Shown here: piece by piece, positions 1 through 50,089 of the stretch
Layout of the letters: the number at the start of each line of letters is the position of its first letter
Numbering within the stretch: position 1 is the stretch's first letter
Program-made: the position numbers and the translations under genes
The notes under the pieces: model-generated
Told to the model about the DNA's origin: nothing
Database searches by the model: none
What the model saw: the letters and a program-made list of their open reading frames with translations, nothing else
Assembly: GCA_050239825.1 (NCBI GenBank)
Contig: JBFXGO010000012.1
Span: 1 to 50,089 of the forward strand
Origin: a bacterium
GTDB taxonomy: Bacteria; Hydrothermota; 32-111
Direction of reading: 5' to 3'
Length of the DNA: 50,089 nt

Positions 1-416
1 CCATTCAGTTTTCAGACAGCTTAAAGAATCCGACGATAGATATTGGAGATACAATCTATGTTGACACAATGGCTATATGGGGCACGAGAGTCAAGAAACC
101 GTTTAAGAATCCGGTCGTATTAACGGGCAGTTTTGGGCCGACAGGGATACAAGAAAACCGTGAGCCATGTGCCTTGAGCTTGGGGACATGTACTTGTACT
201 GTCCCCACAATCAAGAGCCAATACATAATATGGAATACAAATGAAGAAGCGACATTAACAGTTTACGATATATCAGGAAGAGAATTAATTAAAGAGGAAT
301 CAAAGACAATAGGTGAACACAAAACAGACATCAGAGCATTAAAGAACGGGATATACTTTGTGAAACTGAGAGATGAGAATAAATCAATTACAGAGAAGAT
401 GGTAAAGATAAGATAG
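1..416 (+). CDS. 5'-truncated secreted protein with T9SS-type C-terminal sorting domain; paralog of 1027..2886
   Basis: Frame is open from base 3 (IQFSDSLKNP...). C-terminus VYDISGRE...LKNGIYFVKL...EKMVKIR is a typical type A CTD. Confidence 0.85.
   Translation, partial: IQFSDSLKNPTIDIGDTIYVDTMAIWGTRVKKPFKNPVVLTGSFGPTGIQENREPCALSLGTCTCTVPTIKSQYIIWNTNEEATLTVYDISGRELIKEESKTIGEHKTDIRALKNGIYFVKLRDENKSITEKMVKIR
1..416 (+). repeat. Direct repeat of 2471..2886 (offset 2470)
   Basis: 1-240 vs 2471-2710 differ at 2 positions; 241-416 vs 2711-2886 differ at about 37 of 176 (manual count). Confidence 0.97.
158..208 (+). repeat. In-frame heptamer repeats (CCnTGWG x3) plus TGGGGACA-N11-TGTCCCCA hairpin; second copy at 2628..2678
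   Basis: ccgtgag ccatgtg ccttgag ct tggggaca tgtacttgtac tgtccccac; the same motifs occur intergenically at 7037-7065 and 7174-7205. Confidence 0.85.
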
Positions 417-444
417 CTAATCTAAAAAAAGCATAACTAATGAA

Positions 445-472
445 TTGACACTGGGGAAAAAAGATGTAAAAT
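445..472 (+). promoter_or_regulatory. sigma70-type promoter
   Basis: TTGACA-16 nt-TAAAAT, then an AAGGAG Shine-Dalgarno before ATG 497. Confidence 0.6.
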
Positions 473-496
473 TTAAAAAAACAGAAGGAGAATGGA

Positions 497-970
497 ATGA
501 ACGATTTGAATAGACAAACATTGAATTTGCATACCACAACTGAGATAACATTGCCAAAGGAGACATATCAGGATTATAGCGTAGTGGTCAGTATTGACAG
601 GAAGAGGGGCAATCCCAACAGAGTGATTGAGATGGGTGTCTATGAATTTGATGAGGTTGGAGATGTTGCTGAAACCGCATCCAAAGCTTCAATAGTTCTG
701 CTGACGGAGAAACCGAAATCAATAGAGCAGATGAAAATAACGAGTTCAACAAGCGGAGAGGTCAAGATAGTTCTTGGAAATGAGAGCATGAAGATTAAGA
801 ATGTAAAAATCATTGATGTTCTTGGCAGAGAGATAGGGTATTATTCATCAAACGAGCTTAAAGGAAAGAAGGAGATAAAAATAGACAGCAGATTAAAGAA
901 CGGCATCTATTTTGTGAGAATTGAGACATCGGATGGAATCATTACAGAGAAGGTTAACATAATCAAATAG
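497..970 (+). CDS. Small protein with T9SS-type CTD and no signal peptide
   Basis: IIDVLGRE...LKNGIYFVRIET...TEKVNIIK CTD; hydrophilic N-terminus; own promoter and SD. Confidence 0.75.
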   Translation: MNDLNRQTLNLHTTTEITLPKETYQDYSVVVSIDRKRGNPNRVIEMGVYEFDEVGDVAETASKASIVLLTEKPKSIEQMKITSSTSGEVKIVLGNESMKIKNVKIIDVLGREIGYYSSNELKGKKEIKIDSRLKNGIYFVRIETSDGIITEKVNIIK

Positions 971-983
971 CAAAAAAAGGAGA

Positions 984-1018
984 ATAGGGTGGAATTGTAA
1001 AAATCAGTTCCACCCTAT
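984..1018. repeat. REP-like palindrome
   Basis: atagggtggaattg-taaaaat-cagttccaccctat: 14-bp stem with one G-U pair. Confidence 0.85.
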
Positions 1019-1026
1019 ATATTTGT

Positions 1027-2886
1027 ATGAAAACCAAATTAATCATTTTCCTATTACTAATAAATTCAATGATTTTTGCTGATTATGAATTAAAACAATT
1101 ACATGATTTTTATGACATTGGAAATAATGGAAGGTTAGATATCCTTTTAGATGTTGGAAAGTATTATCCGTATGTGTCAATTCTTACTAATAGAACAAAT
1201 AATCCTTATTTTGAAATAATCCTTGAATATAAAAACAATATGTATAACATCAAAGATTCAATAGATTCTGCGGGCTATACAATTGGACATATTGATATAG
1301 ACAACAATTTGAAAAATGAAATAATAAGTATTCTTAATACTGGTGATTATTTAGGAGAAGATAGATTTTTTACACTTTCGGAGCAAAGCGATACCATTTC
1401 TTTGGACTTTACACCCAATTATATATCTATGGATTTTTTAGAAGGTTTAATTTGGCTATATCCTACCGGTCTCATAAAGAATAAGCCGACGATAGTGGGA
1501 GCGCCACCGATGGACTCAGATACAGGGTGGTTCTATATGGAATATGATTCAACCGGAGACAGTTTAAAGTTCGGACAGGTGTATAATGCATACTATGATG
1601 GAGAGTATAGGAGTATGGTAAGCTCAATGTGTATATGCAGATTTGATGATGACAGTTTGACAGATGTGATAATGGGAACAAGCAGGGGTCAGGAGTGGTG
1701 GGAAGCGACCGATGCGGAGAATGACTCATTTGCGCAAATAGACAGCTTTGAATGCCCGAGGGTTGGCACGACAGCGACATTCTTTGCGGGTGATTTGGAC
1801 AGAGACGGGAGGAATGAGTTCATAATATACGGAGGGGTGGCATTGATGCTTCCCTGCGAATGGGCAATGGGGATATTGGAATATAACGGAACGGACACGG
1901 TGCAGTTGATATACGAGGACACATTGAAGAAGGATTACGGAGCATACCCGAATGTATTGAAAGGGTCAGACGCAGACACAGGAGATATAGACGGAGACGG
2001 GTATAATGAACTTATATATGCGGCAGGATGTTTTTTGAAGGTGTACAAGACATTTGGGGACAATGATTTTAGGGTAATGTGGGAGATAGACAATGACACA
2101 TTTTCAGGGAGCAATGTAAGCGTATATGATTTCAACGGGAATGGCAGAGCAGAGATAATCTGGTCAGGGGCGAGCTATGAGGATTTGCCGTTGACTTATG
2201 GAATGGATGTGCAGAAGACATACATATTTGAGTATGACAGCAATTATAGTTATAATGTGATAGATTCAGCGAGGGGATTGGCTGGTAGGTTTCCTGAGGC
2301 TGGAGTTACAAGAGATGATTATGTGCAGATATTTTTCAATTGGGATACGGATATGCCGGAGATAAACAGTGGGAACATAGACAGTATATTGAGATTGAGT
2401 AACGGCCACACATGGCTTGATGGGAATGGGGATATAACACAGGCAGTATGGATAGGAGGCAAAAAGCTCACCATTCAGTTTTCAGACAGCTTAAAGAATC
2501 CGACGATAGATATTGGAGATACAATCTATGTTGACACAATGGCTATATGGGGCACGAGAGTCAAGAAACCGTTTAAGAATCCGGTCGTATTAACGGGGAG
2601 TTTTGGGCCGACAGGGATACAAGAAAACCGTGAGCCGTGTGCCTTGAGCTTGGGGACATGTACTTGTACTGTCCCCACAATCAAGAGCCAATACATAATA
2701 TGGAATACAACAATGACAAGCACACTAATAGTTTACGATATATCGGGAAGGGAGTTAATCAGAGAGGAATCAAAGACAAACGGAGAACACAAAACAGACA
2801 TCAGAGCATTAAAGAATGGGATATACTTTATAAAACTCAGTACCGAAAATCAATCAATCATAGAAAAAATGGTTAGGATAAAATAG
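1027..2886 (+). CDS. Secreted FG-GAP/VCBS-like repeat protein with T9SS-type CTD
   Basis: Signal peptide MKTKLIIFLLLINSMIFA; GDLDRDGRNE, GDIDGDGYNE and DFNGNGRAE motifs; C-terminal CTD. Confidence 0.85.
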   Translation: MKTKLIIFLLLINSMIFADYELKQLHDFYDIGNNGRLDILLDVGKYYPYVSILTNRTNNPYFEIILEYKNNMYNIKDSIDSAGYTIGHIDIDNNLKNEIISILNTGDYLGEDRFFTLSEQSDTISLDFTPNYISMDFLEGLIWLYPTGLIKNKPTIVGAPPMDSDTGWFYMEYDSTGDSLKFGQVYNAYYDGEYRSMVSSMCICRFDDDSLTDVIMGTSRGQEWWEATDAENDSFAQIDSFECPRVGTTATFFAGDLDRDGRNEFIIYGGVALMLPCEWAMGILEYNGTDTVQLIYEDTLKKDYGAYPNVLKGSDADTGDIDGDGYNELIYAAGCFLKVYKTFGDNDFRVMWEIDNDTFSGSNVSVYDFNGNGRAEIIWSGASYEDLPLTYGMDVQKTYIFEYDSNYSYNVIDSARGLAGRFPEAGVTRDDYVQIFFNWDTDMPEINSGNIDSILRLSNGHTWLDGNGDITQAVWIGGKKLTIQFSDSLKNPTIDIGDTIYVDTMAIWGTRVKKPFKNPVVLTGSFGPTGIQENREPCALSLGTCTCTVPTIKSQYIIWNTTMTSTLIVYDISGRELIREESKTNGEHKTDIRALKNGIYFIKLSTENQSIIEKMVRIK

Positions 2887-2887
2887 C

Positions 2888-2919
2888 GAGCTGGTGAGCT
2901 AGTGCGCTGGTATGCTGGT
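2888..2919 (+). repeat. Degenerate octamer tandem repeat (gagctggt gagctagt gcgctggt atgctggt)
   Basis: 8-nt periodicity directly after the stop codon; reverse complement matches octamers at 47673-47884. Confidence 0.8.
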
Positions 2920-3037
2920 GCCTCTTAGTCCTGCGAGTGCTAATGCCTGTTTGACGGCTGACGCAATCCTCCTCTTGACTTATTTATATTTTAAGTTTAA
3001 TATCTTTTTTTTACTAAAAATTATAAAAGGAGTTTGT

Positions 3038-4588
3038 ATGACTCTTGAAGAAAAATTATTGCATCTCAAGAAAAAAAGGGAGACAGCTGAAAAGGGCGGC
3101 GGAGATGAGCGCATAAAAAAACAGCATGAGAAGGGAAAGCTCACAGCCCGCGAAAGAATTCATCTGCTTCTCGATGAGGATTCTTTTGAGGAATTTGACG
3201 CATTTGTCGAGCATAGATGCACGAATTTCGGGATTGAAAAGACAAAGTTTCCTTCAGACGGAGTTGTCACCGGATATGGAACAATAGAGGGAAGGCCGGC
3301 ATTTGTCTTTTCGCAGGATTTCACGATTTTCGGAGGTTCATTGTCTGAAACATACGCGGAGAAGATATGCAAGATAATGGATATGGCCGCTAAGAACGGA
3401 GTTCCGGTAATCGGACTCAATGATTCAGGAGGAGCGAGAATACAGGAGGGGATAGAATCCCTCGCAGGGTACGCCGACATATTCCTCAGAAATGTAATGT
3501 ACTCGGGAGTGGTTCCTCAGATATCTGCAATAATGGGTCCCTGTGCCGGCGGAGCAGTTTATTCTCCTGCTATAACAGATTTCATATTCATGGTCAAAAA
3601 GACCTCTTACATGTTTTTGACCGGTCCGAAAGTTGTGAAGACAGTAACTCATGAAGATGTTACTGATGAGGAGCTCGGAGGAGCGTCGATTCATTCAATA
3701 AAATCGGGTGTAGCATCCTTTGTCAATGATTCTGATGAAGAGACAATAAAACAGATAAGAAGATTGTTCTCATTCATACCTCTAAACAACAGAGAAAATC
3801 CTCCTGTAGTTGAGAATGCTGACCCTATAAACAGAATGGAGATAGGATTAAACACAATAGTTCCTGATGATCCGAATAAACCGTATGATGTGAAAGAGGT
3901 TATAAACATTCTTGTAGATAACGGCGACTTTATGGAGATTCAGCCGAACTTTGCCTCGAACATAGTTATAGGATTCGGACGATTCAACGGAAGGTCTGTG
4001 GGAATAGTGGCAAATCAGCCGAAATCCCTTGCAGGAGTTTTGGATATAAATGCTTCAGAGAAGGGGGCGAGATTTGTCAGGTTCTGCGATTCATTCAATA
4101 TACCGATAGTCACTCTTGAGGATGTGCCGGGATTTTTGCCCGGAACACAGCAGGAGTATGGCGGAATAATTAAGAGCGGAGCGAAACTTCTATACGCTTA
4201 TGCAGAAGCCACAGTTCCAAAAATTACAATAGTGATGAGAAAAGCATACGGCGGAGCATACTGCGTTATGTCATCAAAACATATTCGCGGCGATATTAAT
4301 TATGCCTGGCCTACTGCTGAAATAGCGGTTATGGGTCCGAAGGGAGCTGTTGAAGTAATATTCGCCCGCGATATAATGAAATCGGAAAATCCGGAAGAAG
4401 CAGAGAGAAAATTTGAAAACGAGTACAGGGAAAAGTTTGCCAATCCGTATTCAGCCGCAGTCAGAGGCTATATAGAGGATGTAATAGAGCCGAAGACGAC
4501 AAGATTCAGAATAATCAGGGCTCTTGAACTCTGCAAGAACAAGATGGATTCAAATCCGGCAAGAAAACACGGAAACATCCCATTGTGA
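3038..4588 (+). CDS. mmdA: Acyl-CoA carboxyltransferase / methylmalonyl-CoA decarboxylase alpha subunit
   Basis: [29 protein letters not shown] and C-terminal KHGNIPL; SD AAGGAG before ATG 3038; operon with biotin carrier and beta subunit. Confidence 0.9.
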
Positions 4589-4595
4589 GGCGCAG

Positions 4596-5078
4596 ATGAA
4601 GAGAATGACTTTAATATTATTGATTCTCATCTTTGTTCCAATGCTCTTTGGGCAGGAGAAGGCAGATTCAATGGCGGCGGACTCTATCTCGACTGATTCT
4701 TCAATGATACAGCAAGATTCCTCTTCAACTGTGAATTCATCATTGGTGGTTGATGCAAAGGAGACAAAGAATGTGAGCCCGCTGACTTTGACCCTATTGG
4801 GAATGCTTACTGTATTTTCCGGACTTTTGATAATGCAGTTATTTATAAATACCCTTAAGCTGATTTTGAACCCGCCTCCGAAAAAAATTGCAGTTACAAA
4901 GGAGGAGGAGGTAAACAAGGGTCTTCTAAGCAATGTGGATTTGACTGAAGATGAGATGGTAGCAACAATAACTGCGGTTATGATGGAGTCAAAACTTCAC
5001 CATTCGATTTCAAATGACAAATTAACAATAAAATGGCAGGATAAGAATCCTCACTGGATTTCAACAAGGAGAAACTAA
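4596..5078 (+). CDS. mmdD: OadG/MmdD-family decarboxylase subunit with extra signal peptide and Ser/Asp-rich linker
   Basis: GMLTVFSGLLIM transmembrane helix, EMVATITAVM, C-terminal W motif; position in operon. Confidence 0.75.
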   Translation: MKRMTLILLILIFVPMLFGQEKADSMAADSISTDSSMIQQDSSSTVNSSLVVDAKETKNVSPLTLTLLGMLTVFSGLLIMQLFINTLKLILNPPPKKIAVTKEEEVNKGLLSNVDLTEDEMVATITAVMMESKLHHSISNDKLTIKWQDKNPHWISTRRN

Positions 5079-5497
5079 TGGGAGAGTATATATTCACTAT
5101 CAATGGCAAAGACTATAAAGTCAATGTCAACACCATAGACCAGAGTGCGGCGAATGTTGAAATAAACGGAAAGACATTTGTCGTCAATATGAAACAGGTG
5201 GGAGCTACATCGGAAAAAAAGGATTCAAAAAAGATCCAGCAGGCGCCTGTTCAGGAATCCAAAAGAGTTGAGAGCGGAACAATCAAAAAAATATTGGCTC
5301 CTCTTCCCGGAGTTGTGCTCAATGTCATAGTCAGGGAAGGTCAGGAAATTAAAGAGGGGCAGGATGTAATGGTTATGGAAGCTATGAAAATGGAGAATTC
5401 GATTCACTCTCCTTTTACCGGTAAGGTTATCAGGATAAATGTAAAAAGGGATGATACTGTAGCTGAAGGAGATGTTCTTATAGAGATCGGAGCCTGA
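5078..5497 (+). CDS. mmdC: Biotin carboxyl carrier subunit
   Basis: EAMKMEN biotinylation motif; APLPG. Confidence 0.92.
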   Translation: MGEYIFTINGKDYKVNVNTIDQSAANVEINGKTFVVNMKQVGATSEKKDSKKIQQAPVQESKRVESGTIKKILAPLPGVVLNVIVREGQEIKEGQDVMVMEAMKMENSIHSPFTGKVIRINVKRDDTVAEGDVLIEIGA

Positions 5498-5499
5498 AA

Positions 5500-6633
5500 A
5501 TGATTGAATTAATGAAGACATTTTATACATATACGGGCTTTGCCAATTTCGATTACAGATATCTTATAATGATAGCTGTATCAATGTTCTTTATATACCT
5601 TGCAGTCGCAAAAGAGTATGAACCGATGCTTCTTCTTCCAATAGGATTTGGAATACTTATCGGCAACATACCAATGCTCATTGGTCTGAAGGTCGGAATC
5701 TACGAACCCGGGTCGGTTTTAAACTATCTTTACTTTGGAGTGATAAACGGGCTCTATCCGCCTCTTATCTTCATGGGTATAGGAGCTATGACGGATTTTT
5801 CGACAATCTTATCAAATCCAAAGACAATTCTTCTGGGAGCCGCCGCGCAACTCGGAATATTCACAACATTCATTGCGGCATACTACCTTGGTTTCACTCC
5901 TGCTGAAGCCGGTTCGATAGGAATAATCGGAGGAGCGGACGGACCCACTGCAATATTTCTAACATCAAAACTGGCTCCTCACCTTATTGGTCCCATTGCG
6001 ATTGCGGCATACTCATACATGGCTCTTGTTCCTGTAATTCAGCCGCCTATTATGAATCTTCTTACTACTAAGAAGGAGAGGCTTATAAGGATGAAGAAAC
6101 CGAGAACAGTAAAAAAAATTGAGAAGATTTTGTTTCCGATTTTTGCTTTTACTGTTTCCGCATTCATAACACCTGCCGCAATTCCTCTTCTTGGAATGCT
6201 TTTCATGGGCAATATTCTAAGAGAGAGCGGAGTGACCAATCGTCTTGCCAAGACAGCCTCTAATGCTCTCATTGATATTTGCACCATCATGATAGGGCTT
6301 ACAGTCGGAGCATCAACTCAGGCAAATGTCTTTTTGACATGGTCATCTATAAAAATATTCATACTCGGTTGCGCCGCTTTTGCATTTTCCACTTTCGGAG
6401 GAATTCTGTTTGCAAAACTCATGAATCTCTTCCTCAAAACCGAAGACAAGATAAATCCTCTTATTGGTTCTGCAGGTGTCTCTGCAGTTCCTGATGCGGC
6501 GAGAGTGTCTGAGATGGTGGGAAGACAGAATGACCCCAACAACCACTTGTTGATGCATGCAATGGGTCCTAATGTTGCGGGAGTGATAGGTTCCGCGATT
6601 GCCGCCGGGATACTTCTCTCATTCTTCGGATAA
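5500..6633 (+). CDS. mmdB: Na+-translocating decarboxylase beta subunit (OadB/MmdB family)
   Basis: EPMLLLPIGFG, IGIIGGADGPTAIF, HAMGPNVAGVIGSA; multiple transmembrane helices. Confidence 0.95.
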   Translation: MIELMKTFYTYTGFANFDYRYLIMIAVSMFFIYLAVAKEYEPMLLLPIGFGILIGNIPMLIGLKVGIYEPGSVLNYLYFGVINGLYPPLIFMGIGAMTDFSTILSNPKTILLGAAAQLGIFTTFIAAYYLGFTPAEAGSIGIIGGADGPTAIFLTSKLAPHLIGPIAIAAYSYMALVPVIQPPIMNLLTTKKERLIRMKKPRTVKKIEKILFPIFAFTVSAFITPAAIPLLGMLFMGNILRESGVTNRLAKTASNALIDICTIMIGLTVGASTQANVFLTWSSIKIFILGCAAFAFSTFGGILFAKLMNLFLKTEDKINPLIGSAGVSAVPDAARVSEMVGRQNDPNNHLLMHAMGPNVAGVIGSAIAAGILLSFFG

Positions 6634-6660
6634 AAGAATTACTTGAATTTGATTTTTTTG

Positions 6661-6688
6661 GGGCGGACACTCTTGTTCGCCCTTTTTT
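6661..6688 (+). terminator. Intrinsic terminator of the mmd operon
   Basis: gggcggaca-ctct-tgttcgccc followed by T6. Confidence 0.85.
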
Positions 6689-6721
6689 ATTTTACACCAT
6701 GTCTTTTGCCCTTTTTTGGTG

Positions 6722-7334
6722 AAAAGGTAAAAAGATAAGAAGGTAAAACAATGGGGAGATTCCTTGTAAAGACAAAATCTTACTCAACCGTGTCACCCTG
6801 AACGCCTCTATGGTTATGACTATCGTGAAGGGTCTATCATTTTATTGTTAATTAATTATTGAAAATTGTTTGGGGGGCTGCACGTGGGTGTAGCGTCGGC
6901 TCACACACTCCGCTTCGCCGCTTTATCAAGATGGGTTAGCGTAGCAAGGGGTCGCCCACTTGATGGGCGTCTTCGCGGAGCGTCCTCGCCGACTTGTAGC
7001 TTTCACTTTCAATAAGTTATTTAATTGATTGTTGCAGTGGGGACACACCGAAGGAATGTCCCCACATTGGCGAGGGTGTAATGTGCGCGAACGCACATGA
7101 TAGAGGTATCGGGTTGCACCAGAACTTTGTGAAGATTACTGTAAAGAATAAATATTACTCAGCTCCGCGTATTAAGCTCATGGCACACGGCACATGGCTC
7201 AAGGCTGATTTAGTGGCTGCACTGGAATTTTTCCTCGGAACTGTAAAGGCAAAATCTTACTCAACTCACTGTATTGAATTTAAACTCTTATCCAGCACTC
7301 TTTTACCTTTTACCTTTTAACTTTGTAACTTTAC
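6722..7334. repeat. Composite non-coding repeat cassette (inverted AAAAGGTA-type arrays at both ends, three 24-bp direct repeats, four hairpins, heptamer array)
   Basis: Arrays at 6722-6745 and 7301-7334 in opposite orientation; TGTAAAGnnnAAATnTTACTCAnC at 6765, 7140 and 7242; hairpins at 6792-6836, 6856-7015, 7037-7065 and 7081-7098; heptamers at 7174-7205. Confidence 0.8.
6856..7015 (+). ncRNA. Candidate rod-like structured RNA or MITE-like element, family unknown
   Basis: Nested stems ttattgaaa/tttcaataa, gctgca/tgtagc, gtcggc/gccgac, ctccgc/gcggag, tatcaag-a-tggg/ccca-cttgatg; GC-rich core within AT-rich flanks. Confidence 0.45.
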
Positions 7335-7377
7335 ATATTGCTCTTGTCATTTTGCATACTTTGTTTATAATAAAAAT

Positions 7378-8757
7378 ATGGAATATAAATCTATTAAAGG
7401 GCTCAGGTATTTTCTATTCGTGTTTCTGGGTCTTCTTATAGTTGCGGATATTATCGCATATTTTGTTTTTGTTAACATTATAAAAAGCAGTGGTGAAGAG
7501 TATAAGAATGACAGATACTCAACTGTGAATTCTTTTATAGAGTCAACAAAAAAAAGGTTTGACTTATACTCAAATTCCATCGATTTCATAAACAAAGAGC
7601 AGGATATAATAAGAAAGAGCATAAGCGAGAGAAATGTCTATTCATACTATTTAACAGATTCAACTCTCTTTCCCATTATAGTTTCAAAATCATTCAAATT
7701 TGACCAAAAGTATATCCGCAATTTCTTCATGCCGATTTTAAAGGATAATCTTTCAATGAGATACTTTATAGATAATTATGAGATATATTCATTCAAAATA
7801 GAGAATAAAAACAGAAATGTTATTTTTGCGGTCTTTGCATTTGAGACGGGTAGCGGATATATGAATAGAATCATGCTCTACTTTTTCATTTACCGCACAA
7901 TAATCCTTATTTTTATACTCATTTTCTCTGCTTTCCTGTTATTTTCAATAGAGAAACCTTTAAGAAGTATTTCGAACATTGCTCAATCTTTAAAAATCAG
8001 AATAAATCCGAATGATCAGGGAAATATTGTTAAGGTTTTCAGCGACTCAATGGAGGAGATTCTTAAAAAACAGAGGGAAGATGAGGATGCGATGGATGCC
8101 CTTTTAATAAAATACAAAAAGATGGAGGATGATTTTCTCTCCAAAGAGGGGCTTCTGAAATTGTCGGAGATAACAAACGGCATAGCGCATCAGCTGAATA
8201 ATCAGCTGGGAGGAATAACCGGACTAATGCAGGCGGCGGAAAGGTCTAATGATGTTTCCCTTTACAGAGAGGCATATAATCAACTTAAAGTGCTCAGCGA
8301 CTTTACAAAAAAATTTCTGGAATTTGCAGGAAGCACAAAACCCTATTTTTCTGATGTCGACATTGCAGAGGTTGTTGAGAGAACTGCATTGAGGCATGAA
8401 GTGAGTATTAAAGGCAATTTGAATGGAACAATAGTAAAATCAGACAATCATCTTTTAGAACAGATTTTTATCAATCTGTTTGACAATATTTCAAAATATT
8501 CAAAAAAAAGAGAGGCAGATGTTGAGTTAAGAGAGATTCCCAATAAAATAATATTAAAGGTGACTGATGGTGGAGAAGGTTACCCTGAGAGTGTTTTAAA
8601 GAATCTATACAATCCTTTTTCAGAGACATCCCACGGCTATGGCCTTGGAATACCAACTGTGGTGAAACTTGCGTCAATTTTGAATCATGCTGTTGAATTC
8701 AGGAATGAAGATAAAAGGGGAGTCTTTGAAATTACTTTTATAAAAGAGGTTGAATAA
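7378..8757 (+). CDS. Membrane sensor histidine kinase
   Basis: Two transmembrane helices; H-box IAHQLNN, N-box QIFINLFDN, DGGEG and GYGLG. Confidence 0.9.
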   Translation: MEYKSIKGLRYFLFVFLGLLIVADIIAYFVFVNIIKSSGEEYKNDRYSTVNSFIESTKKRFDLYSNSIDFINKEQDIIRKSISERNVYSYYLTDSTLFPIIVSKSFKFDQKYIRNFFMPILKDNLSMRYFIDNYEIYSFKIENKNRNVIFAVFAFETGSGYMNRIMLYFFIYRTIILIFILIFSAFLLFSIEKPLRSISNIAQSLKIRINPNDQGNIVKVFSDSMEEILKKQREDEDAMDALLIKYKKMEDDFLSKEGLLKLSEITNGIAHQLNNQLGGITGLMQAAERSNDVSLYREAYNQLKVLSDFTKKFLEFAGSTKPYFSDVDIAEVVERTALRHEVSIKGNLNGTIVKSDNHLLEQIFINLFDNISKYSKKREADVELREIPNKIILKVTDGGEGYPESVLKNLYNPFSETSHGYGLGIPTVVKLASILNHAVEFRNEDKRGVFEITFIKEVE

Positions 8758-8759
8758 TC

Positions 8760-10043
8760 GTGAGTAGAATTCACATAGTGGAGGATAACTCATCATTCAA
8801 GCTCTTTCTTAAAGAAGCTTTAAAAGAGTACGGAGAATTATGTTTTTCAGGCACTCTGTTCGACGCAAGAAAAAGAATATCATCCGAAACATTTGACCTG
8901 CATCTTCTTGACATGCGTCTTCCCGACGGAAGCGGCATGGAATTGCTGGATTTGTTGAACAGCACAAATGAAAAACCGAAGGTGGTTGTTCTGACAGCCT
9001 ATGGCGACATACCGCTGGCGATTGAAGCAGTAAGAAAGGGAGCATTGGATTTCTGGCAGAAGCCGATTGATTATGATGTCTTACGAGATAAGGTCGGAAA
9101 GATACTTGTTTCAAGGGACTACTCTGATTTGAAAAATTCAATTATCGGACATTCTGAGACAATTATCAAAGTGAGAAGCGATATAGAAAGGCTATCCGAA
9201 ACAGATATAAATGTTATGATTACCGGTCCGTCGGGAACCGGCAAGGAACTTGTGGCAAAGACAATTCATGAGCATTCATCAAGAAGAGAAAATCCTTTTG
9301 TGAGGATAGATTTCAGCACAATTCCTTCCGAGCTTGTGGAGAGCGAGCTATTCGGCGCTCTTAAAGGCGCATATACAGGCGCTTCTGAGAACAGGGATGG
9401 CAGATTGAAGAGCGCGGACAAGGGGACCATATTCTTTGATAACATAGACGAAGCGGATATGAAAACACAGGCGCGTCTTTTAAGATTTGTGCAGGAAAAA
9501 TCTTTTTACCCTCTCGGTTCAAGCAGGGAAGTAAAGGTAGATGCGAGAATAATATCTTCTGCGTCTGAGAGTATAAACAAACTTTTGCAGTCAAATGCGA
9601 TGCGCGAGGACCTTCTTTTCAGATTGAATGTGTATGTTATCAAACTCAATCCGATTGTTGAAAGGCGGGAGGATATAGAAGAGATTGCCAGACACTATAT
9701 TACTATTATTTCAGAAAGAATTCAGAGACCCTCGGATATTTTCACTTCGGAAGTTGTATTGGCGATGAAAAACTTTGACTGGAACGGGAATGAAAGAGAG
9801 ATAATCAATTTCATAGAGAGGTCGCTTCTTTCGGGAAAAGTTGATTTTGAGGATGAGAAAAGCTGTTTATCAAGCGGGTCCTTGAAGTCAAGGTTGAAAA
9901 CAGTAAAACAGGAATATGAAAAGAAAGAGATAATGAATGCCTTGAAGACAGCGCACGGCAATAAAAGCGAAGCGGCAAGAATGCTCGGGATAAGCTATAA
10001 GAACCTGCTCGACAAAATAAAGGAGTACGGGATTGAAGAATGA
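8760..10043 (+). CDS. NtrC-family sigma54-interacting response regulator
   Basis: Receiver domain (LLDMRLPD), GPSGTGKE, SELFG..GAYTGA, Fis-type HTH. Confidence 0.92.
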   Translation: MSRIHIVEDNSSFKLFLKEALKEYGELCFSGTLFDARKRISSETFDLHLLDMRLPDGSGMELLDLLNSTNEKPKVVVLTAYGDIPLAIEAVRKGALDFWQKPIDYDVLRDKVGKILVSRDYSDLKNSIIGHSETIIKVRSDIERLSETDINVMITGPSGTGKELVAKTIHEHSSRRENPFVRIDFSTIPSELVESELFGALKGAYTGASENRDGRLKSADKGTIFFDNIDEADMKTQARLLRFVQEKSFYPLGSSREVKVDARIISSASESINKLLQSNAMREDLLFRLNVYVIKLNPIVERREDIEEIARHYITIISERIQRPSDIFTSEVVLAMKNFDWNGNEREIINFIERSLLSGKVDFEDEKSCLSSGSLKSRLKTVKQEYEKKEIMNALKTAHGNKSEAARMLGISYKNLLDKIKEYGIEE

Positions 10044-11337
10044 ATCATTGAAACTGGAAAATGTTTCGTACATTGATTACAGAAGCGATAAAATCGTTAA
10101 AGCAAAAAGCATTTTGATTGAGGACGGCAGAATAAAGTTTAACTCAAAAAAAGAGGCGGCAAAGAAAATTGACTGCGGAAATTATATAATGACGCCATCA
10201 TTTGTGCAGATTCACACTCACATTTGCCAGCACCTGTACAAGGGCATGGCAGAAGACCTTTCGCTTTTCGAGTGGCTTAAAAAACATATACTTCCTTATG
10301 AACACAAACTCACAAAAGATGCTATAAGGCTTTCATGCAGAATGGCTCTGTATGAACTCATTGAATCTGGAACTACGGTTATTCTCGACATGGGCACATT
10401 CAGGTTTCAGGAAATAATTATGGAGGAGATAGAGAAATCAGGAATAACAGGTTTTTCAGGAAACATACTTCTCGACAGAAGAGTTGGTAAATGGTCAAAT
10501 TCTCTCGACTCATACCTTGATTACACAAAAGAAATGATAAAGGCGGCAAACAAACAGAAAAAATCCCACTATGCTCTTTGTCCGAGATTTTTTCCCGGCA
10601 TAACGAAGAGGGGAATCAATAAAATTCTTGCCCTTAAAGAAGAGCATGGGCTTATACTTCACACTCATGCATCTGAGACAAGAGAGGAAAATCTGTTTGC
10701 CGCGAAGCATTATGGAAAAAGCAACATAAAAGCAATGAGTGATGCGGGAATGCTCTCAGACAAGACTGTTATTGCCCATTGCATTCATTTGAATGATGAA
10801 GATTATGAATTGCTTAAGCTCTCCCGCTCCACAGTGTGCCATTGCCCTTCAAGCAATATGAAGCTCGGTTCGGGTATAGCCGACATAGAGAGAATGAATA
10901 AAATGAAAATAAACACTGGGCTCGGCTCCGACGGCGCGCCATGCAACAACAACATGAATCAGCTCATGGAGATGCGTTTATGCGGACTTCTGCAGAAGGT
11001 TAAGAATACTTCAAAGAGCATGACCGCCTCTTCAATATTCAAAATGGCTACATACAACGGGCTTAAGCCACTCTCTCTTGATAGGGAGATGGGTACAATT
11101 GAAGACAACAAAAAAGCCGATTTTATCCTTTTTAGGAGGGAGAGCGTTCATGCCTCTCCATTTGATGTCAATCCGTTTTCATCAATAATATACTCAATGT
11201 ATCCTTCCGATATTGAATATGTATTCTCTTCGGGAAAGATGCTTAAGGAGAAGGGGAGAGTGCTCTGCTATGATAGGGAAAAACTTTTAGAAGATAAGAG
11301 GAAATTCTTAAAAGATCTTCTTTTTGACAGGCTTTGA
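10033..11337 (+). CDS. Amidohydrolase (MTA/SAH or 5'-deoxyadenosine deaminase-like)
   Basis: HTH metal site, HASET, AHC, CPSSNMKLGSG, GSDG; TTG start. Confidence 0.85.
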   Translation: MKNESLKLENVSYIDYRSDKIVKAKSILIEDGRIKFNSKKEAAKKIDCGNYIMTPSFVQIHTHICQHLYKGMAEDLSLFEWLKKHILPYEHKLTKDAIRLSCRMALYELIESGTTVILDMGTFRFQEIIMEEIEKSGITGFSGNILLDRRVGKWSNSLDSYLDYTKEMIKAANKQKKSHYALCPRFFPGITKRGINKILALKEEHGLILHTHASETREENLFAAKHYGKSNIKAMSDAGMLSDKTVIAHCIHLNDEDYELLKLSRSTVCHCPSSNMKLGSGIADIERMNKMKINTGLGSDGAPCNNNMNQLMEMRLCGLLQKVKNTSKSMTASSIFKMATYNGLKPLSLDREMGTIEDNKKADFILFRRESVHASPFDVNPFSSIIYSMYPSDIEYVFSSGKMLKEKGRVLCYDREKLLEDKRKFLKDLLFDRL

Positions 11338-13281
11338 CTCTTTTGTGAGTCCGAAATCAACTGTAAAATCCGCCTTTACTTTGTCGACGACAATATACAT
11401 TATCAGGTTTGGAAAGACAAATTCATAATTGGCGGGAAGCGCGGGCACCTCTACTATGTATGTTCCTGTGGGAAGGTTGGAGATGGAGTAGTATCCGAAT
11501 GCGTCAGTATATGTGTATTTGTCTGAATCCTTCAACCTTACTACAATTCCGCCTATGCCCTCCTCATCAGTCTCTTTAATTCCGTTTTTATTGAGATCAT
11601 AGAAGACATACCCGGTTATGGAACCGAGTTTTATCAACGGAAGGTCAACTATATTATTCGAAAAATTCTTCACATCAACGATTACAAAATCCTTTAAATC
11701 ATAGTAGGCGGGAATTTTTGCTTTTGAAATCGAAAGCTTGTATTTTGCAGGTTTTAAGAATGTGAATTTGTATTCTCCCTTTTTTCCGGTCTTCACCTTC
11801 AATGAATCGCCTAAAAGCACTGTCACATTGGAAACAGGAGTATCATTTCCGTCAAATATGTCATTATTGTTCTTGTCAAAATAAATTCTTCCAGAGACCA
11901 TGCCTGTATTGATATTTTCAAGGCCCCCTCTAATGGTTAGCTGTGAAGACATGGAGAATCTGAATCCTCTTTCATAGAAAAGCTCGGCATTGTTGATTAT
12001 GCTGTAATTGTCATTGCTGAAAATGAAATTAAAATGATTGCCGATGTAATTTCTGTTGTCTCTGTTGCCGAAATCGATGCCATACTCGTAGCTCCATAAG
12101 GATGCTATAGTCCATCTGACATAATTGGTGTACGAATAGTAGAGCAGGGAATCCGTGAAATTATATTTTGAGTATGTGCCTACAACTGCTCTGGAGGGGA
12201 AAGTGTATGAAAAATTGACATAGACATTATTGTTTGTGCTTGAATCCTGTTTTGTGATATAATAAGTCCCGTCGAAATAAAATCCTCTAAGCCACTTTGA
12301 AATGCCTATATTGTAATTCACGAGCCGGGTTTTGCTTCTGTCATAAACATATCTGAAGTAATCCCATGCAAAGGAGATTCTCGGAAGCAATCCTATGGAA
12401 GTGCCGATTCTGGCGCTTATTCTCTCATAAGAAGTTGAATCCTCAGGAGAAACTCTAAAGAGAGAATATCCTCCGGAGAGGGAGAGCTCATTGGTTATTC
12501 TGAAAGAGGGCTCCACTCCGAAAACATCCCTGCCCTTTCTTGACATTACATAAGAGAATCCCGTGGAGTTTATCGGTTGGTGATTGCCAAAGAGACCGAG
12601 AGAGAATACGGATGTGCGGAGCTGGGTTCTGTATGAATAAGAATAATGGTTGATATCTGAATTGTAGTACAAAAGATTATTGTGTTTTGCTACAGAAAAT
12701 TGATTATACAGCAAATTGAATAATACGGAGCGGTGCTTCAAACCGAATATGCGCTGGGAGATGTAGGGAGAAAAATATGGATTATCGAATCTGTTGGCGA
12801 AATAGAGTGTTGTTGTGTCATTATAGGAGATATTGAAGGGAATTGTTAATCCGAATACTCCTCTGTTTTGAGTAAATTTTATTCCGTCAGTATAAATCGG
12901 ATCAGGCTCTCTTCCTGAGAAGAATCCTAATCCGAGATGTCTGTAAAACAAATTGCCGCTTAACCCTCTTATCTTCAATGATATAATATTTGAAGAAGTG
13001 ATGTCTCCGTATGAGGCTTTGTAGGAGAAACCGTTAACGGGTTTGAATGAAGAAGCGGAGAATAAAAAATTGTAGGGCAGAAAATCCCTTAATGTGAACC
13101 GGAATTCTGACCGAAGAGTAGAATCCAAATCAGTCTTATATAGAACATCTGCCTGAGGCAGATTATAAATGGCATTGTTGAGGAGATAGTTCCTGATATT
13201 TATCTGATAGTATGATGTTCGCACACTACTCTGCAAATTAATGAAGAGAAATAATAGAAAAAATGGAAGCAGACGCTTCAT
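11308..13281 (-). CDS. Usher-like outer-membrane protein with two C-terminal SdrD B-like domains
   Basis: Signal peptide; aromatic-rich beta-strand region; GRIYFDKNNNDIFD and GYVFYDLNKNGIKE repeats. Confidence 0.65.
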   Translation of the reverse strand: MKRLLPFFLLFLFINLQSSVRTSYYQINIRNYLLNNAIYNLPQADVLYKTDLDSTLRSEFRFTLRDFLPYNFLFSASSFKPVNGFSYKASYGDITSSNIISLKIRGLSGNLFYRHLGLGFFSGREPDPIYTDGIKFTQNRGVFGLTIPFNISYNDTTTLYFANRFDNPYFSPYISQRIFGLKHRSVLFNLLYNQFSVAKHNNLLYYNSDINHYSYSYRTQLRTSVFSLGLFGNHQPINSTGFSYVMSRKGRDVFGVEPSFRITNELSLSGGYSLFRVSPEDSTSYERISARIGTSIGLLPRISFAWDYFRYVYDRSKTRLVNYNIGISKWLRGFYFDGTYYITKQDSSTNNNVYVNFSYTFPSRAVVGTYSKYNFTDSLLYYSYTNYVRWTIASLWSYEYGIDFGNRDNRNYIGNHFNFIFSNDNYSIINNAELFYERGFRFSMSSQLTIRGGLENINTGMVSGRIYFDKNNNDIFDGNDTPVSNVTVLLGDSLKVKTGKKGEYKFTFLKPAKYKLSISKAKIPAYYDLKDFVIVDVKNFSNNIVDLPLIKLGSITGYVFYDLNKNGIKETDEEGIGGIVVRLKDSDKYTYTDAFGYYSISNLPTGTYIVEVPALPANYEFVFPNLIMYIVVDKVKADFTVDFGLTKESKPVKKKIF

Positions 13282-14042
13282 CAGTTTATGGTAATCCTCT
13301 TCTCTCCCTCAAGTATTTCGCTCCCGGAGTAATCCAGAGTGACTTTTATCAAGTATTCCCCCTTCTGGAGCTCAGTTTCAACGGGAAAGTAAATATTGGT
13401 TTTTGATTCGGGAAGAGAGAGTCTCTCTTCAACAGTCTTCTCATAGATAATCTTCTCTCCCTTTAAAATTTGCATGAATCCCTTTACTCTCACATGAACA
13501 TTGCCTGTATTTTCAAATACTGCCTTAACCCTGTATTCCTTTTTATCAAAATCAAGCCCGACAATGTCTCCGTTCTTAGCAGTAGTGCCGGCTATTGTGG
13601 CATAAACATAAGAACCAACTCTACCTGAAAACATGAGCATGTCTTTTCCGGTCAAATTAAATGGTGTAGATTCGAAAAAAATCACTGACCAATAATCCCC
13701 GTAAACATCATTTGGAGATGACAATGATATTCTCACTTCTTGTGACGTGCCGGCATTTAAATTAAATTCTTGGGGATTTATATAAAGCCATTCGGAGCAA
13801 CTGTTTTTTAAAAGGCCAGGTTTGAAAAAAAGTACTTCTCCCTCTGAATTAGCAGACCAATCGTTAGAATATGCTTTAATATGAAGCGTGGTATCGCTTT
13901 TATTATATACATCAATTTTGAAAGTTTTATTTTCGTTTTTACTAATTGTAAATTCTTGTCTTGGAGGAGAAATGTGAAAATTTACCTGCGCACCTAATAG
14001 CATGGATAGACAGCTGATTAGAATAAAACAGGTTTTCTTCAT
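13281..14042 (-). CDS. PapD-like/DUF916-like fimbrial chaperone
   Basis: Signal peptide; ISPPRQEF, WLYINPQEFNL, YWSVIFFE and FENTGNVH motifs. Confidence 0.7.
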   Translation of the reverse strand: MKKTCFILISCLSMLLGAQVNFHISPPRQEFTISKNENKTFKIDVYNKSDTTLHIKAYSNDWSANSEGEVLFFKPGLLKNSCSEWLYINPQEFNLNAGTSQEVRISLSSPNDVYGDYWSVIFFESTPFNLTGKDMLMFSGRVGSYVYATIAGTTAKNGDIVGLDFDKKEYRVKAVFENTGNVHVRVKGFMQILKGEKIIYEKTVEERLSLPESKTNIYFPVETELQKGEYLIKVTLDYSGSEILEGEKRITIN

Positions 14043-14063
14043 TTCTCCTCCTAGACAACAGTA

Positions 14064-14612
14064 CTATGGCTTTGAAGTGATTGTATAAGTGAGAATTACA
14101 TTTTCATCAATTGAGGGATCATCTTCAAAAACCTGAAACTGCACTATCTGATCATATTCATCCCAACCAGTTGTTTTTACATTGCTGTCAATAATGGTCT
14201 GAGGAGCAACTGTATAAGAAGTCCAAGTGCCGCCTGGTGCCGCATCGCCATTTGTAGTGACAGCTTCAGCCAAATTTGTTGTGTAATAAAGCTGTTCAAT
14301 CAATACTTCTCCATCAAGGAAATTTCCGTCAGCTTCAACAGTTAGTGTGTATCCTGCAGAAACATTGCAAAAAATATCCATGTTAATCGGTCCACCTGAA
14401 GTTGGGGCATAGTAGCCAGGAAATGCTGATGGAGGATACGATGCTGTGAGATCAAACACGATCGGTGTTACACCATCATTAATTTTTATTCCGACATTTT
14501 GCGGAATTCTTACCTGAACCTCAAGCGTGCTGTCAGCAGTTGCTGCGAACATCGGCAGTGCGACTGCTGTGAGGACAAGCAGCATTACTGCTGTCATTGT
14601 GAATCGTTTCAT
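14064..14612 (-). CDS. Secreted putative major pilin/fimbrial subunit
   Basis: Signal peptide; N-terminal alternating strand (STLEVQVRIP); C-terminal ILTYTITS strand; strong GGAGG SD. Confidence 0.55.
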   Translation of the reverse strand: MKRFTMTAVMLLVLTAVALPMFAATADSTLEVQVRIPQNVGIKINDGVTPIVFDLTASYPPSAFPGYYAPTSGGPINMDIFCNVSAGYTLTVEADGNFLDGEVLIEQLYYTTNLAEAVTTNGDAAPGGTWTSYTVAPQTIIDSNVKTTGWDEYDQIVQFQVFEDDPSIDENVILTYTITSKP

Positions 14613-14621
14613 AAAACCTCC

Positions 14622-15092
14622 TTAGTATAATGAGTTTAATGTGAATCTAAGTTTAGTTGAATACCATCCGGCAGGGTCGTCCCAGTTTATCTTCAGCTTG
14701 AAATCAAGAGATACTTCTTCGCCTGAATCGGCAGTAGGCTTTCCCGAAGCAATTGTAGCGGGCTTATTCATCATAAATGACTCAAAATCGCCTTTTCCTG
14801 CTTTGAACTGGAATCTCTCTATGTCTATTGTATTGCCTTCCAGAGATGATAGATTGTCAAGCGGTTCGACTATCAGAATCCAGTCGACATTGCTCTTGAC
14901 CTTTAAAGTCAACCCCTTTACCTTGAGAATCTCCTTCATATCCGGCTTTATCTCTCCCAAATCTATGCTGTTTGATGAAAATTCAAGCATCATCACTTCC
15001 TGATTCTTGAAAGTGACATCAGTCTCAGCAGTGTATCCGGCTCCCAAAAGAATTGAAGAGAGAAAAATCACAAAGAAAAAGAGTCTATTCAT
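14622..15092 (-). CDS. Secreted putative minor pilin (spore coat U/CsuA-B-like C-terminus)
   Basis: Start MNRLFFF at 15092 with GGAG SD; VKSNVDW and DPAGWYSTKLRFTL. Confidence 0.55.
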   Translation of the reverse strand: MNRLFFFVIFLSSILLGAGYTAETDVTFKNQEVMMLEFSSNSIDLGEIKPDMKEILKVKGLTLKVKSNVDWILIVEPLDNLSSLEGNTIDIERFQFKAGKGDFESFMMNKPATIASGKPTADSGEEVSLDFKLKINWDDPAGWYSTKLRFTLNSLY

Positions 15093-15468
15093 AGGAATAC
15101 TCCATTTTATCAAAATTATCGAGAGAGGTATTGATTATCTTCTCAATTGAAAACATATCTATAGGGTAATTTGAATAGTATGTTATCTGATTGTTGTTTC
15201 TGACTATCTTCTGATATTCAATATCATCAATCCTTGAAATAAAGATAATTTTCGATTTAGGGCTGAATTGGTTTATCGAGTTTATTATTTTCTGCTCATT
15301 GAACAGAGGAAGCTCCACAGAGTCGATTATAACCATTGCAAATTTGTTTAACATTGTGGAGGTTATAAGAGATATATAGTTGTCAAAAAATTGCGTCTCT
15401 TTATACCTATCCTTAAATTTCTGTCTTATTTGCTGATCATTGCTCAATAAACTTATTCTTTTCTTCAT
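15085..15468 (-). CDS. Atypical single-domain receiver-like protein
   Basis: MVIIDS and KIIFIS; YP replaces the conserved KP; first gene after the sigma54 promoter. Confidence 0.6.
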   Translation of the reverse strand: MKKRISLLSNDQQIRQKFKDRYKETQFFDNYISLITSTMLNKFAMVIIDSVELPLFNEQKIINSINQFSPKSKIIFISRIDDIEYQKIVRNNNQITYYSNYPIDMFSIEKIINTSLDNFDKMEYSYE

Positions 15469-15480
15469 AGCTATATTATA

Positions 15481-15496
15481 TGCAATTTTTGTGCCA
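15481..15496 (-). promoter_or_regulatory. sigma54 -24/-12 promoter
   Basis: Minus strand TGGCAC-AAAAA-TTGCA matches the consensus TGGCAC-N5-TTGCW exactly. Confidence 0.88.
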
Positions 15497-15561
15497 TAGT
15501 CAATACTTATTTAAGTTGATATATGTAATCACTTAACAAGCTGGGATTTATTTGATTTCTT

Positions 15562-15597
15562 TAAAAAGTGTGGCATTTGTTGACAAATTGCCACACT
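15562..15597 (-). terminator. Palindrome: terminator of the regulator gene and/or enhancer site for the sigma54 promoter
   Basis: agtgtggc-atttgt..acaaat-tgccacact dyad followed by a T-run on the minus strand, 70-100 bp upstream of the -24 box. Confidence 0.65.
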
Positions 15598-16927
15598 ATT
15601 TTTCATCAATGTCATACTTTTCCAGTTTTCTGTATAGTGTTTTCCTGTCAATTCCAAGGATTCTTGCCGCCTTTGCCTTATTTCCATTAACTTTGGCAAG
15701 AGTTTTTTTAATATGATCCAACTCCACATCATCAAGAGAGAATGATTTCTTGATTTTACCCTCTTCAAATCTGATAATATTGATTGGAAGGTTGTCAATA
15801 TAAATTCCCTTACCATCGGATAGTATGATTGCCCGTTCAAGTATATTCTCAAGCTCTCTGATGTTGCCCGGCCAATTGTATCTGTCAAAAAGGTGCAGTA
15901 CGGAAGGGTCTATGTGAAATTCTTCGGAATTTACATTTCGTTTTTTTAGCAATGATTCTATCAGAAGAGGAATATCTTCAATCCTCTCCCTTAAATCGGG
16001 CAATTCTATTTTCAGGGTCTCAAGTCTGTAGTAAAGATCCTCCCTCAGCTTTCCTTCAGAAATCATCTGATGGAGGTTTTTATTAGTGGCGGCTATTATC
16101 CTCGTATCCACAGTGATATCTGTTACTCCGCCGAGACGCCTGAATTTCTTGTCTTCAATTATATGAAGTATCTTCGCCTGACTCTTAAGCGGAAGCTCTG
16201 CAATCTCATTCAAAAATATAGTCCCCTTATTTGCAACTTCAAAGAGTCCGTATTTTCTGTTCATTGCGCCGGTAAATGCTCCTTTCTCATAACCGAAAAG
16301 TTCGCTCTCTATCAGTGTCTCCGGCAGTGAAGCGCAATTCTGCATGATGAATATCTCATCTTTTCTGTTTGATTTAGAGTGAATGTGCTTCGCAAAAGTG
16401 TCTTTTCCGGTGCCCGTGTTGCCGATAATCAGGACTGGGAGGTCGCTTGCCGCGTATTTGTTCGCAATCTCTATTATTTTTTTGATTTTCTTCGACTTTG
16501 TTGTTATATGGGAATCTTCGTTCACAATAGGTTTGATTTTTTCATAAACATCTGCAATGTTTATTGTCTTCTCCATCTTCATGAGGAGGTTTGAAAGGTC
16601 CTCTATTCTGAATGGTTTAGGGAGAAAGTAAGAACCAGTCTTTATGGCGGTTTTGGAATAATCAATCTCTCCATAAGCAGTCATGATAATTATTTCGCTC
16701 TTGGGAGAATTCTCTTTGACTTTATCTACAAGTGAGAATCCGTTCATGTCAGGCAGATGAATATCCAAAAAGCATATATCTACATCTGTCTCCTTAAGAA
16801 TGCTCATAGCTTTGCTTCCGGTGAAGGCCTGATATATCTGATAACCGAATGTCGATAACGCCTCTTTCAGGGTCTCTGAAAAACTCGGTTCATCATCAAT
16901 AATTAAAACATTGATTTTCCTACTCAT
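15596..16927 (-). CDS. NtrC-family sigma54-dependent response regulator
   Basis: Probable start MSRKINVLIIDDE; GNTGTGKD, ESELFGYEKGAFTGA, WPGNIREL, Fis HTH. Confidence 0.93.
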   Translation of the reverse strand: MSRKINVLIIDDEPSFSETLKEALSTFGYQIYQAFTGSKAMSILKETDVDICFLDIHLPDMNGFSLVDKVKENSPKSEIIIMTAYGEIDYSKTAIKTGSYFLPKPFRIEDLSNLLMKMEKTINIADVYEKIKPIVNEDSHITTKSKKIKKIIEIANKYAASDLPVLIIGNTGTGKDTFAKHIHSKSNRKDEIFIMQNCASLPETLIESELFGYEKGAFTGAMNRKYGLFEVANKGTIFLNEIAELPLKSQAKILHIIEDKKFRRLGGVTDITVDTRIIAATNKNLHQMISEGKLREDLYYRLETLKIELPDLRERIEDIPLLIESLLKKRNVNSEEFHIDPSVLHLFDRYNWPGNIRELENILERAIILSDGKGIYIDNLPINIIRFEEGKIKKSFSLDDVELDHIKKTLAKVNGNKAKAARILGIDRKTLYRKLEKYDIDEK

Positions 16928-16937
16928 ATTAGAATAT

Positions 16938-16966
16938 ATCTTATGCAATAAATGAGAGCTTGTCAA
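16938..16966 (-). promoter_or_regulatory. sigma70-type promoter
   Basis: TTGACA-17 nt-TAAGAT, 10 nt before ATG 16927. Confidence 0.55.
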
Positions 16967-17081
16967 GAGACCTGTAGGTTGTTTTGCCACACACACTTTT
17001 AACATCTTTTTTGTTTGAAAAGTTTTTCACTCCGCTCTTTCTCCTCTTGACAAAAGTAACTTAATGTATAATATATTTCAG

Positions 17082-17492
17082 ATGATAAAAACAACAGGTA
17101 TAATTATAGAGAAGAAGAATGAACTCTTCAAAATTAAAATAGATGAAGCATCTTGTTCTTCCTGCGGAAACCACAATGAATGTTCTCTGGCAAAAATACC
17201 CAACAGCCGCATAATTGAAGTTCCTCTGATTGAAGGAGTGAACGTAGGAGATAAGGTGGAGCTTGACATAGAACAGGGAAAGGTATTGTTTTTATCCGTT
17301 CTTTTTTATCTGGTTCCTTCCATTCTGATACTTCTTTTCTCCCTTGCCGGATATTTCATTTTCAAATCCGAATTCTGGGCGGCGATTCTCGGATTGGCCG
17401 GAGTCGCATGCGGATTCATAGTTATATTCATAATTGAAAAAAAGAAAAAAAACAGTTTCAAACACAAAATAAAGAGGGTGTTATATGATTAA
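17082..17492 (+). CDS. rseC: RseC/MucC family protein
   Basis: SCSSCGNHNEC, VGDKVEL, YLVP and two transmembrane helices; directly upstream of the rnf genes. Confidence 0.85.
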   Translation: MIKTTGIIIEKKNELFKIKIDEASCSSCGNHNECSLAKIPNSRIIEVPLIEGVNVGDKVELDIEQGKVLFLSVLFYLVPSILILLFSLAGYFIFKSEFWAAILGLAGVACGFIVIFIIEKKKKNSFKHKIKRVLYD

Positions 17493-17787
17493 AGAGATTC
17501 TCACTGCTGTGGCGGTCCTCGGCTCTTTGTCGATACTGCTCGGCATAGCGATTCTCATCACGATGAAGGTCTTTGAAGTGAAGAGAGATCCTGCAGTTGA
17601 TGAGATGATGTCGGTTCTGCCGGGAGTCAACTGCGGAGCTTGCGGTTTCGCAGGATGCGAACAGTTCGCCGTCGCAATGGCTAAAAAGGGCGAATTGTAC
17701 AAAATATGTCCTGTTGGAAAGGATGCTGTTTCAACAAAGATACAGGATATTTTAAAGAAGCACAAAGGCGAGGTGAAGAATGGCTGA
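17485..17787 (+). CDS. rnfB: Rnf subunit B, short form
   Basis: N-terminal transmembrane helix and LPGVNCGACGFAGC...CPVG; no ferredoxin domains. Confidence 0.85.
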   Translation: MIKEILTAVAVLGSLSILLGIAILITMKVFEVKRDPAVDEMMSVLPGVNCGACGFAGCEQFAVAMAKKGELYKICPVGKDAVSTKIQDILKKHKGEVKNG

Positions 17788-19099
17788 AAAATTGACTTTC
17801 CGAAAGGGAGGCATACATCCGGACGAGAGAAAGCTCTTGTCTGAAAATGCTCCGATAAAAAGAATGGATGCTCCTGAAATATTGTACTTGTCTGTCAATC
17901 AGCACCTCGGCTCTCCGATAAAGCCGATTGTGAAGGCAGGCGACAGGGTCACAAAAAATCAGGTCATTGCCGAGGGAGAGGGAATTGTGACTTCAAAGGT
18001 GCATTCGCCTGTATCCGGTGAAGTAGTTGAGATAAAGCAGATGCTCTTTTTTAATGAAGTTAAGGGAGATGTCATTGTAATAAAAAATGACAAGAATTAT
18101 GAGAAGGCGGCAGGAACAGAGATAAATTCAAAACTTCCCGACGGAAAAGAGAAGTTTTTGGAGATAATAAAAAACGCGGGTATAATAGGAATGGGAGGAG
18201 CGGGATTTCCTACTCAGGTTAAGCTCAATCCCCCAAAAGACAAAATCTGCGACACATTCATTATAAATGCGGCTGAATGCGAACCCTACCTCACAACTGA
18301 TGACAGACTTATGATTGATTTTTCGAAAGAGATACTTGAGGGCGCCAAGCTGGTTCTTGACTTTCTTGAGATAAAAAGGTGCCTTATAGGAATAGAAGAA
18401 AACAAGAGAGAGGCATACGAGAAGATGAAGGCGGATAACAAAGATACGAGGATAGAAGTTAAGTTGTTGAAGACAAAGTATCCTCAGGGCGCTGAAAAAC
18501 AGCTGATATATGCCCTCACCAGAAGAGTTGTGCCGATAAGAAAACTGCCCTTTGAAATCGGGGTAATCGTGCAGAATGTCGCAACAGTCAAGGCGATATA
18601 CGATGCTGTGATTTTCAACAAACCTCTTACGGAGAGAGTTTTAACAGTGTCGGGATTGGGGATAAATGAACCTTCAAACATAATAGCGCCTGTCGGAGCA
18701 ACCGTCAATGATGTAATCAGCTTCTGCGGAGGCCTTAACAGTGACGCAAAATACATGATTAACGGAGGGCCTATGATGGGAAAGGCATTTGACAATCCGA
18801 TGCTTCCTGTCACAAAGACTACTTCAGGCCTTCTCTTTTTAACCGATAAAGAGGTTGTCGAAACAGAAGAGAATGTCTGCATAAGGTGCGGCAGATGCAT
18901 CATGGTCTGCCCAATGGGACTCAATCCGACATTCCTGAAGGAAGAGTCGGACAGACGGAATTATGAAAAAATGGATGATGTACTTGACTGCATAGAGTGC
19001 GGTTCATGCTCCTTCGTCTGTCCTTCTTCAAGACAGATTGCTTCAAGCATAGTGAAGGGAAAGCAGAAGTACTCTAAATACATAAAACGGGGAAAATAA
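17780..19099 (+). CDS. rnfC: Rnf subunit C
   Basis: GGIHP, GMGGAGFPT, AECEPYLT, CIRCGRC and CIECGSC. Confidence 0.95.
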   Translation: MAEKLTFRKGGIHPDERKLLSENAPIKRMDAPEILYLSVNQHLGSPIKPIVKAGDRVTKNQVIAEGEGIVTSKVHSPVSGEVVEIKQMLFFNEVKGDVIVIKNDKNYEKAAGTEINSKLPDGKEKFLEIIKNAGIIGMGGAGFPTQVKLNPPKDKICDTFIINAAECEPYLTTDDRLMIDFSKEILEGAKLVLDFLEIKRCLIGIEENKREAYEKMKADNKDTRIEVKLLKTKYPQGAEKQLIYALTRRVVPIRKLPFEIGVIVQNVATVKAIYDAVIFNKPLTERVLTVSGLGINEPSNIIAPVGATVNDVISFCGGLNSDAKYMINGGPMMGKAFDNPMLPVTKTTSGLLFLTDKEVVETEENVCIRCGRCIMVCPMGLNPTFLKEESDRRNYEKMDDVLDCIECGSCSFVCPSSRQIASSIVKGKQKYSKYIKRGK

Positions 19100-19100
19100 C

Positions 19101-20075
19101 ATGACAGATAATAAATTCATTGTAAGACCCGCGCCGTTTCTTAGGAAACCGACAGATGTCAAGATGATAATGTGGACGGTTGTGTTGGCTCTCCTGCCGA
19201 CAACAGTGTGGGCGATATATCTTTATAAAGTAAATGCAGTAATAGTTTTGCTATCTACGATAATTTTCACCGAGCTTTTTGAAATGCTCTTCCTTAAAAT
19301 AAGGGGCCGCAAAAATGTAATAGCGACCGCATTTGACGGAAGCGCTTTTATCACCGGACTTCTTCTTGCTTTGAACCTGCCCTCATCAGCTCCGTGGTGG
19401 ATGTGCGCAGTCGGAGCATTCGTGGCAATGTTTTTCGGCAAGCACATATTCGGAGGGCTTGGGCATAATCCATTCAATCCGGCTCTCATAGCCCGAGTTT
19501 TTCTTCTTCTCTCATTTCCCACTCTGATGACAACATGGAAACAGGGGATGAGTGTGGATGCAGTCACCTGCGCAACTCCTCTCGGGATTCTCAAAACAGA
19601 GGGAGTCGGAGCACTGCAGAATATGGACTATTGGCGTCTGTTTGCCGGACTTCCCATAAACGGAGTCGGAGGCGGTTCCATAGGAGAAATCTCGGAGCTT
19701 GCCGTTCTCATTGGAGGCTTGCTGCTTATTGCCTTGAGAATAATCCCATTCTTTATTCCTCTGATTTACATTTTAACTGTCTATGCGTTTACTTGGATTT
19801 TTCATGCGTCCAATCCTGCAATGTATGCTTCTCCAATGTTTCATATGGTCACAGGCGGATTATTCCTCGGAGCATTCTTTATGGCTACGGATATGGTTAC
19901 GACTCCGATAACATTAAAGGGAAAAGTAATATTCGCCCTCGGCTGCGGACTTGTTACTTCTGTAATCAGAATATTCGGAGCATATCCAGAGGGAGTCTCA
20001 TTCGCAATATTGATTATGGAGACTCTCACTCCAACCATAGACAAGATAACCAAAATTAAAAAGTTTGGAGCTTAA
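19101..20075 (+). CDS. rnfD: Rnf subunit D
   Basis: FGGLGHNPFNPA, ATPL flavinylation site, FMATD, YPEGV. Confidence 0.95.
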   Translation: MTDNKFIVRPAPFLRKPTDVKMIMWTVVLALLPTTVWAIYLYKVNAVIVLLSTIIFTELFEMLFLKIRGRKNVIATAFDGSAFITGLLLALNLPSSAPWWMCAVGAFVAMFFGKHIFGGLGHNPFNPALIARVFLLLSFPTLMTTWKQGMSVDAVTCATPLGILKTEGVGALQNMDYWRLFAGLPINGVGGGSIGEISELAVLIGGLLLIALRIIPFFIPLIYILTVYAFTWIFHASNPAMYASPMFHMVTGGLFLGAFFMATDMVTTPITLKGKVIFALGCGLVTSVIRIFGAYPEGVSFAILIMETLTPTIDKITKIKKFGA

Positions 20076-20077
20076 TT

Positions 20078-20695
20078 ATGAAAGAAAACATAATACAGGT
20101 TGTAAAACTGTTCATTGTCTGTGTGCTCTCAGCCGCGATTCTTGCATGGGTTTACGGATTCACCAAAGCCCCTATTGAAAAATCAAAGCAGAGCGAGACC
20201 CTTGACGCCATTAGACTTGTGGTTACGGGAATGACTGATGAGATGAGTATTGAGGACACACTCATAACTCTTGAAAATGACACAAACAAAATTGAGTCAT
20301 TTATTGTGAGAAATCCGGATTCCACCGTATACGGCTACACTATCAAAACATACACAAACGAGGGATACGGCGGCAAGATTATTATCATGGTCGGAGTCAA
20401 TACAAACTTTGAAATAACCGGAATTCAACCTCTTGAATTCAGTGAAACTCCGGGGCTTGGAACAAAGATGACAAAGAGTGAATTTAAAGATCAGTTTTTA
20501 GGAAAATCCCTTGACAATTTCAGATTTAAAGTGATAAAAGATGATGGCGATATTGTAGCTATCACAGCCGCGACAATCACTTCAAGAGCTGTGGGAGATG
20601 CTGTAAACAGGGGACTCAATGCTCTTGTCTTCACTTTTAAACAGACAACAGATACTGTTTTAACTGACTCCTTGCAAATAGGGGAGGCAAAATGA
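20078..20695 (+). CDS. rnfG: Rnf subunit G
   Basis: GYGG, ETPGLG, ITAATITS FMN site. Confidence 0.93.
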   Translation: MKENIIQVVKLFIVCVLSAAILAWVYGFTKAPIEKSKQSETLDAIRLVVTGMTDEMSIEDTLITLENDTNKIESFIVRNPDSTVYGYTIKTYTNEGYGGKIIIMVGVNTNFEITGIQPLEFSETPGLGTKMTKSEFKDQFLGKSLDNFRFKVIKDDGDIVAITAATITSRAVGDAVNRGLNALVFTFKQTTDTVLTDSLQIGEAK

Positions 20696-21357
20696 AAATT
20701 TTAAGAAAACTCTTTGACGGAATCTGGACAAACAATCCGGTTCTTATAGTTCTTCTCGGATTCTGTCCCACTCTTGCCGTTTCAACCTCTGTGAAGGATG
20801 CAATAGGCATGGGGTTTTCAGCTTTGTTTGTTCTCATCGGCTCCAATGTTGTCATTTCGGCTCTTAGAAAATTTATTCCGGAAAAGATGAGAATACCCGT
20901 ATTCATCATTGTCATTGCAACATTTGTGACAATCGTTGACCTTTTGCTCTATGCATATTTTCCCCAGCTTCACAAATCATTGGGTGTCTTCATTCCGTTG
21001 ATTGTTGTGAACTGCATTGTTTTCGGAAGAGCTGAAGCATTTGCTTCAAAGAATGGAATTATGGACTCTCTCTGGGACGGAATAGGAATGGGGCTCGGCT
21101 TCACTTTTACCATCACAGTCCTTTCATCTGTCAGAGAAATACTCGGAAATGGCACATGGATGGGCATAGAACTCTTCGGCAAATCATACTCTCCCGCGAT
21201 TGTTGCAATACTTCCTCCGGGAGCGTTTATGACTCTTGGTGTGATGCTTGCAGGAATGAATAAAATAAACATGAACATGGAAGCAAAGAGGAAGGCAAAA
21301 GAGAAACTCGAGAAAGAGAGAGCAAAACAATTAAAAGAGAGTGTGGCAAATGGTTAA
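20692..21357 (+). CDS. rnfE: Rnf subunit E
   Basis: LGFCPTLAV, RIP, PLIVVNC, PPGAF. Confidence 0.95.
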   Translation: MKILRKLFDGIWTNNPVLIVLLGFCPTLAVSTSVKDAIGMGFSALFVLIGSNVVISALRKFIPEKMRIPVFIIVIATFVTIVDLLLYAYFPQLHKSLGVFIPLIVVNCIVFGRAEAFASKNGIMDSLWDGIGMGLGFTFTITVLSSVREILGNGTWMGIELFGKSYSPAIVAILPPGAFMTLGVMLAGMNKINMNMEAKRKAKEKLEKERAKQLKESVANG

Positions 21358-21931
21358 ATTGATAATACTGGCAATAGACTCAATGCTCATTTCAAACATA
21401 GTTTTGATGAGATTCTTGGGTATATGCCCATACATCGGAGTTTCAAAAAAACAGGAGACTGCCGCCGGAATGGGTTTTGCGGTCATATTTGTGATGGTTA
21501 TGGCGACATTGATTTCATTCTTCATTCAAAAGGGGATACTTGATCCTCTTAATCTCGGCTATCTTCAGACAATAGTATTCATACTTGTAATAGCCTCTCT
21601 CGTGCAGATGCTTGAAGTAATGCTCAAAAAAATAGCTCCGTCCCTTTTTGATGCGCTTGGCATATATCTACCGCTCATAACAACAAACTGCACTATTCTT
21701 GGAGTTGCAATTTTGACAATACAGAAAAATTTCAATTTTATTGAAGCTCTTGTATTCTCCTTTTCAACAGGCATAGGATATCTCATCGCCATTTATTTAT
21801 TCGCCGGAATAAGAGAGCGTCTTGAATGGTCTGACATTCCAAAGCCCTTTCAGGGAGCCTCAATAGGAATAATCACAGCAGGGCTTCTCTCTCTGGCATT
21901 TTTCGGCTTCACTGGACTCGTCAAACTATGA
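21350..21931 (+). CDS. rnfA: Rnf subunit A
   Basis: FLGICPY, LGIYLPLITTNC; start MVKLII. Confidence 0.95.
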   Translation: MVKLIILAIDSMLISNIVLMRFLGICPYIGVSKKQETAAGMGFAVIFVMVMATLISFFIQKGILDPLNLGYLQTIVFILVIASLVQMLEVMLKKIAPSLFDALGIYLPLITTNCTILGVAILTIQKNFNFIEALVFSFSTGIGYLIAIYLFAGIRERLEWSDIPKPFQGASIGIITAGLLSLAFFGFTGLVKL

Positions 21932-22854
21932 GAATAAAAAGAATTGTAATAGTATTTCTTATCCTGATTATTTTGTCCTCCTGCGCCATTGAAAACAGGC
22001 GCAGGAAAACATTTTTGGCGATGGGAAATATTCCGATAGAAGTGACTCTATATACAAAGGATAATCTTGATTTTGAAAAGACATTTGATGAAATTGAAAG
22101 TGAGATTAAGCGCCTTGATTCACTCTTTTCAAAGCACAATCCGATGTCGGAAGTCTCTCTTTTCAACAACTCGGCAAAGGGAATTCAGGCGTCTGAGGAC
22201 ATAATAACTCTTGTTATTCTCTCAGACTCAATGAAGAGAAAAACAAAAGGATATTTTGACATTGAAATAGAGACACTGCTTTCATACTATAAGAGATGCG
22301 AAGACAAGCAGAGCGACCTGTCAGACGACTCCATTCTCCTTTATACGGGAGCGATTTTGAAGGATTCGGTTTACATCAAGAATGATTCCATTCTGAAGAG
22401 TGATCCTGTTATCAAAATTGATTTTGGAGGAATCGCAAAAGGATATTTCGGGGATGCGATTGTGGCGATAATGAAGAAGAATCTTTTTAAGAAGGGAATC
22501 GCCAATCTCGGAGGAGATATTTCGGTTGTAAACGATGCGGATGATGATTTCTTCAAGGTTGGTATAAGAAGCGCGGCTGGAGACTCCGTGGCAAAGGTGG
22601 ATTCCATTCAAAACGGAGCAATCGTAACAAGCGGCGATTACTTCAGGTTCTACGAAATAAAAAACAAAAAATACTGCCATATAATAAATCCGAAAACCGG
22701 TTATCAGGCTGACAATATTCATTCCGTCACGGTTAAAGCCCTGACGGGATTTGAAGCAGACGCATTTGCCACTGCGGTTATGCTGATGGACAGTTTCGAG
22801 CTGGATGATTTCAAAGAAAAAAACAAAGAAGTATCAATCTATATTCAGAAATAG
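21928..22854 (+). CDS. apbE: FAD:protein FMN transferase lipoprotein
   Basis: Lipobox LSSC; DFGGIAKGY, TSGDY, HIINPKTG, ADAFATA. Confidence 0.93.
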   Translation: MRIKRIVIVFLILIILSSCAIENRRRKTFLAMGNIPIEVTLYTKDNLDFEKTFDEIESEIKRLDSLFSKHNPMSEVSLFNNSAKGIQASEDIITLVILSDSMKRKTKGYFDIEIETLLSYYKRCEDKQSDLSDDSILLYTGAILKDSVYIKNDSILKSDPVIKIDFGGIAKGYFGDAIVAIMKKNLFKKGIANLGGDISVVNDADDDFFKVGIRSAAGDSVAKVDSIQNGAIVTSGDYFRFYEIKNKKYCHIINPKTGYQADNIHSVTVKALTGFEADAFATAVMLMDSFELDDFKEKNKEVSIYIQK

Positions 22855-22870
22855 TATAAGGAGTTACAAA

Positions 22871-24100
22871 ATGTCACACACAATAATAATCGGAGGCGGA
22901 ATAATCGGAGGTTCAATCCTCTATAATCTTTACGAGAACGGATACACAGGAAAAACCACTGTTCTCGAGAGAAAGTCCCAGCTTTCGCAGGAATCGACAT
23001 CACTATCCGCAGGCGGATTCAGGAACATCTGGTCAACCAAGGTAAATCTACAACTGACAAATTACTCGATTGAAGCATTTAAGAGGTTCAAGGAAGAGCT
23101 TGGAGAAAACATAGGTTTTGAGCAGGTGGGGTATCTTTTTACTTATTATGAGAAAGAGTTTGAGGCGATAAAGAACTTCAAGCCCGTCCTTGATCAGAAC
23201 AAAGTCAGAACCGAACTTCTGAAACCCGAGGATATCAAAAAGTATGTGCCGGGATTTATCCCCACAATCGACCACATAAGCAAAGAAGAAAATGAGGTTC
23301 TGAACATGAAGGAGATAGCGGGCGGTCTCTTCGGACCCGACTGCGGAATGTTCAATCCCACTTCCGCTTCAAACAGGTACTTTGAGTACACCAAAGAAAA
23401 GCATCAGAGTAAGATAGACATAAAATTGAACTCAGAAGTAAAGAAGATTCTCTTTAAAGGAAACAAAACAATAGGAGTTGAACTTTCTGACAATACGATT
23501 ATTGAAGGCGACATAGTCATACTCGCTGCAGGAGCATTTTCCGGAGACCTTATAAAAAAATCTACAAGCAATGAGGATTTTTATATTCCTGTGGTTCCCT
23601 GGAAGAGAATGCTTTTCACAGTGAAGATGCCTCCCATTGAGGGCTTTGAGAAAGTTCCGATGACAATAATAGACAACGGAGTCTATTTTCACCCTGAAAA
23701 AAGCAATCTGCTTGTAGGTAGGGCCGACCCTCTTCAGCCTTTCGGTTATGATTACAAACCGGAACCGACCTATTACGAAGAGCAGATGAACTACTACATG
23801 TCCGCAAGAATTCCCGGAATGGACCATTGCAGAATCATCTCAAATCAGTCGATGTGGGGAGGATTATACGAGCATAACACTGAGGACAAGAACGGAATAA
23901 TCGGATTCCATTCAGACCTGCAGAATCTCTTCATAGCGACGGGATTCAGCGGTCATGGCGTTATGGAATCGCCGGGTATAGGAATTTCTGTCGCAGAAAT
24001 GATTCTTGAAAACAGATATAAAACAATACCCGATGTAAAAGATTTGGCATTTGAGAGATTCAGAAAAAAAGAGTTGATAAAAGAGACAATTGTGATATAA
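22871..24100 (+). CDS. FAD-dependent oxidoreductase (DAO / sarcosine oxidase beta-like)
   Basis: IIIGGGIIG, SAGG, ATGFSGHG; AAGGAG SD before ATG 22871. Confidence 0.88.
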   Translation: MSHTIIIGGGIIGGSILYNLYENGYTGKTTVLERKSQLSQESTSLSAGGFRNIWSTKVNLQLTNYSIEAFKRFKEELGENIGFEQVGYLFTYYEKEFEAIKNFKPVLDQNKVRTELLKPEDIKKYVPGFIPTIDHISKEENEVLNMKEIAGGLFGPDCGMFNPTSASNRYFEYTKEKHQSKIDIKLNSEVKKILFKGNKTIGVELSDNTIIEGDIVILAAGAFSGDLIKKSTSNEDFYIPVVPWKRMLFTVKMPPIEGFEKVPMTIIDNGVYFHPEKSNLLVGRADPLQPFGYDYKPEPTYYEEQMNYYMSARIPGMDHCRIISNQSMWGGLYEHNTEDKNGIIGFHSDLQNLFIATGFSGHGVMESPGIGISVAEMILENRYKTIPDVKDLAFERFRKKELIKETIVI

Positions 24101-24118
24101 TTATAAAAAGAGGAAATA

Positions 24119-24523
24119 ATGAGTAAAGCAGTGGCAAATTTCATTTTTGATGTTGATGCAATAAACAAATACTTTGTGCCTCTACTGGAAGTAGAGGATA
24201 GAAAGAATTTGTTCAAGAAGGACTATGGGCTTTGGTTCGATTTCCTTTCACTCATTGTGGAGGCTCTCAGATTTTATTCAGAGGACCCGAAAATCGATTT
24301 CAAACAGGTCTTTGATGATTTGAACGGAAAAGTCCCTTATAACGGCAGAAGAAAGAAGCTTGAGAAAGAGGGTGCTCTGCTCGTTTTTTCGCTCTTTTCC
24401 GATTCTGTCACCGACTATCTCTTCAACTTGAAAATCGACCCGGGAAGACGCCTTATAATACGGCAGACAGTTGCCAAATTCAAGGATGATTCAAAGGAGT
24501 CGATTCTCAAGCTGTTGGATTGA
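24119..24523 (+). CDS. Hypothetical protein
   Basis: 134-aa ORF with SD-like gagga, in an operon context. Confidence 0.7.
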   Translation: MSKAVANFIFDVDAINKYFVPLLEVEDRKNLFKKDYGLWFDFLSLIVEALRFYSEDPKIDFKQVFDDLNGKVPYNGRRKKLEKEGALLVFSLFSDSVTDYLFNLKIDPGRRLIIRQTVAKFKDDSKESILKLLD

Positions 24524-26274
24524 TGTATCAGATAAATTATATATTAATTTTCGGCGCAATTATCTCAATCTTCCTCGCAAGTTATATCTTGTATAGGAAG
24601 GATATTGATTCCAGAAAATTATCCGTAATTCAGCTTTTGATTGTTGTCTTTCTGACAGAGCTTATTTTTTTCATAGTCACTGAAACATTGGGATTCGACA
24701 GAAGCAAAATCTGGTTTTATGTATTTGCAACTCTTTTCATCTACTCACAGTATTTCATTTTTTTCTACTTTTTTGAATCTCTCTTCAAGAATATCTATGT
24801 TAAAGTGTTATATCCTCTTTTTGTTTTTATCCTCACGATAATAATATTTCTTCTTTTTTCAGGCAGTTTTGAGGCAATGTATGAAAATCTGACGAACAAC
24901 TTTTCTTCAGAATACAATATCACCGCGATAAACAATATAACATTTTCACTTGTGATACTTTGGGCTATACTGACGGTTCTTTCTCTGATAATGAAACGAT
25001 ACTATTTTCTTGTTCTTGGAATACTCTTCGAATCGACATATCTCCTCAGTATGTTTGCTCCTGCGGGCATAAATCAGCTTACCATTGCATTTCATGCTCT
25101 CGTAATACTGTTTAGTCCTATTGGAATTCTTTTGGATTTTATCAAGTTCAACAAGTATTCCCTATACCGTCAATATGATGCGGACTCGGTTCTTAATTCA
25201 TTTCCGTTCGGAGTATTGATAATCCACCACAATGACAGAGTGTCCGCAAACAAGTTCCTGATGACGATTTTCAACAATGAATCGGCAACGCCGCATGTGT
25301 GGTACAAAGAGCATAAACAGCTTCTCCAAGCTCTTGAATATGAATCATTCTCCAGTATAGAGATGAATATCGGAAGGAGGGAGTACCATCTTTACATTCA
25401 GAGAATCAAACTCTCAAACCAGTTTCATAAAACCGACATGTTTGTCATATTCAATTATACAAACATACAGGTTCTGGAAAAAATGTCGAAGGAGTACACC
25501 AATTTTGTAGTGACTTCTCTTATGGACAAAATCTATCAGTATAATGTTCAGATACAGTACAATCAGATGTTTGAATTTTTAAGGGGATTCGCGCATAATT
25601 CATTTTCTATGATTTCAGTCATTAAGGCAGGGTTTGAGTATCTGATAGATGGAGTCGACTCTTTTGAAACAATTCTCTTTACAACAAAAAACATGGCTAA
25701 AATGAAGGAACAGCTTGTTGAAAAATTCAATCTTATGGAGAAGACTTTAAATCTGACAAATGTCGGAGTCGCGAAGCTTATGGATTCTTTTAAGATCCTC
25801 AACAGCAAAATTCGGTTTGAGTTTCTTACAGAGGCAACCAACTTTAATGTCAACTCACTCATTGAACAGGAGCTTTTCTTTTACATTACAAATACACAAT
25901 ACAAATATTCTATAAACATTGAGACAAAACTAAATGATAAAATAAGGGAGATTCTCTTCAATTACAAGATTCTCTCTACGATATTTCACAATGTTCTCGG
26001 ATTTATAATAAATGAAATGACCACATCTCATATAAAAAGAATTATAATTGAAACTTATGAGAACAATGACAATAAGATAGTGCTTAGGATGGAAGGAAGC
26101 GTAGAGGATTATGAACATAGAAAGATAGATGATATACTTTATTCTTCAATGTATGTGACAGACGACAAATACGCTCCTCTAATAAATGCCTTTCTGATGG
26201 CTAAATCAACCGGCTCTTCTCTTAAAAGAATTGACTCTAAAAATCTCATTTTTGAATTTGTTATAAACGAATAG
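24523..26274 (+). CDS. Multi-TM membrane protein with degenerate histidine-kinase-like cytoplasmic part
   Basis: About 7 transmembrane helices, PAS-like LNSFPFGVLII, H-box-like GFAHN; no G-boxes. Confidence 0.6.
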   Translation: MYQINYILIFGAIISIFLASYILYRKDIDSRKLSVIQLLIVVFLTELIFFIVTETLGFDRSKIWFYVFATLFIYSQYFIFFYFFESLFKNIYVKVLYPLFVFILTIIIFLLFSGSFEAMYENLTNNFSSEYNITAINNITFSLVILWAILTVLSLIMKRYYFLVLGILFESTYLLSMFAPAGINQLTIAFHALVILFSPIGILLDFIKFNKYSLYRQYDADSVLNSFPFGVLIIHHNDRVSANKFLMTIFNNESATPHVWYKEHKQLLQALEYESFSSIEMNIGRREYHLYIQRIKLSNQFHKTDMFVIFNYTNIQVLEKMSKEYTNFVVTSLMDKIYQYNVQIQYNQMFEFLRGFAHNSFSMISVIKAGFEYLIDGVDSFETILFTTKNMAKMKEQLVEKFNLMEKTLNLTNVGVAKLMDSFKILNSKIRFEFLTEATNFNVNSLIEQELFFYITNTQYKYSINIETKLNDKIREILFNYKILSTIFHNVLGFIINEMTTSHIKRIIIETYENNDNKIVLRMEGSVEDYEHRKIDDILYSSMYVTDDKYAPLINAFLMAKSTGSSLKRIDSKNLIFEFVINE

Positions 26275-26311
26275 ACCTTTTTTCTTTGATTATCCCATTC
26301 TCAGAATCACA

Positions 26312-26456
26312 ATAAAAAAACCACCTCAATATTGTGATTAATGGGATTGGGAGGGAAGAAGTATGGAGGAGGGGATATGAGGAAATATTGAGGTGGTTGT
26401 ATTTCAAATCCTATGAGGATTAAATTTCATTTTCAAAGACCTTTTGATATTTGCTT
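26312..26456 (-). ncRNA. Candidate small RNA with C-rich (anti-SD-like) loop
   Basis: Minus-strand promoter TTGAAT-16-TATAAT (26490-26463); 15-bp perfect stem 26319-26333/26384-26398; CCUCCUCC loop; T-run. Confidence 0.55.
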
Positions 26457-26510
26457 TATTATATTATAATCAGATAATCTGAAAATTCAAGTCTAAAATA
26501 TTTGTTTCAG

Positions 26511-27863
26511 TCAGAAAATCATTTCAGCAAGAGTTAAATATATGAAAATCGAGAAGATATCAATAATCGAGGCAATAAATGGAGCCGACATCAAAGCAGG
26601 GTCAAGCTTAAGTTTTTTGAAAAAGACTGGGAATACGGCTCCAAGAACAGTAGACAGAGTGACAACAAAAACCATTGAAATTCCGACTGTAAATGCAAGA
26701 CGCATGTCATGATGAGCATCAGTCAAAACAGCTCTGATGCCGCTCGCCAACCCGAGAGCAAGTCCGATTAATAAACCTGTAGCCATCTCTTTTAGCATTA
26801 TCCTCCAAATATCTTTCATGTCAAGCTCTCCTGTCGCCAATCCTCTTATGATGACTGTGGATGACTGAGTTCCCGCATTTCCGGCAGAACCAGATAGAAG
26901 GGGAAGGAAAAAAGCCAGAGCTATTACGTTTTCAAGTATCTCCTGTTTTATCTGCATTATCAAACCGGAGATGAAACCGACTGCGACAAGAAGCAGTAGC
27001 CAGATTATCCTTTGTTTTGCCAGCAGAAAAGGATTGGATGAAATATAATCAACATCTCCCTGTACCGAACCATGCCGCAGGAAGTCCTCAGTCGCTTCCT
27101 CAGTAACCACATCAACCACATCGTCAATTGTTATAATTCCAACCATCTTGTTTTCATGGTCAATTACAGGTACTACAACAAGGTCATAATCCGCCATCAC
27201 TTTTGAGACATTCTCCTGGTCATCATCTATTTTCACGCTTATTATCTCGCGATTCATAATTTCCTTTATTAGCTGACTCTCTTTTGAAAGAATGAATTTG
27301 TCAAGGTTGACTCCTCCCACAAGGCGCCTCTCCTCATCAACAATGTAAATGGAAAATATGGTCTCTCTTTCGGGAGCGATGTGTTTCAGGTGTATAAGAC
27401 CCTCGGAAACAGTCATGTTCATATTGAGAGTTGCGTATTCGGTGGTCATTATTGCGCCTGCGGTAGACTCCTGATAGTTTAACAGACGCTTTATGTCATT
27501 TCTCTCCGCCTGCGCAATGAAAGGCATCAAAGAGTCAACAAGCTTTTTATCAAGGGATTTTAGTAGGTCTACTCTGTCATCTGCAGACATCTCCTCGATG
27601 AGTTTAACCATCTGGTCGCGTGTAAGAGCGCGGAATATCTCTTCTCTGTCCTCATCCTCAAAATATTCAAAAACCTCTGCTCCTATTGGAAAACCAAGCT
27701 TCATTATAACTCTGGCTATATCTTCTGTTTCAAGCCCTTCAATAAGCGAAAAAATTTCAAAGGGGTGTACATTGTGGAAAATTTCACGCAGTATCTCGCG
27801 CGCATTTTCCTCTGTGAGTATCTCTCTAAGTTCAACACCTGCTATTGAAATCTTTCCACGCAT
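26511..27863 (-). CDS. mgtE: Magnesium transporter MgtE
   Basis: TAGAIMTTEY, CBS domains, GNAGTQS, DPALMSAPFI. Confidence 0.95.
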   Translation of the reverse strand: MRGKISIAGVELREILTEENAREILREIFHNVHPFEIFSLIEGLETEDIARVIMKLGFPIGAEVFEYFEDEDREEIFRALTRDQMVKLIEEMSADDRVDLLKSLDKKLVDSLMPFIAQAERNDIKRLLNYQESTAGAIMTTEYATLNMNMTVSEGLIHLKHIAPERETIFSIYIVDEERRLVGGVNLDKFILSKESQLIKEIMNREIISVKIDDDQENVSKVMADYDLVVVPVIDHENKMVGIITIDDVVDVVTEEATEDFLRHGSVQGDVDYISSNPFLLAKQRIIWLLLLVAVGFISGLIMQIKQEILENVIALAFFLPLLSGSAGNAGTQSSTVIIRGLATGELDMKDIWRIMLKEMATGLLIGLALGLASGIRAVLTDAHHDMRLAFTVGISMVFVVTLSTVLGAVFPVFFKKLKLDPALMSAPFIASIIDIFSIFIYLTLAEMIF

Positions 27864-28225
27864 CAGATAATTCCTCTCTTTTTTGCGAGTTCTTTCCTGT
27901 CGATCATTCTTGCTTTTGTATAATCCTTCAATATTATCTCATCAGAATTGAAATGCTTTGCAATTACATTGAGGACATCTGCGGTGTATTTGTCAAATAT
28001 CGCGCCGCTTCCTTTGACAAAATAATTTACGAACTCTCCGTCCTTTACCTCTGATATAAGACCTGCATGGTGTAGGGAGTCAATGTGCGGTTTGAGTTCA
28101 TCATCATTTATACCGAAAATTTCAGAAAGCTCAAACATTGTGCACATCTTCTTTGAAAGAAGCTTTATAATCCTGATTCTTGTTTTGTCTGAAAGCACCG
28201 AAAAGAGAGTAATCAATTTATCCAT
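27863..28225 (-). CDS. ArsR/SmtB-family transcriptional regulator
   Basis: FSVLSDKTRIRIIKLL winged HTH; AAGGAG SD before ATG 28225. Confidence 0.8.
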   Translation of the reverse strand: MDKLITLFSVLSDKTRIRIIKLLSKKMCTMFELSEIFGINDDELKPHIDSLHHAGLISEVKDGEFVNYFVKGSGAIFDKYTADVLNVIAKHFNSDEIILKDYTKARMIDRKELAKKRGII

Positions 28226-28363
28226 AATGAGACTCCTTTTTATATAACTCAAATATTTTAATCATTTTATACCATTTGTCAAAGAAAAAGAGAAACAGAA
28301 AACATTTCTATTGAAAAAAATCTATAATATATTATATTATATAATATATAAATTGGAGGTTAT

Positions 28364-31300
28364 TTGAAAAGAAGTTTGATTCTTATATCTATGTTTTTTG
28401 TAATTTGGCTGTTTTCAATGGAGATAAAGGATGCTGATAAAGATTATAGATTCTTAATGAATGCCTATAAGAGAGAGATATCGTTGAAACAGAAGAATCC
28501 AATCTACTCAAAACTGATATCTTCACCATCTAAAAGAAGCTTAATTGATTTTGAAAGAAAATTCTCAACTGATACTGTTAAAGTTCTTGTGCTTAAAGTA
28601 GAATTTTTGGAAGATACAACATCTCTGACCACAGGAAATGGAAAGATGGACCTTAGAGGCTCAATGGATTCCGAATATGAGGAGGACACTCTGTTTGACG
28701 GGGAAGATACTATCATTGACACTGTGCGGAATCTTTATTTTCAGCCTCCGCACGATTCTCTCTATTTTTTCCATCAGATGGAGGCTCTGCAAAATTACTT
28801 CCTTGACGATTCTCACGGCAAGCTGTTTGTTGATTTTTCAATATTTCCCAAATCCCTTCATGAATGCTATACTGTTAACCACACGATGGTTTACTACGGG
28901 GACACCACAAATTATGTTCTCGGTCTTTTCTCACTCTTCAGAGATGCTCTCCTTGAAGCTGAAATAAAAGGCGGAATTGATTTCCAACAATTTGATGCTG
29001 TCATTGTTTTCCATGCCGGAAGCATGTGGCAGACAGATTACAATTATGATTCTCCATTTGACCTGCCGGCAGTCTATGTGCAGGGGGCTGATTATGTCTT
29101 CGGCCAACCGATAACCGTTGGAGGAAAATCATTTAATGATGCAGTGATATATTCGGAGACCGCCAATCAGGACGGCGGTTATGCTTTCATTCAGGGCGGG
29201 CTTGTACATGAATTCGCACATCAGCTTGGCATATATGACCTTTATGATACATCCGGTAGAAGGATGGGCATGGGCGGTTGGGCTCTGCAGGGAACAGGGA
29301 ACTGGAATCTGAATGGTCTGGTGCCTCCTCATCAGGGTTCATACAATGCCGGAGCGAAATTCAACGCAAATCCAAATTCCGATTATTCAAACTGGATATA
29401 TTTCAACCAGACGATCACGATTGACAGAGACACCACCCGGCTTAAAATAAAGTATCTCGGCGCCAATGAGGATTCAAGCGCAAAAATCTTTAGGATACCG
29501 ATTAATTCACACGAATGGTATCATATAGAGAATAGGTTTGCTTATATGAATCCCGACACCCTCTCCGACAGACCCGATTCCAACGGATTCAGAGTGTGGA
29601 AAGATGGTGTTCTCGTGAAGGTGGATGATTATGACATGTCGCTTCCATGTCCGATTGACTCCGGAGGTCTTGCGATATACCACATTGATGAAACCATCAT
29701 ACTCGCCGATTCCGGCTATAACATGATAAATGGAGGAGATATTCTCGGAATAGATATGGAAGAGGCGGACATGGTTCAGGATTTTGAGCTTGATTTCTAT
29801 GATGTTTATGATATTGAAAAGGCATTTTACGGCTCCTATCAGGACCTCTTCTTTGAGGGAGGAGTCAATGACAGATTCACGCCGAAGACAAATCCCAATA
29901 CTACTGCAAATAACAGAGGCAATTCTCATGTCTATATTTATGATGTATCCCGTTCGGATACTCTGATGACTTTCTCCGTGCTTTATGATTTCAGAGTCAA
30001 AGGGTTTCCGTTCGCTCTTAAAACCGCATCCGATGTCGGATCTCCGAAAGTAACAGAAATAGACGGAAAAAAAGTGATATTCTTTCAAACAATGGCAGGC
30101 GAGATATATGCAATCGGAGCTGACGGAAAGGGCGCATTCAATGAGAGCGGTATAGTGGGAACATTCAACTCATCGGAGGAATCCTACTCCACTCCTGCTT
30201 TCGGCTCAGTTCGCGCTTTAAGCTCAAAGGAGATGGCATTGACATCCTATGCCGGAGATGTTCATGTCCTGAGAACAGACACTCTAAACTCGAGGCAGGT
30301 CTTTATTGAAGTCAAGGGTTCTCCCATAACATCCAATTTCGGATATGTCGCTTCAGCCACAATGGCAGACATAGACAATGATTCGCTTGACGAGATACTT
30401 GTATGCGGCGAAGATATGTACCTGAAAATAATCGACTGGGTTGATGACAGTCTGATTGTCTCAGATTCGGCTTATCTTTATGCGGGTTCCTGGTCGCAAC
30501 CGATAATCCTTGATGACAGAATCATCACCCTCGCGTTTGACGGAGTTATAAGAGGATTTGATTTTGATTTAAATGAGTTATTCAGTTCAAAAACAGAGAA
30601 TGTGCTCTACACGATGTCATCTCCGGTGGCAGTTGACATTGATGCGGATTCTGTGGTGGAAATAATTTTTGTCAGGGGCGACGGAAATCTCTATTCTGTA
30701 TCATCAGAGACCGGAGAGATTGAATTCCGCAGGGAGATGCCCTACTATCCGTTCTATACATCTCCTGTTGTTTCAGACATTGACAATAACGGAGAGTTCG
30801 AAATAAGTCTGCTTCTTTACGGTAAGCTCTTTCTTTTTGATTATAACGGCAACATCATCAACAATTACCCCGTCAACCTGAGGGATTCAACAGACATACA
30901 GGCTACTCCCATTATAGTTGATTTGAATGACGATAATGTAAACGACATTCTTATTCATACTGACAACGGACTGCTGGAGGGATTTTCGGATAAAACGATA
31001 TCGGGATTTCCCATAGCAACGGGACAGCAGTCAAACTCCACTCCGATAGTGTGCGACCTTGACAATGACTCATTTGTTGACATAGTGGCAGTCTCCGATT
31101 ATCAGCTGATTGCCTTTGAGCTTGATTCAAGACTAAATAGCCGTATTTGGCCGAGTCAGCATTATAATGAGAAGAACAACAGATACTATCCTTATATTTC
31201 TTCAATAGAGAGAGGAACTGCCCTGATAATACCGGATGAGAACACATATATCTATCCGAATCCGGCATTGGATTATTTTATAATAAGATTCAACACCGAT

Positions 31301-31504
31301 ACTGGGAAGAGATACTCATACTCCATATTTGATCAGGCGGGGACAAAAAAGATGGAATCTGATTCTTATTTGTGCGTTTCTGGCGTAAATGAAAAGAGAG
31401 TCGGGGTGAATGAACTTGGAGCGGGATTCTATATACTGAGACTTCTTGTTGAAAATGATGTCGAGAAACGGGTAAAAATGTTCTACTTCACCGTGAGGAA
31501 ATAA
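28364..31504 (+). CDS. Secreted M6-family (immune inhibitor A-like) metalloprotease with FG-GAP repeats and CTD
   Basis: VFHAG, HEFAHQLGIYDLY, YHIENR; DIDND repeats; IYPNPA...GFYILRL. Confidence 0.85.
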   Translation: MKRSLILISMFFVIWLFSMEIKDADKDYRFLMNAYKREISLKQKNPIYSKLISSPSKRSLIDFERKFSTDTVKVLVLKVEFLEDTTSLTTGNGKMDLRGSMDSEYEEDTLFDGEDTIIDTVRNLYFQPPHDSLYFFHQMEALQNYFLDDSHGKLFVDFSIFPKSLHECYTVNHTMVYYGDTTNYVLGLFSLFRDALLEAEIKGGIDFQQFDAVIVFHAGSMWQTDYNYDSPFDLPAVYVQGADYVFGQPITVGGKSFNDAVIYSETANQDGGYAFIQGGLVHEFAHQLGIYDLYDTSGRRMGMGGWALQGTGNWNLNGLVPPHQGSYNAGAKFNANPNSDYSNWIYFNQTITIDRDTTRLKIKYLGANEDSSAKIFRIPINSHEWYHIENRFAYMNPDTLSDRPDSNGFRVWKDGVLVKVDDYDMSLPCPIDSGGLAIYHIDETIILADSGYNMINGGDILGIDMEEADMVQDFELDFYDVYDIEKAFYGSYQDLFFEGGVNDRFTPKTNPNTTANNRGNSHVYIYDVSRSDTLMTFSVLYDFRVKGFPFALKTASDVGSPKVTEIDGKKVIFFQTMAGEIYAIGADGKGAFNESGIVGTFNSSEESYSTPAFGSVRALSSKEMALTSYAGDVHVLRTDTLNSRQVFIEVKGSPITSNFGYVASATMADIDNDSLDEILVCGEDMYLKIIDWVDDSLIVSDSAYLYAGSWSQPIILDDRIITLAFDGVIRGFDFDLNELFSSKTENVLYTMSSPVAVDIDADSVVEIIFVRGDGNLYSVSSETGEIEFRREMPYYPFYTSPVVSDIDNNGEFEISLLLYGKLFLFDYNGNIINNYPVNLRDSTDIQATPIIVDLNDDNVNDILIHTDNGLLEGFSDKTISGFPIATGQQSNSTPIVCDLDNDSFVDIVAVSDYQLIAFELDSRLNSRIWPSQHYNEKNNRYYPYISSIERGTALIIPDENTYIYPNPALDYFIIRFNTDTGKRYSYSIFDQAGTKKMESDSYLCVSGVNEKRVGVNELGAGFYILRLLVENDVEKRVKMFYFTVRK

Positions 31505-32151
31505 TGAAAAAGCTTATTGTAATGTTGAGCGTTGTGCTCTTTCTCTCTTCGTACGGATTTGAAATCTCTCCCGAGCTTCTTGAAACAGGGAAGTCTGCTC
31601 TATTTCCAGGGTGGGGCTTTATTAAAATACAAGAGAACAAAACGGCAAAAGCTTTCATGGCTTCCGAGGGCGCGTTTGCCGCCGTCACTCTCTCTTTGTT
31701 TTTGAAATCGCATCAGGAGAGCGAAAATGCCGTTGATATGGCATCATACTCACTCACAAAGGATGTCTCTTCATATCCTGAGTTTGCCCTTCTTAAGATG
31801 GAATCATTTATTTCATCGGACGAGTACAACTCAACTCTTCTTCCGAAAGCCCGCGAACTTTATCCGAAAAGCATTGAAAAGCAGATAGAGTATGTTGAAG
31901 CCAAATCAATTCCGGATTCTCTGTCATGGGAATTTGACAGTATTGAAGAGATGCGCTCCTATGCTTCCGGAAGAGCTGATGCAAGAAGGTTCAGGCAGTT
32001 TGCATTTTATTCAATTTCCGCCCTTGTTGTCAATCATGCCGCTTCGGCAATATACACATATTTCAAAGCATCAGATTTCTTCAAACTCGTTGAATTCAAC
32101 GGAGGATTTGGATTAAACAAAATTAATTTCAACTTCGGGATAAGATTTTGA
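31504..32151 (+). CDS. Exported/outer-membrane hypothetical protein (DUF5683-like)
   Basis: Signal peptide, SALFPGWG motif, C-terminal Phe. Confidence 0.55.
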   Translation: MKKLIVMLSVVLFLSSYGFEISPELLETGKSALFPGWGFIKIQENKTAKAFMASEGAFAAVTLSLFLKSHQESENAVDMASYSLTKDVSSYPEFALLKMESFISSDEYNSTLLPKARELYPKSIEKQIEYVEAKSIPDSLSWEFDSIEEMRSYASGRADARRFRQFAFYSISALVVNHAASAIYTYFKASDFFKLVEFNGGFGLNKINFNFGIRF

Positions 32152-32636
32152 TAAAGAAAATCCTAAACTATATTTCAATATCAGTTTATGAAACTCTGAA
32201 ATTTTTCGGAGTATTCAAATATATAAATATGATGATTGACTTTTCTAAGGTTGATAAGAAGAAGCTTCTTTTGGAGTATATCAAACAGCATAAACTCCTT
32301 GTGCTGATTTTTTTGTCTTCAATATTGTTCATATATCTTTCATTCAGATTCGGAATAAACAAGCCTATTACCGCTCTTATAGTGATTATGTTCGGAGTCT
32401 TCTCACAATTGTTTGCGGAGATGCTTGCTCTGGTCTCACTCATACCCATCGTCGGTCCTATAATAGTCAAGGTGATATCGATACCTATAATAATATTGAT
32501 GAACGGAATAGGATACATTGTCACATTCTTCGCATTCAAGAAAGGCTACAAAATGGAGGTTGCGAGGTCAAAACTCTTTACAACGGCATTGCTCATCGGA
32601 GTAATGCTGGGATACCTTTTAGGAAAGATACTATGA
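32148..32636 (+). CDS. Hypothetical membrane protein
   Basis: Several hydrophobic helices; TTGA-coupled start. Confidence 0.7.
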   Translation: MIKKILNYISISVYETLKFFGVFKYINMMIDFSKVDKKKLLLEYIKQHKLLVLIFLSSILFIYLSFRFGINKPITALIVIMFGVFSQLFAEMLALVSLIPIVGPIIVKVISIPIIILMNGIGYIVTFFAFKKGYKMEVARSKLFTTALLIGVMLGYLLGKIL

Positions 32637-35452
32637 AAAAATTGATTTTTGCAGTTCTTCTCTGTGTATTCATTTCTGCATATTCACAAACAACTTACTT
32701 TGGAAAAAACAAGGTGCAGTATACTAGTTTCGGTTGGAGAGTTGAGAAGACGGATAAGTTTGATATTTACTATTATCCCGGAGGAGAGGAGGTCGCCTCT
32801 TTCGTCTCTCTTGTCGCCGAATCTTCAATGGCGGAGCTGGAAACCGCATTCAATTACAAGTTAAAGAGACGAGTGCCGATAATATTGTACAATTCCCACA
32901 AGGACTTTGAAGAGACGAATGTCACCACAGAAATATTGGAGGAACTAATCGGCGGATTCACGGAATCACTGAAAAACAGAGTGGTTATTCCATTTACCGG
33001 TTCCTATGAAGACCTCAGGCATGTAGTAAATCACGAACTTGTCCATGCAATGCAGTTTGAATATTTGTATGGAAAGGGAGGCACCGGCGCTATTGTGAGC
33101 TCCATAACATACGATGTCCCTCTTTGGTTTATTGAAGGAAGCGCTGAATACTTTTCAAGAGTCTGGGACAAAGAGACTGATATGTATATGAGAGATGCCG
33201 TGGTCAATGACACTCTCATTGACCTTGTAACTCTCGGTTATTACTCCGGCGGATTTTTTCTCTACAAAGCAGGCGAGTCGGTTCTGAAATTTATTGCCGA
33301 TAAATACGGCAGAGAGAAGATAGGCGAAATTTACTTTTCATTGAAAACGACAAGATCCCTGGATGAAACATTTGAAAAACTTCTGGGGAAGAAGACTGAG
33401 GAGCTTGATAATGAATGGAAGCTTTATCTCAAAAAGAGATACTTTCCGCTCATCAAGAACAAGGATGTGCTTGTCGAAAACTCAAAATCCCTTCTCGGAA
33501 GCTTTATGGAGACATCTCCATACAATATCTCTCCCTCTGTTTCTCCGGACGGGAATTATTATGCCTTTATATCCGAAAAGTACGGATACTTTGACATATA
33601 TGTCTCTTCAATATTCAATCCGGATAGAAAGGAGAAGGTTCTCCCGCGCACATTTGTGAGGCATTTTGAGAGCTTTCATCTGGACTATGGAAATCTCAAT
33701 TGGTCAAGAGATAGCAGATGCCTTGTGTTTTCTGCAAGAAACAATGAGGCGGAAAAGATAATTGTTTATGATGTGAGAAAAAAGAAGACAGTCAAAAGCG
33801 TAAGCATTAAGGCTGACGGAGTCTTTTCTCCGGCTGTTGATTCAAAAACAGAAAAGGTTGTTTATGTCAAAATGAACAACGGAAGAAATGACATCGCGGT
33901 GTATGATTTTGCACAGAAGAAAGAAATTCTTCTTACCAATGATATATTTGACGACAGGAGTCCGTTCTTTTTAAATGATTCTACAATAATATTCTCAAGC
34001 GATATGGGAGAGGAGAGTCTCTGGATATACGGATCATACTCTATCTATCTGATGAATATAAACTCGAGGGAAAAGACAAAGATTGAATTGGATGTCAATG
34101 CGAGCATCGACCGATTCTCTCTTGTCAATGATTCTATGGTTGTATTTGCATCTTACATCGGCGACATTTCAAATGTCTTCCAGCTCAACATCGAGACCGG
34201 CAGAGTTCAACAGCTGACGGATGTCATAACCGGCTGCTTCAATCCTTCAATGTCTTCAGACATGTCAAAGCTGGTATTTTCATTTTTCTCTCAGATGCAG
34301 ATGGATGTAATGATTCTGAACAACCCATCCGACAACAGACAGGAGATTGACCTGACTTATGAGTATGATGATTACATAAGGAAATATAATCAGTATGATT
34401 TTAAACCCGTCAATCCCCAAAAGCCGCCATTTAACTTTTCCGTTGACTGGGCGGCCGGTGCTTTCTCCTATACTCCCGGTTACGGTTTTGTCGGACTTCT
34501 TGATGTCGGAGTAAGCGATATGATGGGTGATAACTGGTTTTTCCTTCAGATGGAAAAACTTTCGTTTTCGGGAAGCGGATACATATCCTGCGAGTATTGG
34601 TTCCTGAAAAACAGAATGGACATTGCGCTTCTGTTTCTAAATCAGGAACAGGAGCAGTTTCTCACATATTATTATTCCCTCTCTTATATCTATAACGGCG
34701 GAGGTATTCTTCTGCGCTGGCCATTTGACAGGTACAAGAGAATCGACCTGCAGACTTCGCTGTACAAGTATGATGTGAATGAAAACATCTATTATACGGA
34801 CGGCACTGTGACCGACAATCTCTACACATCGGTAAGAAGTTCTCATGTTCTCTCATTCGTCTATGACAACAGCATATGGGGATACTTCGGACCTGTCAAC
34901 GGAGATGTCGCAAGGGTGGATTTAGGCTATGAAATTGACTATGACCCTAAGGACTCACTCGGAAATTTCAGAGGAGGGTACCTGTCAGCTGATGTGCGCA
35001 AGTATTTCATAATCACTCCCAGAAGTCAATTTGCAATCAGAGCTTCCGGAACAACTTCTTTCGGCAGGGAGAGGATGTACTCTTTCATAGGCGGTTCATC
35101 CTCACTCAGAGGTTATAATGATTACGAATTCTACGGTATAAACACTGCATTTGTAAATATGGAGCTTAGGTTTCCCCTGATAGATAAAATTCAATTCCCC
35201 ATTTATGATTTTTCGTTCATGAATATCAGGGGGGTTGTTTTTTCAGATCTCGGCATTGCCAAAGATGATATATCGGATTTAAGGCTCATAACATCGGATC
35301 TCCTTCTCGATGACCTAAAGTGCGGCATTGGAGCAGGATTAAGAATGGATATATGGATAACATTATTAAAGATGGACATTGCAAAACACACGGACATGAT
35401 GGTGCTTTCGCCCGAAACATACTATCACATCTCATTCGGCGCGGAATTCTGA
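32633..35452 (+). CDS. Zincin (peptidase MA-like)-TolB/PD40 propeller-Omp85 barrel fusion protein
   Basis: FGKNKVQY, HELVH...PLWFIEG, SPDG repeats, LRGY motif, C-terminal GAEF. Confidence 0.82.
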   Translation: MKKLIFAVLLCVFISAYSQTTYFGKNKVQYTSFGWRVEKTDKFDIYYYPGGEEVASFVSLVAESSMAELETAFNYKLKRRVPIILYNSHKDFEETNVTTEILEELIGGFTESLKNRVVIPFTGSYEDLRHVVNHELVHAMQFEYLYGKGGTGAIVSSITYDVPLWFIEGSAEYFSRVWDKETDMYMRDAVVNDTLIDLVTLGYYSGGFFLYKAGESVLKFIADKYGREKIGEIYFSLKTTRSLDETFEKLLGKKTEELDNEWKLYLKKRYFPLIKNKDVLVENSKSLLGSFMETSPYNISPSVSPDGNYYAFISEKYGYFDIYVSSIFNPDRKEKVLPRTFVRHFESFHLDYGNLNWSRDSRCLVFSARNNEAEKIIVYDVRKKKTVKSVSIKADGVFSPAVDSKTEKVVYVKMNNGRNDIAVYDFAQKKEILLTNDIFDDRSPFFLNDSTIIFSSDMGEESLWIYGSYSIYLMNINSREKTKIELDVNASIDRFSLVNDSMVVFASYIGDISNVFQLNIETGRVQQLTDVITGCFNPSMSSDMSKLVFSFFSQMQMDVMILNNPSDNRQEIDLTYEYDDYIRKYNQYDFKPVNPQKPPFNFSVDWAAGAFSYTPGYGFVGLLDVGVSDMMGDNWFFLQMEKLSFSGSGYISCEYWFLKNRMDIALLFLNQEQEQFLTYYYSLSYIYNGGGILLRWPFDRYKRIDLQTSLYKYDVNENIYYTDGTVTDNLYTSVRSSHVLSFVYDNSIWGYFGPVNGDVARVDLGYEIDYDPKDSLGNFRGGYLSADVRKYFIITPRSQFAIRASGTTSFGRERMYSFIGGSSSLRGYNDYEFYGINTAFVNMELRFPLIDKIQFPIYDFSFMNIRGVVFSDLGIAKDDISDLRLITSDLLLDDLKCGIGAGLRMDIWITLLKMDIAKHTDMMVLSPETYYHISFGAEF

Positions 35453-38400
35453 TTTTACTTGCAGTCAATCTGTGCGCTTTTGAATTTTCGACGGAACCTG
35501 TTCTTAGAGAGAAGGACGGATTTCTCTCTTTTGTGACCGACCTTGAAAGGTCCGATGCTTTGGCAGGCAGTCCGGATATTCCTGTAATCAGGATTATCAA
35601 TGCCGATATCAGTAGTGTTAAAGTTTCTCTTATCAGTGAAGAGACTCTCAAGCTCGACAAGAAATTATATCCAAGGCAATTACCTGTAAGGAAAGAAAAC
35701 GCAGATTTTACAATATCTTTCGACAGAGCATCATACAGTTCAAACTCAATGATTTATAAGGATGTTTTCAAAATCAAGAATAACAACACTGTGGAAATTT
35801 ATCCTTATGATTATATCCCTACGGCAGACCTCCTTATAATACGCAAAATAGAATATTCATACTCTTTGGCAATGAAAAAATCATCAGGCAATAAAACAGT
35901 AGCTATCTATGATGATATTTTTTCTCTCTATACTGATTCTTTAAGAGATTATTATCTTCAAAGAGGATTTTTGTTTGAATCATTTCCTCTTTCAATTTGC
36001 GGTTCAACTAATACCGAAATAGACAATTTCATAGAAAATGAATATGCAGGGGAGAGTTTTTCGCATCTTCTGCTTATAGGCAATTCATCGGCTCTGCCCT
36101 ATTTTACAGGTTCGGGCATTGATTATCCGGCGACAGACCTATACTACTCTCTTATGGACACTAATGATTATTTCCCTGATGTGATTCTTTCGCGCCTTCC
36201 GTTCAATCAGCCGTCGGAGCTCTCCGATTATCTTTTTAAGGTTAAAACAGAGTATGCCGGGGGAAAGCCTGATTACGCAGATAAGGTGTATTTCATTGCT
36301 TCAAATGACGGTTATTATCACACACTTGTAGAATCCACACATGCGTATTCAATGGGCAGGTTGAGAGGTCTTGGATATGAGTGCGATTCTCTCTTCGGCT
36401 ACTACTCAACCGGAATGCCTATCGATAAGGCGGTTGAAGAGGGGAGGGAGATTGCCGTATACTCAGGCCACGGAGCGGCCTTTTACTGGGTAGGCCCCTC
36501 CTTTGACTCTGATGATATTGAGAGTCTTGATAATTATGCCCTCTATCCTTCAATAGTCTCATTTGCCTGTCTCACGGGCAACTATTCCTATAATGATTTC
36601 TTCGGCTACTTCTGGCTGAAAAACAGTCTAAACGGCGCAACCTCTTTTATAGGCTCCTCCCAGTACACATATTGGGAAGAGGATGACTTTTTACAGAGGG
36701 CGTTTATTGACTCTCTTTCAGCATCTTCATCTATCATAGAAGCAATGAATAAAGCAAAAATAAATTTTTATAAAGAGTATGGTGATGTTTCAATGACCAG
36801 AGGATATTTTGAAAGATACAACTATTTTTCACTTCCTGAAATTTATGCCGGAAGCAAAAATATTTCATCGTATGTTTTTGCCTGCGACAAGTATCAACCT
36901 TCATCTTCGGGGATGATTGAAGCCAGTGCATCATTTAACGGGGAACTTGATGAGAGCGGATTTACAGGAGTATTCTTTGAAGGTGTATTGGGAGATTCTG
37001 TCTATTTCAACAATTCAGCAAATGTGCAGTTTGACATAGCCCCTCTGTCGGCTGTCGTTGGTGATTCTCTCCTAATCACAGATTATGTCCCCGGTCTCTT
37101 TTTTGGTCAAAGGTATGTCAAACTCATTAAAGACGGATATTTTGTGTCTCTCTCTTCATACGAACTTTCAAACTTTTCTATTGACACTTTTCATTTTGAT
37201 TTGAATTTTAAAAATTACGGTAATTCATCGTCTGACAGCTCCCATGTTATTGTCGGCGGTCTTGACGATAGTCTTTTTAATATAATCTCATCTGAAATAA
37301 GAATCGGTCCGCTGATGAGCGATTCAAGCATAACAGTGACTGATGGTCTTGTTATCGAAATTAACGGCTACTCTGATTCCGCACTCTCTCCAGTATGTTC
37401 CCTCTTTACTGTCACAGGCGGCGACACTGTGTGCGAAATAATCGAGCTGGATCTTCTAAAACCTGACTTTGAAGTTGCTTTTAATTCTGCTGTCATTGGC
37501 GAGGATACTACGAATAGCGTTGTCTTGGGGGCATATTCAAGAATTCTTCTCAGCATAACCAATCTGTCATCTTTAAAATCTAAGGACATTAAGATAAAGT
37601 TAACCTCTCCGAACATTGTGTGCGCTGACAGCATAAAAACAATAGATTCACTCTCATTCAATGAATCGATAGAGGTTTTTTATGACATATTTGCGTTTTC
37701 TTCTTCACAGCCGGTCTGCTCTCTTACAGCAGTTCTCTCCCTCGGAGGATATTCTGACACGACTCTGATTATAGTGCCGACGTCATTTAAAAATTCATCA
37801 ATGTATCTCGGTCCTATAAACGGATATTACATTTACACAAACGAAATGACTGATTTTGAAAACAGCCCTCTCTTTGAAGAGATAGATATTGATTCCCATG
37901 CTTTCAGACAACTGGAAGTAAAAGACGATACTACAATCTGCGTCAAGCTTCCTTTTGAAGTGCATTTTGCCGGTGAAAGCAGAGACTCAATATTTTTTAA
38001 CACAAACGGAATACTCTCTCTGTTTGACATTCAAAATGATGTTTATATGAGCGAACCTCTGCCGACATCGTATCTCTCTAATCCTTCGATTTTTACAGGT
38101 TGGCTTGATTACAGATGCGAATATTATGATGATGTGTTTGTGAAACCATCTGATGCAGTAAATACCGTATTTTCTTATTTTGACACTACCAACTACAGAT
38201 ATGTGATTTACTATAACAAAGTAAAGGCTGGAGAGAGTAACTATACATTTGCAGTCTCCCTTGACACTGCGGAAGTGACACTCTACTATATTGACATTCC
38301 CGATAGCAACAGCATGATAATAGGGATGCAGTTCGACTCGCAGAATTACCTTTCATTCTCTTATGACACTTCAGAAACAACCATTAAGTCAGTGCGAAAT

Positions 38401-38724
38401 AATCTTGCAGTAAAATTCTCTCCGTTTGCTCCGATTTTGAAGAATAAATTCACTCAAATGTATGAAATGAAATTTACTCTTCCGCATCTTGATTCTCCTG
38501 CTCTGATTGAAAGGAAATCGAATTTAAGAATAACATTCAACGAATCATCTTACTATGAGGTTTATTTGTATGATATCTCGGGAAGGCTGAATGAGATGCT
38601 TTACAGCGGACTTACACCAAAGTCCACTCTTTCATTCCATCCGAATATGACCGGCGGTGTCTTTTTCCTTGTAATAAAAAACAATGACCGGGTAGTTCTC
38701 ACAAAAAAATTGACGGTATTTTAA
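35320..38724 (+). CDS. C25 gingipain-like cysteine peptidase with CTD (true start uncertain, probably near 35434-35449)
   Basis: TDLYYS, SRLP, YSGHG (His), FACLTG (Cys); C-terminal LYDISGR...GVFFLVI. Confidence 0.82.
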   Translation: MRHWSRIKNGYMDNIIKDGHCKTHGHDGAFARNILSHLIRRGILILLAVNLCAFEFSTEPVLREKDGFLSFVTDLERSDALAGSPDIPVIRIINADISSVKVSLISEETLKLDKKLYPRQLPVRKENADFTISFDRASYSSNSMIYKDVFKIKNNNTVEIYPYDYIPTADLLIIRKIEYSYSLAMKKSSGNKTVAIYDDIFSLYTDSLRDYYLQRGFLFESFPLSICGSTNTEIDNFIENEYAGESFSHLLLIGNSSALPYFTGSGIDYPATDLYYSLMDTNDYFPDVILSRLPFNQPSELSDYLFKVKTEYAGGKPDYADKVYFIASNDGYYHTLVESTHAYSMGRLRGLGYECDSLFGYYSTGMPIDKAVEEGREIAVYSGHGAAFYWVGPSFDSDDIESLDNYALYPSIVSFACLTGNYSYNDFFGYFWLKNSLNGATSFIGSSQYTYWEEDDFLQRAFIDSLSASSSIIEAMNKAKINFYKEYGDVSMTRGYFERYNYFSLPEIYAGSKNISSYVFACDKYQPSSSGMIEASASFNGELDESGFTGVFFEGVLGDSVYFNNSANVQFDIAPLSAVVGDSLLITDYVPGLFFGQRYVKLIKDGYFVSLSSYELSNFSIDTFHFDLNFKNYGNSSSDSSHVIVGGLDDSLFNIISSEIRIGPLMSDSSITVTDGLVIEINGYSDSALSPVCSLFTVTGGDTVCEIIELDLLKPDFEVAFNSAVIGEDTTNSVVLGAYSRILLSITNLSSLKSKDIKIKLTSPNIVCADSIKTIDSLSFNESIEVFYDIFAFSSSQPVCSLTAVLSLGGYSDTTLIIVPTSFKNSSMYLGPINGYYIYTNEMTDFENSPLFEEIDIDSHAFRQLEVKDDTTICVKLPFEVHFAGESRDSIFFNTNGILSLFDIQNDVYMSEPLPTSYLSNPSIFTGWLDYRCEYYDDVFVKPSDAVNTVFSYFDTTNYRYVIYYNKVKAGESNYTFAVSLDTAEVTLYYIDIPDSNSMIIGMQFDSQNYLSFSYDTSETTIKSVRNNLAVKFSPFAPILKNKFTQMYEMKFTLPHLDSPALIERKSNLRITFNESSYYEVYLYDISGRLNEMLYSGLTPKSTLSFHPNMTGGVFFLVIKNNDRVVLTKKLTVF

Positions 38725-39695
38725 AAAAGAAGCAGAAGGCATACTGTAAATCCGCAGAACGCCGCAGTTCTCAGAATATTTGATTTTAAATTTAAGAGCA
38801 ATCTGTCGAAAATACCGTCTCTTATTCTTGATGCAGGATTGAATGGATTTTTAATTCTTTTTGTATCTCTGCCGACTCTCTTAATCAAATCAGATACTTT
38901 CAAGTATGAGTCCCCGTCAAGCAGGGGAGATTGAAGGGAAAAACGAGGAAGTGCGATATCTTTATAATCAGCGCCTCCCAATAAAATGATTCCGTCATAA
39001 TCGTCATTCAGTCCAATCTTTAGGGAATTCTTTAAAAGCATAGTATTGAACACAACAGAATCAAAAATAGCTGAAAGAGCCATGGAAAATTTCTGAAGCG
39101 CAGGGGAATATACAGATGAAACCAAAGCGATTCTTTTTGTGCGGGCAAAATAAAATTTATTATTGTAAGGATTGTCATCATTGCTCTCAAGGAGAACCGA
39201 ATCAGCCTTGGCAAATGGAAAAATACGATAGAGAGAATCATTTCCCGCAGAGAGAACTATTGCAGAGTCACTATTGAATACTTTTAATCTGCATGGAGAA
39301 GTATGAAGGGAATAATTTAGTACTGATACAAAGAGTGTTTCACCGAGAAGATATGCAGTATCTATACCTATATCTGTTAAATTTAAAAATGCTAAGGTGG
39401 CATTGTTCTCGCTAATGAGATTCTTTTTATCCTCTGCGGTTATAATCAGAGGCGCTGAAGAAGAATATAATTCTTTTGCGCGGTCATACTTTGAAGCTTT
39501 TGAAAATTCAATGAAATTTACTTCATCATCCGATATGAAAACCGGAGCTCTGTAGGGAAATCTGACGAGAAAACTTAAAACAAAGATAATTAAGAAAATG
39601 ACTGCCCAAAAGGCAGTCATTTTTCTTTTATACGAAATCCTCTTCTTGAAGAGAAAAATTAATAAAATGCACCCTACGAAGAGAACTAAAAACAT
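38721..39695 (-). CDS. Hypothetical membrane-anchored protein
   Basis: N- and C-terminal transmembrane segments; coupled to pckA. Confidence 0.65.
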   Translation of the reverse strand: MFLVLFVGCILLIFLFKKRISYKRKMTAFWAVIFLIIFVLSFLVRFPYRAPVFISDDEVNFIEFSKASKYDRAKELYSSSAPLIITAEDKKNLISENNATLAFLNLTDIGIDTAYLLGETLFVSVLNYSLHTSPCRLKVFNSDSAIVLSAGNDSLYRIFPFAKADSVLLESNDDNPYNNKFYFARTKRIALVSSVYSPALQKFSMALSAIFDSVVFNTMLLKNSLKIGLNDDYDGIILLGGADYKDIALPRFSLQSPLLDGDSYLKVSDLIKRVGRDTKRIKNPFNPASRIRDGIFDRLLLNLKSNILRTAAFCGFTVCLLLLF

Positions 39696-41239
39696 TAAAA
39701 TTTTACATTCATTTTTATGAAATTTTCATCAAACTTACTCTTTAGCATCATTGCCTGTTTCTTGTATGCATCTTTGTCTTTCCATGTGTTGATTGGATTT
39801 AAAACTTCCTTTGGTACATCGGAAAGTTCGGTCGGTATGGAGAGTCCGAAAAATGGTTCTGTTTCAAATTTTATCTTTTCAAATTCACCTGTCAGAATCG
39901 CCTTCACCATTCTTCTTGTATAGGCGATTTTGAATCTCGAACCTACACCGTATGGCCCGCCCGTCCATCCGGTATTCAAAAGATAGACCACCGATCCGTG
40001 CTTCTCTATCTTCTCTTTGAGCATCTCAGCATATTTCTGAGGATGAAGCAGCATGAATGGCGCTCCGAAACATGTGGAGAATGTCGCCTGCGGCTCTGTT
40101 ATTCCTCTCTCTGTGCCAGCGAGTTTGCTTGTGTACCCGGAGACAAAATGCTCCATCGCCTGTGTCGATGTGAGTTTGGCTACAGGAGGAAGAACTCCGA
40201 ACGCATCTGCAGTTAGGAATATGACCTTCTTCGGATGCGCCCCCATTCCGGACATATCAGCATTGGGTATGTATGAAACTGGGTATGCGCCTCTTGTATT
40301 CTCAGTCAGAGAACCGTCGTCATAATTGGGATTTCCGGTCTTTTCATCAAGTATTACATTCTCAAGGAGTGAACCGAATTTAAGGGCATCATATATCTGC
40401 GGCTCATTTTCTCTCTTGAGATTTATCAGTTTTGCATAACAGCCGCCCTCGAAGTTGAAGACTCCGTCTTCAGACCATCCGTGTTCATCGTCGCCTATTA
40501 GCTTCCTCTCAATGTCTGCTGAAAGAGTCGTCTTTCCCGTGCCTGAGAGACCGAAGAATATTGCTGTATTGCCCTTGTCGTCAGTATTTGCAGAGCAGTG
40601 CATGGGGAAGACCTTTCTAAATGGAAGCATATAATTCAGCGCCGAAAAGACTGATTTCTTTATCTCTCCGAAGTATTGTGTGCCTCCTATCAAAATGATT
40701 TTTTTATCGAAATTGATTATGACAAAGCATTCTGAATTTGTCATGTCAAGTTCTTTTACAGCGTAAAGATGCGGCATACATATTATATTAATGTCGGGTG
40801 TAAAGCCTTCAAGCTCTTTGTCTGTGGGTTTTATGAAAAGCTGTGAAGTGGCGAGCGCCTGACTGGCAAGCTCATTCACAACTCTTATGGCATAACCGTG
40901 CTTTTTGTCAGCTCCGACAAATCCGTCAAAGACAAATAAATCTTTTTTCTGAATGTAGCCGAGCATTTTTTGGTAAAGCGAGTCAAAAAGCTTTTCTGAT
41001 ATGGGAATGTTAACCTTTCCCCAGTTGATGTGGGGTTTCACTGATTCTGTCTCGACGATGAATCTGTCATTCGGTGAGCGTCCGTTGTATTTACCTGTAT
41101 TCACCACAAGAGCGCCGGTTGAAGCAAGAACTCCCTCTTTTTTTTCCAAAGACATCTCGACAAGCTTTGGAGCAGAAAGATTTCTGTAAAGATTTTGATA
41201 ATTTATGATTTTTAGATCATTTAGTGAAAACGCATTCAT
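39695..41239 (-). CDS. pckA: Phosphoenolpyruvate carboxykinase (ATP)
   Basis: GRSPNDR, MHCSAN, GLSGTGKTTLS, LIGDDEHGW, NFEGGCYAK. Confidence 0.97.
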   Translation of the reverse strand: MNAFSLNDLKIINYQNLYRNLSAPKLVEMSLEKKEGVLASTGALVVNTGKYNGRSPNDRFIVETESVKPHINWGKVNIPISEKLFDSLYQKMLGYIQKKDLFVFDGFVGADKKHGYAIRVVNELASQALATSQLFIKPTDKELEGFTPDINIICMPHLYAVKELDMTNSECFVIINFDKKIILIGGTQYFGEIKKSVFSALNYMLPFRKVFPMHCSANTDDKGNTAIFFGLSGTGKTTLSADIERKLIGDDEHGWSEDGVFNFEGGCYAKLINLKRENEPQIYDALKFGSLLENVILDEKTGNPNYDDGSLTENTRGAYPVSYIPNADMSGMGAHPKKVIFLTADAFGVLPPVAKLTSTQAMEHFVSGYTSKLAGTERGITEPQATFSTCFGAPFMLLHPQKYAEMLKEKIEKHGSVVYLLNTGWTGGPYGVGSRFKIAYTRRMVKAILTGEFEKIKFETEPFFGLSIPTELSDVPKEVLNPINTWKDKDAYKKQAMMLKSKFDENFIKMNVKF

Positions 41240-41372
41240 TAAACCTCCTTAATAATATGTAAAAATATTATATAAGAAAACAAAATAATTTTCAATGATT
41301 TTTTTCAACATTCACTTTATCTATTGCAAAGAGCCGTCAAAGTGGTAAAATCAAATAAAAACAGAGGTGATT

Positions 41373-42461
41373 ATGAATTACACTAATAATTTTGCCGAAA
41401 GAAAGAATCTTTATTTCAACAGCGCGTCCTCGGGGGTTCTCACTCTCAACGCAGTCAAAGAGGCAAAGAGATATTTGGACATAATGGCGCTCTGCGCAGA
41501 TGTGCGGATAGATGAATACTTTGAGATTTTAGACAAAGCTAGGGAGGGGGCGGCAGGCATAATCGGAGCCGAAAAGAAGAGCATCGGACTTATCTCAAAT
41601 ACGACAACCGGCATATTTATAGTCAGAAACACATTCCCTGAGATAAAGAATATTGTCATATACGGACACGGGTTTCCGTGCACTTTGGCTCCATTTCTTC
41701 ATGATGGTAGATATAGAGTGGAAGTTGTATCGAAGGATATGAATCTGCTAAACAAAATGCTTTCTCAGATAAACCGCTCAATTGTATTTGTTGATCTTGT
41801 GGATTTTCTGACAGGCGAGCTGATTGACATTGACGAGCTTACGGAAGTCGTACACAACCACAATTCAATAGTTGCAGTTGATGCTATTCAGGGAGCGGGC
41901 TATCTGCCGCTCTCAATGAAAGATTCACCGACCGACTTTCTTTTCGCCGGCACTTCAAAATGGCTTCTCGGACCGCAGGGTGCTGGCTTTATCTATATAA
42001 ACGAAAAGCATATTGAAAAGAGTGTTTTCAGAAATCTCGGATGGCTTTCCCTTGATTACAGGGATTTTGATTCATTTGCCACTCTTCCTGAGCCGAGGAA
42101 GGATGCAAGCGGTCTGGAGTCCGGAACGAGGAATGTCATAGGAGCTGTAATGATGAAGGAAAATTTAAAATTTCTAAACAGTGTTGGGATTGAAGAAGTG
42201 TATAGGCATGACCTTGAAGGAGCAGAGATAATAATGAAAAAAGCGGAAATGATGGGAAGCGTCACACAGCAGAGCGGCTCAATGAATACTCCCATTGTTT
42301 CTCTTAAAACAAGGAACATACATCATCTTTACAATTATCTTTCTGAGCACAATGTTCAGGTATCATTCAGAGAGAATTATATCCGCATAGCTTATCATAT
42401 ATTTAACACAGCTGAAGAAGCAGAAAAACTTGTTGAGATTCTTGACCAATACAAACTTTAA
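41373..42461 (+). CDS. Class V PLP-dependent aminotransferase-family enzyme
   Basis: YFNSAS, VDAIQGAG, SKWLLGPQG. Confidence 0.85.
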   Translation: MNYTNNFAERKNLYFNSASSGVLTLNAVKEAKRYLDIMALCADVRIDEYFEILDKAREGAAGIIGAEKKSIGLISNTTTGIFIVRNTFPEIKNIVIYGHGFPCTLAPFLHDGRYRVEVVSKDMNLLNKMLSQINRSIVFVDLVDFLTGELIDIDELTEVVHNHNSIVAVDAIQGAGYLPLSMKDSPTDFLFAGTSKWLLGPQGAGFIYINEKHIEKSVFRNLGWLSLDYRDFDSFATLPEPRKDASGLESGTRNVIGAVMMKENLKFLNSVGIEEVYRHDLEGAEIIMKKAEMMGSVTQQSGSMNTPIVSLKTRNIHHLYNYLSEHNVQVSFRENYIRIAYHIFNTAEEAEKLVEILDQYKL

Positions 42462-42916
42462 TGAAGGGAGGCATAGTAATACTTGACAATCTGAGAAGCG
42501 CGCATAATGTCGGAAACATTTACAGGAGCGCATTCTCATACGGCTTCAGCACAATTATCCATGTGGGAGTCACGCCTTTAAGAGATAATCCTAATTTTAT
42601 TTCATCTTCAAGAGGTTGCGAAGAACATATTAAAACAATTACTTATGAAGAGATAACTCAGGCTCTTGAATATGCATCTTCGGAGAATCTTTTAATTTAC
42701 TCTCTTGAACTGCACAAGAACGCCGTGAATCTCGGAAGTATGCAGTATGAAGGCAAATTCGCGGTCATACTTGGAAATGAAGCTCTCGGAGTCTCCCAGT
42801 CTGCTCTTGAAAAATCTCACAAGATTATTTCAATAGAGACATCAGGTGCGAAAGACTCACTCAATGTAGCGGTTGCTTTTGGCATATTTGCTTATACAAT
42901 GTTTTTGAAAAATTAA
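42461..42916 (+). CDS. TrmH/SpoU-family RNA methyltransferase
   Basis: DNLRSAHNVG..RS, LGNE..G, SLNVAVA. Confidence 0.9.
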   Translation: MKGGIVILDNLRSAHNVGNIYRSAFSYGFSTIIHVGVTPLRDNPNFISSSRGCEEHIKTITYEEITQALEYASSENLLIYSLELHKNAVNLGSMQYEGKFAVILGNEALGVSQSALEKSHKIISIETSGAKDSLNVAVAFGIFAYTMFLKN

Positions 42917-42996
42917 GTCAAATAAATGTAAGTGCTTGACAAAATACTAATATTGGTTATATTATCAGAGTAAAGGAAAAAAAATCAGGAGGTAAT

Positions 42997-43353
42997 ATGA
43001 AGAGTCTGATTTTGGTTTTCTTTGCATTTTTAAGTTTGTTTTTCATCTCCTGTGTTTCAACAGACAAAATTCAATCCAATGTCGACTGCGCGATTGTTCT
43101 AATCAACGGCCCTTCGGACCTGACTGTGGGTGAAACTGCAGTGCTGAATGCAGTTTACTATGACAGAGATAACAAAATTATAAAAAACTGCAAGAATATA
43201 ACCCCAGTGTGGAATATAGGAGACAGAAACATCATTGAGATTGAAAAGGATCTGGGCAATTGTATTAAAATAAAGGCGATGAAATGCGGAGACTGCTGTG
43301 TTCAGGCGAGCGTAAACGGACTTATAACATCTTTGGCGATTCAGGTAAAATGA
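42997..43353 (+). CDS. Small Cys-rich lipoprotein with Ig-like domain
   Basis: Lipobox FISC; LTVGETAVL; AGGAGG SD; TTGACA-16-TATATT at 42936-42963. Confidence 0.7.
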   Translation: MKSLILVFFAFLSLFFISCVSTDKIQSNVDCAIVLINGPSDLTVGETAVLNAVYYDRDNKIIKNCKNITPVWNIGDRNIIEIEKDLGNCIKIKAMKCGDCCVQASVNGLITSLAIQVK

Positions 43354-44673
43354 TTATTCCTGAATTTTAAAATATTTTGATTTCAGTGCTTCACTCAAAA
43401 CGGGGAATGTTTCTTTTATGCTCTCTACGAGTTCTGTCAATTTTATCATTTTCTGATTTATAGAGTATGCATTAGCGAGATTCTTTATAAGAATTGTGTC
43501 TTTGTCATTTAGAAGGTATGCCCTCTCAAAGTAAAACTCTGATGAATCCATTTTACCTTGCTTGAAAAAATTCAATCCGCTGTACTTAAATACAAAAAGG
43601 GAATCGACTTTTGTTTTCAAAGGATAAACGGATAATATTTTTTGGGAAGATTCATAGTCTTTGATAAAGAAATATGATTGAATGAATTCTTTTGAACAGT
43701 ATGCTGGATACTTCTCAGAGAGTCTCTCGTAAAGTTCTATCGCCTGATTGAATTTATCATATTTAAAGAGCTGTTGAGAGAGATTGTCAAGGAGTGTTGA
43801 ATCCGATATGTTGTTCTTGGAAATTCTGATGAAAAGAGATTCAAGAAGCGCCTCAGATTTGGTTTTAGAAAATACTGCAAGCATTTTGCCGTACGGAGAA
43901 ACAGAATCGGGATAGTGCTTAACCAGAGAATCAAGCATAACCAAAGTTGAATCATAGGACTCAATTGTAAAATAATTATCGGAGAGTTTATGTAGGGAAT
44001 AGTACCTGTATGGAGAAGCTATCAGTTTCAAATATGATTTGTTTGCGGCTATGTAGTTTTTTGATGCAGTGTAAATCTTTCCTGCAAGAAGGTAATCTTC
44101 ATTCTTCGGTTCCTTTAAAGAGAGGAGCTGGGTTAGGTAAGAGACGGCAAGAGTATAATTTTCCATCTTTGACTCATACTTTGCGAGCGCGTAGAGAGCG
44201 CCTCTGTCATTGGGAATCCGTTTTTTAATGAATAATGCATAAGAGTATGCCGAATCAACCATATTTTTGCTGTTGAAATAATCAAGCTTTAAAGCATTGA
44301 GGTTCTCTGAAACAGGGTATGCGGAAAGAGCCGTGTTTATTGTTTGATAGAATAATTTATCATCAAATTCAAAAAGCATCTTAGCATACAGATAGTAGGT
44401 CTCTTCAACAGGATTCAGTTCAACTGCTCTTCCTATAAATGGGATGGCATCCTTTGTCTGTTTTAAATTATGCAGTGTCGATGCAAAATAATAGTATGGC
44501 TCGTATCTGTTTGAATCATAATTTGTAAGTATATTAAAGAATTTTTCAACAAGCTTGGCATCAGAGCCATTATAGGCATTTTCCATCGAATCAAGGTACA
44601 TCGAAAAGAAGTCCTGTTCAGCAAAGACAAACAGAGAGAGTAAAAGAATGAATATAAATATTAATTTTTTCAT
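43354..44673 (-). CDS. Exported tetratricopeptide-repeat protein
   Basis: Signal peptide; helical repeats (AVELNP, YYLYA). Confidence 0.75.
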   Translation of the reverse strand: MKKLIFIFILLLSLFVFAEQDFFSMYLDSMENAYNGSDAKLVEKFFNILTNYDSNRYEPYYYFASTLHNLKQTKDAIPFIGRAVELNPVEETYYLYAKMLFEFDDKLFYQTINTALSAYPVSENLNALKLDYFNSKNMVDSAYSYALFIKKRIPNDRGALYALAKYESKMENYTLAVSYLTQLLSLKEPKNEDYLLAGKIYTASKNYIAANKSYLKLIASPYRYYSLHKLSDNYFTIESYDSTLVMLDSLVKHYPDSVSPYGKMLAVFSKTKSEALLESLFIRISKNNISDSTLLDNLSQQLFKYDKFNQAIELYERLSEKYPAYCSKEFIQSYFFIKDYESSQKILSVYPLKTKVDSLFVFKYSGLNFFKQGKMDSSEFYFERAYLLNDKDTILIKNLANAYSINQKMIKLTELVESIKETFPVLSEALKSKYFKIQE

Positions 44674-44853
44674 AATGGTTTAATTATATAATATATTCTT
44701 CTTTAATCAATACCCGGCTTTATGGAGTCCGTTTATCAAAATTTCAACATTCTGCGGCATTAGTTCGCTGTGAACGGATCCTCTCATTCTGATAATTACA
44801 GATTTTGTTCGTTTTTTGTGATATAATGTAACCTTAAAAAAGGAGATGACAGA

Positions 44854-46941
44854 ATGAAAATGAATGCTTTTATTTCTGTTTTAATACTTGCCGCGATTTT
44901 ATCCTGCGCCAAACAGAATAGTGTGGAGGAGCCGGATGCGATAAAGCACACTACAACTAAAAAAATGTTCGGTTATGCGCTGAAGGATGATTATGAATAT
45001 TTCAGAAACAAAGATGCTGATTCTGTGCTGAAGTACATTGAAGAGGAGAATCTTTATACTGAAAAGATGATGTCTCACACCAAAGAACTCCAAGAGAAGC
45101 TTTATCAGGAGATAATCAAGCGGATTGACCAATCAGACGAGTCTGTGCCTGAGCTTATTGATTCGTTTTATTATTTTTCAAAATCTGAAGAAGGAAAGGA
45201 TTATCCTATATACATTAGAAAGGCAAATCTCCTTGATGCGAAAGAAGAAACACTGCTTGACATGAACAAGGAGGGCGCGAAGCATATATTCTATGATGTC
45301 AGAATATTTGAAATGAGTGAAGACCACAGGTATCTTGCTTATTCATTCGATACAACCGGAAGCGAAAAATACACGCTTAGAGTTTATGACACTGCGGCTA
45401 AAACAAATATGAATGATGAAATAGAGGATGTGACAAGCATGGCGTGGCTCAAAGACGGAAGCGGATTCTACTACACGATTGAAGATGATATTTCGAGGTC
45501 ATACGCTCTTTGCTTTCATTCAGTTAAATCCCATACAAACCGGATTGTTTATGAAGAGACTGACGAGAAATATTCTATCTATGTTTCAAAAACAAGAAGC
45601 AGGGAGTACATACTCGCCTCTGTTTCAAGCAACATAACAAGCGAAGTTTTGTACATAGGAGCCAATGACTCTTCTGGAAACTTCCTTTACATTTCTTTAA
45701 GAAAGGAGGGAGTGGAATATTATGTAGATAATGCGAACGGCTATTTTTATGTGATGACCAATGAAAACGCCAAAAACTTCAAAGTAGTGAGAGTAAAGCC
45801 GGGAAGCGACATTCTTACTGCGGAGACAGTTGAACCGGCAAGCGATTCGTTTACAATAGAAGGAATCGACTGTTTCAAGGAATATCTCTGTCTCTACGAG
45901 AGGATAAACGGCAAAAAGGAGTTGAAGGTTTTTGATTATTCATTGAATGGCGCGAGGAACTTTCCCTTTGAGGAATCCAATTACTCATTCTATCCCTACT
46001 CCAACTCTGTCTTTGACAAGTCGGTTCTTAGGATTGATTATATGTCACTTAAAACACCATATACTACGGTTGACATAAACCTTGCCGACTTTTCATCTGA
46101 AATCAAGAAAGTGCAGATTGTCAACGGGTATGACAGTAAGAATTATATTACGGAATACATATTTGCAAAAGCAAATGACGGAAAGATGAGTCCTATTTCC
46201 CTTGTTTACAGAAAGGAGATTGACAGAAATAATCCCGCCGCGCTCGTACTCAACGGATACGGCGCTTACGGGTCTGTCTCTGACCCTTACTTCTCAACAG
46301 CAAGAATCTCTCTTCTCGACAGGGGAGTCATATTCGCAATTGCGCACATAAGGGGAGGTGGCGACTTAGGCAGGGGATGGTATGAGGATGGAAAGCTCTT
46401 CAACAAGAAAAACTCGTTCAGTGACTTCATCTCATGCGCTGAGCATCTTATAAATGAAGGATACACATCAAAGGAAAAACTTGTTATAACCGGTGGAAGC
46501 GCAGGAGGCCTTCTTATGGGAGCGGTTTTAAATATGCGGCCCGACCTCTTCAGAGGCGCGGTAGTCGGAGTGCCCTTTGTCGATGTTATAAACACAATGC
46601 TCGATTCCACATTGCCTCTTACGGTAGGTGAGTTCGATGAATGGGGAGACCCAAACAGAGAGGATTATTTCAATTACATGTATGAATATTCGCCCTATGA
46701 CAATGTGAAGAAAGCGAATTACCCTGCAATTTTAATAACAGCAGGATACAATGATGTAAGGGTGATGTATTGGGAGCCGCTAAAATGGACAGCGAAGCTG
46801 AGGGACAATAAAACAGGCAATAATCCTATAATGCTTAAAATGACAATGAATGCGGGACACGGAGGAGAGAGCGGAAGATATTCATACTATAGAGACATTG
46901 CATTCGAATATGCATTCATTCTCGACATTTTGAAAATGTAA
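44854..46941 (+). CDS. ptrB: Oligopeptidase B (S9A), predicted lipoprotein
   Basis: GYGAYG, HIRGGG, GGSAGG, DVRV, AGHGG; LSC lipobox. Confidence 0.92.
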   Translation: MKMNAFISVLILAAILSCAKQNSVEEPDAIKHTTTKKMFGYALKDDYEYFRNKDADSVLKYIEEENLYTEKMMSHTKELQEKLYQEIIKRIDQSDESVPELIDSFYYFSKSEEGKDYPIYIRKANLLDAKEETLLDMNKEGAKHIFYDVRIFEMSEDHRYLAYSFDTTGSEKYTLRVYDTAAKTNMNDEIEDVTSMAWLKDGSGFYYTIEDDISRSYALCFHSVKSHTNRIVYEETDEKYSIYVSKTRSREYILASVSSNITSEVLYIGANDSSGNFLYISLRKEGVEYYVDNANGYFYVMTNENAKNFKVVRVKPGSDILTAETVEPASDSFTIEGIDCFKEYLCLYERINGKKELKVFDYSLNGARNFPFEESNYSFYPYSNSVFDKSVLRIDYMSLKTPYTTVDINLADFSSEIKKVQIVNGYDSKNYITEYIFAKANDGKMSPISLVYRKEIDRNNPAALVLNGYGAYGSVSDPYFSTARISLLDRGVIFAIAHIRGGGDLGRGWYEDGKLFNKKNSFSDFISCAEHLINEGYTSKEKLVITGGSAGGLLMGAVLNMRPDLFRGAVVGVPFVDVINTMLDSTLPLTVGEFDEWGDPNREDYFNYMYEYSPYDNVKKANYPAILITAGYNDVRVMYWEPLKWTAKLRDNKTGNNPIMLKMTMNAGHGGESGRYSYYRDIAFEYAFILDILKM

Positions 46942-47047
46942 AGACATTCCAGCGTGTTAGTAATCCGTAATATTTGATTGATTTTACTACCTGAACAGGT
47001 ATAATGAAGAAATCAGATAAGAGGAACTGTATCCGTTCTGAGATGTG

Positions 47048-47075
47048 TTGACACAATAAAAATGGTAGTTATAAT
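47048..47075 (+). promoter_or_regulatory. sigma70 promoter of hicAB
   Basis: TTGACA-16 nt-TATAAT, 8 nt before the ATG. Confidence 0.7.
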
Positions 47076-47083
47076 ATATTAAA

Positions 47084-47278
47084 ATGAAAATAAGAAGCAT
47101 CATAAAGTTAATTGAAAAAGACGGATGGTATTTAGTTGCGACAAAAGGAAGTCACAGGCAATACAAACATCCTATAAAAGTGGGCAGAGTAACAATTGCC
47201 GGTCATCCAAATGATGACATTGCTCCCGGTACTCTAAACAGTATTTTAAAGCAAGCGAAATTAAAGGAGGATAAATAG
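47084..47278 (+). CDS. hicA: HicA toxin
   Basis: DGW...KGSHRQYKHP...GTLNSILKQA. Confidence 0.93.
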   Translation: MKIRSIIKLIEKDGWYLVATKGSHRQYKHPIKVGRVTIAGHPNDDIAPGTLNSILKQAKLKEDK

Positions 47279-47279
47279 A

Positions 47280-47492
47280 ATGCACCGATTTTTAATAGTT
47301 ATAGAAAAAGCAAATGGGAATTATTCCGCATATTCTCCAGATCTGCCGGGATGCATAGCTACCGGCACAACAAGAAAAAAAGCAGAGAAGAATATGCATG
47401 AGGCGATTGAAATGCATTTGCAGGGCATAAGAGAAGATGGTCTGTCAATTCCGCAGTCAACCGCCATAGCCGAATATGTTGCAGTAAAATAG
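47280..47492 (+). CDS. hicB: HicB antitoxin, short form
   Basis: YSAYSPDLPGCIATG...EAIEMHL. Confidence 0.92.
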   Translation: MHRFLIVIEKANGNYSAYSPDLPGCIATGTTRKKAEKNMHEAIEMHLQGIREDGLSIPQSTAIAEYVAVK

Positions 47493-47543
47493 AATATTTG
47501 TGGCTCATTTCTAAATTGTGAAGGATCTATAAATAGAATAATT

Positions 47544-47571
47544 GTAGGGGAGGGTTTTAAACCCTCCTTTT
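47544..47571 (+). terminator. GTAG-led REP-like hairpin / terminator
   Basis: gtagg-ggagggtt-tta-aaccctcc-tttt. Confidence 0.7.
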
Positions 47572-47594
47572 ATGTTTTTTATCAATTATCATTC

Positions 47595-47623
47595 TTGACA
47601 ACAATACAAATTGAATATAAAAT
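47595..47623 (+). promoter_or_regulatory. sigma70 promoter
   Basis: TTGACA-17 nt-TAAAAT, then GGAGGT SD at 47638-47643. Confidence 0.75.
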
Positions 47624-47650
47624 CAGATAAACAATTTGGAGGTAAAGGGA

Positions 47651-50089
47651 ATGAAGAACATATTTAAATTTCACAAGCATACCAGCATACCAACCCACCT
47701 GCGTACTAATATTTCAGTCATTCTGAAGTCCGCAGTAGTTACCTCTATCCTGAAGAATCTATCAAAGCGTACCAGCCAACCAGCTAACAAGCATACGAAT
47801 TTTGTCATTCTGAAGTCCGCAGTAGTTACCTCTATCCTGAAGAATCTATCAAAGCGTACCAGCCAACCAGCATACCAGCGAACGATCTTACTTCTCTCCT
47901 TGCTGTTCGGATTCGTGCTGTTGAATGCGCAGATGGTAGGGGAGCTTGGCAGATGGGAATACGGACCGACAGAGGCGATAGCAATAAAGGGAAATACAGC
48001 ATATATAAGTAGTGGAAGCTACTTATGGGTAATGGATATAAGCAATGAAAGCAACCCGAGATTAATAAGTGAAATGAAACTTGAGAACTATATACATTAC
48101 ATCAGAAGGATAGGGAATTACTTGTATGTGAGCAAGAATGATACATTGCTGAATATCTATGATATACATACAGATACAATACCAGTTTTGGTGAACCAGA
48201 TAGAAGGAGAGGATTCGGATTTTCCATGGAAAGAGATAATTTATACCGGAAATACTCTATATATTAGTGGATATTTCAATCGACAGTATTTTATAAACGA
48301 TACAATAAGTCCTACATTTACAAGGATAGTCGGTTTTACAAGAGATATAAATAATGATTCAACTGTATTAGTAGGAACAATGCAAGAAGATAGGGAGATA
48401 AGGGTATATGATCTAACCCAAATTGGTGATATATACGATCAAACAGATGATTACTACACAACAGAGAAGATAAGAGGAATAAGAGTAACCTACCCCTATG
48501 TTTACTTTGGCTATGGGAGCCAGGGGGTAGGAATAATGGATATAAGCAACTTGTATGATATAAAACTAAAGAAGACAGTGGCGACAGGCGGCAATACATA
48601 CGATGTGGAGATGATAGAGGAAACATTGCTTATAGCGGCGAGGGGATTAAATGGAATAGGGATATATGATGTAGAGGATGATACGCTATTAACGGAGATA
48701 GGAGCCTGCGAGACAAACGGCTATACATACGAATTGGAGGTAATAGGGAATAGATTGTATGCAGGAGCGAGAAGCGGCGGCTTAATCATAGTGGATATAA
48801 CAGATAAGAGCAACCCCACGGTGGTTGGTGAGTATAGAGGGTATGGAGAATGCAGGAGGATGACAATAGAGGGAGACAGGATGTATGTAGCGAGCGGGGA
48901 CGGTGGAGTAATGATAATGGATATAACTGACAGGGAGAATCCTGAAGTAATAAGCCAGTGCTGGACAAGGAATATAGGGGAAGATGTGGTAAAAGGCGGA
49001 GATTATCTTTATGTAGCAGACGGAGACAGCGGGTTAACAGTGGTAGATATCAGTGATGAAGATAATCCGAGTGTAGTGGCAGGAATTCCGACAGGATGTT
49101 ACGGAAGCTTTGCCGGTATATATGATAATGTGTGCATGATAGGCGGAAGAAGATTTTACTTATCTGGTGATACAGCGAAAGACGGAATAGGATTAATTGA
49201 TATAAGCACACCATCAAATCCTATTAAAGAAAACGAAGTAATGGATGGACATTCATATATATCTTTTCAATTGGATGACACAATAATGTATTGTGTGGGT
49301 GATGCAGGGGCATATGCGAGATATGAGATATGGAATATAAAAAATAGTGCGGTTCCAGTGTTAGAAGACAGCATAATGATATATTTAGGTAGTTATACGT
49401 CAGTAGCAGGAAAAGACACTATATCGGTGACAAATTATTTAGATACTTTGCTGTTTTATAATGTAAAAGACCTAAACAATGCCACTTTAATAAAGAGAAT
49501 ACAAAGTCCTGGCGGACAAACTGAAATGTTGATAGATAATGATGTATTATATACTCTCAATGGACAACCTTGGATGGTGATGTATGATATAAGCAATTTA
49601 CCAACAGTAGATACAATAGCAATAGAAACATTAAGAGTGGAAGCTTATGATATAAACAAACAGAATGAATATATATATACCACCCACAACCAATATGGTT
49701 TAAGCATATACGGGTTCGATATGACCCCGCCGAGTAAAATAACACTGATAGAGCCACAGGATGGAGACACAGCATATAATAACAGCATGGAAGTAACATG
49801 GCATAAATCAACAGACACAGGAGTGGGAATAGACAGGTATGAGGTGTATGTGAATGGGATAGAAGAGGGAGAGACAACAGATACGAGTATTACAGTAAAT
49901 ACAACATCAACAGGGACACGGAATGTGTGGGTAAAGGTGTATGACAGAGTGGGTAACAGCAGTTACTCAGATACGAATGCAGTGTATTTGCTTACAGGGA
50001 TAGAGGATGGAAGTAAAACAAAGGGAATAGAAAAGGAGCTGACGATAAAGACAACACTAAATAGGATAAGCGTATATAATGGAACAACA
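47651..50089 (+). CDS. 3'-truncated secreted LVIVD-repeat protein with Ig/FN3-like domain and probable CTD (absent from ORF track)
   Basis: Hand translation from ATG 47651 finds no stop before the window end; YLYVADGDSGLTVVDISDEDNP-type repeats; DMTPP...VKVYDRVGN; TGIED linker. Confidence 0.9.
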   Translation, partial: MKNIFKFHKHTSIPTHLRTNISVILKSAVVTSILKNLSKRTSQPANKHTNFVILKSAVVTSILKNLSKRTSQPAYQRTILLLSLLFGFVLLNAQMVGELGRWEYGPTEAIAIKGNTAYISSGSYLWVMDISNESNPRLISEMKLENYIHYIRRIGNYLYVSKNDTLLNIYDIHTDTIPVLVNQIEGEDSDFPWKEIIYTGNTLYISGYFNRQYFINDTISPTFTRIVGFTRDINNDSTVLVGTMQEDREIRVYDLTQIGDIYDQTDDYYTTEKIRGIRVTYPYVYFGYGSQGVGIMDISNLYDIKLKKTVATGGNTYDVEMIEETLLIAARGLNGIGIYDVEDDTLLTEIGACETNGYTYELEVIGNRLYAGARSGGLIIVDITDKSNPTVVGEYRGYGECRRMTIEGDRMYVASGDGGVMIMDITDRENPEVISQCWTRNIGEDVVKGGDYLYVADGDSGLTVVDISDEDNPSVVAGIPTGCYGSFAGIYDNVCMIGGRRFYLSGDTAKDGIGLIDISTPSNPIKENEVMDGHSYISFQLDDTIMYCVGDAGAYARYEIWNIKNSAVPVLEDSIMIYLGSYTSVAGKDTISVTNYLDTLLFYNVKDLNNATLIKRIQSPGGQTEMLIDNDVLYTLNGQPWMVMYDISNLPTVDTIAIETLRVEAYDINKQNEYIYTTHNQYGLSIYGFDMTPPSKITLIEPQDGDTAYNNSMEVTWHKSTDTGVGIDRYEVYVNGIEEGETTDTSITVNTTSTGTRNVWVKVYDRVGNSSYSDTNAVYLLTGIEDGSKTKGIEKELTIKTTLNRISVYNGTT
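47717..47871 (+). repeat. In-frame tandem duplication (68 identical bp, period 87 bp) of a REP-like hairpin plus octamers
   Basis: 47717-47784 is identical to 47804-47871. Confidence 0.95.

Follow-up and report, generated by a model that had tools for sequence, protein, structure and literature searches.

The window analysed here is a stretch of 50,089 nucleotides from a bacterium of the Hydrothermota (GCA_050239825.1), spanning positions 1 to 50,089 of contig JBFXGO010000012.1, and it carries cargo genes on its forward strand. P0001 (3..416) is truncated by the contig start, so that its 3' end remains, comprising the end of the passenger, a module-encoded linker and a T9SS CTD (Por_Secre_tail at residues 76-134, E 1.9e-10). 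P0002 (1027..2886) is an FG-GAP cargo gene with a signal peptide and a T9SS CTD; in both genes NREPCALSLGTCTCTVPT is read directly ahead of the Pfam CTD. P0003 (47651..50089), an LVIVD beta-propeller cargo gene, starts with an ATG 8 nt behind GGAGG and is open at the contig end; its paralogue C49:4296 contains a Por_Secre_tail.

A first-pass annotation had described four motif families that occur both between genes and translated within the cargo genes. Scored against shuffled sequence, the families proved real, and all coordinates hold with none expected in shuffles (0.08 matches for M4). M1 is a hairpin, TGGGGACA-N11-TGTCCCCA, found at three of three sites in the window (181, 2651 and 7038) and absent from 100 shuffles. 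M2, three CCNTGNG heptamers, occurs at 158, 2628 and, on the minus strand, 7177-7204, and M3, a 45-nt hairpin, at 6792, 47717 and 47804, each with no occurrence in shuffles. M4 consists of ACCAGCNN octamers, with nine matches at 2890-2919 (minus strand) and 47673-47879.

The translated copies lie at the passenger-to-CTD linker and between the start Met and the signal peptide, as had been claimed. In P0001, three in-frame heptamers (158..178, plus strand) are translated as REPCALS and followed by an M1-type hairpin (181..208, plus) with 8-bp arms and an 11-nt coding-type loop, read in frame as LGTCTCTVPT. The same combination occupies residues 535-551 of P0002 (2628..2678, plus), at the passenger/CTD junction. 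Both sites are present, but positions 1-240 and 2471-2710 are 99% identical, and the pair therefore represents one duplicated gene tail, a single event. In P0003, an in-frame insert of 73 codons (47666..47884, plus), in the order M4-M3-M4-M3-M4, separates MKNIF from the hydrophobic core of the signal peptide. An 87-nt (29-codon) M3+M4 unit is tandemly duplicated there (47717..47890, plus), and the paralogue C63:18846, 95-96% identical, has one unit.

Intergenic copies include an M4 octamer array on the minus strand (2888..2919), 2 nt past the stop codon of the cargo gene. An open reading frame called at 2912-4588, which would overlap this array, was rejected: the real start of the neighbouring gene is the ATG at 3038 behind AGGAG, and the array is thus intergenic. 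A complete mosaic unit of ~375 bp (6762..7139, plus) is composed of an A box, M3, an AT spacer, a GC-rich segment of ~125 nt, M1 and a further hairpin. It aligns with a six-copy tandem array at C50:130.5-132.7 kb and has 75 matches in its own genome. Adjoining it on the minus strand is part of a ~290-bp mosaic unit (7140..7265) with four M2 heptamers and two A boxes. The M1 hairpin at 7038..7065 (plus) has the intergenic loop CACCGAAGGAA, from which the loop of the coding copies differs. Likewise, the M3 copy at 6792..6836 (plus) belongs to the main intergenic subfamily with stem CC/GG, whereas the in-frame copies at 47717 and 47804 are present but form a subfamily with stem TT/AA.

In the 2.1-Mb genome there are 57 M1 sites, 78 M2 sites, 30 M4 sites and 76 copies of M3, 50 of them distinct; the whole kit amounts to ~400 module copies, a count that includes loose patterns. 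Repeated 14-mers span 84,683 bases, and the 108 repeat regions of at least 150 nt are mostly gene-free, the longest being multicopy genes. About eight modules were recognised, namely the hairpins M1, M3 and H3, the tandem heptamers M2 and S, the octamers M4, and the A and K boxes, which assemble into units of ~290 and ~375 bp, some in tandem arrays. Strong matches occur only within the same genus (75 in the own genome G000, 17 in G001 and 20 in G002), and any match was found in 10 of 41 genomes. The modules are a genus-specific mosaic repeat system occupying gene-free gaps. The genome-wide copies bear out the earlier proposal of a dispersed repeat kit, and the data support the view that the motifs belong to one kit of non-autonomous modules. 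Among intergenic copies, the sense frames of M3 are open in 100% and 97%, M2 antisense in 100% and M1 in 76-100%; the modules are stop-poor, and about one in three to four insertions thus stays open.

At the N-terminal junction, MKNIF is followed in four LVIVD paralogues by 48-107 residues encoded by modules, ahead of the hydrophobic core of a Sec signal peptide. The distance from ATG to cleavage site is 192, 282, 372 or 375 nt, each divisible by 3 (282 nt in P0003). In the comparison of orthologues that had been proposed, 8/8 LVIVD orthologue loci examined in other genera (G003, G004, G007 and G008) lack modules and have MKK or MKR directly followed by the h-region, right behind GGAGG. In C49:7776, an unrelated lipoprotein-like gene, the sequence is MSLKLFS-AQGARLTAQG-h-region-lipobox; its signal n-region holds four reverse M2 heptamers, which are absent from 5/5 orthologues with a visible start. 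In C66 and C18, the leader cassette (Shine-Dalgarno sequence, ATG, MKNIF and modules) precedes another signal, of lipobox type; the cassette also occurs in G002. The leaders are presumably translated and cleaved. Some copies are decaying rather than tolerated: a 1-nt indel, which lies outside the arrays, frameshifts C18:11729, and C49:187 has become a pseudogene. An orphan leader, C63:17142, has an open frame of 166 codons across ~500 nt of modules without a gene body. A TAA in the P0003 frame was noticed by eye in contigs of other strains, within the 30 letters 5' of position 47912.

At the pre-CTD junction, all six in-ORF M1 sites have the coding loop type, unlike the intergenic loop, and lie 209 nt (in one case 182 nt) ahead of the stop of a Por_Secre_tail ORF. 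One T9SS tail family of this genome has a dimorphic linker, with nine copies of the module type and four plain; the first heptamer, CCGTGAG, is also found in the plain paralogues. Both linker types occur in G001 and G002, and the number of heptamers ranges from 1 to about 5. Different heptamer modules take this position in other species and genera; in the genus g4 they are of the CCATTGA and CAACTAT types, which are also found non-coding, upstream of a G008 gene. An AlphaFold2 model of the P0002 tail predicts a disordered linker, with pLDDT values under 50 at residues 45-62 and of 85-92 in the CTD. The module-linker block is 97-99% identical among paralogues, their CTDs 85-88% and their passenger ends ~69%. 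Such identity is higher than expected from simple neutral decay and points to recent conversion or DNA-level constraint. One TonB gene has a 47-residue tail past TonB_C, read from A+M3. Folded domains yielded no bona fide module copy, and a match in PGK was rejected as a chance k-mer.

M3 pairing shows covariation at pairs (4,40), (5,39) and (11,33), at a value reached in 0/500 shuffles; a tandem G.A is invariant, and pairing is also kept in the leader subfamily. M3 and H3 resemble CGTC-REP, NTS and Ssn-related hairpins. The published pattern for Ssn-related motifs (SRM) gave no match to M3 or H3, with four matches against two in shuffles. The suggestion that recombinase or nuclease genes might be flanked by the motifs was upheld for P0004, the only small GIY-YIG gene of the genome, which has M3-like hairpins on both sides, but not for the four Y1_Tnp genes, which have no flanking modules; no RAYT link was found. 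Among P0004-homologue loci in relatives, 11/18 have a GTCA-stem-TC hairpin within 200 nt, and the density of such hairpins is 3.19 per kb near GIY-YIG homologues against 0.13 per kb farther off.

The idea that the repeats target surface-protein genes was not sustained, as the enrichment of modules near CTD genes is no more than about 2-fold (odds ratio 1.9-2.5 within 150-600 nt, p 0.05-0.07) and 71 to 155 non-CTD genes also have modules in their flanks. For downstream flanks of CTD genes p was 0.006-0.04, uncorrected and with paralogues that are not independent. The in-ORF copies trace to about five independent events, so that the enrichment is largely paralogy and survivorship.

We consider it probable that the translated copies are insertions tolerated in sorting-signal regions that are cleaved or floppy, and that recombination among paralogues has spread them. 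Against this speak the high identity of the module-linker blocks, the open frame of the orphan leader, the frameshifted and pseudogene copies, the in-frame TAA in other strains and the mismatch with the SRM pattern. A module block would occasionally land in, or recombine into, a coding region, possibly through microhomology or repeat-mediated recombination. Survivors would be frame-keeping copies in dispensable protein parts only, namely the Sec signal n-region, which is removed after export, the floppy linker before the T9SS CTD, and a C-terminal tail. These blocks may then spread and diverge among paralogues through duplication and gene conversion. Both this route of insertion and its neutrality are probable rather than observed; copy numbers, the one basis for a direction, suggest transfer from repeat to gene and not from gene to repeat.

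Rather unlikely, although with some support, is a role of the modules as functional junctions at which promoters, leaders and CTD/linker cassettes are exchanged among surface-protein paralogues. Identical repeat patches, which an Ssn-like GIY-YIG nuclease may nick as ssDNA during transformation or replication, would promote the exchange and serve surface variation, much as in Neisseria with its dRS3/NTS-flanked variable genes. The Ssn paper places NTS clusters around variable genes and virulence genes, and describes an influence on how transforming DNA is integrated (PMC11893778). Among LVIVD paralogues, promoter types are combined with leader/body types in different ways: C25 and C49:4296 are alike upstream (94% over 87 nt) and differ in leader (74%) and body (81%), while C25 and C63:18846 are alike in leader (91%) and body (95%) and not upstream (80%, only 50 aligned nt), with the breakpoint at the start codon or M4. 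The union of one leader cassette with a second signal type, described above, fits the same reading. At the linker, all four combinations of 5'-flank variant and linker type exist (rows read by eye), with the switch point exactly behind the first CCGTGAG. For the most part, both linker alleles differ less between paralogues (identity 97-99% for module, 92-99% for plain) than the surrounding CTDs do (80-92%). These reassortments, seen with one assembly per strain and with contig-level data that do not separate alleles from paralogues, are compatible with recombination at or near modules, but causation by modules does not follow: any conserved stretch, such as ATG-proximal codons or the CTD, would yield the same mosaics via ordinary gene conversion, and the enrichment beside CTD genes is slight.

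A cis effect of the translated modules on expression is improbable, whether the M3 hairpin with its tandem G.A, lying in the first 100-250 nt of the mRNA, modulates translation or stability, or the heptamer and octamer arrays serve as slippage-prone contingency tracts that switch cargo or CTD out of frame. The covarying M3 pairs, also in the leaders, would suit the former, but M3 of the leader type has a weak fold (-3.2 kcal/mol as RNA, -0.3 as DNA) and an Rfam search of the window returned no match. With units of 7 and 8 nt, a single unit gained or lost alters the frame, the number of heptamers varies among paralogues and species, and there is a frameshift in one leader copy; degeneracy of the units (CCNTGNG, ACCAGCNN) disfavours slippage, however, and that C18 frameshift lies outside the arrays (sequences read by eye). 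Similarly improbable, finally, is that the 'in-frame' copies are untranslated, the leaders being an open 5' UTR with true starts elsewhere, or pseudogenes. Stop-poor modules give open frames easily, as in the orphan 166-codon ORF, several family members are broken, and Di Nocera et al. caution that intragenic REPs at N-termini frequently reflect misannotation (PMC3733652). Yet the sole Shine-Dalgarno sequence and ATG lie upstream of the modules, and MKNIF matches the MKKIF/MKKTF of orthologues. Neither an ATG nor a Shine-Dalgarno sequence lies between modules and core, and the few GTG/TTG codons are inside the core (by eye), so that a downstream start would cost an intact 800-900-residue cargo its signal peptide. 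The pre-CTD copies lie mid-ORF in intact 620-residue ORFs, where synthesis of the CTD requires their translation.

Dispersed tandem heptanucleotide arrays in non-coding DNA are also known from heterocystous cyanobacteria, as short tandemly repeated repetitive (STRR) sequences; the present heptamers have two degenerate positions, form part of larger mosaic units and are in some cases translated. The Rickettsia palindromic elements, invoked earlier as a precedent, are an apt one: the CGTC-REP class includes RPE-4 (CGTC-4), RPE-6 (CGTC-1) and Neisseria dRS3 (Di Nocera et al., 2013, PMC3733652), and M3/H3 share its (C/T)GTC tag and A-first stem. As with the Rickettsia elements and other intragenic REPs, dispersed palindromes stand in frame within intact genes and add 15-30 residues, relatives lack the insert, and termini are regarded as tolerant. 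In contrast, the blocks described here reach ~100 residues and combine several modules unrelated to one another, among them tandem heptamers and octamers, the bona fide copies found occur only where exported proteins have their sorting signals and in one C-terminal tail, with none in a folded domain, and the M3 stem is broken by a tandem G.A with an interior of 19 nt instead of a 4-5-nt loop. Oriented GTCA...TC hairpins in many copies and mosaic arrays, and a single-domain GIY-YIG gene with a hairpin on both sides, an association kept in relatives, recall the NTS/dRS3 repeats and ssnA, flanked by its NTS repeats (Nat Commun 2025, PMC11893778), but M3/H3 fail the published SRM pattern and P0004 is likened to SsnA by domain and context only. 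The portion of that paper considered here places the repeats around genes and makes no mention of translated copies. BIMEs, REP mosaics and the enterobacterial RU/ERIC are likewise built, in the account consulted, from few modules in variable order between genes, and some RU/ERIC copies have open frames and form fusions with genes, some of which encode signal-peptide motifs (Delihas, 2007, PMC2759123); the present modules differ in sequence, are limited to one genus and showed no RAYT link. The present repeats would be a fresh example of a known route by which selfish repeats are turned into protein sequence, here in the disposable address tags of exported proteins.

Repeat modules that lie between genes in this genome also stand in frame within genes for exported proteins, and this observation is confirmed. 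The first-pass annotation had placed four motif families both in intergenic DNA and inside cargo genes of the window, and all four do recur in both settings, at a chance expectation close to none in shuffles of the window. The M1 hairpin had three matches in the window against none in 100 shuffles, the M2 module (three CCNTGNG heptamers) four overlapping matches at three places and the 45-nt M3 hairpin three matches, neither of the last two being matched in shuffles, and the M4 octamers nine matches against 0.08 expected. The whole genome (2.1 Mb, 67 contigs, 40% G+C; the window is contig C25) contains 57 M1, 78 M2 and 30 M4 sites and 76 copies of M3, 50 of them distinct. The motifs occur together in gene-free arrays, up to 2.3 kb long, of units of about 290 and 375 bp, a complete 375-bp unit lying at window 6762-7139, and many contig ends fall in module arrays. 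The kit is mosaic in the manner of BIMEs and NIMEs, with few modules of varying order and orientation, in multicopy arrays in gene-free DNA. Strong matches to the intergenic block of the window were found only in this genome (75) and in the two other genomes of the genus (17 and 20); 10 of 41 relatives matched it at all, outside the genus by short pieces only. No known relatives of M1, M2, M4, the tandem heptamer S or the A and K boxes were identified in the searches run here, and Rfam at the gathering threshold and ARAGORN gave no matches on the whole window.

The 375-bp unit has a GC-rich core of about 125 nt (window 6876-7000), also lacking an Rfam match at the gathering threshold, the paired segments of which vary from copy to copy, with changes in both partners, for example GGGGTCGCCC versus GGAGACAACC. 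The K box (ending in GTCAAGCACCGTCCCCA or AACCACCGTCCC) recurs just 3' of M3 hairpins (C63:17699, C18:7619, C54:4197 and C9:56433), directly 5' of, or overlapping, called gene starts, and a similar word stands upstream of an LVIVD orthologue of another genus (locus L021, genome G004). Because its opposite strand reads two TTGACA words, the K box may be promoter-related. Elsewhere in the window, the carboxyltransferase, biotin carrier and OAD_beta genes at 3038-6633 look like a Na+-pumping decarboxylase operon, the 5' gene call of which is inflated by an M4 array, and three very large predicted peptidases stand in a run at 28364-38724, M6-like with FG-GAP and a Por_Secre_tail C-terminal domain (CTD), MA-type with PD40, and C25 gingipain-like.

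In P0003, the LVIVD cargo gene of the window, the ATG (47651) stands 8 nt behind GGAGG, and the frame reads MKNIF, followed by 73 module-encoded residues and then by the hydrophobic core LLLSLLFGFVLLNAQ. The modules are ordered M4-M3-M4-M3-M4, with an 87-nt tandem duplication inside. The LVIVD paralogue at C63:18846 has one unit, and those at C49:4296 and C49:187 (a pseudogene) have the long block M4-M3-K-H3-M2-S-M2, in which H3 is a further hairpin; the distance from ATG to cleavage site among the LVIVD paralogues is 192, 282, 372 or 375 nt, in frame in every case. At all eight orthologue loci examined, from four genomes of three other genera, MKK or MKR is followed directly by the hydrophobic core, and the orthologue starts MKKIF and MKKTF match MKNIF; the modules therefore lie inside the n-region of the signal peptide. 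In an unrelated gene, C49:7776, four reverse M2 heptamers encode AQGARLTAQG between MSLKLFS and a hydrophobic core with a lipobox, and heptamers are present in none of its five orthologues with a visible start. The queries used detected no homologues of the LVIVD genes or of C49:7776 in the two genomes of the same genus. The genome holds seven copies of the leader cassette, two of them fused to a short lipobox ORF (one being frameshifted), and one of the same-genus genomes, G002, holds a leader copy with matching promoter, Shine-Dalgarno sequence and first codons.

At C63:17142-17642, an orphan leader cassette keeps a frame of 166 codons open across some 500 nt of modules, which contain a 96-nt tandem duplication in frame, with no gene body after it. 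In G007, a genome of another genus, LVIVD orthologues (loci L017, L022 and L025) have a hairpin, GGACAGG-6 nt-CCTGTCC, that is conserved and placed after a sigma-70-like promoter and before the Shine-Dalgarno sequence, a repeat-like element of the 5' UTR and not of the ORF. A 13-repeat LVIVD cargo gene with CTD is present in about five near-identical copies of 2.5-2.8 kb (on contigs C9, C53, C17, C55 and C33); in the one examined, on C9 (L001:1099-3276 and 3546-3965), an integrase-core (rve) fragment follows the LVIVD gene.

Modules are also translated in the linker ahead of the CTD of T9SS cargo. P0001 (window 3-416) and P0002 (1027-2886) both end in Pfam Por_Secre_tail (PF18962) over the curated cut-off, at 41.3 and 34.3 bits, a domain with 67 matches in the genome, 54 of them over the cut-off alone or with in-frame neighbours; the CTD of P0003 itself falls past the contig end. 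Just ahead of the CTD, P0001 and P0002 read NREPCALSLGTCTCTVPT, encoded by three heptamers and an M1-type hairpin, and the module-encoded linker peptide includes EPCALSLGTCTCTVPT. These two window sites are one duplicated tail (99% identity over 240 nt). By tblastn the genome holds nine tails with a module linker, three of these orphan or broken, against four otherwise very similar tails with the plain linker ESREIKDVAELQSIRVTGCKTIE, and in DNA the two alleles split exactly after a common first heptamer, CCGTGAG, and rejoin at TGGAATAC. Both other species of the genus hold module and plain alleles; there the number of heptamers in the module allele ranges from one to about five, and the M1-type hairpin may be present or absent. 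In another genus (G005 and G008), CCATTGA- and CAACTAT-type heptamers fill the equivalent linker position, and the non-coding DNA upstream of a G008 gene also has heptamers of these types. AlphaFold2, run on a 17-row alignment, modelled the tail with pLDDT below 50 over residues 45-62, a stretch that takes in most of the module-encoded part, and with 85-92 in the CTD sandwich; as modelled, the module-encoded linker is disordered. In-frame insertion of the RPE type is thus seen in the LVIVD leaders, in C49:7776 and in the CTD linker. The three orphan or broken copies of module linker and CTD (C7:49541-49819, C50:140594-140864 and C23:10502-10720) have common upstream sequence, joined about 25 nt before the heptamers, and look like one truncated tail carried with another multicopy element near IS3-like remnants.

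It had been proposed that the translated copies sit only at tolerant junctions, which holds for the n-region and the pre-CTD linker; a further copy forms a C-terminal tail: the TonB gene at C6:15416-16165 runs 47 residues past its TonB_C domain into an A box and M3. A search of the genome's ORFs with loose patterns found no bona fide module copies inside folded domains. A k=12 map of intergenic words in ORFs contained mostly AT-rich chance words and served only for picking candidates. The loose A-box and S-module patterns gave many chance matches in genes, and from the 32 genes flagged only the cargo families, C49:7776, the C6 TonB tail and an overlap with the start of a GIY-YIG gene were accepted. 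A match in the phosphoglycerate kinase gene of contig C4 was rejected as a chance word.

M3 is a structured hairpin in which three stem pairs covary and the central tandem G.A is invariant, the observed pairing being reached by 0 of 500 shuffles. It is framed as GTCA, stem, interior, stem and TCT, and the H3 form reads CGTCATTGCGAG...GCAATCTC. The two hairpins are reminiscent of the CGTC-tagged REPs, a class that has Neisseria dRS3 and Rickettsia RPE-4 and RPE-6 among its members and is defined by an unpaired 5' CGTC (TGTC or CCTC allowed) and a stem starting with A-T (PMC3733652). Window 6790-6795 is GTGTCA, H3 copies have CGTCATTGCG, and M3 pair (3,41) is A-T in 44 of the 50 distinct copies. 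M3 and H3 further resemble the NTS/Ssn-related motifs, which the single-domain GIY-YIG nuclease SsnA targets as ssDNA; the SsnA gene is typically flanked by its own hairpins (PMC11893778). However, the CGTC-REP/Ssn-related stem is continuous (8-9 bp, 4-5-nt loop), whereas that of M3 consists of 5 bp, the tandem G.A and 3 bp around a 19-nt interior, and the SRM pattern, as published in the available text (PMC11893778), gave four genome matches, none of them M3 or H3, against two in each of three shuffles. These chance-level pattern matches, the interrupted stem and the long interior are evidence against strict membership of M3 in the SRM/Ssn class.

GIY-YIG matches in the genome are two, a 534-codon frame and P0004, the sole small GIY-YIG gene (102 aa, GIY-YIG domain only, 57 bits), on the minus strand of contig C27 (L002:6083-6391, equivalent to C27:46082-46390). 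A search for a GIY-YIG gene flanked by the motifs had been suggested, and P0004 indeed lies between two inverted M3-like hairpins (L002:6038-6081 and 6371-6415), an association that is conserved. Homologues of P0004 occur in 12 of 41 relatives, and GTCA-stem-TC hairpins lie within 200 nt at 11 of 18 homologue loci, with a density of 3.19/kb within that distance versus 0.13/kb in the rest of the same loci (a 24-fold excess) and 0.10/kb genome-wide. The parallel search for Y1_Tnp (RAYT-like) genes returned four, none of which is flanked by modules. P0004 had no match in NCBIfam, and its best PDB match was UPF0213 BH0048 (E 1e-3). The gene stands at the edge of a 5-kb repeat array, and its longest ORF begins within a hairpin (MSIVKDLS), upstream of the likely true start MYYVYILTN. 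Beside it, to the contig end (L002:6426-6810), tandem repeats of 70 and 132 nt with 94-99% matches form a further module type.

The distribution of the modules could reflect targeting of surface-protein genes, as the first-pass annotation had considered, or survival of those insertions that do little harm. Of the 59 CTD genes, 6-10 have modules within a distance of 150-600 nt, compared with 71-155 of the 1627 other genes (odds ratio 1.9-2.5, p 0.05-0.07); downstream flanks alone give p 0.006-0.04, uncorrected and with paralogues that are not independent. So weak a flank enrichment does not show targeting. Nearly all translated copies belong to exported proteins, and the independent events behind them number about five. 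Most frames of the modules have few stop codons, and the occupied sites are either removed with the signal peptide or disordered in the linker, so that purifying selection alone explains the positions of the surviving copies.

A further reading sees the modules as recombination marks for shuffling surface-protein modules. Among the LVIVD paralogues, promoter type is reassorted relative to leader and body type, and the rows, read by eye, show reassortment of 5' flank variant and linker allele at the first heptamer. In paralogues with CTDs 85-88% identical and passenger ends about 69% identical, the identity of the module linker block reaches 97-99%. Reassortment and linker identity together show apparently active exchange in the leader and linker regions, and the recombination-mark idea stays alive, although the same picture would be expected from ordinary gene conversion between conserved sequences. 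We consider it improbable that the n-region and the pre-CTD linker are dedicated landing pads for repeat-guided, programmed cassette exchange at the cell surface. Ssn-type hairpins and degenerate heptamer and octamer arrays would be retained there because ssDNA nicking and repeat homology would allow surface-protein genes to exchange promoters, leaders and secretion tails; such landing pads, if real, would account for the higher conservation of the linker blocks, in DNA, relative to the surrounding domains. A phase-variable contingency tract would consist of perfect tandem units of a length not divisible by 3 and would vary in unit number within a population; the units here are 7 and 8 nt long, yet degenerate. 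Among the sequencing runs, one accounts for 68% of the sampled words and none of the others for more than 17%; run contigs (not reads, with paralogues and alleles inseparable) break at repeats, and no joint deleting one 87-nt unit is listed.

The phenomenon is of a known kind, in-frame insertions of the REP/RPE type and mosaic repeats with an Ssn-like partner, and is distinguished by the translation of tandem heptamer and octamer modules and by the repeated use of sorting-signal boundaries. A search of the literature on such repeats in WOR-3 gave nothing relevant by title, and one on in-frame palindromic elements and signal peptides led to the general precedents named above. The orthologue controls show that selfish intergenic repeats can turn into protein sequence at sorting-signal boundaries, with tandem heptamers as well as palindromes among the translated repeats. 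The n-region and the T9SS pre-tail linker are both affected, the matching spot having been hit independently in different genera, and the Ssn/NTS-type association of hairpins with a nuclease would extend to this lineage. Annotators of these genomes should take long, odd extensions at the N-terminus and linkers rich in cysteine to be repeat-derived. The recombination reading, if true, would provide a testable mechanism of surface variation in an uncultured phylum.

Follow-up and report, generated by a model that had tools for sequence, protein, structure and literature searches.

Mosaic arrays of short non-coding repeats, probably of the BIME/NIME kind, in an intergenic region of a Hydrothermota bacterium

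Introduction

What is the non-coding DNA that fills the gap between two operons in a bacterium of the Hydrothermota (GTDB lineage 32-111), and how could it have come to lie there? In this study, we analyzed a window of 50,089 nucleotides (assembly GCA_050239825.1, contig JBFXGO010000012.1, positions 1 to 50,089 of the forward strand; positions without a contig handle refer to this window), in which the 744-bp intergenic gap between an mmdB-like gene and a histidine kinase gene holds an array of short repeats. The initial annotation described positions 6722-7334 as a composite cassette with inverted octamer ends, enclosing hairpin modules separated by 24-bp direct repeats, and offered two readings: an accreting array of non-coding cassettes joined at recombinase-like sites, or a landing pad for several repeat families. 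We consider it likely that this DNA, placed between a terminator and a promoter, forms a single array of a non-coding, genus-level repeat with the mosaic structure of BIMEs and NIMEs.

Organization of the locus

The upstream neighbor (5500-6633), on the forward strand like all features below unless stated otherwise, encodes the beta subunit of a sodium ion-translocating decarboxylase (mmdB-like; TIGR01109, 494 bits against a cut-off of 191), and an intrinsic-terminator-like hairpin (6660-6683) with a T-run lies 3' of its operon (6660-6693 in all; z -5.2). Downstream lie a sensor histidine kinase (7378-8757), which scored below the curated cut-offs of named families, and an NtrC-type regulator (8760-10043), whose best matches by E-value were ntrC-like. 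A sigma-70-like promoter of the kinase gene (7344-7371) showed 11 of 12 consensus matches and was conserved in four aligned sequences.

Between these landmarks the modules read S-A-H-F-R-T/P1-S-B-(core missing)-P3-S-E-heptamer tract. First, the 24-mer repeat, here called linker S, occurs at 6765-6788, 7140-7163 and 7242-7265, and the second and third copies are 83% and 96% identical to the first, which has 15 exact copies in the genome. The spacers given for these repeats (351 and 78 bp) were correct, as was the GTAA-N10-TTAC dyad reported in each local copy and the motif common to the upstream sides of copies 2 and 3 (7112-7128 and 7215-7231). Second, the segment after copy 1 starts with module A (6791-6836), a TGTC-tagged long-loop hairpin of the NTS/SRM type with a weak fold (z -0.9), which an AT-rich linker visible in the sequence (6837-6885) connects to the core hairpin H (6886-7000). 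The core, with outer arms at 6895-6913 and 6975-6993 and a nested inner stem, is the most constant module. It is followed by the AT-rich linker F (7001-7035; 82 loose copies in the genome), the palindrome R (7037-7065), which starts with GGGGWSAS and takes the place of the left arm of the next hairpin, and the hairpin module T/P1 (7075-7139), which is the most frequent allele in its slot and directly preceded S in 62 of 104 S copies. Most of the folding proposed earlier was reproduced, with z -4.1 for 7037-7065 and z -3.0 for 7075-7120, whereas the core (6895-6993) is a weaker hairpin (z -1.5). Third, S copy 2 is followed by module B (7164-7214), which contains three heptamers (7182-7202) and was the module after S in 31 of 104 S copies. 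Here B abuts module P3 (7215-7241) at a short shared motif (7215-7222), and the usual intervening core is absent; this adjacency was found in 4 arrays of the genome, and we infer that it arose through deletion by microhomology at the shared motif. Finally, S copy 3 leads into module E with a pyrimidine-rich heptamer tract (7266-7335), which the initial annotation took for the right octamer end. No credible gene lies in the region, in agreement with the earlier reading, since its longest ORF (79 aa) crosses repeat modules. The Rfam scan that had been suggested gave a best score of 22 bits against a gathering score of 60, so that no known structured RNA family was recognized in the region.

Genome-wide distribution of the arrays

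A weight-matrix search of the genome for the 24-mer recovered 105 copies in 45 same-strand clusters, with recurrent modules between copies; none of the scores fell between 12 and 18 bits, which places the copies far beyond chance. A 25-nt variant of S contributed 41 further strict copies. Self-comparison of the genome revealed 47 arrays covering 42,599 bp (2.0% of the genome), of which 161 bp lay within ORFs of at least 150 aa. The longest perfect match of the present array elsewhere in the genome was 83 bp.

The arrays share a cyclic grammar, S - slot 1 (A, B, C or D) - core H - linker F - slot 2 - S, in which slot 2 is taken by any of three related hairpins and may also include palindrome R. 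Within a run, units of ~340 bp (median core spacing 338 bp, n = 54) follow each other head-to-tail on the same strand: of the strict copies, 95 of 96 H arms and all 41 S variants lay in the array orientation. All 96 strict copies of the 3' arm of the core were within arrays, as were 44 of 46 copies of palindrome R, and the 90 ungapped core copies comprised 88 distinct sequences. What had been described as different cassettes between the 24-mers are in fact recurrent modules of a genome-wide family, drawn from a limited set of hairpins and linkers that occurs in varying combinations, with a fixed cyclic order and few alleles per slot, in many non-coding intergenic copies.

This distribution bears on the refuting case named in the initial annotation, namely that the 24-mer is unique to this locus and serves as a binding site of the downstream NtrC-type regulator. 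The position of S upstream of the two-component operon would suit such a role, but 105 copies beside unrelated genes genome-wide exclude uniqueness, and S is absent from the kinase promoter region in G002, in L081/L082 and in the six family genomes that keep the kinase; a regulator site is thus the least credible of the explanations considered, with a negligible chance of being correct.

The same arrays allowed the proposed ends of the element to be judged. The supposed inverted octamer ends turned out to be an 8-periodic purine-rich tract (6722-6748) and a mainly 7-periodic pyrimidine tract (7299-7335). A local hairpin (6702-6735; feature 6702-6748, no strand assigned; z -3.4), which starts outside 6722-7334, has the purine tract as its right arm. 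One MITE-like element, bounded by imperfect inverted repeats and with insertions collected inside, would agree with the 72% complementarity of the two tracts over 25 nt and with array C6:5680-6799, where purine and pyrimidine tracts occupy the same ends. However, the left tract has its pairing partner close by (6702-6715), the two tracts repeat with different periods (8 versus 7), by eye they were found together in only 2 of the 47 arrays, and in the relative G002 a pyrimidine-type tract follows S inside tandem units. Moreover, no target-site duplication was seen around 6722 and 7334, the ends of the 47 arrays fall in many modules, and neither terminal inverted repeats nor a duplication common to copies was found. 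We therefore regard a single MITE as very unlikely, and the tracts are not termini of an element. By eye, a purine tract like that at 6722-6748 also precedes S in three other arrays (C3 55289, C6 5680 and C6 16066).

Several observations concern the surroundings of the arrays. A promoter-like site was present just 3' of 9 of 44 arrays and in 32 of 1347 control windows, which were so poorly matched that we give the difference no weight. Arrays on C28, C39, C42, C43, C44 and C48 adjoin genes for AbiEii/AbiEi, Fic, RhuM, AAA_14/DUF4143 and nucleotidyltransferase proteins, a hand-picked set. In the window itself, a B-type heptamer occurs on the reverse strand (173 and 2643) in the near-duplicate 3' ends of two genes (158-398 and 2628-2860) that encode a secretion-system C-terminal sorting domain, where coding sequence seems to have taken up repeat DNA.

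Linker S as a joint or a recombination site

Linker S is constant, joins slot 2 to slot 1 and is unstructured; it folded no better than shuffled sequences. It also acts as a hub, since five recurrent upstream classes and five downstream classes met at S in 16 of the 25 possible combinations among 85 of 104 copies. The earlier description of the 24-mer as a joint was thus well founded, and the question is what kind of joint it is.

One answer is that S is a site-specific recombination site and that the modules are non-coding cassettes which are inserted and excised there, in the manner of integrons or of the role that has been proposed for dRS3 of Neisseria (PMC1797815). Besides the hub itself, this explanation could draw on about 8 of 47 arrays that, by eye, start at S without any module before it, and on the variability of S positions 23-24, of which position 23 was weakly linked to its neighbors in 60 P1-S copies. 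Around the 5' edge of S, linkage in these copies also looked low (r2 ~0.1 from position -9 to +3), as the site-specific model would expect too. On the other hand, the dyad that is intact in the three local copies did not hold as a trait of the family: it was perfect in 39 of 104 copies, G2-C19 paired in 51 and T3-A18 in 68, and at most one copy was compensating. The length of the center of S varied as well (24 versus 25 nt), both within the genome and between congeners. The best integron integrase score was 94.7 bits (TIGR02249; cut-off 265) in a genome that is 99% complete, no tyrosine recombinase gene bordered an array, and the closest one lay 3.5 kb away. Array ends in many modules, and the single viral match to S, which had no array context, also speak against the model.

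In 28 full units from 18 arrays, r2 was 0.27 for distances below 15 nt and decayed smoothly to at most 0.07 for distances above 75 nt, and no drop specific to S was detected in them. The 60 P1-S copies had suggested that crossovers concentrate at the 5' edge of S, which was not reproduced in the 28-unit scan. Most site pairs in the 60 P1-S copies showed all four allele combinations. Core identity within arrays (0.934) slightly exceeded that between arrays (0.917), an excess reached in 0 of 500 permutations, and the nearest core copy was located in the same array for 25 of 75 cores. These similarities fit exchange among many loci together with some local homogenization. Taken together, a dyad that is neither conserved nor compensated, the absence of an integron integrase above the cut-off and of an S-specific linkage break weaken the recombinase-like sites of the initial annotation to the point that we consider them improbable. 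Judged from the sequences, S would instead be a joint between interchangeable modules, which looks like a joint because of shared homology between variable slots and not because of site-specific recombinase action.

Distribution in relatives and other genomes

Comparison of the mmdB-kinase gap with that of relatives, which had been suggested as a check, showed short, array-free gaps. In G002 the orthologous gap was ~150 bp, with terminator-like hairpin and promoter kept; it was ~130 bp in L081/L082, which are identical in the gap and probably represent one organism, and ~40 bp in six family-level genomes. Gene order at the locus differed in G001, G003 and G005. A different, diverged array preceded the same kinase gene in L083, where the upstream gene lay off the contig. 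Thus, presence and size of the array vary at orthologous loci between species, and its mobility may be inferred from these array-free gaps of other species only. Sequencing run X1, which may be the source sample, was identical to the locus over 5900-6682 and 7223-8200; none of its contigs crossed the array, the joints listed for it can stem from other arrays, and neither full nor empty alleles within the species were seen. Both the terminator-like hairpin (6660-6693) and the sigma-70-like promoter (7344-7371) are older than the array.

At the level of the phylum, the S pattern was found 98 times in the present genome (G000) and 10 times in G002 among 272 genomes, and once or twice in each of 11 other genomes. 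G001 had no match, and diverged S-like linkers occupied the same array position there. A GTDB-wide scan for exact S yielded 11 loci; for nine of them (all except L089 and L093), eight had no array context, four of these lying inside ORFs, and one was a full array. This array (L094:1100-1800) was located on a contig labeled as a Vulcanibacillus sp. MAG, was ~85% identical and had flanking genes with no close match in G000; either mis-binning or horizontal transfer might explain it.

Module order and hairpins were conserved across three congeners, which is an argument for regarding the units as domesticated functional elements (structured RNA, mRNA-stabilizing hairpins or sites for nucleoid proteins) under host selection. 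Linker F adds to this argument, since it often fits the IHF consensus: 46 of 183 genome matches lay in arrays, that is, in 2% of the genome. A single F allele accounts for 26 matching copies, and the genome contains two genes of the HU/IHF family. BIME-1 linkers carry IHF sites (PMC3333891). However, the IHF-like matches represent a single element in repeated copies and are not independent, the F copy at this locus has one mismatch, and the Rfam result offers no support. In addition, arrays are not retained at orthologous positions and lie in all orientations to flanking genes. We therefore consider domestication unlikely, although less so than insertion at recombinase sites.

Possible origin of the modules

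Several modules could be traced to the flanks of small genes in the same genome. First, module A was identical at 39 of 46 positions to the upstream flank of a GIY-YIG gene (G000:C27:46082-46390), a 102-aa ORF (PF01541, 57 bits) with inverted TGTC-tagged hairpins on both sides, which is the small single-domain arrangement of Ssn genes. This protein had no match in NCBIfam and only a weak UPF0213 match in a PDB search. The published SRM search pattern had 4 matches in the genome, none of which was in arrays or at the GIY-YIG gene, and module A fails it because of its longer loop; our own long-loop pattern had 52 matches, 42 of them in arrays. Module A may therefore be assigned to the Ssn system only partly. 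The cut that Ssn nucleases make in single-stranded DNA lies a few bases 5' of the tag, and inverted tagged hairpins flank their gene (PMC11893778). A further tandem repeat family (G000:C27:46361-46810; L025, L035) lies directly upstream of the GIY-YIG gene and extends to the contig end.

A second SRM-like repeat family is present in the window (47650-47880), with tandem TGTC/AGTC-tagged long-loop hairpins at 47716 and 47803 and CCAGCATA-type short repeats, and also on C44, C49 and C66. Two short adjacent genes at 47085-47492 resemble, by eye, a toxin-antitoxin pair of the HicA/HicB type.

Second, the heptamers of module B flank, in inverted orientation, a four-helix-bundle gene (G000:C49:7420-7779; TIGR02436); a literature search for heptamer-flanked four-helix-bundle genes found nothing. 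Third, four Y1 transposase genes (on C5, C14, C18 and C56; 259-301 aa) have the HYH motif, a conserved tyrosine and flanking TIRs. They scored 57-73 bits against NF047646 (cut-off 80), and a C-terminal HTH match was found in the one protein scanned in Pfam. Six arrays start with the TIR of the C5 gene, and arrays also contain the TIRs belonging to the C14, C18 and C56 genes, whereas the present locus has neither a Y1 gene nor a Y1 TIR. The motif GGGGWSAS, with which palindrome R starts, has been reported in TIRs of Y1 transposase genes (PMC3733652). Y1 genes were present in 12 of 13 family genomes, and six family-level genomes have no array at this site; thus, arrays cannot be predicted from the presence of a Y1 gene alone. 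By eye, the genes G000:C5:4330-5109 and C56:11012-11902 lie directly behind tRNA-like sequences. Inverted pairs of the C14 TIR were observed ~210 bp apart at C14:36255-36465, C28:13896-14106, C41:22136-22345 and C47:6392-6603 of G000, and ~120 bp apart at G000:C22:10781-10903; these are candidate non-autonomous TIRtron miniatures.

S and core H matched no flank in a BLAST comparison with 37 GIY-YIG and Y1 loci from G000 and family genomes, of which 6 gave no matching ORF for flank inspection and were still included in BLAST. The most abundant modules are therefore those without a known cognate enzyme. No PF13366 (GxxExxY) match was found. A link to retrons or DGRs was also considered and rejected, since the one reverse-transcriptase-like gene, a stand-alone ORF of 497 aa (G000:C17:33697-35190; PF00078, 47 bits) unrelated to the arrays, lies ~18 kb from the nearest array. 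On the whole, the alternative reading of the initial annotation, a landing pad of several repeat families, fared well, in that modules match the flanks of unrelated small genes and the array is absent from the gap of relatives.

Proposed explanation

Behind the observed copy number, polarity, grammar, recombinant alleles, shared flanks and absence from relatives, seeding and growth of the arrays probably proceeded by single-strand cutting, followed by rejoining or repair at the hairpins. Likely cutters would be the resident Ssn-like GIY-YIG nuclease (at module A), the TIR-flanked Y1 transposases, or both; cutting and rejoining by TnpA-REP on BIMEs has been demonstrated in vitro (PMC3333891). 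Ordinary homologous recombination or gene conversion among ~100 units would then scramble the arrays, with crossovers anywhere in shared sequence, and slot alleles and array ends would be absorbed from the ends of unrelated small selfish genes (GIY-YIG, Y1 transposases and the four-helix bundle). Against this explanation, module A is rarer than the core (45 versus 117 loose copies) and does not fit the SRM pattern, and the locus shows neither a Y1 TIR nor a target-site duplication.

A bolder reading, which seems unlikely to us, is that a genus-specific backbone (core and S) is cut by a factor of its own and, as a shared polarized scaffold, captures the ends of at least three unrelated classes of selfish genes; its units would move as single-stranded pieces by whichever enzyme is present, and S would be a joining signal. 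Such a scaffold would explain why neighboring units are barely more alike than distant ones. If it were true, the near-identical modules of L094 would reflect horizontal spread and not mis-binning, and several unrelated selfish systems would share one replicating non-coding scaffold. The preferred explanation, a mosaic repeat seeded by cutting at hairpins and reshuffled by homologous exchange, is the one that we compare with known systems below.

Comparison with known systems

Integron cassette arrays (attC/IntI) are serial gene cassettes in one orientation, with a self-complementary site and an integrase. The present arrays are similar in their serial segments, recurring separating site and single orientation, but no integrase, gene cassette or self-complementary paired site was found, and the arrays are scattered over ~47 places.

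With the BIME-2 and atypical BIMEs of E. coli (PMC3333891) the arrays have in common a mosaic structure in intergenic DNA, in which hairpins and linkers are arranged in tandem and the linkers have alternative alleles, a share of ~1-2% of the genome, Y1 transposase genes and an IHF-like motif in one linker. However, the GTAG-tagged inverted REP pairs of BIMEs are lacking here, the unit is much longer (~340 bp), and tandem copies at one locus are well conserved in BIMEs, whereas here they were hardly more similar than copies from different loci. The Y1 genes are TIR-flanked and the modules lie in direct order, which does not correspond to an E. coli-type BIME/REP-RAYT system.

TIRtrons, described for TIRYT (Y1 subclass 2.1; PMC3733652 and PMC6006769), likewise combine a Y1 gene, HYH and TIRs that recur as repeats, and the four Y1 genes (C5, C14, C18 and C56) resemble TIRYT subclass 2.1 of PMC6006769. 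In contrast with TIRtrons, TIRs are a minor component of the arrays and absent at this locus, and no Y1 gene was flanked by R, S or the core. The Ssn system (PMC11893778) shares the TGTC/CGTC-tagged hairpin that also flanks, inverted, a single-domain GIY-YIG gene of ~100 aa; the Ssn-type hairpin here differs in being an optional slot allele with a long loop outside the published SRM pattern. Finally, the neisserial NIMEs (dRS3/NTS and RS; PMC1797815) resemble the arrays in being long and intergenic and in the alternation of a short conserved motif with repeat families of greater length, but dRS3 is palindromic and S is not, and more than 100 RS families compare with about a dozen modules in fixed order here.

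On these comparisons, the arrays appear to work like NIME and BIME arrays, and by the tests applied they are not E. coli REP/RAYT elements, integrons or MITEs. The finding is a modest one, namely one more lineage-specific example of the known bacterial intergenic mosaic repeats. What the locus adds to them is a joint that was tested and looks like shared homology rather than a recombinase site, and several modules traceable to the flanks of nuclease and transposase genes in the same genome, which provide named candidate enzyme-substrate pairs for how such repeats are made and spread.

Follow-up and report, generated by a model that had tools for sequence, protein, structure and literature searches.

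In the NIME arrays of Neisseria, a short conserved repeat is placed between variable modules of several families, and the resulting arrays are intergenic and dynamic. According to the account in PMC1797815, the repeat (dRS3) is 20 bp long with 6-bp arms, the RS elements range from 19 to 214 bp, and the arrays had at that time been seen only in Neisseria. A specific recombinase was proposed there, not demonstrated. The BIME and REPIN clusters associated with RAYT are hairpin-rich intergenic mosaics that include long imperfect hairpins of about 100 nt, tandem units that carry flanking DNA, and nested insertions, as described in parts of PMC3333891, PMC3116915 and PMC8266576. In particular, tandem and nested REPIN clusters are known (PMC3116915), and in vitro TnpA-REP is able to cleave, recombine and assemble tandem BIMEs (PMC3333891, PMC8266576). 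Inverted repeats around TIRYT transposase genes carry the motif GGGGWSAS, and in-frame copies of TIRYT and CGTC REPs occur in protein linkers (PMC3733652, PMC6006769). Finally, short heptamer arrays of unknown origin, such as TAACTGA arrays, have been described in other phyla; they are intergenic, lie upstream of genes and mix several units (PMC4679880). The region reported here has an architecture closest to that of the NIME arrays.

The stretch of DNA that was analyzed (hereafter the window) is 50,089 nucleotides long. A 744-bp gap holds the mosaic, with a gene for the beta-subunit of a Na+-translocating decarboxylase (OAD_beta, 5500-6633) upstream, and a sensor kinase gene followed by a sigma-54 activator gene on the other side. 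Homologues of the kinase exist at 61-68% identity. Unless noted, features are on the forward strand. Two host features limit the mosaic: the intrinsic terminator of the decarboxylase operon on the left (about 6660..6693) and a sigma-70-like promoter of the sensor kinase on the right (7344..7371, 11/12 match). The mosaic is thus located 3' of a terminator, and it has no internal promoter match. The original prediction, made from the DNA letters alone, held that the region contains no credible gene, and this is borne out in that none of the three short ORFs scanned within it has a Pfam match. An Rfam scan that it had suggested was also run and gave no match at gathering score in the window or in the three related loci introduced below; sub-threshold matches were noise only (best E 0.26, with E up to 10 allowed).

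The most distinctive component is a 24-bp core, K, found at 6765..6788, 7140..7163 and 7242..7265. These are the positions and sequences that had been predicted, with 351 and 78 bp between copies. With up to three mismatches allowed, the K pattern occurs three times in the window as against 0.04 expected, and none of 100 shuffles reaches three. Likewise, the best pair of 24-mers differs by one mismatch, compared with six to nine in all 200 of 200 shuffles. The predicted GTAA-N10-TTAC dyad is present in all three copies; this 4-bp dyad is found twice more in the window, at 22624 and 33227. None of the copies has a fold (z -0.12, 0.86 and 0.62). The sequence GGyTGCACyrGAAyTTT, predicted upstream of copies 2 and 3, was confirmed at 7112 and 7215, and corresponds to what we call the L motif, a small hairpin arm plus T-tract.

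The two intervening segments contain hairpin and heptamer modules, as had been proposed. After the first K copy comes a CGTC-REP-like hairpin (6791..6836) that has a TGTC tag and a loop of 21 nt and whose fold is not significant (z -0.47); its relatives are at 47717 and 47803. An AT-rich arm (6850..6864) is inverted to a right arm at 7007..7021, and the two enclose a rod hairpin of about 105 nt, rod B (6892..6996), whose start is overlapped by a small hairpin (6877..6894). The T hairpin (7037..7065) has the form GGGGACA...TGTCCCC (z -4.7) and carries the GGGGWSAS motif of TIRYT-type inverted repeats. It is followed by a REP-like hairpin with a 7-bp stem and no GTAG tag (7081..7098, z -2.7) and by an L motif (7112..7128) located 28 nt before the second K copy. 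The shorter segment consists of a heptamer array, H2 (7176..7206), whose relatives at 158-181 and 2628-2651 are within coding sequence on the opposite strand, and a second L motif (7215..7231), which lies 27 nt before the third K copy, as it does in three of the copies found elsewhere. A pyrimidine heptamer array, H1 (7300..7335), completes the mosaic.

One scan of 185,579 species genomes, in which the query was the 19 fixed positions of K, returned 12 matches at 11 loci. Four copies lie at three loci (L002, L006 and L010) of a single MAG, STE_119, and the chance of a K match is about 8e-5 per 2.5-Mb genome at 40% GC. The other eight loci have single matches. We set these aside as chance, because they are singletons without other modules and 4 to 18 matches are expected by chance in the scan at 50-40% GC; they come from unrelated taxa, four of the eight are within ORFs of at least 219 codons, and they have no common modules, apart from two unrelated pieces of 14 and 28 nt (E 0.01-0.03). 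One of the eight, in Rivihabitans (L003, 8001-8024), is a single intergenic match that is identical to window copy 1 at 25 of 26 positions; it is accompanied by no other module and is likewise treated as chance. Family evidence in this report therefore means two genomes and seven K copies. The nearest named relatives of an STE_119 protein are from a WOR-3 bacterium (71%) and Ca. Stahlbacteria (67%), and the named matches of a window protein are likewise from WOR-3. Judged from the names of protein matches alone, the hosts may belong to a WOR-3/Stahlbacteria-related clade.

The STE_119 copies occupy gaps of 536-773 bp, one between LexA and radical SAM genes, one between Hsp20 and LPG synthase genes, and one before an FAD oxidoreductase gene; all three loci differ from the window's own and are not orthologous to it. 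The mosaics of L006 and L010 lie between divergent promoters, and in all four loci a promoter match of 10-11/12 is present just past the K-H1 end. The original prediction had recommended searching related genomes for the 24-mer; the four further copies carry the same modules. It had also named the case that would count against it, namely a 24-mer unique to this locus that acts as a site for the downstream regulator. This case does not apply: K and its modules are found again at three unrelated loci, where modules have been gained, lost, nested and duplicated. Its view of the region as an accreting, modular, noncoding array that gathers several REP-like families is supported by the same recurrence. 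In blastn searches of the mosaic or its parts against plasmids and phages, only short, weak matches were obtained, mostly to the low-complexity heptamer array, with no real homologue.

Modules common to the four loci are dispersed upstream of promoters and have been gained, lost, nested, permuted and tandemly duplicated. They form a polar series consisting of a rod hairpin (B or D), the T hairpin, the L motif, K and a heptamer array; polarity is kept, and the start point varies. The L motif lies 27-28 nt before K in five of the seven copies. H1 is downstream of K in five of seven, and H2, a different heptamer array, follows a sixth. The T hairpin occurs in all four loci, and hairpins with GGGGWSAS number three in the window and at least four in L002, L006 and L010. 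Rod B has a homologue at 7791-7895 of L010, and both fold better than shuffles (z -3.1 in the window, z -3.2 in L010); one of their 31 pairs is compensatory. All three STE_119 loci contain rod D (z -7.1). The rods B and D share a core stem of nine pairs, in which 45 of 45 cells are paired; the stem shows one compensatory swap, which alone is not significant (55/500 shuffles). A GTAG precedes the window's rod B, and TTAG or ATAG occurs at the rods of its relatives, so that GTAG is found at one of five rods; no inverted tag closes the rods.

Rearrangements are visible at several scales. Window positions 6886-7066 align with 7785-7944 of L010 at 76% identity over 181 columns, and the window's AT-rich right arm resembles the stretch before the T hairpin in L006. 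L010 contains a 159-bp direct repeat at 94% identity, and the L006 mosaic has an H1 block at both its start and its end. In L006, the T hairpin takes the place of the tip (apical arm) of rod D; it is missing before the second K copy of L010 and doubled in L002. Rod D itself is cut short in L002 and in the second L010 unit. The shared repeat around the STE_119 K copies extends over 60-390 bp, and the spacers between K copies (351, 78 and 273 bp) contain different modules. Across five distinct types of flank, 19 of the 24 positions of K are invariant, and identity drops to background at -1 and at +24. The invariance is partly built in, because the STE_119 copies were found with a scan pattern that fixed those 19 positions; this does not hold for the sharp edges. 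Among the K variants, one copy has a 1-nt indel exactly at the 3' edge. As a further observation, the pentamer TAGCG directly precedes several modules (L010 7790, 8074, 8235 and 8371; L002 4692; L006 1390; window 6891) and may mark a preferred insertion or cleavage point.

We consider it probable that the region belongs to a dispersed, lineage-restricted family of non-autonomous intergenic mosaics, spread by a trans-acting HUH transposase of the RAYT/TIRYT type together with local amplification. The repeat-family part of this explanation is much firmer than the part concerning the enzyme, which we infer because the T hairpin carries GGGGWSAS, TnpA-REP builds tandem BIMEs in vitro, and tandem and nested REPIN clusters exist. 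A transposase of this HUH/Y1 type would recognize hairpins on single-stranded DNA, nick and transfer strands, and thereby place new copies within or next to existing ones. The arrays would then grow and be reshuffled through tandem duplication and through recombination between repeated K/L/H1 blocks, and slippage could change heptamer number. K, as the most conserved block, is probably recognized by a protein or located close to a cleavage point. Most likely the elements are selfish or neutral, and would be tolerated in the space that separates a terminator or promoter from the next promoter, as well as in flexible protein linkers.

Several findings speak against this explanation. Among 93 ORF queries drawn from the window and the STE_119 loci (about 84 kb), no Y1 transposase or other mobilizing gene was detected. 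The family is seen in two genomes only, and the linker evidence given below is at the protein level and comes from rows that are not independent. The GTAG tag is not conserved, the CGTC-like hairpin has its 21-nt loop and insignificant fold, and K has no fold, unlike REPs or dRS3. Covariation in the rods B and D amounts to the single nonsignificant event noted above. If an enzyme that acts on K or the rods is found, it would represent a new DNA-rearranging activity and bear on how mosaic arrays are built; if none is found, the family would be a lineage-specific repeat of modest interest. In either case, the mosaic adds an uncultured lineage to those with NIME/BIME-type repeats, and it has a conserved core that is not palindromic and rods that have no Rfam match. 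We found no description of such elements in WOR-3 in the mostly open-access literature covered.

The mosaic differs from each described system in specific ways. Compared with dRS3 as described in PMC1797815, K is longer (24 bp) and differs in sequence, and it has a 4-bp dyad and no fold in place of 6-bp arms; two of the three spacers exceed the RS range, and the modules, rods and heptamer arrays among them, follow one another with constant polarity. Unlike the units that the cited BIME and REPIN literature describes, a rod is not a pair of inverted GTAG-tagged REPs; the block with the highest conservation is no palindrome, and the 93 ORF queries include no RAYT gene. The T hairpin shares GGGGWSAS within an inverted repeat with the TIR repeats of TIRYT elements as reported in PMC3733652 and PMC6006769, and it differs in that no cognate transposase gene is adjacent to the mosaic; it also has no match among plasmids. 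Judged by the text description of CGTC REPs in PMC3733652, the TGTC tag at 6791 and 47803 and the 3-nt tail CTA agree, whereas the hairpin at 6791 has a mismatched stem and a 21-nt loop instead of a stem of 8-9 bp and a loop of 4-5 nt. The heptamers here use other units than the TAACTGA-type arrays of PMC4679880 and are tied to a conserved 24-mer and hairpin modules. Nor is the mosaic a CRISPR array: its spacers are 78-351 bp long and composed of repeated modules, and there is no cas Pfam match. Because the region fails the sequence tests for dRS3, REPIN, canonical CGTC REP, attC, MITE and CRISPR, we regard it as working like a NIME/BIME mosaic without being a member of either group.

The original prediction further proposed that the modules are joined at recombinase-like sites. 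A site-specific recombinase would then make its crossover at K, and each stretch from one K copy to the next would be a noncoding cassette, excised and integrated in circular form; the same model was proposed for dRS3 in NIME arrays (PMC1797815). The sharp K edges with different flanks fit such a joint and are the best evidence for it. The indel right at the 3' edge of one copy, the direct orientation of all copies within a locus, and the circularly permuted module order also agree, as does the (partly built-in) invariance of K. However, the arms of the dyad measure only 4 bp around a 10-nt center, L006 and L002 hold one K copy each yet several modules, and the breakpoints of the nested T hairpin, the missing T hairpin and the truncated rod D are away from K. 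The L motif upstream and H1 downstream travel with K (five of seven copies each), and the 93 ORF queries include no integrase or transposase.

The attC sites of integrons are hairpins with the consensus RYYYAAC ... GTTRRRY. By this consensus, the first box fits six of the seven K copies and the partner box fits none, and no GTTRRRY box occurs within 160 nt downstream in any of the seven; the integrase and gene cassettes of an integron array were not found in the scanned ORFs. K may also resemble the guide and cleavage tetramers of IS608 and dif-type sites, a likeness given no weight here. Overall, we judge a crossover at K to be possible but unlikely.

Modules of the mosaic also occur as peptides. 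On the reverse strand, H2 and T are found together and in frame at 158..209 and 2628..2679, in two T9SS cargo genes, where they lie in the linker before the T9SS sorting domain. In an alignment of T9SS cargo C-termini (28 of 35 homologues), the linker is variable; three distant homologues have no module peptides, and others have different module-like peptides at the same linker position. Exact words of at least five residues from the six-frame translation of four mosaics were present in 18 of 25 parsed linkers (25 of the 35 proteins could be parsed), as against 29 of 692 control windows, and they map to three module types (T, H2 and H1). These rows are related, some are identical, and so they are not independent. 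For this reason, and because the homologues are known as protein sequence only, we infer rather than observe that modules are swapped at this linker. If so, modules that become linker peptides in secreted proteins would be one way in which selfish repeats might give rise to protein variation. A broader proposal is that K is recognized or crossed over by a recombination system not described before, which assembles noncoding arrays resembling those of integrons chromosome-wide in the WOR-3 clade, and that the same modules are swapped in frame into one T9SS linker as a diversifying device. We consider this combination distinctly unlikely.

It is improbable, in our assessment, that the rods B and D, possibly with the L hairpin and its T-tract, are structured RNAs or transcription insulators that are kept by selection and spread by gene conversion. 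In favor are the significant rod folds and the conserved core stem, the terminator-like score of the L motif in three STE_119 copies, and the position of the mosaic directly upstream of promoters in all four loci. Against this, neither the window nor the three loci gave an Rfam match at gathering score, and the window mosaic follows a terminator and has no promoter match of its own. The L006 and L010 mosaics lie between divergent promoters, and two copies of rod D, one in L002 and one in the second unit of L010, are truncated.

A role for K as an operator or enhancer, bound by the downstream two-component sigma-54 regulator or another transcription factor, would account for three copies, each with a small dyad, ahead of a kinase and sigma-54 activator pair, and for the location of all seven copies upstream of promoters. 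Because the STE_119 copies and their modules lie beside unrelated genes (those for LexA/radical SAM, Hsp20/LPG synthase and FAD oxidoreductase), a local operator is very improbable. Moreover, those copies are embedded in a shared repeat of 60-390 bp, and the window's other sigma-54 activator locus has no K copy.

The idea that inverted octamer arrays form the ends of the region had to be abandoned. The left array is purine-rich with period 8 (6718-6748) and has its own local pyrimidine partner at 6702-6715, outside the predicted boundary at 6722; the whole feature (6702..6748) is not a conserved terminus. The inverted match between the two arrays is genuine at 13 of 14 positions (6719-6732 versus 7308-7321; 4 of 200 shuffles give one), but only the left array has period 8, and the right has period 7. 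All three related loci lack the purine-strand array, and in all three the pyrimidine array is an internal module downstream of K. Because the purine-strand array occurs in the window only, among the four loci compared, inverted ends are not a feature of the family. A classical MITE or decayed IS, with AAAAGGTA-type arrays as its terminal inverted repeats, is therefore extremely improbable: conserved terminal inverted repeats define a MITE, paired arrays are present in one of four loci, and inspection of the ends by eye shows no target duplication. Scarcely credible, and already largely refuted, is the view that K is a relic of a short coding frame (VKxKxYS). Positions 8-10 do vary as a whole codon, and a frame open from 7000 to 7320 includes the second and third K copies. 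However, the seven copies show no synonymous change, which makes a coding origin unlikely; in addition, L and K of copy 2 are shifted by 1 nt relative to each other, K in L002 is immediately followed by a stop, and there is no Pfam match.

Some additional features were noted in the course of this work. Near-identical CGTC-like hairpins at 47717 and 47803 lie amid period-8 arrays (47676-47883) in the 5' part of an ORF for an LVIVD-repeat gene. Just 3' of a hicAB pair (47084-47489), a perfect GTAG-tagged hairpin followed by a T run was seen by eye at 47544-47567, and looks like a canonical GTAG REP that doubles as a terminator. An idea that heptamer arrays flank genes for four-helix bundles found no literature support and was dropped; the three cyanobacterial plasmid matches that were examined proved instead to be in cas loci. 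These matches to H1 (L012, L013 and L014, at about 1501-1535) are all within CRISPR-cas loci, two of them directly before a cas1 or RAMP gene. At the left end of the L002 mosaic, a long imperfect hairpin (4735-4790) lies directly 3' of the upstream stop codon. Finally, an 18-bp palindrome with a 4-nt center in L010 (7679-7696) adjoins the lexA promoter, upstream of an operon of lexA, a small ORF and a Y-family polymerase gene, and is a candidate LexA box for this lineage.
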